A stretch of 64,000 nucleotides of DNA, taken from positions 1,160,719 to 1,224,718 of the forward strand of contig CAVSUJ010000001.1 in assembly GCA_963731205.1 (NCBI GenBank), read 5' to 3'. Positions 1 through 64,000 of this stretch are shown piece after piece. The translations under genes and the position numbers were made by a program. The notes under the pieces are model-generated. The model was given only the letters and a program-made list of their open reading frames with translations, did no database searches and had not been told where the DNA came from. Source of the DNA: an uncultured Actinomycetota bacterium (GTDB taxonomy: Bacteria; Actinomycetota; Actinomycetes; Frankiales; Frankiaceae). Position 1 is the first letter of the stretch. Each line of letters begins with the position of its first letter.

Positions 1-1262
1 TGTTCGGTTTCGCCGCCGCCTCAGCCCTCGGTGGTGCCGCGCAGAACGCCGCCTGGCTTTTCGGCGCCCGTGCCCTGCAAGGGGTCTTCGCCGCCGTCCT
101 CGCCCCGGCCGTGCTCTCGCTGATCACCACGACGTTCACCGAGCCGAAGGAGCGGGCCAAGGCGTTCGGCGTCTACGGCGCCATCTCCGGTGCCGGAGGG
201 GCCATCGGACTCATCGCCGGCGGCGCGCTCACCGAGTACCTCAGCTGGCGCTGGACGTTGCTGGTCAACACCCCGATCGCCATCGCCGTGGCCATCGCGT
301 CGCTCCCGCTGCTGAAGGAGAGCCGGGTCGAGGGCGACCGGCAGTACGACGTGCCTGGTGCCCTGCTGGCCACCCTGGGTCTCGCCTCGCTGGTCTACGG
401 CTTCACCGAGGCGTCACTGCATTCCTGGACCGCGGCCTTCACCCTGACGCTGATCGCCGCCGGAGTGGTGCTGCTCGCTGCCTTCGTGGCCTGGGAGTCC
501 AACCGCCGCAACCACAACCCGCTGCTGCCGATGCGCGTCGTGCTGGACCGCAACCGCGGGGGCTCCTACCTCGCCTTCCTGCTGGCGACGCTCGTCATGT
601 TCACGGTCTTCCTGTTCCTGACGTACTACTTCCAGCAGGTGCTCGGCTACTCGGCGCTGAAGGCCGGCGTGGCGTTCCTGCCCTTCCCGGTGGGCGTCAT
701 CGTCTCCTCGGCGATCGCGTCACGGACGATGCCGATCTTCGGACCGCGCGTCCTGGCAACGGCCGGTTTCGTACTGGGCGCGCTCGGCGTGCTGTGGCTG
801 ACGCAGCTGTCGGCGGACTCGTCCTACCTCACCCACATCGTGCCCTCCGAGCTGCTGATCAGCCTGGGCATGGGACAGGTCTTCGTGCCGCTGTCCTCCA
901 CCGCACTGCTCGGGGTCCCCAACCACGACGCCGGTGTGGCCAGCGCGCTGGTCAACACCATGCAGCAGGTCGGCGGGTCGCTGGGAATCGCGTTCCTGAA
1001 CACGATCGCCACGAGCGCGACAGCGCACTACGCGCTCAGCCACGGAGGGCCGTCGAAGGCCGCGGTGACCCACGGATTCACCACGGCATTCGCGGTCGGG
1101 GTGGGTGTGCTGGTGCTCGCCGCGCTCATCGTGCTCTTCCTGATCCAGTCCAACCGCAAGCCGGCTGATCCGCAACCTACGGACGACTACGGCTACCCCG
1201 ACGCGGCGGGCCGGTCTCTCCCCCAGACCGACAGCGCCGTGCCGGTGCCCACGGCGGGCTGA
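1..1262 (+). CDS. MFS transporter, DHA2 (EmrB/QacA-like) drug:H+ antiporter; 5' end lies outside the window
   Basis: The frame is open from nt 3 to TGA 1260-1262. The upstream translation FGFAAASALGGAAQNAAWLFGARALQGVFAAVLAP continues the listed ORF. There are many hydrophobic helices, and the LFGARALQG motif is typical of DHA2 MFS. Confidence 0.85.
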   Translation, partial: FGFAAASALGGAAQNAAWLFGARALQGVFAAVLAPAVLSLITTTFTEPKERAKAFGVYGAISGAGGAIGLIAGGALTEYLSWRWTLLVNTPIAIAVAIASLPLLKESRVEGDRQYDVPGALLATLGLASLVYGFTEASLHSWTAAFTLTLIAAGVVLLAAFVAWESNRRNHNPLLPMRVVLDRNRGGSYLAFLLATLVMFTVFLFLTYYFQQVLGYSALKAGVAFLPFPVGVIVSSAIASRTMPIFGPRVLATAGFVLGALGVLWLTQLSADSSYLTHIVPSELLISLGMGQVFVPLSSTALLGVPNHDAGVASALVNTMQQVGGSLGIAFLNTIATSATAHYALSHGGPSKAAVTHGFTTAFAVGVGVLVLAALIVLFLIQSNRKPADPQPTDDYGYPDAAGRSLPQTDSAVPVPTAG

Positions 1263-1286
1263 CCGCACAGCCAGCCCGCCGGCAGT

Positions 1287-1328
1287 AAGGAACCGGTCGC
1301 TCTCCCCCGGAGGAGCGGCCGGTTCCTT
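1287..1328 (+). terminator. GC-rich stem-loop 25 nt after the MFS stop; candidate intrinsic terminator without a clear U-tract
   Basis: AAGGAACCGG-T-CGCTC ... GAGCG-G-CCGGTTCCTT gives about 15 bp of complementary arms, read directly from the sequence. Confidence 0.5.
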
Positions 1329-1349
1329 GCGTTCAGGAATACTGAGCCG

Positions 1350-2519
1350 ATGAGCACACCGGCCGGGAGGCGAGCGGCCATCGCCGGGCTGGGCATCACC
1401 GAGGTGGGCAAGGTCTACGGGCGCAGCGCCGCGCAGTTCGCTGCTGACGCCGTCCGGCTGGCCGCCGCCGACGCCGGGCTGGCGGTCTCGGACATCGACG
1501 GCTTGCTGGTCTCCTCCGGCGTCACGCGCGGCGTCTCCATCGGACTCCAGCAATCGCTCGGCCTGACGGATCTGGCGCTGCTGTCGGAGTTGCAGGCCTA
1601 CGGCGCGACAGCCGGGGCGATGGTGACGACGGCGTGCATGGCCGTGCAATCGGGCATGGCGGAGGTCGTCGCGTGCGTCTTCGGCGATGCCCCGCTCACC
1701 GAGGGAAGGCGTACCGGAGCGGCCTACGGCGCGCGCAGTGCTCCTGCGGGCTGGCGCGGCATGATGTCGGCCGCCGGGATCCAGGGCGCCAATTCGATGT
1801 ACGCCCTCGCCGCCCGGCGCCACATGCTCACCTACGGCACGACGAGCGAGCAGTTCGCCCACATCGCCGTCGCGCAACGCGAATGGGCCATGGCCAACCC
1901 GATCGCCCAGATGCGCACGCCGATGACGATCGCCGACCACCAGTCCTCGCGCTGGGTCGCCGATCCGTTCCACCTCTTCGACTGCTGCCTCGTCTCCAAC
2001 GGCGGGGTCGCGGTCATCGTGACGAGCGCCGAGCGCGCGCAATCGCTGCGCCAGCCGCCGGTCCACGTGCTGGGCTGGGGGCAGTGCCACCCCGGCCATT
2101 CGCTTCGCCGCTCGGAAGACTTCGGCCTGGTGACGGGAGCGAAAAGTTCAAGCGCAACAGCCTTTTCGATGGCCGGGCTGAACGTGCGCGACGTCGACGT
2201 CTTCGAGCTCTACGACTGCTACACCTACACCGTGCTGGTATCGCTGGAGGACTACGGGCTCTGCGCCAAGGGCGAAGGTGGGCCGTTCGCGGCGAGCGGC
2301 GTCCTCGGACCCAAGGGCAGCGTCAAGGTGAACACCGGCGGCGGCCAGCTCTCGGGCTACTACCTGTGGGGCATGACGCCGATGTCGGAGGGCATCATCC
2401 AGGCGCGCGGACAGGGCGGCGAGCGCCAGGTCGATCGCCGCGATGTCGTGCTCGTCTCGGGTAACGGCGGCGTACTCGACCACCACTCGACGACACTCCT
2501 GTCACCCCACGCACCGTGA
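1350..2519 (+). CDS. Thiolase-fold (SCP-x/Ltp2-like) protein, apparently lacking the canonical Cys nucleophile
   Basis: 389-aa ORF with thiolase-like segments (DCCLVSNGGVAVIVTS, NTGGGQLSG). The usual Cys-containing motif reads AYGATAGA and the GHP position reads GYYLWG. A DUF35 gene follows immediately. Confidence 0.75.
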   Translation: MSTPAGRRAAIAGLGITEVGKVYGRSAAQFAADAVRLAAADAGLAVSDIDGLLVSSGVTRGVSIGLQQSLGLTDLALLSELQAYGATAGAMVTTACMAVQSGMAEVVACVFGDAPLTEGRRTGAAYGARSAPAGWRGMMSAAGIQGANSMYALAARRHMLTYGTTSEQFAHIAVAQREWAMANPIAQMRTPMTIADHQSSRWVADPFHLFDCCLVSNGGVAVIVTSAERAQSLRQPPVHVLGWGQCHPGHSLRRSEDFGLVTGAKSSSATAFSMAGLNVRDVDVFELYDCYTYTVLVSLEDYGLCAKGEGGPFAASGVLGPKGSVKVNTGGGQLSGYYLWGMTPMSEGIIQARGQGGERQVDRRDVVLVSGNGGVLDHHSTTLLSPHAP

Positions 2520-2529
2520 CCCACCGAAC

Positions 2530-2564
2530 CGTCACCTGCCAAATCGTCACCTGCCAAATCGTCA
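2530..2564. repeat. 15-bp perfect tandem repeat (CGTCACCTGCCAAAT x2 plus partial CGTCA) in the thiolase-DUF35 spacer
   Basis: Copies at 2530-2544 and 2545-2559 are identical, and 2560-2564 restarts the unit. Confidence 0.9.
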
Positions 2565-2583
2565 ACAGTTGCAAGGAGATCGC

Positions 2584-2988
2584 GTGCCCGTAGAAGCTCT
2601 GGGAAACTTCGTCCGCAGCGAAGAGACCGCCGAATTCCTCGACGCGTCGGCTCGCGGCGAGTTCCTGGTGCGGCGCTGTGACCTCGGCCATTTCAGCGAG
2701 CCCGCCGCCGCCTGCTGCACCACCTGCCTCTCACCCGAGCTGGCGTGGACGGCCGCGTCCGGGAAGGCCCGGCTGATCTCCTGGGCGGTGACGCCGGGCG
2801 CCAATGGTGCGACCGGTGCGCAGGGCAACGTCCTTGCCATCGGGGAACTCGAGGAGGGCCCGTGGTGGTGGTCGTGCATTCCGGACGCCGATCCAGCGGA
2901 ACTCACTGTCGGCGCTGCACTACGCGTCGCCTTCGAACGCCCTGCAAATGCTGAAGAATCGCTACCCGTCTTCCGGCTCGCCCGATGA
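2584..2988 (+). CDS. DUF35-type OB-fold/zinc-ribbon protein (partner of SCP-x-type thiolase-fold enzymes)
   Basis: GTG 2584 is preceded by AAGGAGA (2573-2579). There is a Cys-rich ribbon-like segment (RRCDLGH...ACCTTC) followed by a beta-rich C-terminus. Its stop overlaps the next start (ATGA at 2985-2988). Confidence 0.7.
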   Translation: MPVEALGNFVRSEETAEFLDASARGEFLVRRCDLGHFSEPAAACCTTCLSPELAWTAASGKARLISWAVTPGANGATGAQGNVLAIGELEEGPWWWSCIPDADPAELTVGAALRVAFERPANAEESLPVFRLAR

Positions 2989-3866
2989 CCGCCGATCTTT
3001 CTGACATCTCGGAAGCCGCACCGACGCCGGGATGGTTCGTACGCGCGATCGCGCAACGCCCCGAGATCCGCAGCGCCGAAGTGGAGGGCGCGCGTATCAA
3101 CTACCGGGTCTGGGGAGAGGTGGGACGCCCTGGGCTGGTGCTCGTGCACGGCGGCTCAGCCCACTCCGGCTGGTGGGATCACGTCGCCCCGCAGCTCACG
3201 TCGCACCGGGTGGTCGCGCTCGATCTCAGCGGCCACGGCGACAGCGACCGGCGCCCCCAGTACGACCTCGCGACGTGGGCCCGCGAGGTGCTCGCCGTTG
3301 CGGCCGCTGAAGGTTTGGACAAGCCGGTGGTCGTCGGCCACAGCATGGGCGGCTGGGTGTCGGCCACGCTGGGCGGCTTGTACGGCGACCGGATCACCGC
3401 GATCGCGATCCTCGATTCGCCGCTGAACGACCAGCCGCCCGAGGAAGCCCGGATGCAGGAACGCCGCCAGCCGACCCGGGTCTACGAGAGCATCGAGCAG
3501 GCGATGCTGCGGTTCAAGACGATCCCGCCGCAGGATGTCGTGCTGCCCTACGTGCAGGCCCACATGGGCCCGCAATCACTGCGCCCCGTCGAGGGCGGCT
3601 GGACCTGGAAGTTCGACCCGCTCCTTTTCGGACGCCGGATCCTGCTCCGCGAATTGCTCGCCACGCTCGGCTGCCCGGCCGCGCTCTTTCGCTCCGAACA
3701 CGGCCTCGTCACTCCCGAGATGGCGGAGGAGATGGCGCAGATCGCCAGCAACCATTTCGCGGTCGTCGACGTGCCGGCGGCGGGCCATCACCCGATGCTC
3801 GACCAGCCGCTGGCGCTCGTCACCGGCCTGCGGACGCTCTTCACGTTCTGGCCGGCGCCGCGCTGA
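2985..3866 (+). CDS. alpha/beta-fold hydrolase
   Basis: LVLVHGGSAHSGWW oxyanion region and a GHSMGG nucleophile elbow; 293 aa. Confidence 0.8.
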   Translation: MTADLSDISEAAPTPGWFVRAIAQRPEIRSAEVEGARINYRVWGEVGRPGLVLVHGGSAHSGWWDHVAPQLTSHRVVALDLSGHGDSDRRPQYDLATWAREVLAVAAAEGLDKPVVVGHSMGGWVSATLGGLYGDRITAIAILDSPLNDQPPEEARMQERRQPTRVYESIEQAMLRFKTIPPQDVVLPYVQAHMGPQSLRPVEGGWTWKFDPLLFGRRILLRELLATLGCPAALFRSEHGLVTPEMAEEMAQIASNHFAVVDVPAAGHHPMLDQPLALVTGLRTLFTFWPAPR

Positions 3867-4599
3867 GTTCCTGACCGGAATGCAGCGTCTGCGTCGTCCA
3901 TTCCCCGTGTGCGGCGGGATCGAGCTGATGGTCCAGCCGTAGCGTGCCCGGCCGCGACGCGATGAACTGGCCGAAGACGGTCGCAAAGGTGTCGTCGTCG
4001 ATCGGCTTGCGCACGAGCAACTGGACCGGGTCCTCGCTGGGCTCGGAGTTCTCGACCACGGCGAGCCAGTCGGGCCACGCCTGCCGGATCGGGGCGCCCA
4101 GCTCGCCAGTGAACGCCGTGCCCTGAGGCCCGAAGCGCGGATCGAGCCCCGAACGCAGCAGCCCACCAGGGGTGAACATGTACGTGCCGGGCGACAGCTC
4201 CTTGTCATCGAGCCGTTCGCCGTCGAAGGACCACCAGCGCAGTCCGGAAGGCTGCGCCAGCACCAGATTGAAGGCGGCCATCCCCGTGACATCGAGGAAC
4301 TGCGGCCATTGCTGACCGCGCCGTACCGCCAGCAGCGGCAGCACTCCCCGGCTGGGTGCGCCCGGCGCGGCCTCGCGGCGCTCCGGCCGGTTCAGGACGA
4401 CTCCCGTCACACCGGTGCGTACGTCGCAGACGCACCAGCTCCCGCCCGCCTGACGGTCGCGCCCGCCGACGACGTCAGGCTGATCAGGCCACCAGGCGGC
4501 CGGCAGGTCGAACGCGCGGCTGATCAGCTCATCGCGCAGCGCCAGCATCTGCACGGGGAATTCACTGTCGGCCGACCAGCGGCACACCACCGTGCACAC
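3841..4599 (-). CDS. NRDE-family (TANGO2/DUF833-like) protein
   Basis: Starts MCTVV, carries an LRDE variant of the NRDE motif, 252 aa. The convergent overlap with the hydrolase gene is 26 nt. Confidence 0.65.
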   Translation of the reverse strand: MCTVVCRWSADSEFPVQMLALRDELISRAFDLPAAWWPDQPDVVGGRDRQAGGSWCVCDVRTGVTGVVLNRPERREAAPGAPSRGVLPLLAVRRGQQWPQFLDVTGMAAFNLVLAQPSGLRWWSFDGERLDDKELSPGTYMFTPGGLLRSGLDPRFGPQGTAFTGELGAPIRQAWPDWLAVVENSEPSEDPVQLLVRKPIDDDTFATVFGQFIASRPGTLRLDHQLDPAAHGEWTTQTLHSGQELSAAPART

Positions 4600-4638
4600 G
4601 CCGCGAACTCTACAAACCTGCCGCGGCGGGGCCGCGCG

Positions 4639-5157
4639 CTATGGCACCAGCACCACCGGCCGGCCGCACCGGCCGAGCAGGCGTCCCATTCCCGACGGCA
4701 GGAACCGGGCGATCAACCGCGGCCGGGAGCCCACGATCACGGCGTGCGCCTGCAGGGTGTCGGCGGCCTCGATGAGCGCGCGCGCCGGGCTTCCCATCCG
4801 CACCAGCAGCGAGCCTTCGATCCCGGCGGCGTCGCATTCCTCGGCGATCTCGTCACGGATCCGGATCTCGGTGACGGTCTCGGCTTCGACGACCGCAGCC
4901 AGCGCGCCCGGGGTATTGGCGAGGTAGGCGAATCCTGACGGCGACCTCCGCACGTAGACCGCGACGAGCGCCGCACCCTGCCGCCGGGCCAGGCCCGCCG
5001 CGTACGACACGGCGCGCAGCGCGCATTCCGACCCGTCGACCCCGACCACGATCGTGGGCTGCCTGGGCGACCAGCAGGGATCCAGCGGGTCGGTGGCTGT
5101 CTTCGGGAACCGGGCTCTGCCCGCTGAGGTCCCGTGGGCGATGGGTCGATCGCTCAT
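4639..5157 (-). CDS. universal stress protein (UspA family)
   Basis: IVVGVDGSECALRAV... followed by HAVIVGSR...GRLLGRCGRPVVLVP, a typical Usp ATP-binding C-terminus. Confidence 0.8.
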   Translation of the reverse strand: MSDRPIAHGTSAGRARFPKTATDPLDPCWSPRQPTIVVGVDGSECALRAVSYAAGLARRQGAALVAVYVRRSPSGFAYLANTPGALAAVVEAETVTEIRIRDEIAEECDAAGIEGSLLVRMGSPARALIEAADTLQAHAVIVGSRPRLIARFLPSGMGRLLGRCGRPVVLVP

Positions 5158-5373
5158 CCAGGCACCCTCCCAGCCCGCGCAGCGGCGCGCAGGTGAATCG
5201 GGTGACTATTGCATTTCCCGACCCCGCTGGCCACAAGTGCGAGCTAGGAGTTTCCTGTCAGCCGGCCGCCGGAAGCTCCGCAAGCCAGGACAAACGGCAC
5301 TCAAGTCGGCAGTGGGACAGAGCCGATCCTGTGATGCCGGGCACCGTTCTGCCGGTTGCCCGAGGGAGCTCTC

Positions 5374-7014
5374 ATGTCCGGCCTGCGAATGACCCGCCTG
5401 CTGCTGTCTGCGCTGGCGTTCCCGGCATTGATCCTGGCCAGTGCTACCGCTTGTGAGCCGGCCCCGGCCCCGCCGCACAACGATGCCTTCGCCGCGGCGA
5501 CCGTCGTACCGGCCATCGCAGAAGGCCACCTGGCCGGCACATCCGTCGGCGCCACCTCGCAACGCGGTGAACCCGACTCCGACTACTCCGGCACGGTCTG
5601 GTTCCGCTGGACCGCGCCGGCCTCCGGCGCTGTCACGTTCACCGTCCTCGGCGGACTGGCGATGACGACCCAGGCCTTCACCGGCTCCACGCTCACCGCG
5701 CTGCACCCGGTCGGGGATACCACCGACGGCAGCGACGAAAGCGCCCAGTTCCGAGTGACCTCGGGGGGCACGTACTACCTGCAGGTCGCCAGCCTCACCG
5801 GCGCGCCGTTCACGCTGAAGTGGGCGATGGCATCAGCGCCCCCGAACGACGCCCGGGCATCAGCTGCCGCCATCAACGGCCCCAGCGGCTCGGTCATCGC
5901 CGATGCGACGGCCGCCACCACCGAGGCGGGCGACCCCGCGATCGAGGGCTACCCAGCACCCGCGACCGTCTGGTACCGCTGGACGGCGCCGGCCGACGGT
6001 TGGTATGAGTTCGACACCCACGGCAGCCAGGTGAGCACCGGGCTGGGGATCTACACCGACACCAGCCCCGCGCACCTGGTGGACGACAGTGCCTCGGAGT
6101 GCAACGGCCTGTCCTTCCTCGACGTCTCGAGCGCGTCGGTGAAATTCCAGGCGACCTCCGGCGCGAGCTACCTGCTGATGATCGGCGGCTCCAACGCTGA
6201 CGACCCGAGTGCGTCCAGCCTCGGCGGCCCGCTGCAGCTGAACTGGCGCTCTGTCACCAGCGCGCCGATCGCCGCGGGGAACGACGCCTTCGCGGCGGCC
6301 GCCCCCATCTCCGGTGCCTTCGGCATGGTCAGCGGAAACACCGAGGGGGCGACCGCCGATCCCGGCGAGCCCGCCATCGACGGACAGCCCGCCCGCAACA
6401 GCGTCTGGTTCTCCTGGACGCCCCCCACTACCGGGACCTACGTCGTGTCCTCGCTGCCCGGTCTCACCGACGGGTGCCCCGCTGCCGTCGCGGTCTACAC
6501 CGGCACGTCGGCAGCGTCGCTGACAACCGTTCCCGACACCGAGGACGGCCTGCCTCCCTCGGCGATGGCCGGCACCTCGTCATCGGGCAGCTCCTCCGGC
6601 ATAGACGTCTCCGAGTTCAGCGGTGAGGTCCGGGTGCATCTCGTCGCCGGGACGACCTACCACGTCGTCGCCGATCGGCTGGGCCAGCCTGGTCCGTTCA
6701 CACTGTCCTGGGACATGCCGCAGGCAGCGCCGGTGCTGCGCAGCGTGACCCGTGGCAATGCGTCGATCGGCGTGATCTGGTCGCCGCCGCCGGCCAATGC
6801 CGGCAGCCCGCGCAGCGGCTATTTCGTGATGGCAATGCCGGTGGATGAGAACCTCGACGCGGGCCAGCCGCTGATGCTCCCCGTGACATCGAGCTTCACG
6901 ACCATTCACGGGCTGCGCAACGGGACCGCCTACCGGGTCTTCGTCGCGGCGATCAATGGATCGGGCGTCGGCGATCCGGCGGTTTCCGGGCCTGTGACGC
7001 CGGCCGTTCGCTAG
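5374..7014 (+). CDS. secreted lipoprotein with three ~115-145-aa internal repeats and a C-terminal fibronectin type III domain
   Basis: GAGGGAG lies 5 nt before ATG 5374. Signal peptide plus lipobox LILASATAC. Three repeats each start NDAF/NDAR, contain GEP/GDP...VW(F/Y)(R/S)WT(A/P)P, and end P(F/L)xLxW. The FN3-like tail reads IGVIWSPPP...TAYRVFVAAINGSG. Confidence 0.8.
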   Translation: MSGLRMTRLLLSALAFPALILASATACEPAPAPPHNDAFAAATVVPAIAEGHLAGTSVGATSQRGEPDSDYSGTVWFRWTAPASGAVTFTVLGGLAMTTQAFTGSTLTALHPVGDTTDGSDESAQFRVTSGGTYYLQVASLTGAPFTLKWAMASAPPNDARASAAAINGPSGSVIADATAATTEAGDPAIEGYPAPATVWYRWTAPADGWYEFDTHGSQVSTGLGIYTDTSPAHLVDDSASECNGLSFLDVSSASVKFQATSGASYLLMIGGSNADDPSASSLGGPLQLNWRSVTSAPIAAGNDAFAAAAPISGAFGMVSGNTEGATADPGEPAIDGQPARNSVWFSWTPPTTGTYVVSSLPGLTDGCPAAVAVYTGTSAASLTTVPDTEDGLPPSAMAGTSSSGSSSGIDVSEFSGEVRVHLVAGTTYHVVADRLGQPGPFTLSWDMPQAAPVLRSVTRGNASIGVIWSPPPANAGSPRSGYFVMAMPVDENLDAGQPLMLPVTSSFTTIHGLRNGTAYRVFVAAINGSGVGDPAVSGPVTPAVR

Positions 7015-7027
7015 CCCACCGGCAGGA

Positions 7028-8194
7028 TCACTGGGCCGCGCAGACGGCGAGCTCGTAGATGTGCCGCAGCGCCGGGAAGTACTTGGCGTTGGGGTTCTTC
7101 GGCGTGATCTGCGCGTTGATCGAGACCGTGACGGCCTTGCTGCCATCGGCCGACGAGGCGATGAATTGCGTGTAGCCACCGGTGTTTCCGGTATGGCCGT
7201 ACATCGTCCCGCAGCTGGTGACGTACTTGAACACGCCGAGGCCGGCGTAGTTGGTGCCCGGTCCCGGCGGCTCGGACGAGCCCGGCCGGAACGTGAACTG
7301 CGCGTCGTGGGTGGCCTTGTTGAAGAGTGCACCGCTCACGTAACCGCGCACGAAGGCCAGCGCGTCACGCGGGGTGGAGACCACCCCACCCGAAGCCCAA
7401 CTCCAGCCTGCGGCGATCTGGTTGGTGACGTCCTCCAGCGGCGGGGTGATGTCGTAGCCGCGCAGCACCGGGAAGACCATCGCCGAATCGCGGGGCAGGC
7501 TGGTGCGAGTCAGGCCGAGCGGACCGAAGACGTTCGTCGCCAGGACGCTCTCGTAGCTGCGTCCCGTCACATTCTGGACCATCAGGCCGACGAGGATGTT
7601 GTCGGAGTTGGAGTATTCGTACTCCGATCCGGACGTGAAGTTCAGCTTCGGATTGTCGACGTAGGACAGCAGAACGCGCGGCGCCGGCGCCTGCTGCAGC
7701 GATGCGAGCAACGCGTCGTGGAACTTGCCGGTGAGGCTGAAATCGGGGATGCCGCTGGTGTGCTGGAGAAGCTCGGCGAGCGTGACGTTCTTCCACTGGA
7801 CGGGCATCTTCGGGACGATCTGGCCGACGGTGTCGGACAGCTTCAGCTTGCCGCGTGACACCAGCGAAAGGGCGGCCGCACCGCTGAAGGCCTTGGCGAC
7901 GCTGGCCATGCGCATCTGGTCATTGGCTTGCGGCGGGCGCTTGGTGGTGAGGTTGCCGACCCCGGCGGTGACGAGGGTGGACTGCTTTCCGCGGCCGATC
8001 TCCACGGCGATTCCGGGAGCACTCCCGGGTGTCGCGACGAAGGCGTTCATGGCCTGCTGCAACTTCGCAGCGGCTGAGGGGGCGGCGGCTGAGGCGGCCA
8101 CGACCGGAGCGCTGCCCAGCAGGAGCGCGGTCGATGCCGCCACGACCGTGAGGGGACGCCGGGTCAAACGGGCAACACGCGACAACTGGGGCAT
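7028..8194 (-). CDS. serine hydrolase (beta-lactamase / D-Ala-D-Ala carboxypeptidase class, secreted)
   Basis: Signal peptide, SxxK motif (ASVAKAF) and a YSN motif (EYEYSNSDN). ATG 8194 is preceded by GGGAG; the ORF track starts 5 codons earlier at a TTG. Confidence 0.8.
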   Translation of the reverse strand: MPQLSRVARLTRRPLTVVAASTALLLGSAPVVAASAAAPSAAAKLQQAMNAFVATPGSAPGIAVEIGRGKQSTLVTAGVGNLTTKRPPQANDQMRMASVAKAFSGAAALSLVSRGKLKLSDTVGQIVPKMPVQWKNVTLAELLQHTSGIPDFSLTGKFHDALLASLQQAPAPRVLLSYVDNPKLNFTSGSEYEYSNSDNILVGLMVQNVTGRSYESVLATNVFGPLGLTRTSLPRDSAMVFPVLRGYDITPPLEDVTNQIAAGWSWASGGVVSTPRDALAFVRGYVSGALFNKATHDAQFTFRPGSSEPPGPGTNYAGLGVFKYVTSCGTMYGHTGNTGGYTQFIASSADGSKAVTVSINAQITPKNPNAKYFPALRHIYELAVCAAQ

Positions 8195-8305
8195 CGACAC
8201 AACTCCCAAAGCAGCGCCGGGCCGACATGACCCAGGCGAAACACTTAGTCGACATCATGTACCGACGCCGCGGCGCCCGAGCCGAAACCCTCGGACTCGC
8301 CCTCT

Positions 8306-9529
8306 CTAAGCGTCGACGAGCGAGACCGCTTTCTGCCGCCGGTCCTCGAGCCGGCGGCGAATCATCAGCAGCGCCGCGATCCCGTCACCGACGGCAGATC
8401 CGAGCTGTTTGGTCGACCCGGCGCGCACGTCTCCGGCGGCGAACAGGCCCGGTATCGAGGTCTCCATCGTCGGGCTCGTGACAAGGAAGCCGCTCTCGTC
8501 GCGCTGGATCGACTCGCCGAGGAACGCGGTGTTGGGGTCGAGCCCGATGAACACAAACGCTGCAGCTGAAGGGAATCGGAGCGTCTCACCGGTGGCTCGA
8601 TCACGCGCGACGACGGCGGTGAACCTGCCGCGCTCTCCCTCGAGTTCGACGATGTCCACGCCGGTGTGCACCGAGAACTGCGGGTCCGAACGCACCCGAT
8701 CCTGGAGCACGCTCGACGCCGACAAGTCCGAGCGGGCGAGCACGCGCACCTTCTTGGCGAACTCCGAGAGGTGCAACCCCTCTTCAAGGGCGGAATTGCC
8801 GCCGCCGATCACGACGACCTCTTCGGCGCCCTGATAGAACGGCCCGTCGCAGGTGGCACAGAAATGCACGCCGGCGCCGAGCAGATCGTCCTCGCCCGGC
8901 ACGCCGAGCCGGCGATACGTGGAACCCGTGGCGACGATCACCGCGTGCGAGGTGAGCACCTGCCCGGAGGCAAGCGTCGTGACCAGATCGTCGTCGTCGG
9001 GCTCGATGGAGCGCACCGAGATCGCTGACAGCAGTTCGACGCCGTAGCGCTTCGCTTGGGCGACGAAACGTTCGCTGAGCTCGGCACCGGTGACGCCGTC
9101 GGGAAAGCCGGGGTAATTGTCGATCCGGTCGGTGATTGCGGCCTGCCCGCCGAGAGCGCCGGCGTCGACCACGATCGCGTCGATACCCTCGCGCGCCGCA
9201 TAGATCGCGGCTGCCAAACCCGCCGGGCCGCCGCCGACGATCACGAGGTCGTACGCGCTACGGTCGGCCTCGAGGGTCAATCCGATGCGAGCGGCCAATG
9301 CCTCATCGCTCGGATTGACCTCGAAGGTGTCGTCGTCGTAGACGACGGTCGGGATGATCTGGCCGCCGTTCTGCAACTCCTTGAGCCGATCGATGGCGTC
9401 GGGTTGCTGATCGATGTCGATGAGCTGATACGACACCCGGTGGGCGGCCAGGAACTTCTTCACCCGCTTGCAGTGCGGGCACCAGGGCGCCCCGTACACC
9501 GTGAGGACCGGACCCCCGGAAGCACCCAT
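8306..9529 (-). CDS. glutaredoxin/NrdH-like domain fused to a thioredoxin-reductase-like flavoprotein
   Basis: N-terminus VYGAPWCPHCKRVKKFL..IPTVVYDD (Grx fold, CPHC). Then a TrxR-like body: IVGGGPAGLAAAIYAARE (FAD), CATCDG (redox disulfide), VIGGGNSALEEG (dinucleotide). Confidence 0.85.
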   Translation of the reverse strand: MGASGGPVLTVYGAPWCPHCKRVKKFLAAHRVSYQLIDIDQQPDAIDRLKELQNGGQIIPTVVYDDDTFEVNPSDEALAARIGLTLEADRSAYDLVIVGGGPAGLAAAIYAAREGIDAIVVDAGALGGQAAITDRIDNYPGFPDGVTGAELSERFVAQAKRYGVELLSAISVRSIEPDDDDLVTTLASGQVLTSHAVIVATGSTYRRLGVPGEDDLLGAGVHFCATCDGPFYQGAEEVVVIGGGNSALEEGLHLSEFAKKVRVLARSDLSASSVLQDRVRSDPQFSVHTGVDIVELEGERGRFTAVVARDRATGETLRFPSAAAFVFIGLDPNTAFLGESIQRDESGFLVTSPTMETSIPGLFAAGDVRAGSTKQLGSAVGDGIAALLMIRRRLEDRRQKAVSLVDA

Positions 9530-9554
9530 CGCGCAACCCTACTGAGCCTGCTGC

Positions 9555-10718
9555 CTACCGCGCAGCGGCGACGAGCGCCGGAGGGCGCCTTCGATCGCGC
9601 CGCCGCAGGAAGGGTTGCTCGACCCAGCGATAGCTCACGAACGCCAGGCCCAGCGCCATCAACGCGGCGATGACCGGCCGCAATCCGTGGGCGACGCGTA
9701 TCCACCCTTGCTGCTCGGCGAATTCGAAGAGCAAGAGCCCGAGCACGTTGTAGAGATACAGGCTGTAGGACAGGGTGCCGATGAACGTGACCGGCCGCAG
9801 GCTCAGCACCTTCGACGCCAGCGGCTGACGGGCGCGCTCCGGTCGTGGTGCGGTGATGGCGATGATGACCAGCCCCGTCGCGATCGCCATCACGGGTGAG
9901 AGCCGGGCCTGCGAATAGCCACTGCCACGCGGGTAGAGCCACAACACGGCGACGCCGAGCGCGAGGCCACCCCAGCGGGAGAACGCCACGCCCCATGAGC
10001 CCGCCCGACGGCCATTCAGCGCGGGCTGCCAGATCGCGATCGCACATCCCAGCAGAAGGCCACCCGACCGGGTGTCCGGTGCCACCGCGACCCGCATCAC
10101 GGGCGCGTGGACCGCGACGAGGTGATACGACCAGATCGTCGACGCCAGGAAGCCCGCGAACGGGACCGTGCCGAGGACCAGTCGCGCGTGAGGGGTGCGC
10201 GCGAGCCGCAACCCGAGGACGAGCAGCACCGGCCACAGCAGATAGAACTGCTCCTCCGCAGCAAGCGACCAGGTGAACTCCCACAGCCTCGGGGTCTCGG
10301 CGTCCCAGCGGTTCAGGGCGGTCGCGATGTTGCTGGTGTACGTGAGCGATTCGGCCACACCGCGGCGCACCAGCGCGCCGCTCGCCTCGCTGCCGAGCGC
10401 ACCGGCAGCAAGGACCGTCAGACCCGTCATCGCGAGATAGGCCGGCATCAGGCGCAGCGCCCGGCGCCGGTAGAACGACCGGAAAGACACGGCTCCGCGC
10501 CGGTCGCGTTCGGACATCAGCAGGCCCGTGATCAGGTAGCCCGACAGGACGAAGAAGACGTCGACACCGAGCGTGCCGGGCAGGAAGGCGCCGAAGTGCT
10601 CGGCGAACACCAGACCGATGGCGATCGCGCGCAGTCCATCGAGGGCACGGTGACGCGCGGGCCTCGGCTGGTCAGGTGGCTTGGTGTCGAGTCGACGTCC
10701 CTCGACGAGCGTTGCCAC
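9555..10718 (-). CDS. membrane acyltransferase (acyltransferase_3 family)
   Basis: LDGLRAIAIGLVFAEH N-terminal motif, about 10 predicted TM helices, 387 aa. Confidence 0.8.
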   Translation of the reverse strand: MATLVEGRRLDTKPPDQPRPARHRALDGLRAIAIGLVFAEHFGAFLPGTLGVDVFFVLSGYLITGLLMSERDRRGAVSFRSFYRRRALRLMPAYLAMTGLTVLAAGALGSEASGALVRRGVAESLTYTSNIATALNRWDAETPRLWEFTWSLAAEEQFYLLWPVLLVLGLRLARTPHARLVLGTVPFAGFLASTIWSYHLVAVHAPVMRVAVAPDTRSGGLLLGCAIAIWQPALNGRRAGSWGVAFSRWGGLALGVAVLWLYPRGSGYSQARLSPVMAIATGLVIIAITAPRPERARQPLASKVLSLRPVTFIGTLSYSLYLYNVLGLLLFEFAEQQGWIRVAHGLRPVIAALMALGLAFVSYRWVEQPFLRRRDRRRPPALVAAAR

Positions 10719-10808
10719 GCCTTCGTGACTACCTGTCCAGGGCCACGTGCATGCCTTGAGTCGGCTGGTTTTTTCCTGCGAACCGCAGCGTGCCTGCTCA
10801 GAGCCGGG

Positions 10809-11678
10809 TCAGGGTTGGAACGACGCGCGCGCACTCTCGCGACCGCGGGTGGCCAGCTCCCAGAAGCCCGGAGAGCCGGCGCGAAGGTCACGGGCGGCAT
10901 CGGCGAGCGCGCCGAGCGCCGCGTAAGCCAGCGACCCGCCGACGGAGATACGGCTGACCCCGAGGTCGGCCAACTCGGCGACGCTCGGGCCAGCGGCCAG
11001 CAGCAGCACGTTCACCGGAAGATCGACCGCCGAGACCACCGCGGCGATGTCGTCGGACGTGACGAGGCCGGGCGCGTAGAGCACGTCGGCCCCGGCCTCC
11101 TGGAAGGCCTGCAGCCGGCCGATCGTGTCCTCGAGGTCGACCGCACCGTGCAGGTAGTTCTCGGCGCGAGCGGTGAGGACGAGCTTCCGCTCACCGGTGT
11201 GGGCCGCCTCAGCAGCGGCGGCGACGCGTTCGACCGCCAGCCCGCGGTCGTAGATCGGCACGCTCTCGGTGCCGGTGAAGTCCTCGATCGAGCAGCCCGC
11301 CAGACCGGCCCCGATGGCGTCAGTGACCGTCTGGGCCACCGCGGAAGGCTCGTCGGCGAACCCGTTCACCAGATCGGCGGTGACGGGGATGGAAACGGCC
11401 TCCACGATCCGGGCGCACTCCTCGAGAGTCTCCGTACGGGTCACGGCGCCGTCGAGGCGACCGAGCGAGGAGGCGAAGCCGCTGCTGGTGGTGGCGAGCG
11501 CGGCAAATCCGAGCCATTGCAGCAGCCGGGCGGATCCCGCGTTCCACGGATTGGGCACGAGCAGAGGCGTCTCGGCGTGGTGCAGCGCGAGCAATTGCGG
11601 CGAACGATCAGGACCCATGTCGGCCACTCCATCGCATGAGGTCCGGCGACACAAGCGAGTTGCCGTCGCCCCCGTCAC
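10809..11678 (-). CDS. isocitrate lyase / PEP mutase superfamily enzyme
   Basis: LLVPNPWNAGSARLL...SSGFASSLGRLDG and IEDF motifs. GTG 11678 overlaps the GH3 stop (GTGA). An alternative ATG at 11618 follows GGAGTGG. Confidence 0.75.
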   Translation of the reverse strand: MTGATATRLCRRTSCDGVADMGPDRSPQLLALHHAETPLLVPNPWNAGSARLLQWLGFAALATTSSGFASSLGRLDGAVTRTETLEECARIVEAVSIPVTADLVNGFADEPSAVAQTVTDAIGAGLAGCSIEDFTGTESVPIYDRGLAVERVAAAAEAAHTGERKLVLTARAENYLHGAVDLEDTIGRLQAFQEAGADVLYAPGLVTSDDIAAVVSAVDLPVNVLLLAAGPSVAELADLGVSRISVGGSLAYAALGALADAARDLRAGSPGFWELATRGRESARASFQP

Positions 11679-14221
11679 GCCGTGGCCGTGCGCACCCGGA
11701 CCCGATGGACGGGGTCGATGCTGGAGCGCGCAAGGACGAGGTCGTACTCCCCCGGCGCCAGCAGCCAGCCCTTCGGCTTGCCGCTCGCGGCGCCGATGCC
11801 GGCGGCCATGGTGCCGCCGAGCGCTGCCAGGTCGTTGACGGTTTCCCCGACGATCGCGTGGTCGTCACCGGTGTGCCAGTAGCTGAAGGCACGGTCGTCG
11901 AGCCGAAGCCGCACGGGAGACTGAGCGCCCGGTGCCAGTTCGACCTTGGTGAACGCTTTCAGCTCCTGGCGCGGCCGGCTGACCGGCGCGTCGACCGGCA
12001 CGACGTAGCACTGCACGACGTCGGTGGCGGGACGGTCGCCGGCGTTGCTGACAGTGAGCTCGACCGTGATCGCACCTCCCGGCTCCAGCGTGGCCGACGA
12101 GACCACCGGCTCGCTCCACTCGGTCGAGCCGTAGGAAAGCCCATGACCAAAGGGGAATCGGACCGGCAGCCGCCTCGCGTCATACCACCGGTAGCCGACG
12201 AAGAGGCCTTCCGTGTAGCGCACGACGTGGTTGTCGGGGGCGAACGAGGTGAAGGCCGGGGTGTCCTCGAGACGCCGCGGAAAGGTCGTCGCCAGCCGTC
12301 CTCCGGGATCGCTCTCACCGGTGAGGACATCGACGACGGCCTCCCCCATTTCCTGGCCCCCGAAGGAGACGTGGAGCACGGCGGCAGCCGCATCGGCCCA
12401 GGGCAGCTCGACGGGCGAGCCGGTGTTGACGACGACGACGGTGCGCGGATTGGCGGCGACGGCCCGGCGCACCAGCTCGTCCTGCTCCCCCGGCAGCGCC
12501 AGCGACTCGCGGTCGCGGCCCTCGGTCTCCCACTCGTCGTTCGTGCCGACCACGACGACGGCGACATCTGCTTGCGCCGCAGCCTTTTCCGCCCGCTCCA
12601 TGAGGTCAGCGGTGTCCACCGGCTGGCAGCCGACCCGAAAGCCCATCACCATGAACGACGCCTCGGACGTCAGCTCGATCGCTATCGGGTAGCTGCGCCC
12701 GGCGCTCATGGCCATGGTCGCCTCGAGGTCGGCGCTCCCCATGCCGAAGAAGTGCGAACCCGGGCCGGGCGGATCCACCGTCCCGTCGAGCACGAGATGG
12801 CCGTCGATGAGCAGCTTCGCGCGGCCGGCCTGCGAGAGCGACCAGCGGTGCTCGCCGTCCTCGAGCGGGGTGAAGGTGCCGCTCGCGCGCAGCGACCAGT
12901 CGGCCATGTCCAGGCCCGGCACCGGCGGCTCGGTGAAGGCCAGCTGGGTGTCCGAGGTGGTGAGGTGACCGGCCGGTGCGCCCGCGAGCGCCGTGCCCGC
13001 GAAGCACTCGATGAGCAGTCCCGGCGAACCATCTGGGGTCCGCAGCTGCTGGCCTTCGCAGACCGGCGGGGAGCTGTCGAGGCTGCAGCCTCTTGCGTAG
13101 TGAACGGTGACGCCGCTGCCGGCGCGGTCGCGTATCGCATCGAGGATGGACGCGCGGTGGTACGGGCGCACCTGGGCCGAACCGCCGCCGGCGATCTGGG
13201 TGCGGGCGGCGTTGGGACCGAGCACCGCGATGGAGCCGAGGGCGGCGAGATCGAGCGGAAGCGTGCCGTCGTTGGCCAGGAGCACGCTCCCGGCTGCGGC
13301 CGCCCGTCGCAGCAGCGCCCGGTCCTGCGGCTGGTCGACCGCCGGAGCCTTTTTCGGTTCGAAAACCCCTGTGGCGTCGAACATGTCGAGTAGTTGCCCG
13401 ACGCTCGTGGTGACCGTCTGCTCGGCAAGTGCGCCGTCCTGGACCGCCTTGGCGACTGCCGGGCCGAACGCCCGTCCGGGGCCGGGCATCTCCAGATTCA
13501 GCCCGGCATTCATGGCCGTCACGGTGTGGGCGCCGCCGAACCAGTCGGTCATCACGACGCCGTCGAATCCCCACTCCTGGCGAAGGATCGCCAGGAGCGG
13601 CGCGTTCTCACCGCACCAGATGCCGTTCAGCCGGTTGTAGGCGGTCATCACGGCCCGCACCTCGCCGTCGCGTACGGCCATCTCGAACGGCAGCAGGTAG
13701 ATCTCGCGCAGGGTGCGCTCGTCGATGACCGAGTCGGCGGTCATCCGCTCCCGCTCGCTCTCGTTGCCGGCGAAATGTTTCACCGTCGCTGCAACGCCCT
13801 CGGATTGGACGCCGCGGATGTACGCGACGGCCAGCGCGCCGCTCAGCAACGGGTCCTCCGAGAATGCCTCGAAGGTGCGCCCACCCAGCGGTGAGCGGTG
13901 GATGTTGACGGTCGGAGCGAGCAGTACGTGGCAATCCTTGGCGCGGGCCTCGCGTCCGATCAGAGCGCCGATGCTTTCGAGGAGTTCCACGTCCCAGCTG
14001 GCGCCGAGCCCGGCGCCGCAGGGCGTGCAGGCCGAGGCGATAACCCCGACCCCGGGCAACCCCATACCCCGCGCGCCGTTCGGCCCGTCGGTGAGCCCGA
14101 CCGCGGGGATGCCCAGCCGCGGGGCCGCAGCGGTCGACCACAGGTCGGCCCCTGCCGTCAGGGTGGCCTTTTCCTCGAGGGTGAGCGCGGCAAGCAGTTC
14201 TCGGACCCGCGGGCTTGTCAT
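11675..14221 (-). CDS. glycoside hydrolase family 3 (beta-glucosidase-like) with PA14-type insertion
   Basis: 848 aa. GH3 N-terminal motifs (GLTDGPNGARG, VMTDW), a PA14-like segment (LRASGTFTPLEDGEHRWSL..LLIDGHLVLDG) and a C-terminal Fn3-like domain. Confidence 0.9.
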   Translation of the reverse strand: MTSPRVRELLAALTLEEKATLTAGADLWSTAAAPRLGIPAVGLTDGPNGARGMGLPGVGVIASACTPCGAGLGASWDVELLESIGALIGREARAKDCHVLLAPTVNIHRSPLGGRTFEAFSEDPLLSGALAVAYIRGVQSEGVAATVKHFAGNESERERMTADSVIDERTLREIYLLPFEMAVRDGEVRAVMTAYNRLNGIWCGENAPLLAILRQEWGFDGVVMTDWFGGAHTVTAMNAGLNLEMPGPGRAFGPAVAKAVQDGALAEQTVTTSVGQLLDMFDATGVFEPKKAPAVDQPQDRALLRRAAAAGSVLLANDGTLPLDLAALGSIAVLGPNAARTQIAGGGSAQVRPYHRASILDAIRDRAGSGVTVHYARGCSLDSSPPVCEGQQLRTPDGSPGLLIECFAGTALAGAPAGHLTTSDTQLAFTEPPVPGLDMADWSLRASGTFTPLEDGEHRWSLSQAGRAKLLIDGHLVLDGTVDPPGPGSHFFGMGSADLEATMAMSAGRSYPIAIELTSEASFMVMGFRVGCQPVDTADLMERAEKAAAQADVAVVVVGTNDEWETEGRDRESLALPGEQDELVRRAVAANPRTVVVVNTGSPVELPWADAAAAVLHVSFGGQEMGEAVVDVLTGESDPGGRLATTFPRRLEDTPAFTSFAPDNHVVRYTEGLFVGYRWYDARRLPVRFPFGHGLSYGSTEWSEPVVSSATLEPGGAITVELTVSNAGDRPATDVVQCYVVPVDAPVSRPRQELKAFTKVELAPGAQSPVRLRLDDRAFSYWHTGDDHAIVGETVNDLAALGGTMAAGIGAASGKPKGWLLAPGEYDLVLARSSIDPVHRVRVRTATA

Positions 14222-14231
14222 GTCAGGCGGC

Positions 14232-14777
14232 TCAGCCCTCTGCTCGGGTCAGCAGGGCGATGATCTGCGGCGCCAGCTCCTTGGCCACTTCGGCGATCTC
14301 GTCAGCGGTCCAGATCGCCAGTGGCACATGCGGATAGTCGACGGTCAGGTAGTCGTAGTCGGGCATGCCGCTCACGCGTGACATCGCCCGCGCGGTACCC
14401 GCCATCGTGTGATGAACGACGGCCACGCTCGGGATGCCGGCCCATTCCAGTTCCACGGCGTCGCGCAAACTGCGCGCGCTGCAGGAGCCTCAACCACCGA
14501 AACCGGCCACGGCGACGGTGACCTGATTGATGAGGCGCTCCCAGTCGATCGGGTCGGGCGGCACCGAGACGCTGGGCTTGCGGACCGCGAGGGTGCCGGC
14601 GAGCTTCACATGGCGGCCGACTTCTTCACCCACCGCCGCGAGAATCTTGTCGCTCTCACCGAGGCCGTTGGAGACCAGGCCGATCACGACGCCGTCGAGA
14701 TTGGTCCGGCGGCGCGCCGGACGCCCCTTCGCCTCCGACAGCGGACCGCTGGTCGGATCGAGTCCGATGAGCGTCAC
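14232..14777 (-). CDS. UGSC-motif (seleno)protein candidate, 181 aa with in-frame UGA (Sec) at 14490-14492
   Basis: Track ORFs 14490..14777 and 14232..14468 share one frame. Only TGA plus 7 sense codons separate them. Read-through gives ...AVAGFGG-U-GSCSARSLRDAVELEW... The second half has no ATG or RBS. A hairpin follows the UGA. Confidence 0.75.
14453..14484 (-). promoter_or_regulatory. SECIS-like mRNA hairpin immediately 3' of the in-frame UGA
   Basis: The RNA reads UGA GGCUCCUGCAGCGCGCGCAGUUUGCGCGACGCCGUGG. Upper stem CGCGC/GCGCG with apical loop AGUUU, then a bulged A, GCG/CGC, and lower pairs. The G-U-containing loop sits about 20 nt after the UGA. Confidence 0.6.
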
Positions 14778-15727
14778 GAGGCTCTCCTCTCGGCGGCGGC
14801 ACCTGCGAAGGATTCCGCGGCCACGTCGGGCACCACCGGCTCGGTGATGGCCCAGGCCAGATGCGGCAGCAGCAACCAGCTCTCGGCCATCCCGGGACCA
14901 CCGGCGGCCACCAGCAGGATGCCCTCCGGCTTGGCCAGTTTGACATTGCCCTCACCAGGCTGCTGTGGAGCCTTCAGCAGCGGCCACATCGCGGCGCGTA
15001 CGTCGGCCTTGGACCAGCCGGCCTCGGTGAAGTACCGGCGGTGTTCCGGACCCATCACGATCACGATGTTCGTGTCGTCGCCGAGCCAGACGTCACCGGC
15101 GGTCCCGCGCTGGCGGATGGACTTGGCGATCGACGCGGTGACCCCTTCGGGTGTGCGGCTGGCGAAGTCGGTGGCCGACGCCATCGTCATCATCGAGGCG
15201 ACGGTCACGGCGCTCGTGCCCGCCGGGATGCCGCGTTCGACGCTCATCGGCAGCCAGTCGCTGCCCTCCTCGTCCTCGCCGAAGCAGAACGTGTAGCGGG
15301 CGGGCGTGGAGAACGTGGCCCGGTCGAGGAAGTTCGGGATGGCCCGGCAGACGTTGCGGATGACGAGGCGCAGGGCCCGTCCGATGGTGGCGTTGGCGCG
15401 CCAGCCCGGACCGAAGCATCCGGCGGTGCAGTTGACGTCGAGCGCCCGCCGGGCGGGGCCGTTGATGATGACGACCTGGGCCGCACCCGAGAGCGTGCCG
15501 GTGGTGCTGTGGCAATTGCCCATCTCGGACAGGTGGGCGCGAACGGCGGCGACGACGACCGGCATGTAATCGGCGCGGCAGCCGGCCATCACCGCGTTGA
15601 TGGCCGCGTGTTCAGCGGTCACGGTGACCTCGCGGGTGGGCACCTCGCCGAGCACGGTGTCAGGCGCGAGTTGCGCCGCCGCCAGGAACTCCTCCACCAG
15701 CGCCGGCGTGGGCGGCACGACGGGCAA
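14774..15727 (-). CDS. uncharacterised conserved protein translationally coupled to the UGSC gene; the N-terminus probably extends to ATG 15830 across a 1-nt frameshift
   Basis: 317-aa frame from TTG 15727. Its stop overlaps the UGSC GTG start (GTGA at 14774-14777). I recognise no domain. Cys-containing motifs include MAGCRADY, GNCHSTTG and NCTAGCFGPGW. The upstream frame reads HEYDGYADLLEDYYAKGWTDG with no start codon. Confidence 0.65.
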   Translation of the reverse strand: MPVVPPTPALVEEFLAAAQLAPDTVLGEVPTREVTVTAEHAAINAVMAGCRADYMPVVVAAVRAHLSEMGNCHSTTGTLSGAAQVVIINGPARRALDVNCTAGCFGPGWRANATIGRALRLVIRNVCRAIPNFLDRATFSTPARYTFCFGEDEEGSDWLPMSVERGIPAGTSAVTVASMMTMASATDFASRTPEGVTASIAKSIRQRGTAGDVWLGDDTNIVIVMGPEHRRYFTEAGWSKADVRAAMWPLLKAPQQPGEGNVKLAKPEGILLVAAGGPGMAESWLLLPHLAWAITEPVVPDVAAESFAGAAAERRAS

Positions 15728-15874
15728 CCCGTCGGTCCAGCCTTTGGCGTAGTAGTCCTCGAGCAGGTCGGCGTAGCCGTCGTACTCGTGGCGCGGGAGC
15801 TTTCAACGCCGGCGGGACGTACTCGTCCATGCCCGAAGGTGTAGCACACGCGTCAGGACGCGAGCGGCTCCGGG

Positions 15875-16075
15875 TCAGGCAGCCTTGCGGGTGAGCGCCC
15901 ACCGCGCGACGGCGTGGGACTCGTGGTGGTAGCCGTTTGCCAGCTCATCGGCAAGCTCGACGCCACCGCTTTCGAGGGCGCTGTTGATCGACCAGATGTA
16001 GGCACGCTGGAGGTCCTCGGCGCTGGTGGCGCGAAGCGCCGTCTCGAGCGCGGGGCTGGGCGTGGGCGTGGACAT
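15875..16075 (-). CDS. small hypothetical protein (66 aa)
   Basis: ATG 16075 is preceded by AGGGGGGA. The sequence starts MSTPTPSPALETALRATSAEDLQRAYIWS... The longer track ORF (to 16204) adds an Arg/Pro-rich extension that looks non-coding. Confidence 0.45.
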   Translation of the reverse strand: MSTPTPSPALETALRATSAEDLQRAYIWSINSALESGGVELADELANGYHHESHAVARWALTRKAA

Positions 16076-16220
16076 GGAGAGATCCCCCCTGGGGATGATG
16101 GGTGTTACCGGTACCTGCGGGCTGATCCCGTGGCAAGTCGTTCGTGGCAGATGAGGGCTGAGGCGGCCGCGAGGGGCCTGGCCTCTGCTCTGCTCTCTCA
16201 TCACCGTGTTCGCTACGATA

Positions 16221-16310
16221 CGTTGCGTCGTTTACTTCTCCCAAGTTGTATCGGCTTCCCAGACACGATCTATAGTCCTGAGGCCGGGTGACTGGCTGGT
16301 AAACGCAACG
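16221..16310. promoter_or_regulatory. inverted-repeat pair in the TetR / selenoprotein-operon divergent intergenic region
   Basis: CGTTGCGTCGTTTAC (16221-16235) faces GTAAACGCAACG (16299-16310). The arms are complementary apart from a 3-nt insertion. Confidence 0.35.
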
Positions 16311-16324
16311 CTACGTTTCGGAGT

Positions 16325-16969
16325 GTGAGCTGCGTGACTTCTGCGGCCCCGCTCTCCCGCAGCGTGCGTACGGAAGCAGCCATTCTTGCCGCTACCCGCG
16401 AGCTGCTCGCCAAGGGCGGCGTGAGGGAGCTCACCGTCGAAGGAGTCGCCGCACGGTCCGGAGTGGCGAAGACGACGATCTACCGACGCTGGCGGTCCAA
16501 GGACGAGCTCGCGCTCGCCGTGCTCATCGACATGGTGCAGACGGTCGTCTCCGTGCCGGCATTGGCTGATACCCGCGCCGAGCTGATCGCCTTCGTCAAC
16601 GGAGCGGTCCGGGTGCTCGGCAAGACGCTCATGGGCACGGTGATGCAGGGCCTGGTACCCGAATTGGCGACCGATTCCGAGCTCGCCCGGGCCTTCCGGG
16701 AGCGCGTCGTCGCCATGCGCCTGGCCGAGGTCGACCGGCTGCTGCAGCGCGGCGTCGAACGCGGCGAGCTGCGCGCCGACATCGATGTCGGGGTGACGCA
16801 CGAGCTGCTCTTCGGCGCCGTCTACTACCGGCTGTTCCTCAGCGGCGAGCCGCTGGACCGCAAACTCGCCGAGCGCATCGTCGACGGCGTGCTGCCCGGA
16901 CTCCTCAAACCCGCCCGGCTCAAACCCGCGCCGCGAAGGGCTGCTGTCAGGCGCAGCGCCCGCGCCTAG
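16325..16969 (+). CDS. TetR/AcrR family transcriptional regulator
   Basis: HTH segment VEGVAARSGVAKTTIYRRWRSKDEL; 214 aa; divergent from the minus-strand operon. Confidence 0.9.
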   Translation: MSCVTSAAPLSRSVRTEAAILAATRELLAKGGVRELTVEGVAARSGVAKTTIYRRWRSKDELALAVLIDMVQTVVSVPALADTRAELIAFVNGAVRVLGKTLMGTVMQGLVPELATDSELARAFRERVVAMRLAEVDRLLQRGVERGELRADIDVGVTHELLFGAVYYRLFLSGEPLDRKLAERIVDGVLPGLLKPARLKPAPRRAAVRRSARA

Positions 16970-18231
16970 AACGGCGGGCAGTCGGTGAGGTCGGTTCTGG
17001 TGATGGTGCTGCGGTGGTCTTCGGGCGGAGTGTTGTAGTGGTGGCCGGTGGGGCTGGTCCAGGTGGTGGTGCCGGTGGTGGGGTTGGTGCGCAGGGTCCA
17101 GCGACCTTTGTGTTTGATCTTGTGGTGGGCCAGGCACATGGGTCGTAGGTTGTGGCGGTCGGTGCGGCCGCCGGCGGGGTCATCAGGGTCATAGCGCTGG
17201 GTGTGTTCGTTGTCGCAGCGCCGCGCGGGACGGCTGCAGGTCGGGAAAATGCAGGTGGAGTCACGGGTTTTGACGAACCGGGCGAGGGCTTGGCTGGGCC
17301 GGTAGGCGGTGTGGCCCAAGTCGAGCAGCCCACCGGTCTGGGGGTCGAGGATCATGCGACGCCACTTGCCGTCGGCGGCAAGGGTGCGAGCCAGCGGTGC
17401 CGGCAGCGGTCCGTAGCCGGCCAGCTCACCCGGGTTGTCTTGCAGGCCGAGCAGGGTGTGCAGGTCGATGGTGACGTTCACCGCCGCCGGCCGGGGTGCG
17501 CCGGTGCGGCCGGCGACCAGATCGACCAGCGCATCGGCGCGTAACGCGTCGATCGGCAGCCAACCGTCAGACCCCGGCGGTGGCCCGGCTGCCTTGTGGC
17601 GCTGGGCGACCGCCTCAGCAGCCTCATACACCGCCATCACCTCCCTCGCGGAGGTGATGAGGCGTAGTTCGGCCATCCCGTCGGGCAGCGGCTCCCAGCC
17701 CAGGCTACGGTCGGCATGGGCCTTGCGAACCCGATCGGCGGCCGATTCCGGATCGATACGCAGCACCGCCCGCTTCAGGCTGCGGCGCAGCTTTCCTACC
17801 GTCTGCCGGGCGGCCCGGCCAAGTACCCGCTCGGCCACGATCCTGGCCTTTTCCACCGTCAACCCGGACGTGGTCTCCGCGATGACATGAGCATGCCAGT
17901 AGGAAATGTCGCCCGCTGCCAGTGCCGCCTGCACCGCCGGTAGATCCAGTGTGATCCGGCGGGCGGTGTGCAGCCGGTCAGCGGCCGTACTGTCCGCGAG
18001 GCGAAGCGCCGCGCCGATCTCGGCATGCGCCGCCCGCAACGGCATATCCGCCGTTTCCCGCCGATCACGGGTGGCCTCGGCTATCGCCTCCACCGCATCA
18101 CCGACCGCCGCCAGCATCGGCTGCATACACGCGCACATCCACGCCGACTGCCGCTCCCAGGCGATCAGCAGATCCACCCGCGCCCCCGCGCTCAACCCCG
18201 CGGATCGATCGCCGCGAGCGCCGCCACACAC
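16966..18231 (-). CDS. DUF222 / HNH endonuclease family protein (13E12-repeat-like); N-terminus appears frameshifted
   Basis: The C-terminus reads CIFPTCSRPARRCDNEHTQRYD...GGRTDRHNLRPMCLAHHKIKH (HNH). A 34-codon ORF from ATG 18296 (MFEVLSPAGKVAAALIAPPGPECVAALAAIDPRG*) reads like the missing N-terminus in another frame. Confidence 0.8.
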   Translation of the reverse strand: MCGGARGDRSAGLSAGARVDLLIAWERQSAWMCACMQPMLAAVGDAVEAIAEATRDRRETADMPLRAAHAEIGAALRLADSTAADRLHTARRITLDLPAVQAALAAGDISYWHAHVIAETTSGLTVEKARIVAERVLGRAARQTVGKLRRSLKRAVLRIDPESAADRVRKAHADRSLGWEPLPDGMAELRLITSAREVMAVYEAAEAVAQRHKAAGPPPGSDGWLPIDALRADALVDLVAGRTGAPRPAAVNVTIDLHTLLGLQDNPGELAGYGPLPAPLARTLAADGKWRRMILDPQTGGLLDLGHTAYRPSQALARFVKTRDSTCIFPTCSRPARRCDNEHTQRYDPDDPAGGRTDRHNLRPMCLAHHKIKHKGRWTLRTNPTTGTTTWTSPTGHHYNTPPEDHRSTITRTDLTDCPPF

Positions 18232-18411
18232 TCCGGGCCCGGCGGTGCGATCAACGCCGCCGCGACCTTCCCAGCAGGACTCAACACTTCGAACATGTGT
18301 GCGAGTCTATCAGGAGCCCATGCCCCAAAACCCCTGTCATTCGCAGGCGAAAGCGGGCAGTTCGCTCAACCTGGCGATCGCGCATCATCGAATGTGTGGC
18401 AGCCTTCCCCC

Positions 18412-18981
18412 ATGATGGACGAGTACGCGAAGACCTCCTTGCACGATGAGTTGAGGCGCGCCCGTGAGGCCCTGCTCTGGAAAATCGATGGTCTCTCCGA
18501 GTACGAGATCCGGCGGCCGCTGACGGCGACCGGGACCAACCTGCTGGGCCTGATCAAACACACAGCAACGTGGGAGGCCCGGTATTTCGGCGAGGTCTTC
18601 GGCCGGCCATTTCCGGAGCCGCTGGCGCGGTGGCAAGACTCTGACGGCAGCGATCTGTGGGTGACCGCGCAGGAGAGCCGCGCTCAGATCACCGACTTCT
18701 ACCGGCACGCCTGGAGGCATGCTGATGACACGATTCACGAGCTGCCGATCGACGCTCCAGGACACGTGCCATGGTGGTCTCGTCCCGAGGTGAAACTGTT
18801 CACCGTCATGGTCCACGTCCTCAACGACACGACCCGCCACGCCGGCCACGCAGACATCTTGCGTGAACATCTCGACGGCCACACGGGTGTCGCCGCGGGG
18901 CAGCAAGAGCAGATCGACACGGCTGCTCGCGAGGCTCATTGCGCGAAGGTAGAGGCGGCCGCAAGAGCGGCCGCGGCCTAG
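18412..18981 (+). CDS. DinB-family (DUF664) protein
   Basis: ATG 18412. LLWKIDGLSEYEIRRPL, IKHTATWEARYF and TRHAGHADILRE are metal-binding His motifs typical of DinB_2/DUF664. Confidence 0.75.
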   Translation: MMDEYAKTSLHDELRRAREALLWKIDGLSEYEIRRPLTATGTNLLGLIKHTATWEARYFGEVFGRPFPEPLARWQDSDGSDLWVTAQESRAQITDFYRHAWRHADDTIHELPIDAPGHVPWWSRPEVKLFTVMVHVLNDTTRHAGHADILREHLDGHTGVAAGQQEQIDTAAREAHCAKVEAAARAAAA

Positions 18982-18987
18982 TTGCGG

Positions 18988-19314
18988 CTACCCGTCGACC
19001 GCCATCTCACCGAGCTCCGACCAGTCGTCCTGCGGTATCGAGGTGTTCAGCACCCGCGGCGTCTCGACGAGCAGCGGCGGCAGATCCTGGCGCGCCTGCT
19101 GGAAGTGATCCGACTGCACGTGAGCAGCGCCCGCAGCGTCGTCCCGGAAGGCCTCGATGAGGACGTATTCGGTGCGGTCGTCGAGACTTCGTGACCAGTC
19201 GAACCACAGGCAGCCCGGCTCGGCGCGAACCGCCTCGGTGAAGGTGGCCGTCAGCTCGGGCCACTGGTCGGCGTACTCGGGCCGCACCCGGAACTTCGCC
19301 GCTATGAAAATCAT
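18988..19314 (-). CDS. antibiotic-biosynthesis-monooxygenase (ABM) domain protein
   Basis: 108 aa from MIFIAAKFRVRPEY...YVLIEAFRDDAAGAAHVQSDHFQQ, a ferredoxin-like ABM signature. Confidence 0.7.
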   Translation of the reverse strand: MIFIAAKFRVRPEYADQWPELTATFTEAVRAEPGCLWFDWSRSLDDRTEYVLIEAFRDDAAGAAHVQSDHFQQARQDLPPLLVETPRVLNTSIPQDDWSELGEMAVDG

Positions 19315-19430
19315 CGCCGCCCCTTTCGGAGGTCTTCCCCACGATCGTGACAGATGGGCACCCCTACCGCGACGAGGCGATAAGTATCTAGAGGATTGAC
19401 CCCTCCCCGCTCGGATCGCCCGCACTTCAC

Positions 19431-20951
19431 TTGGTAGCGTCACGCCTTGTGAGTGGGCACAGCGGAAGCGATTGGGACTCCACGCTCGACGACCTGGATC
19501 GGCGCTATGCGGCGAGCCGGGCGATGGGCGGCGAGACCCGCCTCGCGAAGCATCACGCGGCGGGCAAGCTCGATGCCCGGGCGCGGGTCGAAACCCTTCT
19601 GGATCCCGGCACTTTCCGCGAGATCGGCACGCTGACCGGCGGCGAGGTCCCGGCTGATGCGCTGGTCTGTGGTTCCGGGCTCATCGACGGCCGTCCGGTA
19701 CTGGTCGGCGCGGAAGACTTCACGACGCTGGCCGGCTCGATCGGCGGCGGCAGCAACGCCAAGCGCTACCGGATCGCCGAACTCGCTCTGCAGTACAAGG
19801 TCCCGCTGATCATGCTGCTCGAGGGGGCCGGCTACCGCCCGGCGGGACACACCGGCGGACGCTTCCCGGTCGACCTCGGGATGCAGGCCCGCTGCTCGGG
19901 GCAGGTGCCCGTGATCTGCGGTGTCCTCGGCGCTTCGGCGGGTCACGGGGCGCTCATCGCGCCGATGTCGGACTTCTGCGTGATGACGCAGCAGGCGTCG
20001 ATCTTCACTGCGGGCCCACCCGTCGTGAAGCAGTCCACCGGCGAAGACGTGACGAAGGAAGCTCTCGGCGGCCCGTCGGTCGCGATCGCGAGCGGGCTGG
20101 TGCACAACGTGGCGGGCGATGACGCCGACGCGCTCGGGCAGATCCGCCGCTACCTCAGCTACTTCCCGTCCAGCGCCTGGGCCTATCCCGATCGCCGCGG
20201 CGAGGACGAGACCACGCTCCCCCGCGCGACGCCGGAGCTCGTCGACCTGGTCCCGCGCGACAACCGGCGGGTGTACGACATGCGCCGCGTCATCGACTCG
20301 ATCGTCGACACCCAGGACTGGTTCGAGGTCCAGCCGACCTTCGGCACCGCCATGATCTGCGCGCTCGCCCATCTCGGCGGCAATCCGATCGCCATCGTCG
20401 CCAATCAGCCGCGCGTGATGGCTGGTTCGATCGACTCCCGCGCCGCTGACAAGGCAGCTCATTTCATCACCGTCGCCGATTCCTTCCACGTCCCGCTGCT
20501 CTTCCTGGCCGACAACCCCGGCGTCATGCCCGGCACCCGATCCGAGCAGACCGGCATCCTGCGCAGCGGCGCCCGCATGTATGCCGCCCAGGCGCTGGCC
20601 ACCACGCCCAAGCTCGAGGTGACGTTGCGCAAGGCCTACGGCTTCGGCTCGATGGTGATGGCGATGGCTCCGTTCGACAGCCAGACCGCGACCTTCGCCT
20701 ATCCGGGAGCCACCATGGGCGCCATGGGAGCGGCAGCCCAGGGCTCGGCCATCAACGCCGACGCCGATCAGGCGGAGTCGCTGCGCCGGGCCGAGCTGCA
20801 GGCGTCCTACCGCTCCGCCGAAGGGCTGGGCTTCGACGAGCTGATCGACCCGCGCCAGACGCGCAATGCCTTGCTCGACGCCCTCACCCGCGGGCTCTGG
20901 ACGCGTCAGCAACCTGCCGCGCCGGTGCTGCGCGTCGGTGTGACTCCGTAG
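19431..20951 (+). CDS. acyl-CoA carboxylase beta subunit (carboxyltransferase, AccD/PccB-like)
   Basis: 506 aa with two crotonase-like CT halves. Motifs include AAGKLDARARVETLLDPGTFREIG, LLEGAGYR and PLLFLADNPGVMPG. The start could instead be GTG 19449. Confidence 0.85.
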   Translation: MVASRLVSGHSGSDWDSTLDDLDRRYAASRAMGGETRLAKHHAAGKLDARARVETLLDPGTFREIGTLTGGEVPADALVCGSGLIDGRPVLVGAEDFTTLAGSIGGGSNAKRYRIAELALQYKVPLIMLLEGAGYRPAGHTGGRFPVDLGMQARCSGQVPVICGVLGASAGHGALIAPMSDFCVMTQQASIFTAGPPVVKQSTGEDVTKEALGGPSVAIASGLVHNVAGDDADALGQIRRYLSYFPSSAWAYPDRRGEDETTLPRATPELVDLVPRDNRRVYDMRRVIDSIVDTQDWFEVQPTFGTAMICALAHLGGNPIAIVANQPRVMAGSIDSRAADKAAHFITVADSFHVPLLFLADNPGVMPGTRSEQTGILRSGARMYAAQALATTPKLEVTLRKAYGFGSMVMAMAPFDSQTATFAYPGATMGAMGAAAQGSAINADADQAESLRRAELQASYRSAEGLGFDELIDPRQTRNALLDALTRGLWTRQQPAAPVLRVGVTP

Positions 20952-20954
20952 CTG

Positions 20955-22010
20955 CTAGACCACCAGGTCGAAGGAACCGAGGTCGCGGATCGCGGCAGCG
21001 GAACGCTCGGCCATGACGGTGAACATCGCGAGCCCCCGCTCGGTCGGCGCCGCGACCGCCTCGCCGAGGATGCAGATGTAGGGGCCTTGAAAGAGGCCGT
21101 AGCGGTAGTCCTCCCAGCACTGCTCGGCGGTGTAACCCGTCACGCCGAGCTCGATCAGCCGGTCGAAGTAAGCACGGACGATGGCGCGCTCGTGATCGCG
21201 GCGGGTGGCGGGATCCAGCCCGGTGCCGATCAGGTAGGCGACATCGCGCAGCGGCAGGCCGGTCGAGAGCGACTGCCAGTCGACAGCGGTGACCGCCGGC
21301 AGCCCGCTTGCGGCCGGCGCGAAGAGCAGGTTGTCGAGCCGATAGTCGTTGTGTACCAGGGCGAATGGCGACGGCCGTCCGGTGACCCAGGCGGGGAAGA
21401 TCGACGCGAAGCCCGTGAAGACCCTGGCGGTCGCCGGGTCGAGCTGCCGGCGCCCGAGGAACGCTTCGGCCGCACCCCCGAGCATCGGTCCGGTCAGCTC
21501 GGCGAGGGCAGCGGCGCTAGGGATGATCGTGTCTATTGAGCGGACGGCCGGATCACACCAGCTGCCCGCGTGCAGTCCCGCAAGCGCGACCACTGCATCC
21601 TTCGCCTGGGCGGCGGTGCAGCCGGCGATCTGATCGCCCACCGAGGCCGGCGACATGTCCTGCAGCAGCAGGGTGAAGCTGGTGGCGTCGTCGTTCACCA
21701 CCGCCAGATAGCTCTCCGGGACGGCTATCGCCAACCTGGGCGCGATGTCGCGGTAGAAGCTCACCTCGGTGCGATACGTCATGGCCGCACCGGCGCGCAC
21801 CGCCGGGTCGGCCGAGGGCAGCTTGGCGATGAGCTGCCCCGGGCCCTCTCCACGGGCGTATCGAATGACGAGCCGGTAGCACGAAGCCATCTGGCCGGTA
21901 CCCACCGCTGACACCGAGACATCGCTGACGGCAGCATCGATTCCTGCTGCCGCCAGCACCTCGGTGAGCCACTCCGGCGTGAGATCCGCCGGATCGACGA
22001 CGATCCTCAC
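20955..22010 (-). CDS. phosphotransferase family protein (APH/choline-kinase fold)
   Basis: Catalytic loop LVHNDYRLDNLLF, plus VDWQS and a Brenner-type motif; 351 aa. Confidence 0.8.
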   Translation of the reverse strand: MRIVVDPADLTPEWLTEVLAAAGIDAAVSDVSVSAVGTGQMASCYRLVIRYARGEGPGQLIAKLPSADPAVRAGAAMTYRTEVSFYRDIAPRLAIAVPESYLAVVNDDATSFTLLLQDMSPASVGDQIAGCTAAQAKDAVVALAGLHAGSWCDPAVRSIDTIIPSAAALAELTGPMLGGAAEAFLGRRQLDPATARVFTGFASIFPAWVTGRPSPFALVHNDYRLDNLLFAPAASGLPAVTAVDWQSLSTGLPLRDVAYLIGTGLDPATRRDHERAIVRAYFDRLIELGVTGYTAEQCWEDYRYGLFQGPYICILGEAVAAPTERGLAMFTVMAERSAAAIRDLGSFDLVV

Positions 22011-22017
22011 TCCGGAA

Positions 22018-23133
22018 TCAGTGTTCGAGATCGATGACCCCGCGCATGTTGAGCCCGTTGCGCATGTCGCTGTAGCCCTCGTTCACCTGATCCAGCGAGT
22101 AGCGCCGGGTGATGAGCTCATCCAGCTTCAGCCGCCCCTGCCGGTAGTGGTTGAGCATGGCGGGGATGTCCTTGGTCGGGCTGCTCGCGCCGAACAGCGA
22201 ACCCTGGATCCGCTTCTGGAACAGCGTGATCATCGCCGCGGAGACGGGGATGGAGGCGTCCATCATGTTGCCCAGCCCGGTGAGCACGCACGTGCCGGCC
22301 TTGCGGATCGCGTCGACCCCCTGGGCGATGTGCTCCCCGGTCGTCACGCCGACGCAGACGATGCACGAATCGGCGCCCTGCCCGTTGGTGAAGCTGCGGG
22401 CGATCTCGGTGCCCTCTTCCATCGTGGCGACGGCATGGGTCGCACCGAGCTTCAGCGCCATCTCGCGCTTCATCTCCACCGGGTCGACGGCGATCAGGAC
22501 GCTCGCACCCGCATGCGCCGCGCCCTGCACCGCGTTGATGCCGATGCCGCCGACGCCCATGACGATGACCACGTCACCGGCGCGGACCTCGGCCGAGTTC
22601 ACCGCCGAGCCCCAGCCGGTGCCGACGCCGCAGCTCGTCAGGCAGGCGACGTCGAGCGGGATGTCATCGGGACACGGGATGGCCGACATGGTGGAGACGG
22701 TCGTGTACTGGCTGAAGGTCGAGATGCCCGCCATCTGGCCGACCGGCTTCCCGTCCAGGTGCATGCGGTAGCTGCCGTCCATCCGGATGCCGGCGAGCGT
22801 ATTGGCGCCGTTGTCGCAGAGGTTCTGCATGCCGGACGCGCACCAGCGGCAGTGCCCGCAGGCCGGTAGGAACGACAGGACGACACGGTCGCCGACGTTC
22901 CACTCCGGGGTGCTCGGCCCGACCTGCTCGACGATGCCGGCGCCCTCGTGGCCGCCGCACATGAATCCGCCGCCGATGGGCAGGTCGCCGGTGGCGATGT
23001 GGTCATCGGAGTGACACATGCCGGCATGCTCGAGGCGGACCAGCAGCTCGTCCTGCCGCGGCTCTTCGAGCTCGACCTCGAGGATCTCCCACTTGCCCGG
23101 TTGCTCGCGAAGGACGGCTGCCTGGGTCTTCAT
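22018..23133 (-). CDS. zinc-dependent alcohol dehydrogenase (NDMA-dependent-ADH-like subgroup)
   Basis: MKTQAAVLREQPGKWEI, catalytic CHSDDH..GHEGAG, structural Zn site CGHCRWCASGMQNLC, Rossmann VMGVGGIG. Confidence 0.85.
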   Translation of the reverse strand: MKTQAAVLREQPGKWEILEVELEEPRQDELLVRLEHAGMCHSDDHIATGDLPIGGGFMCGGHEGAGIVEQVGPSTPEWNVGDRVVLSFLPACGHCRWCASGMQNLCDNGANTLAGIRMDGSYRMHLDGKPVGQMAGISTFSQYTTVSTMSAIPCPDDIPLDVACLTSCGVGTGWGSAVNSAEVRAGDVVIVMGVGGIGINAVQGAAHAGASVLIAVDPVEMKREMALKLGATHAVATMEEGTEIARSFTNGQGADSCIVCVGVTTGEHIAQGVDAIRKAGTCVLTGLGNMMDASIPVSAAMITLFQKRIQGSLFGASSPTKDIPAMLNHYRQGRLKLDELITRRYSLDQVNEGYSDMRNGLNMRGVIDLEH

Positions 23134-23205
23134 TGCGTTCCTGCCTATCGTCTCGGCCGACTGCTGCGACATTCTGCGACACTCCGCGGTCAAACTAACT
23201 CCCGC

Positions 23206-24006
23206 TCACTCCCCGCGAAAGACCGGAGTGCGCTTCTCGTGATACGCCATCATCGCCTCCGCCATGTCGGCCGTACCGACATTGACGTTCTGCGCCAGCG
23301 TTTCGGTTTCCAGCGCGCTCGCGAGTGAGCTGTTGGCGGCATTCGTCAGCATGCGCTTGGTGATGGACAACGCGATGGGCGGCCCAGCGGCGATCCGCGC
23401 CGCCACCTCGGCGACCTTGGCATCGAGCTCGTCCGTGGGCAGGACACCGTTGAGGAGGCCGAGCCCGTTAGCGCGGTCGGCGTCCATCATCTCGGCGGTC
23501 AGCGCGATCTCCTTGGCGCGATGGATTCCGACGCGCTGGGCAAGGAACCAGGAGGTGCCGAAGTCCAGGCTCAGGCCGAGCTTGGCGAAAATCGCCGAAA
23601 ACCGGGCTCTTTCGGAGCAGAACAGCATGTCGGCCGCCATCGCCAGCCCGAAGCCGGCGCCCACGGCGACGCCGTCGACCTTCGCGATGACCGGAACGGG
23701 ACATTCGTGCACCGCCATGACGGCGCCCGCGAGCCGGCGCATCCCGTTGACCTTGTTGCCTTCCCAGCCGGGATCGGGCTCGTCGCCGCCGCTGAGATCG
23801 GCTCCAGAGCAGAAATCGCCGTTGGCTCCGGTGAGGATGACGACCCGCGCATCGCTCGTGGCGAGATCACGGAACGTGTCGCGAATGGCCAGCCACATTC
23901 CCATGGAACACGCGTTGCGCCGGCCCGGGTTGTCGAGTGTCACCGTCGCGACGAAGCCGTCGCGTTCGAGCCTGACCTTGGTGTGCAAATCGGTACTGGT
24001 GCTCAA
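23206..24006 (-). CDS. enoyl-CoA hydratase/isomerase family protein
   Basis: Crotonase fold: VATVTLDNPGRRNA, ILTGANGDFCSGADL, IAKVDGVAVGAGFGLA. The TTG start overlaps the upstream stop (TTGA). Confidence 0.85.
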   Translation of the reverse strand: MSTSTDLHTKVRLERDGFVATVTLDNPGRRNACSMGMWLAIRDTFRDLATSDARVVILTGANGDFCSGADLSGGDEPDPGWEGNKVNGMRRLAGAVMAVHECPVPVIAKVDGVAVGAGFGLAMAADMLFCSERARFSAIFAKLGLSLDFGTSWFLAQRVGIHRAKEIALTAEMMDADRANGLGLLNGVLPTDELDAKVAEVAARIAAGPPIALSITKRMLTNAANSSLASALETETLAQNVNVGTADMAEAMMAYHEKRTPVFRGE

Positions 24007-25517
24007 CTTCGCCCCTTGCTCCGCAGCAGCTCCTGGAGTGCTGACTTGTCTACTTTGGCGGTTGCCGTCATGGGTACGTCGTTCGCGTCGCCGATGACCC
24101 AGATCGTCGGCACCTTGAAGGCGCTGAGGCGGGCCCGCGCGGCTCGGGCAACCTGCTCCAGCGGCGCGGAGGTGACGACGTACGCGGCGACCTGCGCAGC
24201 GCCGGACTCGTCGCGTACATCGGTGACGAACGCGAGCCGCACCTCGTCGATGGCCCGCAGCGCCCCCTCCACCTCGGTCGGGAAAACCGTGGCGCCCTTG
24301 ACCTTGAACATGTCGTCGCGCCGGCCGCCGTACCAGAGGTAGCCGTCGTCATCGAGCGATCCGAGGTCGCCGGTGGGATAGAAACCGTCGGGGCGGAAGA
24401 CCTCTTCGCGCGTACGCCCGCACATGCCACGCATGACGTTGGGACCGCGCACGCAGATCTCGCCGGTGACCCCAGCTGCGCATTCCTCGCCGCTTTCCGG
24501 GTCGAGGATCCGGACCTCGAAGCCTTCGAAAGGCCTGCCGCAGCTGCCGAACTTGGCGGGCGGGAGGTCGAGGTCGAGCCGGTCTCCGCAGTAGGGGCCG
24601 AAGGTCTCGGTCATGCCGAACAGGTTGGCGCGGGCACCGGGCCCGGCCCTGAGTCCGGGGGGTAGCACCGCGGCAAGGCTGCCCGGGCGCAGGCTGGAAA
24701 GGTCGGCATCAGCGAAACTCGGATGTGCGGCGAGGCGTGCCGCCTGATCGGGCCAGCCACGAAAGAGCGTGGCGCGTTCCCTTTGGAGCATGGCCAGCGT
24801 GCGGTCGGGCTCGGGCACCGCTTCGGTGAGCAGCGTGGCGCCCGCGACGAGCACCGACATCAGGCCGCTGGAGAAGCCGCCGGTCCAGAAGAACGGCATC
24901 GGGATGTAGAGCCGCTCGTCACTGCCGACCCGGCGGCTCTCCAGCCCTGACGCGGTCGCTCGCAGTCCCCCGCCATGGGTATGGATGACGCCCTTCGGTG
25001 CTCCCCTGCTGCCGGACGTGAACAGCACCACCAGATCGTCCGCCGGCCGCACGTCGGCCTCCAGCGCCGCGACGAGATCGTCACTGACAGCGGGCTCGGG
25101 AAGCGCGTCGAGCGCCCAGACGTGTCGAAGCAGTGGCGGCGGGTCCAGGCTCTTGACCTCCTCCAGATATCTGCGGCCGCGAAACTCTCGCGCGACGATG
25201 AGATGGGTGACCCCGGCAACGTCCAATTGTGCTTTCAGTTCAGGGGGTTTCAGCAGTGTGCTGAGCGGCACGAGCACGGCGCCGATGCGCATGACCGCGA
25301 CCCCGGCGAGCACCCACTCGATGCCGTTGGGGGCCATCAGCGCGACGCGAGAGCCCTTGCCGACCCCGGCGGCGACGAGGCGGCCGGCGAGCTGACGGCT
25401 GCGGTCATCGAGCTCGGCGTGGGTGATGCTCCCGCCCTCCGACACGACGACCGGCTTGTCCGGCGCAGCGGCCCGGTTGCGCTGCAGGAGGCGTGGGAGC
25501 GTCAGCTCAGCGGGCAC
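24003..25517 (-). CDS. acyl-CoA synthetase / AMP-dependent ligase (paralogue 1)
   Basis: GTG 25517 overlaps the upstream gene by 11 nt. AMP-binding motifs LFTSGSRGAPKGV, YPTGDLG and the C-terminal SAFKVP. Confidence 0.85.
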   Translation of the reverse strand: MPAELTLPRLLQRNRAAAPDKPVVVSEGGSITHAELDDRSRQLAGRLVAAGVGKGSRVALMAPNGIEWVLAGVAVMRIGAVLVPLSTLLKPPELKAQLDVAGVTHLIVAREFRGRRYLEEVKSLDPPPLLRHVWALDALPEPAVSDDLVAALEADVRPADDLVVLFTSGSRGAPKGVIHTHGGGLRATASGLESRRVGSDERLYIPMPFFWTGGFSSGLMSVLVAGATLLTEAVPEPDRTLAMLQRERATLFRGWPDQAARLAAHPSFADADLSSLRPGSLAAVLPPGLRAGPGARANLFGMTETFGPYCGDRLDLDLPPAKFGSCGRPFEGFEVRILDPESGEECAAGVTGEICVRGPNVMRGMCGRTREEVFRPDGFYPTGDLGSLDDDGYLWYGGRRDDMFKVKGATVFPTEVEGALRAIDEVRLAFVTDVRDESGAAQVAAYVVTSAPLEQVARAARARLSAFKVPTIWVIGDANDVPMTATAKVDKSALQELLRSKGRS

Positions 25518-27081
25518 TGATCCGCTCCTTGAGTGCGCGGGCGTCGAGCTTGCCGCTCGACAACATGGGGACGTCCTGATCGGCGAGAAAGACGATGCGC
25601 TGCGGCACTTTGTACGCCGACAGTCGCGCCCGCAGAGCGCGTCGCAATGCGTCGACGTCAGGCTCGGGATGGCCGGCCGGTAGCCGGACGGCAGCCGCGA
25701 CGAGCTCGCCGCGCTCGGCGTCAGCGACGCCGACCACGTGCGCGACAAAGGTGGTCTCCTCGAGGATCGCGGCCTCGACCTCGCGGGGTGAGACGTTAGC
25801 CCCCGCCGTCTTGATCATGTCGCCGCTGCGGCCCGTGAAGTAGCAGAAGCCCTCGTCATCGACGTGGAAGAGGTCGCCGGTGTGATACCAGCCATCGGCG
25901 TCGAACGTCTCGTGGCGCTCGCGCCCGTAGTAACCCTCCATCAGGAACGGGCCGCGAAAGCACAGCTCCCCGACCTCGCCCACGGCAAGCTCCACACCAC
26001 TTTCAGGATCGACGATTTTGGCCTCGAACCCCGGCGCCGGTCGGCCGAACGAACCGCGTCGTGATTCGGGCTGATCGCCCTCGTCCTCGCTCACCAGGCA
26101 GACGCTCCCGGCCTCGGTCATGCCGAGCATGTTGTGCCGCAGCTCCGGATCGGCGGCCCGGACGTCGGCCGGCATGATCGGCCACAGGTTGCCGCGCCGG
26201 ATCGAACTCAGATCCCGCTGCGCGAATGTCGGATCCTTCGGCAGGTGGGCCACCGTCCCGGCGAAGCCGTTCACCATGGTCGGCTTGGTGGCCTCGAGCA
26301 GGTCGAGCACCTCGGCGGGTTCGACGGCGTTGGAGCAGACGAGCGTGGCACCGGCGAGGAGCGTCCCGAGCAGCCCGTACGCGAACCCGCCGATCCAGAA
26401 GAACGGCGAGTTGGAGAACAACACTTCGGCCGGGTCATAGCGCCTGATGGCGTTGAGGTTGTCGAGGTGGCGCAGCAGCGCGCCGTGCTGATGGATGACT
26501 CCCTTGGGTGCGCTGGTGGATCCCGATGTGTGGACGATGACGAGCCGGTCGGCGGCGACCACCGTCGCTTCCGCGGCCTGCAGGGCGGCGTCCGGGATCG
26601 CCTGCCCGGCTGCGGCGATCGGCTCCGAGGCGAAGAAGACGTGTCGCAGTGCAGGCGCGTGGACGTTGTGCAACGGCGAGGCGTCCGGGTCCAGGCCCGG
26701 CACTGCCTCACGAAGCGCTTGCACGTAGTCGCGGCGGCGGTAGCTCGCCGCCCCGAGCAGGATCTCGATGTCGGCGCCGCGGAGAAGGCCATGCAATTCC
26801 GGTGCGGTCGAGAACGTGCTGAGCGGTACGGCGATCGCGCCGATCCGTGCGGCCGCCAGGCACCCGACGACGAAGTCGGCGCCGTTGGGGTAGAGCAGTG
26901 CGACGCGGGTGCCCTTGCCGGCTCCACAGGCCAGCAAACCCTTGGCCAGCGCGGCGGACCGGACCTGCGCGTCGGCGTAACTGAGGACCTCGTCGTCGCA
27001 GATCAGCAGGGCGTGGTCACCGCGCGCCGCCGCCTGCTCGCGCAGCCGCGCCGGCAGCGTCAGCGAACGTGCTGAAGTCAC
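25507..27081 (-). CDS. acyl-CoA synthetase / AMP-dependent ligase (paralogue 2)
   Basis: GTG 27081 overlaps the upstream stop (GTGA). Motifs HTSGSTSAPKGV, YHTGDLF and SAYKVP. Confidence 0.85.
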   Translation of the reverse strand: MTSARSLTLPARLREQAAARGDHALLICDDEVLSYADAQVRSAALAKGLLACGAGKGTRVALLYPNGADFVVGCLAAARIGAIAVPLSTFSTAPELHGLLRGADIEILLGAASYRRRDYVQALREAVPGLDPDASPLHNVHAPALRHVFFASEPIAAAGQAIPDAALQAAEATVVAADRLVIVHTSGSTSAPKGVIHQHGALLRHLDNLNAIRRYDPAEVLFSNSPFFWIGGFAYGLLGTLLAGATLVCSNAVEPAEVLDLLEATKPTMVNGFAGTVAHLPKDPTFAQRDLSSIRRGNLWPIMPADVRAADPELRHNMLGMTEAGSVCLVSEDEGDQPESRRGSFGRPAPGFEAKIVDPESGVELAVGEVGELCFRGPFLMEGYYGRERHETFDADGWYHTGDLFHVDDEGFCYFTGRSGDMIKTAGANVSPREVEAAILEETTFVAHVVGVADAERGELVAAAVRLPAGHPEPDVDALRRALRARLSAYKVPQRIVFLADQDVPMLSSGKLDARALKERISAR

Positions 27082-27728
27082 GGTGCGCTCCGCCGCGGGG
27101 AGACCGGGGCGAGCCGGGCCCGATCGCCCGCCACGGCCTGCATCGCGGCGCTGCACAAAGGCTTCTCGGGCCTGTCCGGACGGAGCAATCGCGCTCGCGA
27201 GGTGATGCGGGTGTCGTCGACCTCGCGGTCGATCTCGAACGTCAGCGCCTCGAAGAGGGGGGTCGGCCGGTGGTACTCGACGAGCAGCGAGGTCGTCTTG
27301 CCGGCCACCCCGACATCGCAATTGTGATGCTGGATCACGCAGTCGAAGAAGGTCGCGAGCACGCCGCCGTGCACGATGCCGGGCGGCCCTTCGAAGGCGA
27401 GTGGAAAGGTCACCGACCCCGTGGCTCGAGCGCCGTCGATCTCGATCGCGTAGACCGGAAAGGCGGGGTTGTAGGCACCGATGTCACGGCTGTGATCGAG
27501 ATACACCCGACGCTCGGCGCCCGCATCGACGCCCACCCGCGGCGCCAGGTCACCCGGCGCGACGGCTTCCAACGATGCGTGGGCGCTGCGCAGATCGGCA
27601 ATCAGCTGCGCGACCGCGTCGTCCTCGCCCTCCATCGCCACGACGAGCCCCGCCACCCGCCGCAGCAGCGCCGCCGCCTCCTGGGTCTGCGTCAACGGCT
27701 CGACGCCGAACGTCCAGCGCTCGGTCAT
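27078..27728 (-). CDS. PaaI-family (hotdog-fold) thioesterase-like protein with ~90-aa N-terminal extension
   Basis: GPPGIVHGGVLATFFD motif; 216 aa; ATGA overlap with the upstream gene at 27725-27728. Confidence 0.7.
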   Translation of the reverse strand: MTERWTFGVEPLTQTQEAAALLRRVAGLVVAMEGEDDAVAQLIADLRSAHASLEAVAPGDLAPRVGVDAGAERRVYLDHSRDIGAYNPAFPVYAIEIDGARATGSVTFPLAFEGPPGIVHGGVLATFFDCVIQHHNCDVGVAGKTTSLLVEYHRPTPLFEALTFEIDREVDDTRITSRARLLRPDRPEKPLCSAAMQAVAGDRARLAPVSPRRSAP

Positions 27729-29200
27729 CGCGCCGCCTCATGCTCGGCGATCAGCCCGCGGACAGCCGACAGGTCGACCTTGCCCGACGGCGTGCGCGGA
27801 AGCTCGTCGACGATGCGCAACACGGTCGGAATCTCATAGCGGGCAAGCACTTTCGAGGCGTCAGCGAGCAGCTCGTCGGAGGTGACCGAGCCGGCGCCGG
27901 GCCGCAGCTCGACAGCAGCGACCGGCACCGCGCCGAGACGGGGATCGTCCATTCCGACGACGGCTGCGGTGTGCACGCGAGGGTCTGACTCCAGCGCAAC
28001 CCGTACGTCATCCGGCAGCACCTTGAATCCTCCGCGGATGATGGCCTGATCGGCCCGGCCGAGGATCCAGAGGAAGCCGTCGGCGTCGAGTCGGGCGAGG
28101 TCGGTGGTCCGGTTCCAGGCCAGCTCGTCGCCGAGTTGGCGAGCCCGCACCTCCAGGACGCCCGGCGTCGCAGGCGGCAGCGGCTCACCCGTCTCCTGGT
28201 CGACGACGCGAAGTTCGCAACCGGCATGGGCGCGTCCGACGCTTCCTCGCTTGGCTGCCCAGAACTGCTGGTGATCCTTGAGGTTCCAGCCCGCGACGCC
28301 GCCGCCGAACTCCGTCGCCGCATAGGTGACGAGCACAGGCACTCCATACTTGGTGAAGAACGCATCGGCGTCCTCGGGCGACAGAGGCGCTGTGCCGGAG
28401 ATGACCGACCGGACGCTCGCCAGATCCTCCGGGTCGAGATCGGCGTCCAGGATCATCCGCAACGCGGTGGGTACCAGGCTCACCGTCGTCGGCCGGTGCC
28501 GGCGTACCGCATCGACCCAGTCGTCCACCGTGAACTTCGGCAACAGGCAGAACGAGCGCCCGTCGGCAACGCACTGCAGCACCCGGAAGAGTCCGCCCAG
28601 ATGCACGAGCGGCGCGTTGATGACGGCCACGCCCGAGCGCAGCTTCAGCTCGACCTGCTTGGCGCTCTCGTAGTGCTTCGCGCCGGCGAGCACCCGCCAA
28701 AGCGTCTCGTACGTCAGGGGAATCCGCTTGGGCGGACCGGTCGTCCCGCTGGTGAGCATCTCGACCGCCACGCCCGGAGCGAACGTCGTCGCGGTCTGCG
28801 GCACCCGGTCAGTCACCGTCGCCGCGCCCAGCGCCTCGCTGCTGATCCACCGCACCTCGCCGGGCCGCGGCGCCAGCGCCTCGAGATCTTCGGACGTGCC
28901 CGCGACTGTCCCAACCCCCAATTCGGCGAGGTCGGTGCGCACCCGGTCGATTCCGCGCCCTGGATTGACCGTGACCACGCAGGCGCCGGCGCTGATCAGC
29001 CCGATGAGCAGACCGACGTGTTCCGGGCGGTTGCGCAGGAGCAGCGCCACCCGCTCCCCCGGCGCAACCTCAGAGCCCAAAAGCCTTGCCGAATCAGCGA
29101 TCTGGCCCCAGGTGAACCACTCGCGGGTGAATTCCAGCGCGGGCGCGGCGGGATCGAGGGTGAGGATCTGCTGGATCCGATCAGTGAGCGGCGCGGTCAC
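27725..29200 (-). CDS. acyl-CoA synthetase / AMP-dependent ligase (paralogue 3)
   Basis: GTG 29200 overlaps the upstream stop (GTGA). Motifs LTSGTTGPPKR, and YATEFGG. The C-terminus ends TPSGKVDL. Confidence 0.8.
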   Translation of the reverse strand: MTAPLTDRIQQILTLDPAAPALEFTREWFTWGQIADSARLLGSEVAPGERVALLLRNRPEHVGLLIGLISAGACVVTVNPGRGIDRVRTDLAELGVGTVAGTSEDLEALAPRPGEVRWISSEALGAATVTDRVPQTATTFAPGVAVEMLTSGTTGPPKRIPLTYETLWRVLAGAKHYESAKQVELKLRSGVAVINAPLVHLGGLFRVLQCVADGRSFCLLPKFTVDDWVDAVRRHRPTTVSLVPTALRMILDADLDPEDLASVRSVISGTAPLSPEDADAFFTKYGVPVLVTYAATEFGGGVAGWNLKDHQQFWAAKRGSVGRAHAGCELRVVDQETGEPLPPATPGVLEVRARQLGDELAWNRTTDLARLDADGFLWILGRADQAIIRGGFKVLPDDVRVALESDPRVHTAAVVGMDDPRLGAVPVAAVELRPGAGSVTSDELLADASKVLARYEIPTVLRIVDELPRTPSGKVDLSAVRGLIAEHEAAR

Positions 29201-29991
29201 CGAAACCTCGGGGGTGGCCGGTCGGCGCCGCGCTCCGCGACCTCGGCGGAGCCGATGGGGTTGCCGATGCGCGTGTAGATGAGCCCCTGCTCCATGGCTG
29301 CGCGGTAAGGCCGATCGAGCGATTCCCAGATTGCCCGCACGGTGCCCTGGGTCGCCGCCGTCGGCTTGCGCGCGATGCCGGCAGCGATCTCGTGCGCGCG
29401 CCCCCACAATGCCTCGCGCGTCACGACCTCCGTCACGATGCCGATGCGCAACGCGGTCTGCGCCGTCACACGCTCGTCATTGCCCGACAGCGCCATCCGT
29501 AGCGTTTCACCGAGGCCGATCCTGCGCATCAGCCCCACGGGTTCGAGCGCCGAGACCAGACCGTAGGTCACGTGGGAATCGAAGAAGGTGGCGTCGTCGG
29601 AGCAGATGATGATGTCGGACTCGTTGAGGAAGTAGAACGCGCCGGCCGTGCATATTCCCTGGACAGCACAGACCACCGGCTTCCAGACCTGCAGCCACTT
29701 CGGGCTCAGCGAGCGGCCCGGATCCTCGTGATTCCAGATGTCATCGGGCTGGCCGTAGGGCTTGCTGGTGTCGAGCCCGGAGCAGAACGCGCGGTCACCG
29801 GCCGCCCGCAGCACCACGGCATGCACCGAAGGGTCGGTCTTCACGCGGTGCCAGACGTCCTGCAGCTCCTCACACATCTGGCGGTCGAACGCGTTGAGCA
29901 CCTCGGGACGGTTCAGCGTGATGGTCGCGACGTGATCGTCAGCCGTCTCGTAGATGACCTTCTCGTACGCGCCGCTCACCGGCATCGCCAT
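29197..29991 (-). CDS. enoyl-CoA hydratase/isomerase family protein
   Basis: VATITLNRPEVLNAF, AAGDRAFCSGLD and VCAVQGICTAGAFYF; 264 aa. Confidence 0.85.
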   Translation of the reverse strand: MAMPVSGAYEKVIYETADDHVATITLNRPEVLNAFDRQMCEELQDVWHRVKTDPSVHAVVLRAAGDRAFCSGLDTSKPYGQPDDIWNHEDPGRSLSPKWLQVWKPVVCAVQGICTAGAFYFLNESDIIICSDDATFFDSHVTYGLVSALEPVGLMRRIGLGETLRMALSGNDERVTAQTALRIGIVTEVVTREALWGRAHEIAAGIARKPTAATQGTVRAIWESLDRPYRAAMEQGLIYTRIGNPIGSAEVAERGADRPPPRFR

Positions 29992-30779
29992 TCGGGCTGG
30001 CGTTTCTCGACAAACGCCAACGGCCCTTCCTTCGCGTCGTCGGTGCGCACCACCCGCTCCCGGAACGCCTCGGCGAGGATCTCGGCCTCGTTCAGCGGGA
30101 GGTCGAGGCCCTTGCGGATCGCCAGCCGGGTGCCGCGCACGGCGAGCGGCGCATTGCGGTTGACCGTCGCGGCGATCTCGCGCGCCCGGTCCATCAGCTT
30201 GTCGTGCTCGACCACTTCCGACACCAGGCCGAGCTGATACGCGCGGTCGACCTTCATGCGTTCGTGGCGTCCCATGAGGGCCATGCGCATGGCGATGTGT
30301 GTCGGCAACGCCCGGGCCAGCCGGACGACCTCGCGCGCCGATACCAGCCCGATGCTCACGTGGGGGTCGAAGAACTCAGCGCGGTCCGAGGCGATGACGA
30401 TGTCGCCAGTGGTCACCCAGTCCAGCCCGGCACCGCAGCAGAGGCCGTTGATCGCCGCGAGCACCGGCTTGGTCATCGTGCGAAACGGCGGGGTGCCCTC
30501 CTGCGGTGCCTCCCACTGCGGGTACGTCGACAGGTAGGGCTCGTCGTAGATGACCCGGCCGTCCTCGGGGATCTCGGTCACATCGGCACCGGCGCAGAAA
30601 GCCCTCCCCTTGCCGGTGACGATGAGGATCCAGACGCCCTCGTCGGCCTCGGCCATCGCGTAGGCATTGCGCAGCTCGCCGACCATTTCGGGACTGAGCG
30701 CATTGAGCTGATCCGGCCGGTTGAACGTGATCGTCGCCACGCGGTCGGCGACCTCGTAGTCGATCGTCGCGAAGTTCAT
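29976..30779 (-). CDS. enoyl-CoA hydratase/isomerase family protein
   Basis: ATG 30779 is preceded by GGGAGAGG. VATITFNRPDQLNAL, VTGKGRAFCAGADV and LAAINGLCCGAGLD. Confidence 0.85.
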   Translation of the reverse strand: MNFATIDYEVADRVATITFNRPDQLNALSPEMVGELRNAYAMAEADEGVWILIVTGKGRAFCAGADVTEIPEDGRVIYDEPYLSTYPQWEAPQEGTPPFRTMTKPVLAAINGLCCGAGLDWVTTGDIVIASDRAEFFDPHVSIGLVSAREVVRLARALPTHIAMRMALMGRHERMKVDRAYQLGLVSEVVEHDKLMDRAREIAATVNRNAPLAVRGTRLAIRKGLDLPLNEAEILAEAFRERVVRTDDAKEGPLAFVEKRQPEWRCR

Positions 30780-30859
30780 GACGACAGCCTCTCCCACCCC
30801 GGTTCGCCTGTGACAGACACCTCAGCGCATCCCGTCCGGCCAGCCGCCCGGAGCATGGA

Positions 30860-30873
30860 AACATCCAGATATT
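30860..30873. promoter_or_regulatory. candidate operator, copy A of the AACATCTAGATGTT palindrome (12/14)
   Basis: AACATCCAGATATT lies in the divergent intergenic region between the crotonase genes at 30779 (-) and 30922 (+). Confidence 0.45.
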
Positions 30874-30921
30874 AAGACTAGGCTCCCGTGTCGTGCACGC
30901 GCAACGCTGGAGGCGAGACAG

Positions 30922-31809
30922 GTGACTGACCCCCGGGTGCTGCTCGATCGGGATGAGGCCACCGGCATCGCCCGGATCACGCTGAACAACGCCGAACGGC
31001 GCAACAGTTACGACGCGGCGATGCGCCAACAGATGGCCGAATACCTCGACGATCTCGCTGATGACGATGCCGTCAAGGTCGTCGTGCTCCGCGGCGAGGG
31101 CGGCGTCTTCAGCACCGGCGCTGATATGGGAAACGCCTACGGCTGGTACGGCAAGGGCGCCGAGAAGCCTGCTACCAATGGGGATCGGCCGGGGCGCGCG
31201 CGCCGGCCGAGCCAGCGGCGCCGGCTCGCGGTGGATCGTGAGGCGTTCAGCTTCTACCACAGCCTGATGGGCTACCCGAAGGTCACCGTCGCCGAGGTGA
31301 GGGGTTACGCCCTCGGCGGCGGCTTCGAGATGGCGCTCATGGCGGACATCTCGGTGGTCGCCCGCGATGCCAAAATCGGTATGCCCGCCACCCGGTTCCT
31401 GGGCCCGGCGCTGGGCTCGCTGCACCTGTTCTTCCACCGGCTCGGGCCGGTGCTCGCGCGCCGCCTGCTGCTGACCGGCGACACCGTCGAAGCGTCCTCG
31501 TTCGAGCACCTGACGGTCTTCACCGAGGTCGTCGACGACGAGCGGGTCGCCCCGCGTGCCGACTGGTACGCCCGAAAGATCGCCAAGATGCCGGCCGATG
31601 GCATCGTCATGGCCAAGGAAGCCTTCCGGCTCGTGGAGCAGCTGCAGGCGTACTCGGGCGAAGAGGTCGCCAGCTATCTCTTCCACGCGTTCGGCACCAA
31701 CCTGCAGTTCGAAGAGGACGAGTTCAACTTCGTGAAGGTGCGGGCGGCTCACGGCACCAAGCGCGCGTTCCAGCTGCGCGACGAGCACTTCGAGGTCCCC
31801 GAGCCCTGA
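30922..31809 (+). CDS. enoyl-CoA hydratase/isomerase family protein
   Basis: IARITLNNAERRNSY, LRGEGGVFSTGADM and VRGYALGGGFEMAL; 295 aa. Confidence 0.85.
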   Translation: MTDPRVLLDRDEATGIARITLNNAERRNSYDAAMRQQMAEYLDDLADDDAVKVVVLRGEGGVFSTGADMGNAYGWYGKGAEKPATNGDRPGRARRPSQRRRLAVDREAFSFYHSLMGYPKVTVAEVRGYALGGGFEMALMADISVVARDAKIGMPATRFLGPALGSLHLFFHRLGPVLARRLLLTGDTVEASSFEHLTVFTEVVDDERVAPRADWYARKIAKMPADGIVMAKEAFRLVEQLQAYSGEEVASYLFHAFGTNLQFEEDEFNFVKVRAAHGTKRAFQLRDEHFEVPEP

Positions 31810-31814
31810 GCTCG

Positions 31815-31828
31815 AACATCTAGATCTA
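31815..31828. promoter_or_regulatory. candidate operator, copy B of the AACATCTAGATGTT palindrome (12/14)
   Basis: AACATCTAGATCTA lies 64 nt upstream of the TTG start at 31892. A related CTAGATTCGC follows at 31851-31860. Confidence 0.45.
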
Positions 31829-31891
31829 TTCGCGCCTCCAGGCCGGTCGGCTAGATTCGCCGCAAAGCCACGCACGCCCAGGAGACGCATC

Positions 31892-33430
31892 TTGCTGGAA
31901 CACGTCAGCGCCTACGCCCAGAGCGCGCCCGACCGGCTTGCGGTCGCCATGGCCGACGGCAGCGCCACGCTCACCTACGCAGAGCTGAACGCCCGCTCCA
32001 ACCAGCTCGCACACCACCTGCGCGCGATGGGTCTGCGCCAGGGCGATCACATCGCCCTGGTGCTGGAGAACCGGCTGCAGTTCTTCGAGGTGACGCTCGC
32101 CGCGATGCGCAGCGGCCTGTACGTCACGCCGATCAACTGGCACCTCTCGGCGGATGAGGCCGAGTACATCGTCAACGACTGCGGGGCGTCGGTCATCATC
32201 GCTACCGCCGCATTGCCCGAATTGACGAGCCGGCTCGGCCTCCCCGACGCGCCCGAACGGCGGCTGATGGTCGGCGGCACCGCTGAGACATCAGCGGGTT
32301 TCGAGGACTACGACAAGGCGCTCGCCGCCCAGCCCACCACGCCGATCGCCGACGAGAGCAGCGGCTCGTGGATGCTCTACTCCTCCGGCACCACCGGCAA
32401 GCCCAAGGGCGTCAAACCCGCCCGGGTCGGCGGCGAGATCGGCGCTCCGAGCGCCTTCGTCGGCCTGGTCCGCGGTCTGTACGGCTTCAACGAGGGTGAC
32501 GTCTACCTCTCCCCCGCGCCGCTCTATCACGCAGCGCCGGCCGGCTGGACCGACGCCGTGCTGCGGCTCGGCGGCACCGCCGTCGTCATGGACCGCTTCG
32601 ATCCGGTCGAGACGTTGCGGGCCATCGAGCGTTTCCACGTCACCCATGTGCAGTTCGTCCCGACGCATCTCATCCGGCTGCTGAAACTGCCCGAGGAAGA
32701 GCGCAACCAGTTCGACCTGTCCAGCCTGCGCTACGCGGTGCACGCCGCCGCGCCGTGCCCGCCGGAGGTGAAGCGCGCGGCAATCGAGTGGCTCGGGCCG
32801 GTGGTGTACGAGTACTACTCCGGCAGCGAGGGCGCCGGCTTCTGCGCCATCGGGCCCGAGGAGTGGCTGGCGCATCCGGGATCGGTCGGACGCTCGCTGC
32901 TCGGGGCCGCCCACATCGTCGGCGAGGACGGCAAAGAGGTCGCCGCCGGCGAGACCGGGCAGATCTGGTTCGAGGGGCCGTCGCGCTTCGAGTACCACGG
33001 CGATCCGGCCAAGACCGCCGAAGCGTTCAACGAGCGCGGCTGGAGCACCCTCGGCGATGTCGGGATGCTCGATGAGGAGGGCTACCTCTACATCACCGAC
33101 CGCGTCACCAACATGGTCATCTCCGGCGGCGTGAACATCTACCCGCGCGAGATCGAAGACGTCCTCGTCGGACACCCGGCCGTGGGTGACGTCGCCGTCG
33201 TCGGGGTCGCCGACCCGGACTTCGGCGAGGCCGTGCGCGCGATCGTCGAGCCGGCGCCCGGCGTGGTGGGCTCTGCGGAACTCGCGGACGAGCTCATCAC
33301 GTACTGCACCGAGCGGCTCTCGAAGTTCAAGTGCCCGCGATCGGTCGTCTTCCTCGACGAGCTCCCCCGCCTGCCCACCGGAAAGCTCGCCAAGCGCCTG
33401 CTCCCGGCCGAGGCTTTCGCCGTCGGCTAG
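31892..33430 (+). CDS. acyl-CoA synthetase / AMP-dependent ligase (paralogue 4)
   Basis: AGGAGA lies 6 nt before TTG 31892. Motifs YSSGTTGKPKGV, GWSTLGDVG, GGVNIYPREIE and PTGKLAKR. Confidence 0.9.
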   Translation: MLEHVSAYAQSAPDRLAVAMADGSATLTYAELNARSNQLAHHLRAMGLRQGDHIALVLENRLQFFEVTLAAMRSGLYVTPINWHLSADEAEYIVNDCGASVIIATAALPELTSRLGLPDAPERRLMVGGTAETSAGFEDYDKALAAQPTTPIADESSGSWMLYSSGTTGKPKGVKPARVGGEIGAPSAFVGLVRGLYGFNEGDVYLSPAPLYHAAPAGWTDAVLRLGGTAVVMDRFDPVETLRAIERFHVTHVQFVPTHLIRLLKLPEEERNQFDLSSLRYAVHAAAPCPPEVKRAAIEWLGPVVYEYYSGSEGAGFCAIGPEEWLAHPGSVGRSLLGAAHIVGEDGKEVAAGETGQIWFEGPSRFEYHGDPAKTAEAFNERGWSTLGDVGMLDEEGYLYITDRVTNMVISGGVNIYPREIEDVLVGHPAVGDVAVVGVADPDFGEAVRAIVEPAPGVVGSAELADELITYCTERLSKFKCPRSVVFLDELPRLPTGKLAKRLLPAEAFAVG

Positions 33431-34056
33431 CGGCCGGCCCAGGCGTCGATGACGGCGTCGGTGGTGGTGACGGTCGTCAGGAGTTTCAGGGTGTTGTCGA
33501 TGACGGCGTCGGCGTACTCGCGCGGCACCCCGGCGACGGCGTCACGCGGGAGCACGAACTGATACGACGCGTTCACCGCATCCATCACGAAGTTGGTGAT
33601 GGCGACGTTGACCGAGACGCCCACGCCGATGACGGTCCTGATGCCCATGTTGCGCAGCACCGCGTCGAGTTCGGTGCCGCCCATCGGGCCGAGGCCGTGC
33701 CAGCGCGAAATGATCAGGTCCGAGTCGGCGGGCCCGAGCTCGGGGAGCAGGCTGGCGCCGGGGCTGCCTGGCGCGATCGCGTTGCCCACTCCCGCGGTCG
33801 TCCCGGCGAACAGGCGCGCGTTGCTGTTGGCGCCGAGGCCATCGGGATGGCGCTGCACGAGGCAGTGCACAACGGGCACGCCCGCTGCCCGGCCGGCGGT
33901 CAAAAGCCGTCCGATATTGGGGATCGCTTCCTTCTGCGCCTCTTCGGCGAGCACCGGCAGCCCGGCCTGCGGCCCGACGACCGCCCCCTGACACTCCTGC
34001 GTGACGATGGCCGCCCAGCGCGGATCGACGAGATCCGCCAGATCCGGAGCCGGCAT
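33427..34056 (-). CDS. isochorismatase-family hydrolase (the usual Cys position appears to be Ala)
   Basis: 209 aa with an isochorismatase-like fold. Where cysteine hydrolases carry GVxTxxCV, this protein reads GVGVSVNVAITNFVMDA. Confidence 0.7.
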   Translation of the reverse strand: MPAPDLADLVDPRWAAIVTQECQGAVVGPQAGLPVLAEEAQKEAIPNIGRLLTAGRAAGVPVVHCLVQRHPDGLGANSNARLFAGTTAGVGNAIAPGSPGASLLPELGPADSDLIISRWHGLGPMGGTELDAVLRNMGIRTVIGVGVSVNVAITNFVMDAVNASYQFVLPRDAVAGVPREYADAVIDNTLKLLTTVTTTDAVIDAWAGR

Positions 34057-35252
34057 CAGGCGCGCCCGGCGGGCACGGGCAGATCGAGCAGCTCGAACAT
34101 GTTGGCCGACATGATGCGCTCGACGTCGGCGCGGGGCAGATCGTCGAGCTGGTCAGCGAACGCCAGCGGCTTGTCCAGGCCCTCCGGGTGCGGGAAGTCG
34201 GAGCCGAAGCAGACCCGATCCGCACCCATCAGCTCGATGAGACCGTGCAGCGAGTCCTCCCAGAACGGGTTGATCCACACGTTGCGCTTGAAGACCTCGA
34301 CCGGATGCTCGGCGAAGGCGTTGGGCATCTTCTTGTAGGCGAACGCGAGGTTCTTCACCAGATTGGCCACCCAGCTGCCGCCGTTCTCGACGCTGATCAG
34401 CCGCACTCCTGGGAAGCGGTTCAGCATGCCGTGGCAGACGGCTGACGCGAGCGCGTCCTGGATCGTGCGGCCGCCATCGGCCACCTGAGCAAAGGGGTTG
34501 GGCTTGAACGAGACGTACTCGCCGCTGACCCCCTCCCAGGTGTTGAGGTACTCCTGGTAGCCGCTGTCGGACGCGTGCATCACGACCAGCACGCCCGCCT
34601 CCTGCACCCGTGCCCAGAACGGGTCGAACTCCTCCAGGAACGGCGACCGCAAGCCGCGCAGCCCGCTCACCGGAGCCGGCCGCAGCAGCACCGCCTTGGC
34701 CCCGCGCTCGAGCGCCAACTCCAGCTCGGCGATGCCCTTGTCGATGAGGCACGGGTTGACGATCGGGGTGCTGAAGATGCGGCCGGCGTAGTTGTAGGAC
34801 CACTGCTCGTACAGCCACTCGTTGAACGCCCGGAGGGCGATCTGGGTCAGCTCGGGATCATCACGCAGCCGCTCCTCGATCAGGCTGGCGAGGGTCGGGA
34901 TCATCAGGCAGGCCGTCACGCCCTGCTCGTCGAGCAGCTCCAACCGCGCGGCCGGCTCGCGGAAAGCCGGGATCGAGCGCATCGGCTTGCCGGTGAAGTC
35001 ACGCAGCGTCTTGCCCTCGGGATTGTTGCCCGCATAGAAGTCCATGTGGGCACCCGGCGGCGCGACGACCTCGAACGTCGGGTTGGGGATGAACTCCGTC
35101 AGGACGTTGCGCACGACCAGCTTCTTGCGGCCGTTCATCTCCACGAAGCGGAACAGGTGGCGATGCGCGTCCGGTAGATGGCGGGTGAACGCATCCTCGG
35201 TCTCGTAGAGGTGGTTGTCGGCATCGAAGACCGGGAAATCCAGCGTCGTCAC
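34056..35252 (-). CDS. amidohydrolase family protein (amidohydrolase_2 / ACMSD-like)
   Basis: N-terminal FDADNHLYE, internal VVMHASDSG, C-terminal FGSDFPHPEG. Confidence 0.8.
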   Translation of the reverse strand: MTTLDFPVFDADNHLYETEDAFTRHLPDAHRHLFRFVEMNGRKKLVVRNVLTEFIPNPTFEVVAPPGAHMDFYAGNNPEGKTLRDFTGKPMRSIPAFREPAARLELLDEQGVTACLMIPTLASLIEERLRDDPELTQIALRAFNEWLYEQWSYNYAGRIFSTPIVNPCLIDKGIAELELALERGAKAVLLRPAPVSGLRGLRSPFLEEFDPFWARVQEAGVLVVMHASDSGYQEYLNTWEGVSGEYVSFKPNPFAQVADGGRTIQDALASAVCHGMLNRFPGVRLISVENGGSWVANLVKNLAFAYKKMPNAFAEHPVEVFKRNVWINPFWEDSLHGLIELMGADRVCFGSDFPHPEGLDKPLAFADQLDDLPRADVERIMSANMFELLDLPVPAGRA

Positions 35253-35329
35253 CTTGCAGTTGTAGCACCCCCGCCAAGGCCGGACAACGCCACTTTCCGA
35301 ATCCGAAAGGGTGCCTGTACTCTGCGGCG

Positions 35330-36502
35330 ATGGAGCTCGGATTCCAGGCCATCGACGCGGACAATCACTACTACGAGACGATCGACGCGTTCACCAGGCA
35401 TCTCGATCCGAAATTCCGCCAGCGCGGCGTGCAAGTCGTGCAGTCCGGCAAGCGCTACCAGCTGCTGATGGGTGAGCGGGTCAACCGCTTCATCCCCAAC
35501 CCGACGTTCAACCCGATCATCGTGCCGGGCTGCCTCGACGTGATGTTTCGCGGCCAGGTCCCCGAAGGCGTTGATCCGCGCACCCTCATGGAAGTCGAGC
35601 CGCTGCGCCCGGAGTACCAGGATCACGATGTTCGCGCCGAGGTCGCCCAGCAGCAGGGGCTGGAATCGGTACTGCTCTTCCCCACCCTCGGCTGCGGGGT
35701 CGAGGAGGGCCTGAAGGACGACATCGCCGCGACGATGGCCAGCCTCTCGGCGTTCAACCGCTGGCTCGAGGAGGACTGGGGCTTCGACTACCGCGGCAAG
35801 CTGATCGCCGCGCCCATGCTTTCCCTCGCCGATCCACAAGCGGCCCTGGACGAGCTCAACAGCCTGATCGAGCGGGGCGCCCGCATCGTTCACGTCAGGC
35901 CGGCGCCGGTCCCGGGCGAGCACGGCAGCTCACGCTCGCTGGGACACCGCAGCCATGACCCGGTGTGGGCGCGCCTCGCCGAAGCGTCGGTCCCGGTGGC
36001 ATTTCACCTGGGCGACAGCGGCTACAACGCGCTCACGTCAGCCTGGGGCGGAAGCGCGACCTTCGAGGGCTTCGGCAACACCAACATCCTCAGCCGCATC
36101 CTGGTCTCCGACCGGGCGATCCACGACACCGTCGCCTCGCTCGTCATCGACGGCGTCTTCGCCCGCCATCCGGCCCTTCGCGTCGCCAGCATCGAAAACG
36201 GCTCCGACTGGGTGAAGCTGCTCGTGAAACGGCTGCGCAAGCAGGCCAACCAGACTCCCTGGGCGTTCAGCGAGGATCCCCGCGAGACGCTTCGGCGCCA
36301 CGTCTGGGTCACCCCCTACTACGAGGAGGATCTGGCGGCGCTGGCCGAGGTCATCGGCGTGGAGCGGATCCTCTTCGGCTCCGACTGGCCACACGGCGAG
36401 GGGCTCGCCGAACCGACCGACTTCGCCAAGGAGCTCGACGGCTTCAGCACGGCAGAGGTGCGCAGGATCATGCGCGACAACAGCCTGGAACTGCTGGGTT
36501 AA
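35330..36502 (+). CDS. amidohydrolase family protein (paralogue of 34056..35252)
   Basis: IDADNHYYE, VAFHLGDSG and FGSDWPHGEG, the same motif set as the divergent neighbour. Confidence 0.8.
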   Translation: MELGFQAIDADNHYYETIDAFTRHLDPKFRQRGVQVVQSGKRYQLLMGERVNRFIPNPTFNPIIVPGCLDVMFRGQVPEGVDPRTLMEVEPLRPEYQDHDVRAEVAQQQGLESVLLFPTLGCGVEEGLKDDIAATMASLSAFNRWLEEDWGFDYRGKLIAAPMLSLADPQAALDELNSLIERGARIVHVRPAPVPGEHGSSRSLGHRSHDPVWARLAEASVPVAFHLGDSGYNALTSAWGGSATFEGFGNTNILSRILVSDRAIHDTVASLVIDGVFARHPALRVASIENGSDWVKLLVKRLRKQANQTPWAFSEDPRETLRRHVWVTPYYEEDLAALAEVIGVERILFGSDWPHGEGLAEPTDFAKELDGFSTAEVRRIMRDNSLELLG

Positions 36503-37773
36503 CGCGAGCCGGAGGCCGCGGGCCCACGAGGGACGTCGCGAAAAGCCTCGCTGTCGGCGCGGCGCTCGCGGGGCATCCCGAGCAGCCGCTCGCTGATGAC
36601 GTTGCGCGCCATCTCGGTGGTGCCGCCGCCGATGCACGCCGCCTGGCGCACCACGTAGCCGAGCGCCACCTGGGCGTCGGTGCGGTGGGCGGGATCCCAG
36701 GCGACAGCCGTCTCGCCGGCCAGCTCGAACGCGATACTGGCCCGCCGGGTGGTCGCCATCCCGCTGAACAGCCGCAATATTGCCGCGGCGTGGTGTGAGA
36801 GGGCTCCGTCGGCCATCTTGCGCGTCACCGAATGCACCAGCGCCGAGCGCACCAGCCCGAGGACGCGTGCCTCGCCGATGAGCTCCTGCGTGCGTGGCTC
36901 GTCCCAGGTGCCCCGCTCGCGGGCCAGAGCCGCCATGACGCCTGCCTCGTACGGTCCCTCGGTCGACTGGTTGCCCTGTCCGGTCACGTACATCGAGCCG
37001 CCCGCGATGGTGCGCTCGTGATACAGCCAGCGGGTCACCACGTCCCAGCCGGCGTCGACGTCACCGATCCGGTCGGCGTCGGAGACCACCACGTCAGTGA
37101 GGAACTCCTGGCAGAACTCGCGTGAGCCGTTGACCAGTTCGATGCGCCGCACCTCGATCCCCGGCGTCGACATCGGGAAAGAGAAAACCGTGAGCCCGCG
37201 GTGCTTTTCGGCGTCCCAGTTGGTACGCGCCAGGCAGATCGCCCAGTCTCCGTACCAGCCCGCCGTCGTCCAGATCTTGGACCCGTTGAGCACCCACTGA
37301 TCGCCTTCACGGGTGGCGGTCGTCACCGCGCTGGCCGCGTCGGAACCGCTGCCCGGCTCGGAGAGGAACTGGATCCAGATCTCCTCGCCGCGCAGCATCG
37401 CTGGGATGTGGCGCAGCTTCTGCTCCTCGGTGCCGAACTCGAGCAGCAGCGCCATCGCCGGGATGAACGTCGACGCCTGGATCTCGGCCGGGTAGTCGTA
37501 GCCGCGGAGCTCGCGGTTGAAGGCCGCCTGGTGTGCCGGCGTCAGCCCCTGTCCGCCGTACTCGGGCGGCACGCAGATCCCCGCGAACCCGCCTTCGAAA
37601 AGCCGGCGCTGCAGATCCCGGCAGGTCTGGATGCGGGCCAGGTCCTCCGCGTCGCTACTGCCGGTCGCCGTCAGGAAGAACTGGGCGGCCGCCGGATCAG
37701 CAGCGGGGAGATTGTCCGGCAGCCATGCACGGGCTCGTGCGGCGTATTCCTCGACGGTCGGCAGGACACTCAT
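36499..37773 (-). CDS. acyl-CoA dehydrogenase family protein
   Basis: 424 aa. ACAD middle-domain motif LSEPGSGSDAAS..WVLNGSKIWTT and the C-terminal GGGTTEMARNVISERLLG. Confidence 0.85.
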   Translation of the reverse strand: MSVLPTVEEYAARARAWLPDNLPAADPAAAQFFLTATGSSDAEDLARIQTCRDLQRRLFEGGFAGICVPPEYGGQGLTPAHQAAFNRELRGYDYPAEIQASTFIPAMALLLEFGTEEQKLRHIPAMLRGEEIWIQFLSEPGSGSDAASAVTTATREGDQWVLNGSKIWTTAGWYGDWAICLARTNWDAEKHRGLTVFSFPMSTPGIEVRRIELVNGSREFCQEFLTDVVVSDADRIGDVDAGWDVVTRWLYHERTIAGGSMYVTGQGNQSTEGPYEAGVMAALARERGTWDEPRTQELIGEARVLGLVRSALVHSVTRKMADGALSHHAAAILRLFSGMATTRRASIAFELAGETAVAWDPAHRTDAQVALGYVVRQAACIGGGTTEMARNVISERLLGMPRERRADSEAFRDVPRGPAASGSR

Positions 37774-38882
37774 CGCGGCGCCCCCGCCGTCTCGATGAGC
37801 TCCGCCACACGACGGCTGGCGTGCTCCGGGGTGCCGTACAGCTGGGCGTCGGTGACGGCACGGCGCAGGAAGAGGTGCAGGTCGTGCTCGAACGTCACCC
37901 CGATGCCCCCGTGCAGCTGGATGCAGTCCTGGATCATTTCCGGCCCGTGACGGCCCGCGTACGCCTTCGCGGCAGCGGCCCAGGTGCTCGCGTCAGCCGC
38001 CTGCTCCCCCACCGACCGGGCGGCGCGCGCAGCGACGGCCTCGCACGCCTCCAGGTGCATGCGCAGGTCAGCGACGCGATGCTTGATCTCCTGGTAGGAC
38101 GCGAGTGGCCGCCCGAAGGAGTAGCGGTCGAACGTCCAGGCCAGCGTCATCTCGAAGGCCCGCTCCATCGCTCCGGCGATCTCCCCGGCCTGCAGGACCG
38201 CCATCACCTCGAGCAATGCGCCGTCCTGCGCGCCTCCCTGCCCGGGTGTCCCGACCCGGGTCTCGACGGGAACTCTGACGTCGGTGAACGTCACGCGGTG
38301 AAAGCGCCGGGTGAGGTCCAGGCCCTCCAGCCCGGAGAGTGACATTCCGGGCGTGGCCAATGGCACGAGAAACTGGGTTATGCCCTGCTCCATTTCAGCC
38401 GATACGAGCAGGTGATGCGTATCCGCTGCAGCGTCGACGCAGGCCACCGCGCCGTTGAGCACGACATGCTCACCGGCGAGGGCTGCGTGGACGGCGCCAC
38501 CCGTCAGGCCGGCCCAGGCGGCAATGGCGGCCCCCGACAGCAGATCCGCCAGGGGACCCTCGCGTTGCTCGATCGATCCCCATCGCCCCAAAGCGAGCGC
38601 GACCACGTTGCTCCCGAAGAGGGGTCCCGGAGCCGCGTGGCGCCCGAAGTGGTGCGCCACGATGAGCAGATCGAGCAATCCGTTGCCACTGATCGATCCC
38701 CCGCCGCCGGTTTCGGGGACCAGCAACGACGTCCAGCCGAGCTCAGCGCCCCGCTTCCAGATCGCCGGCTCGAACCCCGGGGCATACCTCATTTCACGGA
38801 TGCGTTCACTCCCGTAATGGGCTGCCAGGAACTGCGCCGTGGTCGCCTCGAACAGCTGTTGATCTTCCGACAGGGGGAACAT
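37770..38882 (-). CDS. acyl-CoA dehydrogenase family protein
   Basis: ATG 38882 (MFPLSEDQQLF) is preceded by GGAG. C-terminal IQLHGGIGVTFEHDLHLFLRR. Overlaps the downstream ACAD by 4 nt. Confidence 0.8.
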   Translation of the reverse strand: MFPLSEDQQLFEATTAQFLAAHYGSERIREMRYAPGFEPAIWKRGAELGWTSLLVPETGGGGSISGNGLLDLLIVAHHFGRHAAPGPLFGSNVVALALGRWGSIEQREGPLADLLSGAAIAAWAGLTGGAVHAALAGEHVVLNGAVACVDAAADTHHLLVSAEMEQGITQFLVPLATPGMSLSGLEGLDLTRRFHRVTFTDVRVPVETRVGTPGQGGAQDGALLEVMAVLQAGEIAGAMERAFEMTLAWTFDRYSFGRPLASYQEIKHRVADLRMHLEACEAVAARAARSVGEQAADASTWAAAAKAYAGRHGPEMIQDCIQLHGGIGVTFEHDLHLFLRRAVTDAQLYGTPEHASRRVAELIETAGAPR

Positions 38883-38907
38883 CGCGCTCCGCGGCAGAAG
38901 GGCCATA

Positions 38908-38921
38908 AACATCTACATGTT
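38908..38921. promoter_or_regulatory. candidate operator, copy C of the AACATCTAGATGTT palindrome (13/14)
   Basis: AACATCTACATGTT lies between the ACAD operon start (38882, -) and cysD (39035, +). It matches the consensus at 13/14 read on either strand. Confidence 0.5.
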
Positions 38922-39034
38922 AGGCCGAATGGCCGCCTTTGCGAGCGAGTCGGCAGCAAGCGGGTCACAAGAACAGGGAGAATGCCGTTTATGAGAAGTA
39001 GGCAGGCCACTACCGAAACGCGAACGAGGTTGGG

Positions 39035-39937
39035 ATGAGCACCAGGACCCACTTGCAAAGCCTGGAGTCCGAGAGCATCCAGATTCTGCGTGAAGCCGTC
39101 TCGGAATCTGAGAAGCCGGTCATGCTCTACTCGGTCGGCAAGGACAGCTCCGTCATGCTCCACCTGGCGCTGAAGGCGTTCTATCCGTCCAAGCCCCCGT
39201 TCCCGCTGCTGCACGTCGACACGACGTTCAAGTTCCGCGCGATGTATGAGTTCCGCGACAAGTTCGTCGCCGAGAACGATCTTGATCTGATCGTGTACCA
39301 GAACCCGGAGTGCATCCGGCTGGGCATCAACCCGTTCGACCACGGCTCGGCCATGCACACCGACATGTGGAAGACCGAGGGCCTCAAGCAGGCGCTCGAC
39401 AAGTACGGCTTCGACCTCGCCTTCGGCGGCGCCCGGCGCGATGAGGAGAAGTCGCGCGCCAAGGAACGGGTCTTCTCGATCCGCTCGGCGCAGCACCGCT
39501 GGGATCCCAAGCAGCAGCGCCCGGAGCTCTGGCGGCTCTACAACGCGCGCAAGGGTCCGGGCGAGAGCGTGCGTGTCTTCCCGCTGTCCAACTGGACCGA
39601 GCTGGACGTCTGGCAGTACATCCACAACCAGAACATCCCGATCGTGCCGCTGTACTACGCGCAGCCGCGGCCCGTCGTGGAGCGCGACGGCGCGCTGATC
39701 ATGGTCGACGACGACCGGATGCCGCTCGCCGAGGGCGAGGTCCCCGAGATGCGCAGCGTCCGCTTCCGCACCCTGGGCTGCTACCCGCTGACCGGCGCGG
39801 TCGAGAGCGATGCCTCGACCCTGACCGGGATCATCCAGGAAATGCTCCTGACCACCTCTTCCGAGCGGCAGGGCCGGGTCATCGACCACGACTCGTCCGG
39901 CTCGATGGAGAAGAAGAAGCAAGAGGGGTACTTCTGA
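39035..39937 (+). CDS. cysD: sulfate adenylyltransferase subunit 2
   Basis: PAPS-reductase-fold motif [15 protein letters not shown], and the CysD-typical C-terminus [12 protein letters not shown]. Confidence 0.95.
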
Positions 39938-41838
39938 TGTCCCACGCCGCTGACGAGTTGCTGTCGACCGACATCGACGCCTATCTCGAGCGTCATGAGC
40001 ACAAGTCGTTGCTGCGTTTCATCACCTGCGGCAGCGTCGATGACGGCAAGAGCACGCTGATCGGGCGCCTCCTCTATGACTCGAAGCTCGTCTTCGAGGA
40101 CCACCTGGCGGCGCTGGAGTCGGACTCGAAGAAGGTCGGCACCCAGGGCGGCGAGCTCGACTTCGCCCTCCTGGTCGACGGCCTCGCCGCCGAGCGCGAG
40201 CAGGGCATCACCATCGACGTCGCCTACCGCTTCTTCTCCACCGAACGCCGCAAGTTCATCGTCGCCGACACCCCGGGCCATGAGCAGTACACCCGCAACA
40301 TGGTCACCGGCGCCTCGACCGCTGACGTCGCTGTCATCCTCATCGACGCCCGCAAAGGCGTGCTGACCCAGACCCGGCGCCACAGCTTCCTGGTCTCCCT
40401 GCTCGGCATCAAGCACATCCTGCTGGCCATCAACAAGCTCGACCTCGTCGACTACTCGCAAGAGGTGTTCAACCAGATCGAGGCGGACTACCGCGAGTTC
40501 GCCAGAGGCGTCGGCCTCGAGGACATCGTCGCGATCCCGCTGTCGGCGCTGCGCGGCGACAACATCACCGAGCCCAGCCTCAACACCCCCTGGTACGACG
40601 GCCCGACCCTGATCGGTCATCTGGAGACCGTGCAGGTCGACGACTCCACCCAGGACGGCCCGTTCCGGATGCCCGTGCAGTGGGTGAACCGGCCCAACCT
40701 CGACTTCCGCGGCTTCTCCGGCGAGATCGTCGGCGGCAAGATCAGCGTCGGCGACACCATCCGCGTGATCCCGTCCGGACGCGAGAGCACCGTCACCCGA
40801 ATCGTCACTTATGACGGGGACCTCCCCGAGGCGGCAGCCGGCGATTCGGTCACCATCACGCTGGCCGACGAGGTCGACATCAGCCGCGGCGACGTGCTCG
40901 CGGCTGCCTCCTCGCCGCCCGGCGTGGCCGACCAGTTCGAAGCCCACGTGGTGTGGATGAACGACGAGCCCATGCTCGCCGGACGCCCGTATCTGCTGAA
41001 GCTCGGCACCCGTACCGTCGGCGCGACCCTCGCCCAGCCGAAGTACAAGGTGAACGTCAACACGATGGAACACGCGGCGGCAAAGACGCTGGAACTGAAC
41101 GAGATCGGGGTCTGCAACCTCAACCTCAGCCGGCCCATCGCGTTCGACCCGTACAGCGAGAACCGCGACATGGGCGGCTTCGTCCTGATCGACCGCATCA
41201 CCAACAACACGGTCGGCGCCGGGCTGCTGCACTTCGCACTGCGCCGCGCTGACAACGTGCACTGGCAGTCGGTCGAGGTCGACAAGGCCGCCCGCGCGGA
41301 GCAGAAGCATCAGAGCCCGACGGTGCTGTGGTTCACCGGCCTCTCCGGTGCCGGCAAGTCGACGATTGCCAACATCGTGGAGCGCAAGCTGCACGCACTG
41401 GGCAGGCACACGTACTTGCTCGATGGCGACAACCTGCGTCACGGCATCAACAAGGACCTCGGCTTCACCACGGCCGACCGGGTGGAAAACGTCCGCCGTA
41501 CCGCCGAAGTCGCCGCGCTCATGGCTGACGCCGGGCTGATCGTTCTCGTCGCGCTCATCTCGCCCTACCGGGCCGAGCGGCGCCTCGCTCGCGAACTGAT
41601 CGGCGACGACGCGTTCGTCGAGGTCTTCGTCGACACCCCGCTGATCGACGCGGAAGCCCGTGACCGCAAGGGGTTGTACTCCAAGGCCCGGCGCGGCGAG
41701 CTGCCGAACTTCACCGGTGTCGACGACCCGTACGAGGAACCCGAAGCGCCTGACGTGCACATCCGCACGCCTGATCAGAGCGCCGAAGAAGCGGCTGACG
41801 CCATCATCGAAAGCCTGCTGGCGAGCCAGGAGGACTGA
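39937..41838 (+). CDS. cysNC: bifunctional sulfate adenylyltransferase subunit 1 / adenylylsulfate (APS) kinase
   Basis: GTPase motifs [14 protein letters not shown] and NKLD. The C-terminal APS-kinase P-loop is [13 protein letters not shown]. The start overlaps the cysD stop (TGATG). Confidence 0.95.
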
Positions 41839-41859
41839 CCGCCGTTTCGCGTGCGAGGG

Positions 41860-42681
41860 TCAGCGGGCCTTCGCACGCGGGGCGCGGCTGGTGGGCTCTT
41901 TGGTGAGCTGGCGCAAGATCGAGCGACCATCACCACCCGTGAGGTGAAGGTCGTCATCGACCTTCTGGTGCCACTCGCGGGGCAGCACCGCTCCCAACCC
42001 GCCGAGCGAAAACAGCGACAGGTCAACGACATTCGGCAGTTCGAGGCCGAGATCATTGCCTAGCGTGACCGACGTGTTGTAGGAGTTGCGCAGCGAGCAG
42101 ACGAAGTATGTGGCGCTCTCGATGCCGGTGTCGGCGTCGACGCCGGGGAGCTGACCCGCCGCCACGGCGTCGTCGATCAGGCCGCGGAAGAACACCGTGA
42201 CCGGCTCCTGCGCGGAGGCCACGAGGGCCGGACGCGCCTGGCTCAGCTGAAGCCGAAGATGAGACAGCCCACGGTCGACGCCTGAGCCGTGCATGGCCGG
42301 CATGCGCGCCGACGCCATGATGCCGCCGGCAAGCCGTTCCAGCGGATCCTCGAACGACTTGACCGCCGCCGTGATCAGCCGCGCGTAGGTGCGCATGGCC
42401 TCCTCGTAGACGGCCAGCAGCAGATCGTCCTTGCTCGAGAAGTACTGATACAGCGTGCGCAGCGACTGGCCCGCCTCGTCAGCGACCTCCTGAACGGTGA
42501 GCGACTCGCCATTGGTGCGGTCGAGCACCTTCGCTGCTGCGCGGATCAGCCGCGCACCCCGATCGATCGAGCGGCGCTTGGCGTCATCGAGCGACCGGTC
42601 GACCACCCGGCGCTGCCAGCCGGCCACCTCAGCCACCGTGCTGCCAGCGCCACCATCAGCGATCGCCACCGGCTCGCTCAT
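41860..42681 (-). CDS. TetR/AcrR family transcriptional regulator
   Basis: HTH LTVQEVADEAGQSLRTLYQYFSSKDDL. ATG 42681 (MSEPVAI) is preferred over the track start at 42723. Confidence 0.85.
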   Translation of the reverse strand: MSEPVAIADGGAGSTVAEVAGWQRRVVDRSLDDAKRRSIDRGARLIRAAAKVLDRTNGESLTVQEVADEAGQSLRTLYQYFSSKDDLLLAVYEEAMRTYARLITAAVKSFEDPLERLAGGIMASARMPAMHGSGVDRGLSHLRLQLSQARPALVASAQEPVTVFFRGLIDDAVAAGQLPGVDADTGIESATYFVCSLRNSYNTSVTLGNDLGLELPNVVDLSLFSLGGLGAVLPREWHQKVDDDLHLTGGDGRSILRQLTKEPTSRAPRAKAR

Positions 42682-42743
42682 TGCACGGATGCTACCGGAA
42701 TAGCACCATCGCCACTTCCGCAATCGGCAAGCGGCCGACCCGC

Positions 42744-43505
42744 TCAGTGGTCGTCGAACAGGTCAACGACCGCCGCGGCCCGCTGGCCGAGCATCACCTT
42801 TCCGACCACGGCCATGTGTGAACGCCAGTGCAGCTCGGTGGCATTGCGATCGCCCGCCCTGATGAGCTCGAGCAGGCGCAGCTGCGAGCGGATCCCGCGG
42901 CGGCGAACCGACAGCGAGCCGACGGTGTCCTCTCCCCGGCTCACCTCGGTCACCGCCCGCGTGACGATCTCGTTCAGCATCTCGGTGAACAGGCCGAGGG
43001 TCTGGTTGCCAGCCAGCGAGACGAGCCGCTCGTGGAACGCGGCATTGGCAGCCGCGAAGAGCTCGGGATCGCCGAGGCAATCCTCCTGCGCCTGCACCAG
43101 CGCGCGGAGCTCGTCGACCACAGCCCGGCGCGCGCGCATCCCGGCCAGAGCCCCGGCCGCGAGCGGTTCCACGAGCGTGCGCGCCGCGAAGACGTCTTCC
43201 AGCAGCACGTTGCGCGAGGCGAGGACGAGCGCGGCGGTGCGGGCCATCATCCGCTCGTCGGGCTCGTGCACGACGACCCCGCCGCCCGCGCCGCGCAGCA
43301 CCGTGATGAGCCCCTCGGCCTCGAGGATGCGCAGCGCCTCGCGCAGCGAGGGACGCGAGACCCCGAAGCGCTCGACCAGCTCGGGCTCGCGGCCCAGCGA
43401 ATCACCTTCGGACAGCTCGCCGCTGACGATGAGCCCGCGGAGCTCGTCAGCAATCTGCTGCGGCTTTTCCCTGGGCTGGACCCGGTGGCGCCTCGCCGCA
43501 CTCAC
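42744..43505 (-). CDS. GntR family (FadR/FCD subfamily) transcriptional regulator
   Basis: GTG 43505. Winged HTH LVERFGVSRPSLREALRILEAEGLI plus an all-helical FCD-like C-terminus. The longer track ORF's N-terminal part runs antisense to the next gene. Confidence 0.85.
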   Translation of the reverse strand: MSAARRHRVQPREKPQQIADELRGLIVSGELSEGDSLGREPELVERFGVSRPSLREALRILEAEGLITVLRGAGGGVVVHEPDERMMARTAALVLASRNVLLEDVFAARTLVEPLAAGALAGMRARRAVVDELRALVQAQEDCLGDPELFAAANAAFHERLVSLAGNQTLGLFTEMLNEIVTRAVTEVSRGEDTVGSLSVRRRGIRSQLRLLELIRAGDRNATELHWRSHMAVVGKVMLGQRAAAVVDLFDDH

Positions 43506-43673
43506 GTGACCTCCAGTCGGCCAGCACAGGAGGCCAGCGGGATCGGCCGGCAGCGTCGGCCTCGCGCAGAGGCTACCAACGAGGCCGCTGACACCGCGGT
43601 CCCAACGTGATGGGAGGGTGGTCGGAACACGGCGCAGGACCGAGTGAAACGGAGTGGTCGCGTGACCGCAGTC

Positions 43674-44888
43674 ATGCAAGGGATCCGCATCCTCGAGGTC
43701 GCCGAGCACACGTTCGTGCCTGCCTCCTCGGCGATCCTTTCCGACTGGGGCGCCGAGGTCATCAAGGTCGAGCCGGTCGGACGCGGCGACGCGATGCGCA
43801 CCCTGGCGCGTACCGGCGTCATCGATCTCGGCGAGGGCGGCGTGCATGTGCTGCTCGAGCACTCCAACCGAGGCAAGCGCAGCATCGGCCTCGACCTCGC
43901 CACCCCCGAGGGCCGCGAGGTGCTCTACAAGCTGGTCGCCGTCTGCGATGTGTTCCTGACCAACAAGCTCCCCCGGGTACGTGCCGCACTGGGCATCGAC
44001 GTCGACGACATCAGGGCACACAACCCCGACATCGTGTACGTCAGAGGCTCGGGCTACGGGCAGCTCGGACCTGACGCCGACCGCGGCGGCTACGACATCC
44101 TGGGTTACTGGTGCCGCTCCGGCGTGGCCGCGGCGGTGCGGCCGCCCGACGTCGACGGCTTCATCTCCCAGCCCGGGCCGGCCTACGGCGATTCACTGGG
44201 CGCGATGACGATCGCCGGCGGCATCTCGGCGGCGCTGCTGCACCGTGAGCGCACCGGCGAGGCACCCATCGTCGACGTCTCGCTGCTCGCCACCGGGATG
44301 TGGGCGCTCGGCGCGGGCATCGCGCTGGCCAAGCACATGGGGCAGCCGTGGCAGAACGCCACCATCGAACGCACCCAGATGAACAACCCGCTGACCGCGT
44401 CCTACCGCACCAAAGATGAGCGCTGGCTGTATTTCTCGTGTCTGCAAGGCTTTCAGTACTGGCCCGAGATCGCCACCCTCCTCGGCCGCGAGGAGCTGAT
44501 CACCGACCCCAGATTTGCGACGCACACCGACCTGATCGCCAATGCGATGCAAGCAGGCACGATCCTGCAGGAGATCTTCCTGACCCGGACCGCCGACGAG
44601 TGGCGCGAACGCCTGTCGGGTTTCCGCGGCCAGTGGGCCCTGGTGCAGGACGTCCTCGAGGTCACCGAGGACCCGCAGGTCAAAGCGAACGGCTACATGG
44701 TGGAGTGCGAGACCGCCCAGGGCGCTGGTTTTTCCCTCGTGGCCACGCCCGTGCAGTTCGACGGCACGTCCTCCCCGGCAGCCCGGGCGCCGGAGTTCAA
44801 CGAGCACGGTGACGCGATCCTCGGCGAGCTGCTCGGCTACGACTGGGACACGATCGTCGACATGAAGGTGAAGGGTGCCGTCGAATGA
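43674..44888 (+). CDS. CoA transferase, family III (CaiB/BaiF)
   Basis: MQGIRILEVAEHTFVPASSAILSDWGAEVIKVE, plus the conserved GYD and AYGD segments. The start could be GTG 43662 or ATG 43644. Confidence 0.85.
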   Translation: MQGIRILEVAEHTFVPASSAILSDWGAEVIKVEPVGRGDAMRTLARTGVIDLGEGGVHVLLEHSNRGKRSIGLDLATPEGREVLYKLVAVCDVFLTNKLPRVRAALGIDVDDIRAHNPDIVYVRGSGYGQLGPDADRGGYDILGYWCRSGVAAAVRPPDVDGFISQPGPAYGDSLGAMTIAGGISAALLHRERTGEAPIVDVSLLATGMWALGAGIALAKHMGQPWQNATIERTQMNNPLTASYRTKDERWLYFSCLQGFQYWPEIATLLGREELITDPRFATHTDLIANAMQAGTILQEIFLTRTADEWRERLSGFRGQWALVQDVLEVTEDPQVKANGYMVECETAQGAGFSLVATPVQFDGTSSPAARAPEFNEHGDAILGELLGYDWDTIVDMKVKGAVE

Positions 44889-44898
44889 GGACCGTGCA

Positions 44899-46011
44899 AT
44901 GAGCACGCTGACGCTGGAGCCTTTCACCGTCGCCGTACCCGACGCCGTGCTCGAGGACTTACGCGAGCGGCTGTCCCGTTCGAGGCTGCCCAACCAGATC
45001 ACGGGAATCGGATGGGAGCAGGGCACCGAGCGCGATTTCCTGGTGCAGCTGCTGGACTTCTGGCGTACCGGCTATGACTGGCGCGCCACCGAGGCGCGAG
45101 TCAACGCCATCCCGCAACTCGTGACCGAGGCCGCCGGACAACGGATCCACCTGCTGCACGCACGTTCGGAAAACCCTGACGCCATACCGCTCCTGGTGAC
45201 CCACGGCTGGCCGGGCTCGGTGATGGAGTTCCTCGACGTGATCGGGCCGCTGCGCGAGGACTTCCACGTCGTCGCGCCGTCGCTGCCGGGCTTCACGTTC
45301 TCCGGGGAGACGACGGAGCGCGGCTGGCACCCGCGGCGCATCGCCGTTGCCTTTGCCGATGTGATGGCCGCGCTGGGCTACGAACGCTACGGATTGCAGG
45401 GCGGCGACTGGGGTTCCATCGTCTCGGCCAACCTCGCCGACCTCTTTCCCGAACACGTCATCGGGCTGCATCTGAACATGGTGACGGCGCGGCCCATCCG
45501 TGACGCTCCGCTGACCGACGAGGAGAAGGTCGCGCTCGACCGCGCCCGCGAGTGGCGCCGTACCGGTGCCGGCTATCAGGAAATCCAGGGAACCCGGCCG
45601 CAATCGCTCGGGTACGGGCTGCAGGATTCGCCCGCCGGGCTGGCGGCATGGATCGTGGAGAAGTTCCGCGACTGGAGCGATGCCGACATCACCGAGGCCT
45701 TCACCTTTGATCGCCTGCTCGACAACATCACCGCGTACTGGGTCACCGGCACGGCGGCCTCGTCGCTGCGGATCTACTGGGAGATGCGCGAGAACGGTCG
45801 CGATGCCATCCCGCAGGGACGCATCGATGTGCCGACGGCGGTGGCGATGTTCCCTGGCGAGATCGTCTACCCGCCGCGCTCCTGGACCGAGGCACAGTTC
45901 AACGTGGTGCGCTGGTCGCATCCGGCCAAGGGCGGCCATTTCGCAGCCATGGAAGCGCCGCAGGAGTACGTCGCCGACGTCCGCGGGTTCTTCGGCGGGC
46001 TGTCACGCTGA
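44899..46011 (+). CDS. epoxide hydrolase (microsomal-EH-like, alpha/beta fold with EHN N-terminal domain)
   Basis: FTVAVPDAVLEDLRERLSRSRLP (EHN), the HGWPGS oxyanion motif, the GGDWGS nucleophile elbow, and C-terminal GGHFAAMEAP. Confidence 0.85.
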   Translation: MSTLTLEPFTVAVPDAVLEDLRERLSRSRLPNQITGIGWEQGTERDFLVQLLDFWRTGYDWRATEARVNAIPQLVTEAAGQRIHLLHARSENPDAIPLLVTHGWPGSVMEFLDVIGPLREDFHVVAPSLPGFTFSGETTERGWHPRRIAVAFADVMAALGYERYGLQGGDWGSIVSANLADLFPEHVIGLHLNMVTARPIRDAPLTDEEKVALDRAREWRRTGAGYQEIQGTRPQSLGYGLQDSPAGLAAWIVEKFRDWSDADITEAFTFDRLLDNITAYWVTGTAASSLRIYWEMRENGRDAIPQGRIDVPTAVAMFPGEIVYPPRSWTEAQFNVVRWSHPAKGGHFAAMEAPQEYVADVRGFFGGLSR

Positions 46012-46015
46012 CTGC

Positions 46016-46597
46016 TCAGGGCGTGCGGTAGCCGTCCCGGGTCAGCAGCCGGACGGGATCGGTACCGTCCCATTGCTCGCAAGTGCGGGCGATCGCGGCG
46101 ATGTGCTTGAGGAAGAGCGGCGAATGCTCGATCACCTCGACGTAGAAGCCGAAATCGGCGACGGTGTCGAAGTAGGCGACCCGCTGATCCGGTGTGATGA
46201 CCTCGCAGACCAGTTCATAGCCGAGTGAGGCGTAGTGCGCCGACTGGCCGTCATAGTCGGCCGTGACGGTGGCGAGCTGATGCATCAGGCTGCTGCCGGG
46301 AGCGGTCAGCTCGCGATAGACGCTCGGACGGTCGTCGTTCTGCTGGATCAGTTCGATCTGCACCGGGCCGGCCTGCGCGACGGCGACCTGCACGTCGAGT
46401 CCCGACGGTGCACCGCGGTAGGTGCACTCCACCTTGGCGCGCGGGAGGACATGGAACGGGCCGATACCGAACGTCTGCGCCCACTTCGCGGCGGAGGCGA
46501 GCAGGTCGTCGACGATGTAGCCCACCTGGAAGAAACGGAACTCGCCTTCGGGCCATGGCTGCTGGAACAGCGGGTGGGTGAGGTCAACGACGGACAC
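46016..46597 (-). CDS. VOC (glyoxalase/bleomycin-resistance/dioxygenase) family protein
   Basis: 193 aa with paired beta-alpha-beta-beta-beta modules (FFQVGYIVDDL...; LATVTADYDG..). This family call is made by eye only. Confidence 0.6.
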   Translation of the reverse strand: MSVVDLTHPLFQQPWPEGEFRFFQVGYIVDDLLASAAKWAQTFGIGPFHVLPRAKVECTYRGAPSGLDVQVAVAQAGPVQIELIQQNDDRPSVYRELTAPGSSLMHQLATVTADYDGQSAHYASLGYELVCEVITPDQRVAYFDTVADFGFYVEVIEHSPLFLKHIAAIARTCEQWDGTDPVRLLTRDGYRTP

Positions 46598-47489
46598 GGA
46601 TCAGCACCTCCTGCATCGCGGTGGCCACCAGCCGGCCCTCGGCATCGTGCATGGCGCCGCGCACCAGGCCCCGATCGCCGGAGATCGCCACCGTCTCCTG
46701 AGTGTGCAGCACCCACTCGTCGAAGCGGACGGGACGGTGAAACCACAGCGCGTGGTCCAGACTCGTCGAGGTGTACGCCGACGCGGGCAAGCCCAGCGGA
46801 TGGGCCCGAAAAGCCATGTCCAGCAGGAAATAGTCGCTGGCATACGCGAGCAGCGCGGTGTGCAGCAGTGGGTCGGAGCCCACCTCTCGCGGCACCCGCA
46901 TCCAGTGCGAGCGGGTGCCGCCGGCCGGCTCGCCGCCGAGGAAGCGCAGCGCTTCACCGAGCCGCATCTCGACCGGCGGCGGCTGCTGCACCCACCCCCG
47001 TTCCGCGGTGGGCCTGACCTCTGGTGGGCTCTGGTGCACCCATTTCTGCAGCAGTGGCAGCTGATCCGGGGCCGGGACGGAAGGCGGCGGATCGGCGAGC
47101 TGCGGGCTGACCGGGCTGGCGTGGAAGGACGCGAGCAGCACGAGAAGGTCGCGGCCCTCCTGCGTCACGCTCACCCGCCGCGCCGCCATCGAGCGACCGT
47201 CGCGTACCCGCTCGACCGCGAGCTCGAGCGCCGCCCCCGGCAGCCCGCCCTCGACGAAGTACGCGTGCAGCGAGTGCGGCGGCTTGCCTTCGACGGTCGC
47301 CGCTGCGGCCAGCAGCGCCTGGGCGACCAGCTGCCCGCCGAACAGCCGCCCGAACCGGTCCGGCTCGACCGCGACGGCGAACCGGTCGGCGCCGATCTCC
47401 TTCAGCACCAGGGCATCGAGCAGGCCGTCCAAAGCGGCGAGCGTCGCCTGCTCCAGCTCTGCGCCGCCGCCCTCCCCGTCCAGCGCCAT
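46584..47489 (-). CDS. tesB: acyl-CoA thioesterase II (double hotdog)
   Basis: LFGGQLVAQALLAAAATV...HSLHAYF and the C-terminal ALWFHRPVRFDEWVLH..G(R/L)V. Confidence 0.8.
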   Translation of the reverse strand: MALDGEGGGAELEQATLAALDGLLDALVLKEIGADRFAVAVEPDRFGRLFGGQLVAQALLAAAATVEGKPPHSLHAYFVEGGLPGAALELAVERVRDGRSMAARRVSVTQEGRDLLVLLASFHASPVSPQLADPPPSVPAPDQLPLLQKWVHQSPPEVRPTAERGWVQQPPPVEMRLGEALRFLGGEPAGGTRSHWMRVPREVGSDPLLHTALLAYASDYFLLDMAFRAHPLGLPASAYTSTSLDHALWFHRPVRFDEWVLHTQETVAISGDRGLVRGAMHDAEGRLVATAMQEVLIRVRR

Positions 47490-47497
47490 CCGGCGGG

Positions 47498-48703
47498 CTA
47501 CCAGATCCGCCGGAACTGGGCGCCTTCACGCCGGGCCTGCAGCTGCTCCTGCCGCTGCTCGGGTGTCACCACCGGAGTGTCAGCGGGCAGGTGGTCGCGG
47601 ACCTCGGCAACCGGAACCTTCTTGATGGTCGGGTCGGGGTAGTCCGTCGCACGGTTCCAGCGCATCTGGATGACCCCCCACGGGTAGTCGCCCTTGTCGA
47701 GCCAGTTGGGCACGCCCGGGTCGCGATGGGAGATGACGGCGCGGAACTTGCCGTCGCTGTCGATGTGCACCTGCGCGTCGTTCAGGCTGGACTGGCGGTT
47801 GACCCAGTCCAGCGTGCAGAACCGGTCGTCCGCCACAAGTGCCTGCCAGTAACGGCATTTCTGGGGCAGCTCGGTCTCGAGGATGAGCGCCTCGTCATCG
47901 GTGATCTCGTGGATGCCGTCGTAGTACGCCTGGGTCGGCAGCCCGCCCATGTCGTCGATCTTCGACGAGCGCAGGAAGGTGTTCACGCCGTGGTGTTCGC
48001 GGTAGTAGCGCACCAGCTGCATGTCGAACTTGATCATGCCTTCGATCCACGCCGCCAGGTCGCCGAAGCGCCGGGCGATCTCCTCCGGCGTCATGTCCTG
48101 CCCGCCGCCATCGACCCGTTCGATGGCGACCCGCGCGTCGACCTCGTTCGTCCAGTCGCAGGCGCAGCGGCGCATCAGCAGCCGGCGCGCGCCCGGGTTC
48201 AGCTCCCACCAGTCGCCGTCATGCCCCTCCGGACGCGAGCCGCTCAGCACGACGCTGAAGTAGCCGCGCTCGTCCATCTTCAGGTCATCGAGATCGTGCG
48301 TGATGTTGAGGTTGGTGCCGCCGCCCATGTCGTCCGGGTTGAGCATGTCGAACGCCTGCTGCGTGATGTCGACGAAGCGTGACGTGCCGCGAAAGCCGGA
48401 GATCCGGTAGACGCCGGAGGAGTCGATTTCTGCGGTGGAATAGACGTAATCGGGGTCGGGACCACCCTGGTTCATGGCGTAGTTCCAGAGCGGCATGAAG
48501 ACCGGCCGCCGGGTGTCGGGATAGACCCGGCACAGGTAACCTTCGGCCAGAATCGAGAGCGCCAGCTTGTTCATGTCCTGGACCTCGGCTGCTGTGGCCC
48601 CGTCGGGACGCCACACCGCCAGCAGGTTGTCGCCGACGGCCTCCAGCGCCTTCATCTGGTCGGCCCAGCTCGGCAGTGCCGGGGCTTCACCCATGTCGGC
48701 CAT
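47498..48703 (-). CDS. conserved hypothetical protein (401 aa), possibly DUF1214-like
   Basis: Clean 401-aa ORF with coding-like composition, sitting between the sulfotransferase and tesB genes. I cannot see a catalytic motif; the GGPDPDYVY segment is reminiscent of DUF1214. Confidence 0.6.
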   Translation of the reverse strand: MADMGEAPALPSWADQMKALEAVGDNLLAVWRPDGATAAEVQDMNKLALSILAEGYLCRVYPDTRRPVFMPLWNYAMNQGGPDPDYVYSTAEIDSSGVYRISGFRGTSRFVDITQQAFDMLNPDDMGGGTNLNITHDLDDLKMDERGYFSVVLSGSRPEGHDGDWWELNPGARRLLMRRCACDWTNEVDARVAIERVDGGGQDMTPEEIARRFGDLAAWIEGMIKFDMQLVRYYREHHGVNTFLRSSKIDDMGGLPTQAYYDGIHEITDDEALILETELPQKCRYWQALVADDRFCTLDWVNRQSSLNDAQVHIDSDGKFRAVISHRDPGVPNWLDKGDYPWGVIQMRWNRATDYPDPTIKKVPVAEVRDHLPADTPVVTPEQRQEQLQARREGAQFRRIW

Positions 48704-48730
48704 GTCTTTGCCTTCCTGTCGCGAGCGGGA

Positions 48731-49873
48731 TCACTTTTCGATGGCCACGTCGTAGTGGCGGATGTATTCGGCGTAGTCGTCGTGCAGCTGCGCCGTGCTG
48801 AGACCGAATTGCTCGGCGGTGTAGACGTGATTGCCGTGCTTGCCCGAGCGGTTGACGCGGGTCCACTCCTGCATCGCCTGCTCGACATCGGGTTGGAGCT
48901 CGAGGTCCAGAAACGCGTAGATCCGCCGGAGCACGCCCATCGGATCAGCAATGAATTCGGGATGGTGGACGTCGAAGAAGCGGTCCTCACCGATCCGTGC
49001 TCGGGCAGCCATCCCGTTCTGCACGCCCACCAGCAGGTGGGCCGACACCTCGCGTCCCAGCCGATGCAGGTCGCGTTCCACCCGCGGCGGCGGGAAGACC
49101 GCCGACACCAGGCTGGACCACGAGGGGATCGCTTTGGCTGGATCCCGGTGCGTCATGACGAAACGGGTACCCGGATAGGCCGCGGCGACGGCTTCGAGGT
49201 GGAAGTTGTGATGGGGAGCCTTGAACAGCCAGAGGTTGGGCGGGCGCTGCGACTGCAGGAGTTTCAGCACCCGGCGGTGGTAGGCATAGCCCTGCATCAT
49301 GTCGTCGCGGCGCCACCACGCGTGGTAGCCGTAGACCGGCAGGGTGAAGTGCTGGCCCTTGAAGGCCATGCCCAGCACTTCGGTGTCTTCCATGGTGGCG
49401 TTGACGTCATACAGATGCATGGTCTTGAGCTCGGCCGGGAGTTCCTCGTCCTCCTTGATGGCCTGCAGGCGGCGCGGATCCTGCAGCTCATCCTCGATGC
49501 GCGGCGGCGGCACGGGCTTGCCCTGCTCCCAGCCGCGAAGCGATCGGAACTGAGGGTCCAGCGACAGCGCGTTCGCCAGTGCGGTGGTGCCGGTGCGCGG
49601 CAGGCCGTTGATGTCCACCGGCCCGGGTACGGCAAGCTCCTCGATCTCGGGATGCTTGGCATACCAGGCCTCGACCTCGAGCCGGTTGGTCAGTCGGCGC
49701 CGTAGATCGCCGAGCACCTTCTCGTTGCCTTCGGGCGAGAAATCACAGTCGCTGTTGAGGCTTTCCAGCAGAACGGTGAGCCCCTCACGGAAATCGTGCG
49801 GCCCGAAGTCCGACAGCCCGGCGGCTTCCGACACCTCGGCCAGGAGCGCGTCAGGGTCAGGAAAGGCCGCCAT
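48731..49873 (-). CDS. sulfotransferase family protein (mycobacterial Stf1-3-like size class)
   Basis: ATG 49873 lies 1 nt after the upstream stop. PAPS 5'-phosphosulfate-binding motif GLPRTGTT, and a 3'-phosphate region FVMTHRDPAKAIPS. Confidence 0.8.
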   Translation of the reverse strand: MAAFPDPDALLAEVSEAAGLSDFGPHDFREGLTVLLESLNSDCDFSPEGNEKVLGDLRRRLTNRLEVEAWYAKHPEIEELAVPGPVDINGLPRTGTTALANALSLDPQFRSLRGWEQGKPVPPPRIEDELQDPRRLQAIKEDEELPAELKTMHLYDVNATMEDTEVLGMAFKGQHFTLPVYGYHAWWRRDDMMQGYAYHRRVLKLLQSQRPPNLWLFKAPHHNFHLEAVAAAYPGTRFVMTHRDPAKAIPSWSSLVSAVFPPPRVERDLHRLGREVSAHLLVGVQNGMAARARIGEDRFFDVHHPEFIADPMGVLRRIYAFLDLELQPDVEQAMQEWTRVNRSGKHGNHVYTAEQFGLSTAQLHDDYAEYIRHYDVAIEK

Positions 49874-49874
49874 G

Positions 49875-50807
49875 TCAGTTGCTCCCCGACGTGCTGACAA
49901 GGCGCTCGGGATAGAAGTGCTCGGCCATGCGCCGGAAGCCGTCACGCCAGCCGACCCGGCACGGCCCGGTGATGGCCTGGCGCATGGTGACGTCTCCCAC
50001 CGAGCCGATCGACGCTCCCGGGATCGGCTGCACGTCGACACTCGCCGAAACGCCCAGCAGCTCCCCGAAGTACGCGGTCCACTGCTGCACGCTGACCACC
50101 TCATCGCCGCACCAGTTCACGATCGTCGCCGGCACCGTCGCCGCGTCGAGCAAGGCCTCGACCTGATCGCAGATGTCGTCTTCGTGGATGGGCGCGTACG
50201 GCAGCGGATCCCACCGCGCCGTGACCGGCTGGCCGGCCGCGACGGCGTCGAGGTTCCACGCCGGCAGCCCGCCGGTGTCGCCGTACGCCGCCCCCATCCG
50301 CGCGATGACGACCGGCAGGTTGAAGGAACGGGCGCAGTAACGGGCCACCGCCTCCCCCGCGATCTTCGAGACCGAGTACGGCAGCTGCGAAGGAAGCATC
50401 ACGTCGCCGAGCTGATCGTCCTCACGGAACGCATGCCACGGATCGGGATGTGGCTTGTAGACGCTGAGCGTCGACATGACGAGAGCCGCCTTGGCTCGGC
50501 GGCAGTGCTCGAGGACGAAGCCGGTGCCCTCGGCGTTGACGCGGATCGCCCGGTCGTAGTCGTCGGCGCTGAAGTCGGCGGCGATGTGAAGCAGGTAGGT
50601 GAAATCCGTGGGCAGGTCGCCGAACTCGTTGGTGGACAGGTCGAGGGCGCGCGTCGTCACGCCGAGCGCCTCCACCTGCTCGCGGGTGGCAGGGTCGCTG
50701 AAGCGGGCGATCCCCCACACCTCGTTGTCGGTGGCCAGCGAGCGCGCCAGGCCGAGCGCGATCCGCCCTGCCGGCCCGGTGATCAGCACCTTCTCGCCGC
50801 GCAACAT
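49875..50807 (-). CDS. NAD-dependent epimerase/dehydratase (extended SDR)
   Basis: ITGPAGRIALGL (GxxGxxG) and YSVSK (YxxxK); 310 aa. Confidence 0.8.
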   Translation of the reverse strand: MLRGEKVLITGPAGRIALGLARSLATDNEVWGIARFSDPATREQVEALGVTTRALDLSTNEFGDLPTDFTYLLHIAADFSADDYDRAIRVNAEGTGFVLEHCRRAKAALVMSTLSVYKPHPDPWHAFREDDQLGDVMLPSQLPYSVSKIAGEAVARYCARSFNLPVVIARMGAAYGDTGGLPAWNLDAVAAGQPVTARWDPLPYAPIHEDDICDQVEALLDAATVPATIVNWCGDEVVSVQQWTAYFGELLGVSASVDVQPIPGASIGSVGDVTMRQAITGPCRVGWRDGFRRMAEHFYPERLVSTSGSN

Positions 50808-50906
50808 CCGGCAGGCCTCCCGTCCCCGTCATGCGAGCTCATCCGAGCTCAACCACCGTATTCACTGCGTTCGTCGCCCCCGACGCCGCCCCGTACCATT
50901 CCCGTG

Positions 50907-51953
50907 ATGGATGGCTCGATCCACGACATGCGTCCCAGCGAGATCGGCCAGGAGTTCGCGGGCCTGCCGATGCCGCGCAAGCTCGAGATACTGACCGATC
51001 AGACCCGCCGGCCACAGCAGATGACCGGCCACAAGCGCTTCCCGTTCCCGGTGCCGAACGGCTGGTTCGTCGTCGCCCGCGCTGACGAACTCGCGCCGGG
51101 CGAGGTGATGCCGCTGTACTACTTCGGCCGCCATCTGGTGCTGTTTCGCACCGAGAGCGGTGTCCCGAGCCTGTTCGACGCGCACTGCCCACACCTTGGC
51201 GCCCATCTCGGAATCGGCGGCCGGGTCGAAGGCGAATCGATCCGCTGCCCCTTCCACGGCTGGCGCTACGCCGGCCCCAGCGGCACCTGCGTCGAGGTCC
51301 CGTACGACGACGTCGACTTCATCCCCAAGACCGCCAACGCCCGCGCGTATCCCACCATCGAGCGCAACCAGATGATCTGGGCGTGGCATCACCTCGAAGG
51401 CGAGCCGCCGGCGTATGACGTGCCGGTGGTCTCCGAGATCGGCGACCCGGAGTGGTCCGACATCGTGGTGCGCGAATTCCCGATCGCCACCTGCTGTCAG
51501 GAGATGACCGAGAACAACGTCGACACCGTGCACTTCAAGTACGTCCACGGCAGCCCGGCCGTCCCTGAGGAGGAGTTCCTCATCGACGGGCACTACAAGC
51601 GCTCCGTCGGCCAGGGCGGCAATTTCGTCCGCGAGGGCTACGGCCTCGGACTCGGCGTCCTGCGCTTGAAGAACTGGGTCACGTTCATCTCCAGCACCAC
51701 CCCGGTCGACGAGGAAAACGTCATCGTGCGCTGGATTTTCACCGCGCCGAAGGCAGCCGGTGAGGGTGAGGCCGAGAAGGCCGCCAAGGTCTTCACCGCG
51801 GCCGTCACCCAGGACATCCCGATCTGGGAGAACAAGATCTTCAAGAACCCGCCGGTGCTTCGGCCCATGGAGAAGGCCATCACCGAAACGCGGCGCTGGT
51901 GCCGCCAGTTCTACTCCTACATCGACGAGACACATCCCGGGCTGCGGAGCTGA
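50907..51953 (+). CDS. Rieske [2Fe-2S] non-heme-iron oxygenase, KshA/PAO-like
   Basis: ATG 50907. The 5' part of the 789-aa track ORF is antisense to the two upstream genes. Rieske motif CPHLGAHL...CPFHGW and iron motif NNVDTVHFKYVHG. Confidence 0.85.
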   Translation: MDGSIHDMRPSEIGQEFAGLPMPRKLEILTDQTRRPQQMTGHKRFPFPVPNGWFVVARADELAPGEVMPLYYFGRHLVLFRTESGVPSLFDAHCPHLGAHLGIGGRVEGESIRCPFHGWRYAGPSGTCVEVPYDDVDFIPKTANARAYPTIERNQMIWAWHHLEGEPPAYDVPVVSEIGDPEWSDIVVREFPIATCCQEMTENNVDTVHFKYVHGSPAVPEEEFLIDGHYKRSVGQGGNFVREGYGLGLGVLRLKNWVTFISSTTPVDEENVIVRWIFTAPKAAGEGEAEKAAKVFTAAVTQDIPIWENKIFKNPPVLRPMEKAITETRRWCRQFYSYIDETHPGLRS

Positions 51954-51973
51954 CACCCGGTATTCACCCGCAG

Positions 51974-52255
51974 CTACTCGGTGGGATCACCGGCGGTGAA
52001 GCCCTCGATCTGTGACGCCGCAGCATCGGTCGCGGCCCATTCGGGATCCTGGTCGGTGCCGAGGTTCTCCCGGATGTGCCCCGGGAAGAGCGCGAAGTAG
52101 GCCTCGTCGGCTTGCTTGGCTCTCGCCAGCACCGGCGCGAACTCCGGATGCGAATGCCCGAGCGGAAGTGCCTCGCGCAGCCGATGGTGCGCGGCGAGCA
52201 ACTCGGTGCGGGCAGCTTGCAGCTGCGGGGTCAGGTACCAATCGTCAACCGCCAT
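51974..52255 (-). CDS. small hypothetical protein (93 aa)
   Basis: ATG 52255 (MAVDDWYLTPQLQAARTELLAAHHRL...). The composition looks coding and I recognise no family. Confidence 0.45.
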   Translation of the reverse strand: MAVDDWYLTPQLQAARTELLAAHHRLREALPLGHSHPEFAPVLARAKQADEAYFALFPGHIRENLGTDQDPEWAATDAAASQIEGFTAGDPTE

Positions 52256-52315
52256 GGTCGCGAACGTTAGACCCCGCCGAAGATCTCGGCCAGTCCGTCT
52301 CGGTACGGTGCGGCC

Positions 52316-53053
52316 ATGGGACGAGACGGCAGACTCGAGGGCAAGGTCGCCATCATCACCGGAGCCGCGCGCGGCCAGGGCGCCGCACACGCGCGTCATT
52401 TCATCGCCGAAGGAGCGTCGGTACTGCTGGCCGACGTGCTCGATGAGGACGGTGCGAGTGTCGCCGGCGAGCTCGGCTCCCAAGCCGCGTACCGGCGGGT
52501 CGACGTCAGCTCACAGGCCGATTGGTCCGCGGCGATTGCCGAGGCGGCGGACCGCTTCGGCGGCGTCGACATTCTCATCAACAATGCGGCGATCCATCAC
52601 ATCAAGGCCTTGGAGCACGAGAGCGAGGAGGTCTTCGAACGCTTCCTTCGCGTCAACCTCATCGGCGCGTTCCTCGGCATCCAGACCGTCATCCCGGCGA
52701 TGCGCGCCCGCGGCGGCGGCTCGATCGTCAACGTCTCCTCGACCGCCGGTATGCGCGGCTACTTCGGCCACGGGGCCTATGCGGCGTCGAAGTGGGGGCT
52801 GCGCGGGCTGACGAAGGTGGCGGCGATCGAGCTGGGGCCCGACAAGATCCGGGTGAACTCCGTACATCCCGGGCCGATCCGCACCGACATGATGCCGCAG
52901 GACGAGGCGAGCCTCGAACGCTTCCGCGGGCTGCCGCTCGGACGCCACGGCGAGCCCGAGGAAGTCTCCGAGCTCGTCTGCTTTCTCGCGTCCGACGCTG
53001 CCTCGTTCATCACCGGCCAGGAGCACATCATCGACGGCGGCTCTACCGCCTGA
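52316..53053 (+). CDS. SDR family oxidoreductase (classical; 3alpha/20beta-HSD-like)
   Basis: TGAARGQG (TGxxxGxG), NNAA, and S...YAASK (YxxxK). Confidence 0.85.
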   Translation: MGRDGRLEGKVAIITGAARGQGAAHARHFIAEGASVLLADVLDEDGASVAGELGSQAAYRRVDVSSQADWSAAIAEAADRFGGVDILINNAAIHHIKALEHESEEVFERFLRVNLIGAFLGIQTVIPAMRARGGGSIVNVSSTAGMRGYFGHGAYAASKWGLRGLTKVAAIELGPDKIRVNSVHPGPIRTDMMPQDEASLERFRGLPLGRHGEPEEVSELVCFLASDAASFITGQEHIIDGGSTA

Positions 53054-53078
53054 CGAGACGAATCCCGGAACGCACCTC

Positions 53079-53134
53079 ACACGCAATGCGGTGTGGTCAG
53101 GGGCTGGGCCCGGCTGGCACAGCGCATTGCGTGT
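53079..53134. terminator. long hairpin between convergent genes (candidate bidirectional terminator)
   Basis: ACACGCAATGCG (53079-53090) pairs perfectly with CGCATTGCGTGT (53123-53134). The 32-nt GC-rich interior is partly self-pairing. Confidence 0.4.
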
Positions 53135-53165
53135 CCCTGTGAGCTGCGCTGCGCGCCGAGTTAGG

Positions 53166-54077
53166 TCAGATCCGATTCGACCCGAGATAGGTGGCCCCGA
53201 AGTCCTCCACGAACGCAAGGGTTTCGGCTTCGGTCGAGAAGTCCCATGCGAACGAAACCCAGGTCGCCCCGATCTCCGCGATGCGGCCCAGCGCGTCGCG
53301 GTGCCGCTCGACCTCGACGCCTGATTTCAGGATCGAATCGTCGGTGTAGAGCACCATCACGTCGAGCTGCTCGGCGCGCTCCCCCGCCTGCTCCTTCAGA
53401 TCGCGTACCGCCGCGGCGATGTCGTCGAGCCCGGAGAAGTGGGCCGTGCGCGTGGTGGTCGCCATCTCGGGCGGACCGCTCATCGGCATCCAGCCATGGG
53501 CCTTCGTGGCGACCCGGCGGCGGGTGATCTTCGCGTTGCCCCCGATCCAGATGGGGATGGTGCGACCCTTCGGCGACGGCCTGGCGATGATGTCGCGGGC
53601 GTCGAAATGCTTGCCGCTGTAGCTGAATCGCTCGCCGCTCCAGTGCATCGGCAGCACTTCGAGCGCCTCGTCCATCAGGTCGTTGCGTTCGTTGAAGTCG
53701 ACGCCTAGGGAGAAGAACTCCGTCTTCAGATAGCCGGTACCGAGACCGAGGATGAAGCGGCCGCCCGAAATCATGTCGACGCTCGCCGCGGCCTTCGCCA
53801 GCAGCAGCGGGTTGCGATACGGCGCCACCGACAGGTAGGTCAGCAGCTTCAGGCGCTCGGTCACGGCAGCCGCGGCGGCGAGCGCCACGAACGGGTCCAG
53901 GGTCTGGTGACCGCCGCCCTCCGCGAGCCAGCGATAGCCGGGCGCCGGGTGCTCGGTGAACGCCACGCCGTCCCAGTCCGCGGCCTCGAGTGCCCGGGCG
54001 ACGGTCAGCACCCCGCCCGCGTCGAAGAGGTCACGCTCGATGCCGATCGGCTCGGGATGCTGCATCAGATATTTCAC
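53166..54077 (-). CDS. LLM-class (luciferase-like) flavin/F420-dependent oxidoreductase
   Basis: 303 aa. WDGVAFTEHP, LGLGTGY and IWIGG match the TIM-barrel LLM pattern. Confidence 0.8.
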   Translation of the reverse strand: MKYLMQHPEPIGIERDLFDAGGVLTVARALEAADWDGVAFTEHPAPGYRWLAEGGGHQTLDPFVALAAAAAVTERLKLLTYLSVAPYRNPLLLAKAAASVDMISGGRFILGLGTGYLKTEFFSLGVDFNERNDLMDEALEVLPMHWSGERFSYSGKHFDARDIIARPSPKGRTIPIWIGGNAKITRRRVATKAHGWMPMSGPPEMATTTRTAHFSGLDDIAAAVRDLKEQAGERAEQLDVMVLYTDDSILKSGVEVERHRDALGRIAEIGATWVSFAWDFSTEAETLAFVEDFGATYLGSNRI

Positions 54078-54157
54078 GCGCCCAGCTTCACATATCGGCA
54101 GGGGTGCATCATCCAGGGACCAGCAGTATCCGCCGACGCGAGTGGAAACGAGGACCG

Positions 54158-54328
54158 ATGGCGACGTACAAGATCGTCTACGGCGACAGCGAGCAGGTCG
54201 TCCGCGAGACCTACGACAATGTCGACGACCTGCAGCGCGAAGACGGCTGGCTCGTCCTCTTCCGCGGCGACGAGGCGATCCTGCGGGTGCAGGAGGCTCA
54301 CGTGCAGTCGGTCGAAGAGGTCAGCTGA
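54158..54328 (+). CDS. small hypothetical protein (56 aa)
   Basis: ATG 54158 is preceded by GGAAACGAGGA. The sequence is MATYKIVYGDSEQVVRETYDNVDDLQREDGWLVLFRGDEAILRVQEAHVQSVEEVS. Confidence 0.5.
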   Translation: MATYKIVYGDSEQVVRETYDNVDDLQREDGWLVLFRGDEAILRVQEAHVQSVEEVS

Positions 54329-54354
54329 CGCTGCGAGTGTCGGGACCGCGGCTG

Positions 54355-55056
54355 TCAGGGCTGGAACCGATAGCCCATGCCGGGTTCGGTGAGCAGGTGA
54401 CGCGGATGGCCGGGCTCGGGTTCGAGCTTGCGGCGCAGTTGGGCGATGTAGATACGCAAGTAGCTGCTGTCGGTGTAGCCCTGCTGCCCGCGAAGCTCGG
54501 CGAGCAGGGCGGCCTGCGTGATCAGCCGGCCGGGGTGGGCCAGCAGGCGGCTGAGCAGCCGCCACTCGTTGGGGGTCAGCGCCACCCGCTCGGGTCGGCC
54601 GTCGGCGCCCGGACGCTCGGCGGTCATGGCTGCCAGGTCGATACTCGTGTCGCCTACCTTGACGAGCGCCTGGGCGTCGAGCGTCACGGCGCGGCGGGTG
54701 GCGGCACGCAGCCGCGCCACGAGTTCGTTGACGTCGAAGGGCTTCGTGACGTAGTCATCGGCGCCGGCTTCGAGCGCGTCGACTTTGTCGCCGCTGCTGG
54801 TGCGGCCCGACAGCACGACGATCGGGGTACGTGAATAGGCACGGACGGCGCGGATGATGTCCATGCCGTCGAGGTCCGGGAGCCCCAGGTCGAGGACGAT
54901 GACGTCCGGAGTGTGTGCCGCGGCCTGGTTGAGCGCATCGCCGCCGTCGGCAGCAGTGCTGACGTGGTAGCCCCGTGCGCTGAGATTGAGCGCCAGTGCC
55001 CGGCTGATATCAGGGTCGTCCTCGACCACCAGCACGCGTGTCTGCTGCTCGGTCAT
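54355..55056 (-). CDS. kdpE: two-component response regulator KdpE (OmpR family)
   Basis: Receiver domain VLVVEDD...VIVLDLGLPDLDG plus a winged helix LTPNEWRLLSRLLAHPGRL..GYRF, directly downstream of kdpD. Confidence 0.9.
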   Translation of the reverse strand: MTEQQTRVLVVEDDPDISRALALNLSARGYHVSTAADGGDALNQAAAHTPDVIVLDLGLPDLDGMDIIRAVRAYSRTPIVVLSGRTSSGDKVDALEAGADDYVTKPFDVNELVARLRAATRRAVTLDAQALVKVGDTSIDLAAMTAERPGADGRPERVALTPNEWRLLSRLLAHPGRLITQAALLAELRGQQGYTDSSYLRIYIAQLRRKLEPEPGHPRHLLTEPGMGYRFQP

Positions 55057-57643
55057 CGGGCAGCCTCGGAGTGTCGCGGGCCCGGGCGCTTGCCAACGGC
55101 AGGGAGATGATGACCGTCAGGCCGCCACCCGGGGTGTCGTCCATCGTCAGTGAGCCGCCCATGGCCTCGGTGAAGCCGCGGGCGATCGCGAGGCCCAGCC
55201 CGACGCCGGGGCTGCCCGTCGTGGACAGGTCATCGCGCCGCTGAAAGGGCGCAAACGCCTGCTCCCGCTCATCTTCCGGGATGCCGGGGCCCCGGTCGAT
55301 CACCCTCAGCTCGACGTTCGCGCCATGTGCGCTTCCGGTCAGCAGAACGGGCCGCTCAGGTGGGTTGTAACGCAGCGCGTTCTGCACGATGTTGGCGATG
55401 ACGCGATCGAGCAGACCCGGATCGGCAAGCACCTCGGGCAGGTCGGTCGCCACGTCGACCTCGACCGATCCCGGCGGCGCCCCGAGGTGATCGACGGTGA
55501 CGCTGACGACCTCCTCCAGACCGAGTGGGCGGGGAAAGACCGACAGCACATCAGCTTGCAGCCGCGAGAGATCCAGCAGGTTGGTGACGAGTTCGGTCAG
55601 CCGGTCCAGCGCCGCATCAGCGCTCGCCAGGAGTTGCTGACGGTCAGATTCCAGCCAGTCCACTTCATGCGAGCGCAGGCTGGTGACGGTGGCTTTGGCA
55701 ACCGCGAGCGGGCTGCGCAGGTCGTGACTGACGGCGTTGAGCAAAGCGGTGCGCATCCGGTCGGCCTCGCGCGCCGGTATCGCCTCGGCGGCTGCCTCGC
55801 GGAGCTGTCGCTGCTGGTACGCCACGGCCACCTCGGCGGCGAACGCGGCGAGCACCCGGCGGTCCTCGGCGGGCAAGCTGACGGCCGCGCAACACCAGCG
55901 CGAGGTCGTCGTCGACGGGCACCTCGATGTCGCCCTCCTCGGGCTGCATGCACGGCTGGTCGCCGACGCTCGCCAGGCAGGTCCACGTCCCGCGCAGGGT
56001 GCCGGTACGCATCGCCTGCCCCGCACCACCCTCGCTGCCGGGAGCGTCGTTGGTGCGCCGCAGCAGGCTGACGGCGTTCATCCCGAACGTCTCCAGCACC
56101 CGGTCCAGCAAGGCCGGCAGGGCTTGCTCGCCACGCAGCAGGCTGCCGGCGAGCGTGAACAGCGTTTCGGCTTCGGCGCTCGACCGGGCGGCCTCGGTGC
56201 TGCGCCTGGCCGCGATGTCGACGACGACGCTGACCAGGCCGGCGACGACCACGTAAACAGCGAGCGCGACGACGTTGTCGACGTTGTAAATGGTGAAGCT
56301 GTGGATGGGCGGGGCGAAATACCAGTTGAGCACCAGCGCGCTGATGATCGCGGCGGCCAGTGCCGGGAAGATGCCGCCGACCAGGGCCACCACCACGACG
56401 ATCAGCAGGTAGATGAGCGCGTCACTGGCGAGGGTCGTGTGGTGGCGAACCCCAGCAAGCGCAGGCGTTATCGCCACGAGGGCGAGAGCGCCGACGAGCG
56501 CGCCGAGCAGCCGCCGGCGAGGGGTGAGGCCGCCGCCGAGCCTGGGCAGCCCGCGCCCCTTTCCGATGTAGTCGTGGCTGACCATGTGGACATCGATCGG
56601 GCCCGACAGCCGCGTCACCGTCGCCCCCACCCCGGCGCCGGTGAGGGCGGCACGCAGCGGCGAGCGGCGGCTGCCGCCGAGCACGATCTGGGTCGCGTTG
56701 TGAGCCCGCGCGAAGTCCAGCAGCGCGCGCGGGACATCGTCGCCGATCACCGAGTGGTAGCTCGCGCCGAGCGACTCCGCCAGCAGCCGTTGCGACGCGA
56801 GTGCGCGATGCTGGAGCCGGTCAGCCCGTCGCTGCGGGCCACATGGACGGCGAGCATCTCGCCGCCGGTGGCCCGGGCGGCGATACGGGCGCCGCGGCGC
56901 AGCAGGGTGTCGCCTTCAGGCCCACCGGTGAGAGCCACGACCACCCGCTCGCGGGTCTCCCACGTCCCCTCGATGCCGTGCTGCTCGCGATAGCGCTGCA
57001 GGCCGTCGTCGACGGCGTCGGCGAGCCACAGCAGGGCCAGTTCGCGCAGCGCCGTGAGGTTGCCGGTCCGGAAATAGTTGCCGAGCGCCGCGTCGACCTT
57101 CTCGGGCGCGTAGATGTTTCCGTGGGCCATCCGGCGGCGCAGCGCCTCCGGCGTCATGTCGACGAGTTCCACCTGATCGGCGGCCCGCACCACAGAATCG
57201 GGGACGGTCTCGCGCTGCGGGATGCCGGTGATGGCTTCGACGACGTCGTTGACCGATTCCAGGTGCTGGATGTTGACCGTGCTGATGACGTCGATGCCGG
57301 CCTCGAGCAGGAGTTCCACGTCCTGCCAGCGCTTCTCGTGCGCCGAGCCAGGCACGTTGGTGTGAGCCAGCTCGTCGACCAGCGCCACCCGCGGCCGCCG
57401 GGCCAGCACCGCCTCGGTGTCCATCTCGCTGAAGCTGGCGCCCCGGTAGCTCATCTGCTTGCGCGGGATGAGTTCCAGACCCTGCAGCTTTTCCGCCGTG
57501 CGCGGGCGATTGTGCGTCTCGGCGAAGCCCACGACGACATCAGTGCCGCGGCCGGCCCGGCGATGACCCTCATCGAGCATCGCCATCGTCTTGCCCACCC
57601 CTGGCGCTGCACCGAGGTAGACCCGCAACCGCCCGCGTGCCAT
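55010..57643 (-). pseudogene. kdpD: sensor histidine kinase KdpD, reading frame broken twice (about 56800-56812 and about 55870-55885)
   Basis: Three consecutive track ORFs in different frames together make one KdpD. 56747..57643 is the KdpD N-domain (GAAPGVGKT). 55665..56750 holds the Usp domain, 4 TM helices and GAF. 55010..56029 holds HisKA/HATPase (SHDLRSPL). Continuity across the junctions is ...SDGLTGSS|ALASQRLLAESLGASYHSVIGDD and ...LRGRQL|PAEDRRVLAAFA. Confidence 0.7.
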
Positions 57644-57653
57644 GCCTAGGCCT

Positions 57654-58583
57654 TCACTTGCCGTTGGAGGGCTGGTAGGGATAGAGGCGGTCGAGCGCGA
57701 GGTTGGCTTCCAGGACGTTCACCCGGGGCTGACCGAGGAAGCCGAGATCGCGTCCGGCCCTGTACTTGTCGATGACGGCAAGCACCTGAGCGGTGGTGAT
57801 GCCGCGCGCCTTGGCGACGCGGGGCGCCTGCAGATCGGCATAAGCCGGGCTGATCTGCGGGTCGAGCCCGGAGCCGCTGGCGGTGACGGCGTCAGCGGGC
57901 ACGGCCGGATGTGCCGGTGCGTTGCCGCGGATCGGCACGATCTGGCCCGTGGAGTAATCGGCGCCGCCCTCCCCATGCATTTGCTCCGCAAAACTCCCAC
58001 ACTCCACCTTCACACCCTTGTAGGTCGCGATGAACGGCTTGGTCGGGCAGGCCTCGTTGACGCTCACCACCCGGCTGATCTTCCCCGCATACCCGGGACC
58101 CGTCCAGAACACCGCGAGCACCGCCCCGACCCCGCTGGGGGTGCAGAAAGGCCTTGAGCCATCGACATGTTCGAGCTTGCCGACAGCCAGGCTGCGGCTG
58201 CACACCTGCGTCAGCAACGACTGCTTGCCGGTGTCGCCCTTCACCTTCGGGTCGGGCAGGGTGTCGACGATCGACTCCGGGCCGAGGTTCGATGCGCTCG
58301 AGGCGGTCGGGTCGTAGCCGGCACCTGCCGCCGACGGCCGCGACTGCAGGTACTGCACCAGCGGGTTGCCGTTCTTGTCCGTGAACGATTGCCCGATCAG
58401 TGTCGAGCCGACGACCTTTCCGTCGACCTTGACGAGCGAGCCGTCGGCCCGCGACTGCAGCCCGGGAATCTGAGCGACCGCCGTGACCGCCAGCGGGTAG
58501 AGCACCCCGAAGATGACAGTGAAGATGATGAGAATCCGCAGTGCCGCCGCATGCTGGCGAAGGGCAGAGAACAAGCGCGCCAT
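57654..58583 (-). CDS. kdpC: potassium-transporting ATPase subunit KdpC (unusually long, 309 aa)
   Basis: N-terminal TM helix, then GSTLIGQSF, VTASGSGLDPQISP and the C-terminal NVLEANLALD. An extra segment of about 100 aa containing 4 Cys lies between the conserved blocks. Confidence 0.9.
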   Translation of the reverse strand: MARLFSALRQHAAALRILIIFTVIFGVLYPLAVTAVAQIPGLQSRADGSLVKVDGKVVGSTLIGQSFTDKNGNPLVQYLQSRPSAAGAGYDPTASSASNLGPESIVDTLPDPKVKGDTGKQSLLTQVCSRSLAVGKLEHVDGSRPFCTPSGVGAVLAVFWTGPGYAGKISRVVSVNEACPTKPFIATYKGVKVECGSFAEQMHGEGGADYSTGQIVPIRGNAPAHPAVPADAVTASGSGLDPQISPAYADLQAPRVAKARGITTAQVLAVIDKYRAGRDLGFLGQPRVNVLEANLALDRLYPYQPSNGK

Positions 58584-58585
58584 GG

Positions 58586-60730
58586 CTATCGGATCCCTGG
58601 GATGAATTGGATGATGAGGTCGATGACTTTGATGCCGATGAAGGGCGCGATCAGGCCGCCGACCCCGTAGACGTAGATGTTGCGGCGCAGCATTTGCGAC
58701 GCGCTGCTCGGCGTGTAGCGGACGCCCCGCAGGGCCAGCGGTATCAGGCCGATGATGATGAGCGCGTTGAAGATGACGGCGGAGAGGATGGCTGACTGCG
58801 GCGAGTGCAGCCGCATGATGTTCAGCCTGTCCAGACCGCTGTAAACGCTGGCGAACATGGCCGGGATGATGGCGAAGTACTTGGCCACGTCATTGGCGAT
58901 GGAGAACGTCGTCAGCGAGCCCCGGGTGATCAGCAGCTGCTTGCCGATCTCGACGATCTCGATGAGCTTCGTCGGGTTGGAGTCGAGGTCGACCATGTTG
59001 CCGGCCTCCTTGGCGGCCGACGTCCCCGAATTCATCGCGACGCCGACATCGGCCTGCGCGAGCGCGGGTGCGTCGTTGGTGCCGTCGCCGGTCATCGCGA
59101 CGAGCTTGCCGCCCTCCTGCTCCTTGCGGATCAGGGCCATCTTGTCCTCGGGCTTGGCCTCGGCGAGGAAGTCGTCGACCCCCGCCTCCTCGGCGATGGC
59201 CCGGGCCGTACGCGGGTTGTCGCCGGTGATCATCACGGTGCGGATGCCCATGGCCCGCAGCTCGTCGAAGCGTTCCCGCATGCCCTGCTTGACGACGTCC
59301 TTGAGGTGGATGACCCCGAGCACCCGGGTGACGCCATCGCTGGATTCCGCGACAACCAAAGGGGTTCCGCCCGCGGCCGAGATGCCGTCGACGATCTCGC
59401 CCGTCTCGTTCGGCACGTCACCGCCCTGCTCGCGGACCCACGTCATGACCGAACCCGCAGCGCCCTTGCGGATCTGGCGGGACGGCGAACCGTCCTGCGA
59501 GAGGTCAACCCCGCTCATCCGGGTCGACGCACTGAACGGCACGAAGATGGCGTGGGTGAGCTCGCCGGCGTGCCGCTCGCGTAAGCCATAGAGATCCTTG
59601 GCCAGCACGACGATGCTGCGGCCCTCGGGCGTCTCGTCCGAGAGTGACGAGAGCTGCGCGGCATCGGCAAGGTCGGCCTTCTTGATCGTCCCGACCGCGA
59701 TGAATTCGCTCGCCTGACGGTTGCCGAGCGTGATGGTGCCGGTCTTGTCCAGCAGCAGGGTGTCGACGTCGCCGGCCGCCTCGACAGCACGACCGGACAT
59801 GGCAAGCACGTTGCGCTGCACCAGCCGGTCCATGCCCGCGATGCCGATGGCGGACAGGAGCGCGCCGATCGTCGTCGGGATGAGGCACACCAGCAGGGAT
59901 ACCAGCACGATTCCGGTGACGCCGTTGGCCCCGAGAGCGGACGTGTTGGGGATGCCGGGCTGGTTGACCTTCGAGAAGATGGCGAGCGGCTGCAGGGTCG
60001 CGACCGCGAGCAGGAAGATGATGGTCAGCGAGGCGAGCAGGATGTTCAGCGCGATCTCGTTGGGCGTCTTCTGCCGGCTCGCACCCTCGACGAGCGCGAT
60101 CATCCGGTCGATGAAGCTCTCCCCCGGCTTCTGAGTGATCTTGATGACGATCCGGTCGGACAGCACCTTCGTGCCGCCGGTGACGCTGGAGCGGTCACCG
60201 CCGGACTCCCGGATGACCGGAGCCGATTCACCCGTGATGGCCGACTCATCCACCGACGCGACACCTTCGATGACGTCGCCGTCGCCCGGGATGAAATCCC
60301 CCGCCTCGCAGACGACGATGTCGCCCTGTGCCAGCTGCGGCGCCGGCGCCGACTCCTCACGTACCTGGGCGGCCGGCATGCCCGGATCCCAGTTGATGAT
60401 CCGCCGCGCGACGGTATCGGTCTTGGCCCGGCGAAGCGCCTCGGCCTGCGCCTTGCCCCGGCCTTCGGCCACCGCCTCCGCGAGGTTGGCGAAGATGACC
60501 GTCAGCCAGAGCCACACGGTGATCTGGATGGCGAAGCTGGTGTGGTCGCGGATGGCGAGCACCGTGGTGAAGATCGAGCCGATCTCCACGATGAACATGA
60601 CCGGATTGCGCCAGAGCGTGTACGGGTTCAGCTTCTTGACGGCGTCCGGGAGGGACCGCAGCAATTGCTTGGGATCGAGCAGCCCACCCGAGACCTTCTT
60701 GCGAGCTGTCGGCTCGGCGATCGAAACCAT
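58586..60730 (-). CDS. kdpB: potassium-transporting P-type ATPase subunit KdpB
   Basis: LLDKTGTIT phosphorylation motif, MITGDN and [10 protein letters not shown]; 714 aa. Confidence 0.95.
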
Positions 60731-62397
60731 CAGTGGAGCCCTTCAGCGAGCGGTCCGAGTGCCATGGCAGGGAAGTACGTGAGCGCGACCACGATGACGG
60801 TCACTCCAGTCAGTAATCCGATGAACAAAGGCCGATGGGTGGGCAGGGTTCCGGCCGAGGCGGGCACCGGTCTCTGCTTGGCGAGGGAGCCGGCGAGACC
60901 GAGCACGAAGACCATCGGGAGCAGCCGGCCGAGCAGCATCACGACGCCGAGCACGGTGTTGTACCAGGTGGTGTTGACGCTGATGCCGGCGAAGGCGGAG
61001 CCGTTGTTGTTGGCTGCGGAGGTGAAGGCGTAGAGCACCTCGGACAGCCCATGCGGACCGGAATTGAGCATCGACGCCCGCTCTCCCGGAAGCGCCATCG
61101 CCAGCGCCGTTCCGGCCAGTACGAGCGTGGGTGTCGTGAGCAGATAGAGCGACGCGAATTTCACTTCGCGGCCGGCGATCTTCTTGCCCAGGTACTCGGG
61201 CGTTCGGCCGACCATGAGACCGGCGATGAACACGCTCAGCACCGCGAGGATCAGGATCCCGTAGAGCCCGGATCCGGTGCCGCCGGGCGCCACCTCGCCG
61301 TACATCATGTTCAGCAGCGCGCCGGCGCCGCCGAGGCTGGTGTAGGAATCGTGGAAGCTGTCGACGGCGCCCGTCGAGGTGGCCGTCGTCGCCGACGCGA
61401 AGATCGAGGAATCAGCCACTCCGAAGCGGGTTTCGGTCCCTTCCGTCGCCGCTCCGACGGCGGTGGGCACCGTGCCGTGATGGGCCGCCTGCGAGCCGAA
61501 GATGATGGCCGTGCTCGCGACGAAGATGAGCACCATGACGGCGACGATTGCCAGGCCCTGGCGCTTGTCCTTCACCATCCGCCCGAAGGCCCGCGGCAGG
61601 GAAAAGCCGATGGCGAGGATCAGGTAGACCTGCAGCCAGTTCGTCCACACCGTGGGGTTTTCGAAGGGGTGCGCGGAGTTGGCGTTGAACGGGCCGCCGC
61701 CGTTGGTGCCGAGTTCCTTGATGGCCTCCTGGCTGGCGATCGCGCCGCCGGGAAGCGTCTGCGAGGTGCCGGAGGGGCCGGTGACCGTGCGGTAGTGGTA
61801 CCAGGTCTCGATCGCGCCGGCGCCGACGAAGACGATGGCGACGATGAATGAAATCGGCAGCAGGATCCGCACGCAGATGCGGGTGAGGTCGACCCAGAAG
61901 TTGCCGAGCCGGTCGGTGCGATTGCGGGTGAAACCGCGCACGAGCGCGATCGCGACCGCGATACCGACGGCGGCCGAAGCGAAGTTCTGCACCGTGAGCC
62001 CAGCGGCTTGCGAGGCGTAGCCGAGGGCGTTCTCCCCCGAGTAGGACTGCCAGTTGGTGTTGGTGACGAAGCTCGCGGCCGTGTTGAACGCCTGGTCCGC
62101 ATGCATCTGCGGCACCGCATAGGGATGGCCGAACAGATGCGCCTGCTGGACGCGCAGGAATGCGTAGAGCCCGAGCACGGAGACCAGCGAGAACGCGAGC
62201 ACGCTGCGCAGGTAGACGCCCCACGTCTGCTCGGCGCCCGGATCGATGCGCACGACGCGATAGATCCAGCGCTCGGGCGCGAGGTGCTTCTCGCTCTGGA
62301 ACACCCGGGCCATGTAGTCGCCGAAGGGGCGATAGGTCGCGGCGAGCGCGATGGCCAGCGTGACGAAGAAGAGGAGGCCTGCCGTCGTCGCGCTCAT
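60730..62397 (-). CDS. kdpA: potassium-transporting ATPase subunit KdpA
   Basis: 555-aa polytopic protein with KdpA selectivity-filter-like segments ([30 protein letters not shown]). Confidence 0.95.
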
Positions 62398-62486
62398 CAG
62401 AACTTCTCCGGGAAGAGCAACGCGATGATCAGGAAGATGGTGAGGCCGATCGCCAGGATCAGGCCGACCAGATTCTCAGCGGTCAC
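62397..62486 (-). CDS. kdpF: potassium-transporting ATPase subunit KdpF (29 aa)
   Basis: My translation is [29 protein letters not shown]. The LLFPEKF ending is the KdpF signature. The stop overlaps the kdpA ATG (ATGA). It is too short for the ORF track. Confidence 0.85.
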
Positions 62487-62563
62487 AGCTTTTCCGCTCC
62501 CCGAACGATGACCGCCAGCACGGCGAACACCGCGAGCGTCAGCAGCACCATCCAGAAGTCCAT
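62483..62563 (-). CDS. 26-aa single-TM micro-protein translationally coupled to kdpF
   Basis: My translation is [29 protein letters not shown] 62563 is preceded by GGAGGGGAGAG, and the stop overlaps the kdpF GTG (GTGA). Confidence 0.5.
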   Translation of the reverse strand: MDFWMVLLTLAVFAVLAVIVRGAEKL

Positions 62564-62584
62564 GGGACTCTCCCCTCCGCAGCT

Positions 62585-62602
62585 GCCGGTGAATTCACCG
62601 GC
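62585..62602. promoter_or_regulatory. perfect 18-bp palindrome in the kdp leader
   Basis: GCCGGTGAATTCACCGGC lies 22-39 nt upstream of the micro-ORF ATG. It could be a 7-bp RNA hairpin or a dimeric operator. Confidence 0.4.
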
Positions 62603-62654
62603 GCCTCGGAATGAAACGCCTGCTGAAGGGGGTGAAACGCGATCCTGACGCGAT

Positions 62655-62708
62655 CTTCACGGGTCGATACGCGACCCTCACGGGATCCTCACGACTTCCT
62701 CACGCCGG
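62655..62708. promoter_or_regulatory. helically phased direct repeats upstream of the kdp operon (candidate KdpE/OmpR-family binding sites)
   Basis: CCTCACG starts at 62676, 62687 and 62698, exactly 11 bp apart. CTTCACG sits at 62655, 21 bp before the first. On the kdp sense strand the repeat reads CGTGAGG. Confidence 0.4.
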
Positions 62709-62742
62709 CGGCCCGTTCCCGTGGCCACGGAGCGAGAAGCGG

Positions 62743-64000
62743 CTAGAAGCCGAGGTCGACGACCGGCTGCTCGAGCGGGTTGACGTTCACCACTGAGAGC
62801 CCCTTCAGCAACGCCTCGTACGGCAGCCCGGCGAGGAAACCGTCGATCAGCCGCTCGAAGTTCGAGATGCCGCCCTCGGCCGCTTCCGACAGGCGCATGT
62901 ACTCGAAACCCCTGGCGTGCAGGCCCTTTTGCTGGCGCGGCAGGTTGGAGAAGTCCTGGGCGGGGATCGGTGGCCAGCGGGGATCGTTGTGCTCCCACAC
63001 TTCGGGCTGCGGCGGGGTTTGCGGCTCGCTGCCCACCGGGTAGCGCGTCAGCGACCAGATCTCCATGAGCGTCTCTTCCGGGCCGAGCGGCCGGAAGCGG
63101 TAGGAGGAGGCGCTGCTGTACATCGGCAGCACGAAGAAGTGCGGGAAGCCGTAGTACATGGAGTCGCCGAGGCCTTGGGCGGCGAGCTCGTTCAGGTCGG
63201 GGATGGCAGCTGCGGCGTCGCGGTGTGCGCGCACCACCGCATCGTTCAGCGTGCGCTGCCAGAAGGCTGCGGCCTCTCCCGGCTCGGTGGGCAGCTCGAT
63301 GTCGCGCAGCCCCTCGGCGACGGCGACGTCCTTGGCGTGGACCATGCCGGCCATGCCGTCGCTCATGGTGTGCAGGTACTGCAGCTCGCCCGCCATCCAC
63401 GCCTGCCGGTCGAAAGGCTTGCCCGGACGAGGGAACATCCGGCCGGGGATGCGCAGCTGCGGATGCGACTGCAGGACGTGGTACTGCTCCATGAACGCCT
63501 CTTCGGCGATCTTCCAGTTCACCGGCAGCCGGCAGGCGTACCACCATTCCGCCCGCATCGACTCCAGCTGCCACGCATCCATGACCGTCGCGAACGGTTC
63601 CAGGCAGGCGCGCAGCGGTGGGGCCCCGGGGTCGAGGTTGATCCAGGCGCAGCCGCCCCAGGTCTCGCAGCGCACCGGGACCAGGTCCAGCTCGCCCGGC
63701 TCCAGGTTGTGCTCGTTGAACGTGCGGCGCTGGGTGACGGCGGTGTTCTTGCCGTCGGCGGCGTAGCACCAGCCGTGGAAGGGGCAGGTGAAGCCGGATG
63801 GGCAGGCCCCGCGACCGACGGCGACCTTCACCCCGCGGTGGCGGCAGGCGTTCTGGAAGGCCTGCGCCCCGCCGTCCTCGGTGCGGACCACGACGATCGA
63901 CTGATCGAGGATCTCGTACTCGGCGAAGTCGTACGGCTGCGCGATCTCCTCGAGCCGGCACGCCATCTGCCACGTTCGCGACCAGAGCTGCTCGTTCTCC
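62743..64000 (-). CDS. aromatic-ring-hydroxylating (Rieske) oxygenase alpha subunit; N-terminus beyond the window edge
   Basis: Rieske motif CRHRG...CPFHGW. The frame stays open upstream of the track's Met (…ENEQLWSRTWQMACRLEEI). There is a C-terminal catalytic (SRPBCC-like) domain. Confidence 0.85.
   Translation of the reverse strand, partial: ENEQLWSRTWQMACRLEEIAQPYDFAEYEILDQSIVVVRTEDGGAQAFQNACRHRGVKVAVGRGACPSGFTCPFHGWCYAADGKNTAVTQRRTFNEHNLEPGELDLVPVRCETWGGCAWINLDPGAPPLRACLEPFATVMDAWQLESMRAEWWYACRLPVNWKIAEEAFMEQYHVLQSHPQLRIPGRMFPRPGKPFDRQAWMAGELQYLHTMSDGMAGMVHAKDVAVAEGLRDIELPTEPGEAAAFWQRTLNDAVVRAHRDAAAAIPDLNELAAQGLGDSMYYGFPHFFVLPMYSSASSYRFRPLGPEETLMEIWSLTRYPVGSEPQTPPQPEVWEHNDPRWPPIPAQDFSNLPRQQKGLHARGFEYMRLSEAAEGGISNFERLIDGFLAGLPYEALLKGLSVVNVNPLEQPVVDLGF

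Follow-up and report, generated by a model that had tools for sequence, protein, structure and literature searches.

An AT-rich 16-bp palindrome as a predicted operator in a CoA-ester catabolic island of a Frankiaceae genome, and an FCD-type GntR protein as its candidate binder

The window, a stretch of 64,000 nucleotides from an uncultured member of the Frankiaceae, carries an island of genes for CoA-ester catabolism whose intergenic regions contain near-copies of one AT-rich palindrome. The question raised by this locus is whether these copies are the operator sites of a single regulator and, if so, which regulator reads them.

The palindrome and its enrichment in the genome

The original prediction listed four 14-mers, beginning at 30860, 31815, 38908 and 19383, and their letters and coordinates proved exact on re-reading. 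The corresponding features, all unstranded, are as follows.

30859..30874, predicted operator O1, aAACATCCAGATATTa, in a 142-bp divergent region between a minus-strand crotonase/ligase operon and a plus-strand crotonase gene
31814..31829, predicted operator O2, gAACATCTAGATCTAt, with the TTG start of the acyl-CoA ligase gene (31892) lying 63 nt downstream
38907..38922, predicted operator O3, aAACATCTACATGTTa, with an acyl-CoA dehydrogenase (ACAD) gene pair on one side (minus strand) and cysD on the other (plus strand)
19383..19396, doubtful fourth copy, AGTATCTAGAGGAT, with an AccD-like gene 35 nt downstream

The strong copies at 30860, 31815 and 38908 are real and lie far above chance expectation. 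Within the window, AACATCTAGATGTT was matched four times at up to 3 mismatches against 0.29 expected from shuffled sequence, a comparison that is circular because the consensus came from the very sites tested. Over the whole genome (4.65 Mb), eight matches with up to 2 mismatches were found, five of them non-coding, while 209 composition-matched control palindromes gave on average 0.89 matches and 0.29 non-coding ones, and a single control reached five non-coding matches. The tetramer CTAG occurs in this genome at 0.12 of its expected frequency, and the only three ATCTAGAT octamers genome-wide are all inside predicted sites.

A non-circular test was obtained with a 16-bp matrix whose training sites came solely from two other genera, the reversed genome serving as null. 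In this genome-wide matrix scan, O1 received the highest score of the genome (27.2), O3 ranked second (25.0) and O2 fifth (21.8), the top five being completed by two distant promoters; the best score in the reversed genome was 16.8. The claim of four copies stands for the three strong sites and is doubtful for 19383, which is borderline: it scored below 6 on the first matrix, and the 16.4 that it obtained on the cross-genus matrix does not rise above the null maximum. Its left half and TCTAGA core recur in the nearest relative, G009 (CTATCTAGAGGAAT), and are missing from G002, where the junction is different. This copy lies in DNA absent from G002, beside a DUF222/HNH gene.

The motif was refined to a 16-bp AT-rich palindrome, wAAYATCTAGATRTTw. 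Across 58 non-coding sites from 12 genomes, information was limited to these 16 bp and the flanks carried none, with the caveat that the sites were gathered with a symmetric matrix, which favours symmetry. Flanks of the form ttGGAA ... CTAGG are kept at orthologous crotonase sites only. The element is thus two-fold symmetric and located in non-coding promoter DNA; its polarity is AC...GT, the opposite way round from a GT-N-AC core, which it does not contain.

Genes flanking the sites and the extent of the putative regulon

The genes adjoining the three strong sites, annotated mainly from Pfam, and a putative promoter element are listed below.

20955..30779, minus strand, operon downstream of O1, putative regulon member (Pfam)
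30922..33430, plus strand, crotonase (30922-31809) and acyl-CoA ligase (31892-33430) genes downstream of O1 and O2, putative regulon members (Pfam)
36499..38882, minus strand, ACAD gene pair of the PimC/PimD- or IpdE-like heteromer type downstream of O3, putative regulon members (Pfam, NCBIfam)
39035..41838, plus strand, opposite to the ACAD pair, cysD-cysNC, with a PAPS_reduct domain in cysD; O3 lies 114 nt upstream
30879..30884, plus strand, TAGGCT, putative -10 hexamer of the plus-strand crotonase promoter (sequence reading)

The minus-strand operon encodes two crotonases, three AMP-forming ligases, a further crotonase, a Zn-ADH and an APH/EcKL-like kinase; its start was read as ATG 30779, with GGGAGAGG upstream, and its gene order and the site are conserved together in relatives. 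O1 is kept at the orthologous position in G001, G002, G004, G005, G006, G009, G010 and G012, and orthologues of crotonase 30922 with a site immediately upstream were found in nine other genomes (G002, G004, G005, G006, G009, G010, G018, G024 and G047). Conservation of O2 is partial, the site being present in G009 (GACATCTAGAGCTT), degenerate in G001 and deleted in G002. O3 is kept in G001, G002, G005, G009, G010 and G012, and persists in G005 despite a disrupted ACAD gene. For the ACAD gene next to O3 in the window, ATG 38882 is the more likely start over 38912, given a conserved N-terminus, MF(P/L)L..DQ..LFE, and a GGAG Shine-Dalgarno sequence; this start would leave the site at 38908 wholly intergenic. 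Membership of cysD-cysNC in the regulon is possible, and the site is also found 100-140 nt upstream of cysD in G001, G005 and G010.

The putative regulon probably reaches past the island, to at least two and probably four further loci of the genome.

C1:1883151, distant site at genes for a LivJ-like solute-binding protein and an alpha/beta hydrolase, among the genome's top five
C1:1969079, distant site between a CoA-transferase/ligase/ACAD/ACAD operon and a divergent luciferase-like oxidoreductase gene, among the genome's top five
C1:1280479 and C2:531122, probable further targets, an amidohydrolase_2 gene and a ligase gene, respectively

These targets outside the window are functionally related to the island genes, and the regulon content also includes P450 and Rieske oxygenase genes. 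In some of the larger Frankiaceae genomes, at least 20 copies precede genes for crotonases, ligases, ACADs, amidohydrolases and dehydrogenases. Sites occur in both orientations, and their distance from the start codon varies. Orthologous promoters across genera keep the site while the flanks diverge; in sister genomes devoid of the island and the regulator, the palindrome is absent. The reading of the palindrome as an operator defining a regulon is therefore supported in silico, as a discrete promoter element kept at orthologous promoters and absent along with the island.

Candidate regulators and alternative explanations

Two regulatory genes next to the island, and an element upstream of them, need to be considered.

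42744..43505, minus strand, GntR-family regulator whose effector domain is FCD (Pfam GntR and FCD), leading candidate for binding the palindrome
41860..42681, minus strand, TetR-family regulator, syntenic with the GntR gene (Pfam TetR_N)
43556..43582, unstranded, GC-rich conserved element GCCTC-N5-GAGGC beside TACCAAC, upstream of the GntR-TetR pair and distinct from the palindrome

Pfam matches in 42744-44021 (PF00392, 2.2e-17; PF07729, 4e-16) correspond to a GntR winged helix-turn-helix at the N-terminus and an FCD domain at the C-terminus. An orthologue of this GntR is present in 26 of 56 genomes of the order, 24 of which have at least one site and 19 at least two, while among the 30 genomes lacking it seven have a single site and none has two or more; related genomes among the 56 are not independent observations. 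In genus g6, the GntR gene is present in G047 only, and only this genome reaches five sites, three of them perfect; its crotonase, ACAD and amidohydrolase orthologues also form an island. Three genomes of the window's own genus without GntR (G003, G007 and G008) show match counts equal to those of the backwards-pattern control. The GntR orthologues of G020 (both copies), G018 and G070 are preceded by sites at a distance of 110-200 nt, and in G013 and G018 sites stand at the head of operons that include the GntR gene. Since the co-occurrence is with the whole island, any other island gene shares part of this signal.

We lean towards reading wAAYATCTAGATRTTw as an operator to which a winged-helix regulator binds as a dimer; the most probable such regulator is GntR 42744-43505, of the FCD type. 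We infer a mechanism in which the ligand-free protein would occupy core promoters in a set of CoA-ester catabolic operons, obstructing RNA polymerase. O1 would occupy the 18-nt spacer between a putative -35 hexamer, ATGGAA (30855-30860; TTGGAA in relatives), and the -10 hexamer TAGGCT of the crotonase promoter and, on the opposite strand, would lie over TAATAT; O2 would abut the -35 position of the ligase promoter, and O3 would overlap a putative TAACAT -10 hexamer and the transcription start of the ACAD pair. This operator-promoter overlap follows from a reading of TANNNT hexamers, because a strict sigma-70 scan found no promoter. An acid or acyl-CoA intermediate bound in the FCD domain would then release the regulator.

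Binding of the palindrome by the adjacent TetR 41860-42681 is, in our view, unlikely. An AT-rich palindrome of 14-20 bp is a common form of TetR operator, the gene is syntenic with the ACAD pair and GntR across the genus, and its orthologue lies in a site-headed operon with another site adjoining in G005 and is embedded in site-bearing operons in G047 and G058. Against this, the orthologue (E<=1e-40) is absent from G013, G018, G055, G056, G057, G060 and G070, each of which has 3-7 sites with at most one mismatch; in G010 it is split over two frames, and in G047 and G059 an in-frame TGA interrupts it, yet the three genomes keep 4, 5 and 1 sites, respectively. Moreover, it sits within a 20-kb site-free stretch in G024, and no site is found upstream of it in the window; it is probably a second, pathway-internal regulator. 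TetR 16325-16969 was excluded as binder, its orthologue occurring in the window's genus only, including the motif-less G003, and in no genome of genera g2, g6 and g7. Of the three regulators named in the original prediction, GntR is thus favoured by the comparative data, TetR 41860 disfavoured and TetR 16325 discarded. A regulator encoded elsewhere, with both local proteins controlling other genes, is also a rather improbable binder. Two observations weigh for such a regulator and against GntR. In the window's genus, the palindrome is missing upstream of the GntR-TetR pair and from the own promoters of both regulators; an alignment of GntR upstream regions (G000, G001, G005, G009 and G010) yielded the GC-rich element at 43556..43582. 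The helix-turn-helix of GntR resembles relatives that read GT..AC, its recognition helix VSRPSLREAL being similar to the one in PdhR; for PdhR and other members of the FadR subfamily, the usual operator is of the T.GT-N-AC.A type, and wAAYATCTAGATRTTw does not fit the subfamily consensus T.GT-N(0-3)-AC.A. In addition, cross-genome profiling covered three candidate regulators only. However, in other genera sites stand directly before GntR orthologues or at the head of their operons, and in each genus examined, g6 with its one positive genome among them, GntR predicts the presence of the motif.

There is little probability that the AT-rich sequence is merely a promoter element, such as a -10 or -35 box or a promoter read by an alternative sigma factor, and no repressor site. 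AT-rich islands in DNA of 69% GC are often promoters, the TANNNT-like hexamers TAATAT and TAACAT lie in or abut the sites, and the ttGGAA and CTAGG flanks are conserved as well at the crotonase promoter. These flanks are nevertheless restricted to orthologous crotonase sites, the two-fold symmetry ends at 16 bp with uninformative flanks over the 58 sites (subject to the symmetric matrix used to gather them), start-codon distance and orientation vary, and the presence or absence of the motif follows one regulator gene and not a sigma factor. Coincidental matches, or membership of a dispersed repeat or a mobile element, are very improbable as a general explanation and conceivable for copy 19383. 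The consensus was made post hoc from the same sites, and the fourth copy has the G002-absent, DUF222/HNH-bearing surroundings described above. A random distribution or a dispersed repeat had been named in advance as the outcome that would speak against an operator; the strong copies exceed the composition-matched controls and the cross-genus null, are conserved at orthologous positions and stand out from backwards-pattern controls in 61 genome searches, and their flanks have no mutual similarity.

It is possible, and we propose it tentatively, that an FCD-type GntR reading a guanine-poor, dre-like operator, AAYA-TCTAGA-TRTT, is, in part of the Frankiaceae, the master switch for the catabolism of lipid- or terpenoid-like CoA esters and so does the work of KstR with a protein of another regulator family. 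It would act at 20 or more promoters in large genomes and at about six here, and in this genus would tie in PAPS synthesis (cysD-cysNC) through the shared divergent O3. If so, a regulon map would become available for a large group of uncharacterised genes of CoA-dependent catabolism (crotonases, ligases, heteromeric ACADs, amidohydrolase_2 enzymes and a binding protein) found in an uncultured soil genus of the family and in its large-genome relatives, and shared control would group scattered loci into one pathway and help in guessing its substrate. Such a system would also bring in an FCD-type GntR whose AT-rich operator is unusual, informing on the diversification of DNA specificity in a very large family, and would offer a compact repressor-operator pair for high-GC hosts. 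No general concept is altered; palindromic operators of local repressors are commonplace in catabolic islands, and this would be a new example of an ordinary type of switch.

Relation to known regulator-operator systems

FadR-subfamily GntR proteins, such as PdhR and FadR of E. coli and the LldR-type protein of Corynebacterium glutamicum (PDB 2DI3), have the same architecture of GntR winged helix and FCD domain as GntR 42744. The nearest solved full-length relative is 2DI3 (E 4e-13); the N-terminus is nearest to the PdhR DNA-binding domain and also aligns to those of the FadR family and 2DI3. As in these systems, a palindromic operator is present in catabolic regulon promoters, with putative autoregulatory sites in some genomes. 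In contrast, the operator is here AT-rich, AAYA-TCTAGA-TRTT, without the typical T.GT-N-AC.A, and the putative regulon comprises crotonases, ligases and ACADs and no genes for pyruvate, lactate or sugar acids. Among the NCBIfam equivalog models, none reached its cut-off with GntR 42744, the best being NanR (91 bits versus 260).

The form of the palindrome recalls the dre element of the HutC-subfamily regulators DasR (Streptomyces) and NagR (Bacillus subtilis), a 14-bp palindrome with 4-bp half-sites and a central TCTAGA. In the NagR-DNA crystal structure, a GntR-family dimer reads GTGG-TCTAGA-CCAC in a 4+6+4 arrangement; positions -7 to -4 and +4 to +7 form the half-sites of the idealised dre, GTGGTCTAGACCAC (PMC4333415). 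The present palindrome has this layout and the TCTAGA centre, a point in favour of GntR as its reader. The half-sites are AAYA/TRTT here and GTGG/CCAC in dre, and the arginine-guanine contacts of NagR therefore cannot be the same. DasR and NagR carry an effector domain of the UTRA/chorismate-lyase fold and control N-acetylglucosamine genes, whereas the candidate regulator has an FCD domain and CoA-ester catabolic genes as putative targets; by its half-sites and effector domain, the present system does not belong with DasR/NagR.

The original prediction had set the palindrome apart from KstR-type operators, and this was borne out: the spacing is AAC-N8-GTT here, as opposed to the KstR-type TnnAACnnGTTnnA, and the two local TetR proteins score 21.3 and 19.6 bits, far under the KstR NCBIfam cut-off of 280. 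The best candidate regulator moreover belongs to the GntR family, while KstR and KstR2, which govern lipid and steroid catabolic regulons in Mycobacterium and Rhodococcus, are TetR-family proteins. What is common to both is one palindromic operator repeated in a high-GC actinobacterium, and a KstR-like target set of fadD-, echA- and fadE-type operons with amidohydrolase, P450 and Rieske oxygenase genes.

Palindrome copies in the island and in the genome

Comparative genomics supports the reading of the shared palindrome as an operator that defines a putative regulon, with evidence from orthologous promoters, related targets outside the window and co-occurrence with a GntR-type regulator. The window (66-71% GC) occupies C1:1160719-1224718 of a 4.65-Mb genome in two contigs (G000), the nearest named relatives of which are uncultured Frankiaceae and Actinomycetota MAGs. 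Its gene context, including the cluster of CoA-ester catabolic genes (the island), was confirmed with Pfam:

20955-30797, minus strand: crotonases, three AMP-forming ligases, Zn-ADH and an APH/EcKL-like protein
30922-33430, plus strand: crotonase and ligase
in the island: isochorismatase-like protein and two divergent amidohydrolase_2 genes
36499-38912: ACAD gene pair
in the island: cysD-cysNC
41860-42681: TetR regulator
42744-43505: GntR/FCD regulator

A 136-aa ORF between two ligase genes (27321-27728, minus strand) matched no Pfam family at E<=0.001.

The original prediction listed four 14-mers, at 30860 (O1, between the divergent crotonase operons), 31815 (O2, before the ligase gene at 31892), 38908 (O3, between ACAD and cysD) and 19383; all have exactly the sequences and positions reported. 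Four matches in the window compare with 0.29 expected, a circular test because the consensus was built from these very sites, and we therefore turned to composition-matched controls, CTAG depletion and a cross-genus matrix. Allowing <=2 mismatches, the genome holds 8 matches, 5 of which are non-coding, compared with averages of 0.89 overall and 0.29 in non-coding DNA for 209 control palindromes of equal half-site composition. Only one control, the codon-like ATCATCATGATGAT, reached five non-coding matches. The labels "coding" and "non-coding" are approximate, since genes outside the window were called by a crude GC3-based ORF caller that over-extended starts and placed the GntR on the wrong strand.

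The genome strongly avoids CTAG (1569 observed, 13,461 expected), and its only three ATCTAGAT octamers all lie within predicted sites. TCTAGA occurs 48 times against 331 expected, and GATC is over-represented 2.8-fold. The whole genome was also scanned with a 16-bp matrix for which the training set, 34 sites, came exclusively from two other genera; its top five positions were 30860, 38908, C1:1969079, C1:1883151 and 31815 (scores 27.2 to 21.8), and the maximum in the reversed genome was 16.8. Three of the four predicted copies were confirmed, whereas the doubtful copy at 19383, with a score of 16.4, did not rise above the null. In the nearest relative, G009, the left half of this copy recurs together with the TCTAGA core. 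A further candidate, C2:2127925 (AACATCCAGATCTT), scored high with a first matrix but lies in an apparent unannotated coding sequence and scored 12.7 with the cross-genus matrix; it was discarded as a false positive.

The region of the 19383 copy is missing from G002, where the TetR 16325 gene directly adjoins the AccD-like gene. Comparison of window 16966-19443 with L027 57-970 of G002 indicates about 2.5 kb inserted in G000, carrying a 151-aa ORF and a gene of the DUF222/HNH type. For the ORF, homologues occur in G005, G009 and G012 but no more than a weak partial match in G002; an HNH homologue lies nearby in G005. In G002 the spacer that separates the AccD-like gene from the TetR orthologue contains two copies of the direct repeat CACACGATCCGTTGC, about 50 nt apart (L027, G002:C250, about 690-770).

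Conservation at orthologous promoters and further sites

Non-coding sites, 58 in all, were gathered from 12 genomes and gave the consensus wAAYATCTAGATRTTw. Only these 16 bp carry information, the flanks being at background level. This pattern excludes a dispersed repeat and, with the caveat that a symmetric matrix gathered the sites, argues against a mere promoter box.

Sites recur at orthologous promoters in relatives, while the spacer around them diverges. O1-type sites lie upstream of the 30922-type crotonase in G002, G004, G005, G006, G009, G010, G018, G024 and G047, and O3-type sites at the ACAD/cysD junction in G001, G002, G005, G009, G010 and G012. O2 is less stable: G009 has a recognisable copy and G001 a degenerate one, and in G002 it is deleted. 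No copy was found in the spacer of the divergent amidohydrolase genes (35253-35329). At the G005 locus (L042, G005:C4, 9585-11557) the ACAD 37770 orthologue is disrupted: all that is left are residues 9-40 and 51-170, about 1.5 kb apart. This locus also lacks the second ACAD, the ligase, the isochorismatase-like gene and both amidohydrolases, and its putative operator beside cysD is intact.

Sites outside the window in G000 precede the following genes:

Peripla_BP_6 binding protein and alpha/beta hydrolase
operon of two-domain family-III CoA-transferase, ligase, ACAD and ACAD, divergent from a luciferase-like oxidoreductase
amidohydrolase_2 gene and ligase gene, with lower-scoring sites

The orthologous binding-protein gene is located within the island in both G004 and G006, where it bears its own site. 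The large genomes G013, G018 and G024 have 21-26 matches (<=2 mismatches) compared with 4-10 for the reversed pattern, and their targets include crotonase, ligase, ACAD, amidohydrolase, ADH, thioesterase-like, Rieske oxygenase and APH-like genes. One copy lies at the start of a KshA-like Rieske oxygenase gene (L037, G013:C8, 5978-7192), and in G018 and G024 P450 and SDR genes also occur close by, a hint that in the large genomes the regulon includes the oxygenative attack on a substrate that is terpenoid-like or contains a ring.

Candidate regulator and proposed repression

Across the whole order (56 genomes), motif counts (<=1 mismatch to AAYATCTAGATRTT) were set against the occurrence of orthologues of each of the three local regulators. 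A GntR orthologue is present in 26 of 56, and 24 of these 26 genomes have at least one site and 19 at least two; among the 30 genomes without GntR, a single site occurs in seven and two sites in none. Within the window's genus, G003, G007 and G008 lack both GntR and island, and their motif counts equal the control. In another genus (g6) GntR is found in one of 14 genomes (G047), which is the only one with five sites (three perfect) and also groups crotonase, ACAD and amidohydrolase orthologues in an island. Sites also lie beside GntR genes: 110-125 nt upstream of each of both copies in G020, and, in G018 and G070, in the divergent region before GntR and directly after it. In G013 and G018 GntR belongs to site-headed operons. 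Because of this co-occurrence and these neighbouring sites, GntR 42744-43505 is the best candidate and the fairly probable regulator acting at the palindrome, with the caveats that related genomes do not count as independent and that the motif tracks the whole island and not GntR alone.

The GntR is the one of the three regulators proposed originally that its distribution favours. TetR 41860, initially preferred for its synteny, was downgraded by the order-wide comparison: seven genomes that have 3-7 sites apiece lack its orthologue. This is split into two frames in G010 (C9:18517-19274) and carries one in-frame TGA in G047 (C198:127781-128575) and likewise in G059 (C7:213242-214000), disruptions that could be assembly errors or real decay. 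No TetR was detected near the GntR clusters of G013, G018, G020 and G070. TetR 16325 was rejected, its orthologue being confined to the window's genus yet present in the motif-less G003. Two further caveats apply to the GntR. Its recognition helix resembles that of PdhR, whose operators are of the GT..AC type, and no autoregulatory copy of the palindrome was found upstream of the GntR-TetR pair in the window's genus. Within the helix, the ERE arginine is replaced in most, though not all, orthologues, a pattern too variable for a claim of specificity. A GC-rich inverted repeat, GCCTC-N5-GAGGC, lies upstream of the pair beside TACCAAC (43556-43582) and has been retained in G001, G005, G009 and G010 within an otherwise diverging spacer; it may serve the GntR-TetR pair as promoter or operator.

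A strict sigma-70 scan returned no matches, and promoter positions are therefore our own reading. O1 would fill the 18-nt spacer from ATGGAA (TTGGAA in relatives) to TAGGCT upstream of the plus-strand crotonase, and would also overlap a TAATAT hexamer serving the minus-strand operon. The end of O2 lies 23 nt upstream of a conserved TAGATT hexamer, a putative promoter element. The longest ACAD reading frame opens at ATG 38912, within O3; a conserved N-terminus and a GGAG Shine-Dalgarno sequence point to ATG 38882 as the true start, about 33 nt downstream of a putative minus-strand TAACAT overlapped by O3. These predicted positions suggest that the regulator represses sterically at O1, O2 and O3, and repression would be lifted once the FCD domain binds a pathway intermediate. 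In four genomes the O3 site precedes cysD by 100-140 nt, and it persists in G005 despite the interrupted ACAD; cysD-cysNC may therefore share its control.

Relation to known systems

A literature search with the palindrome and its sub-strings returned only cloning primers bearing XbaI sites; none of the papers covered carried the motif itself. KstR regulons of mycobacteria have a similar content, but neither the palindrome nor the local regulators are KstR-like: spacing, as originally noted, and HMM scores rule out KstR and KstR2. The candidate GntR shares domain architecture and regulatory logic with FadR-subfamily GntR repressors, its nearest structures being 2DI3 and the PdhR DNA-binding domain, whereas the GT-N-AC core of FadR-subfamily operators is missing from the palindrome. 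The pair of palindrome and regulator would be one more case of a well-known kind of system. NagR and DasR read a dre site, GTGG-TCTAGA-CCAC, that has the same 4+6+4 geometry and central TCTAGA as the palindrome (PMC4333415), but differs in its half-sites and in the effector domain of its regulators.
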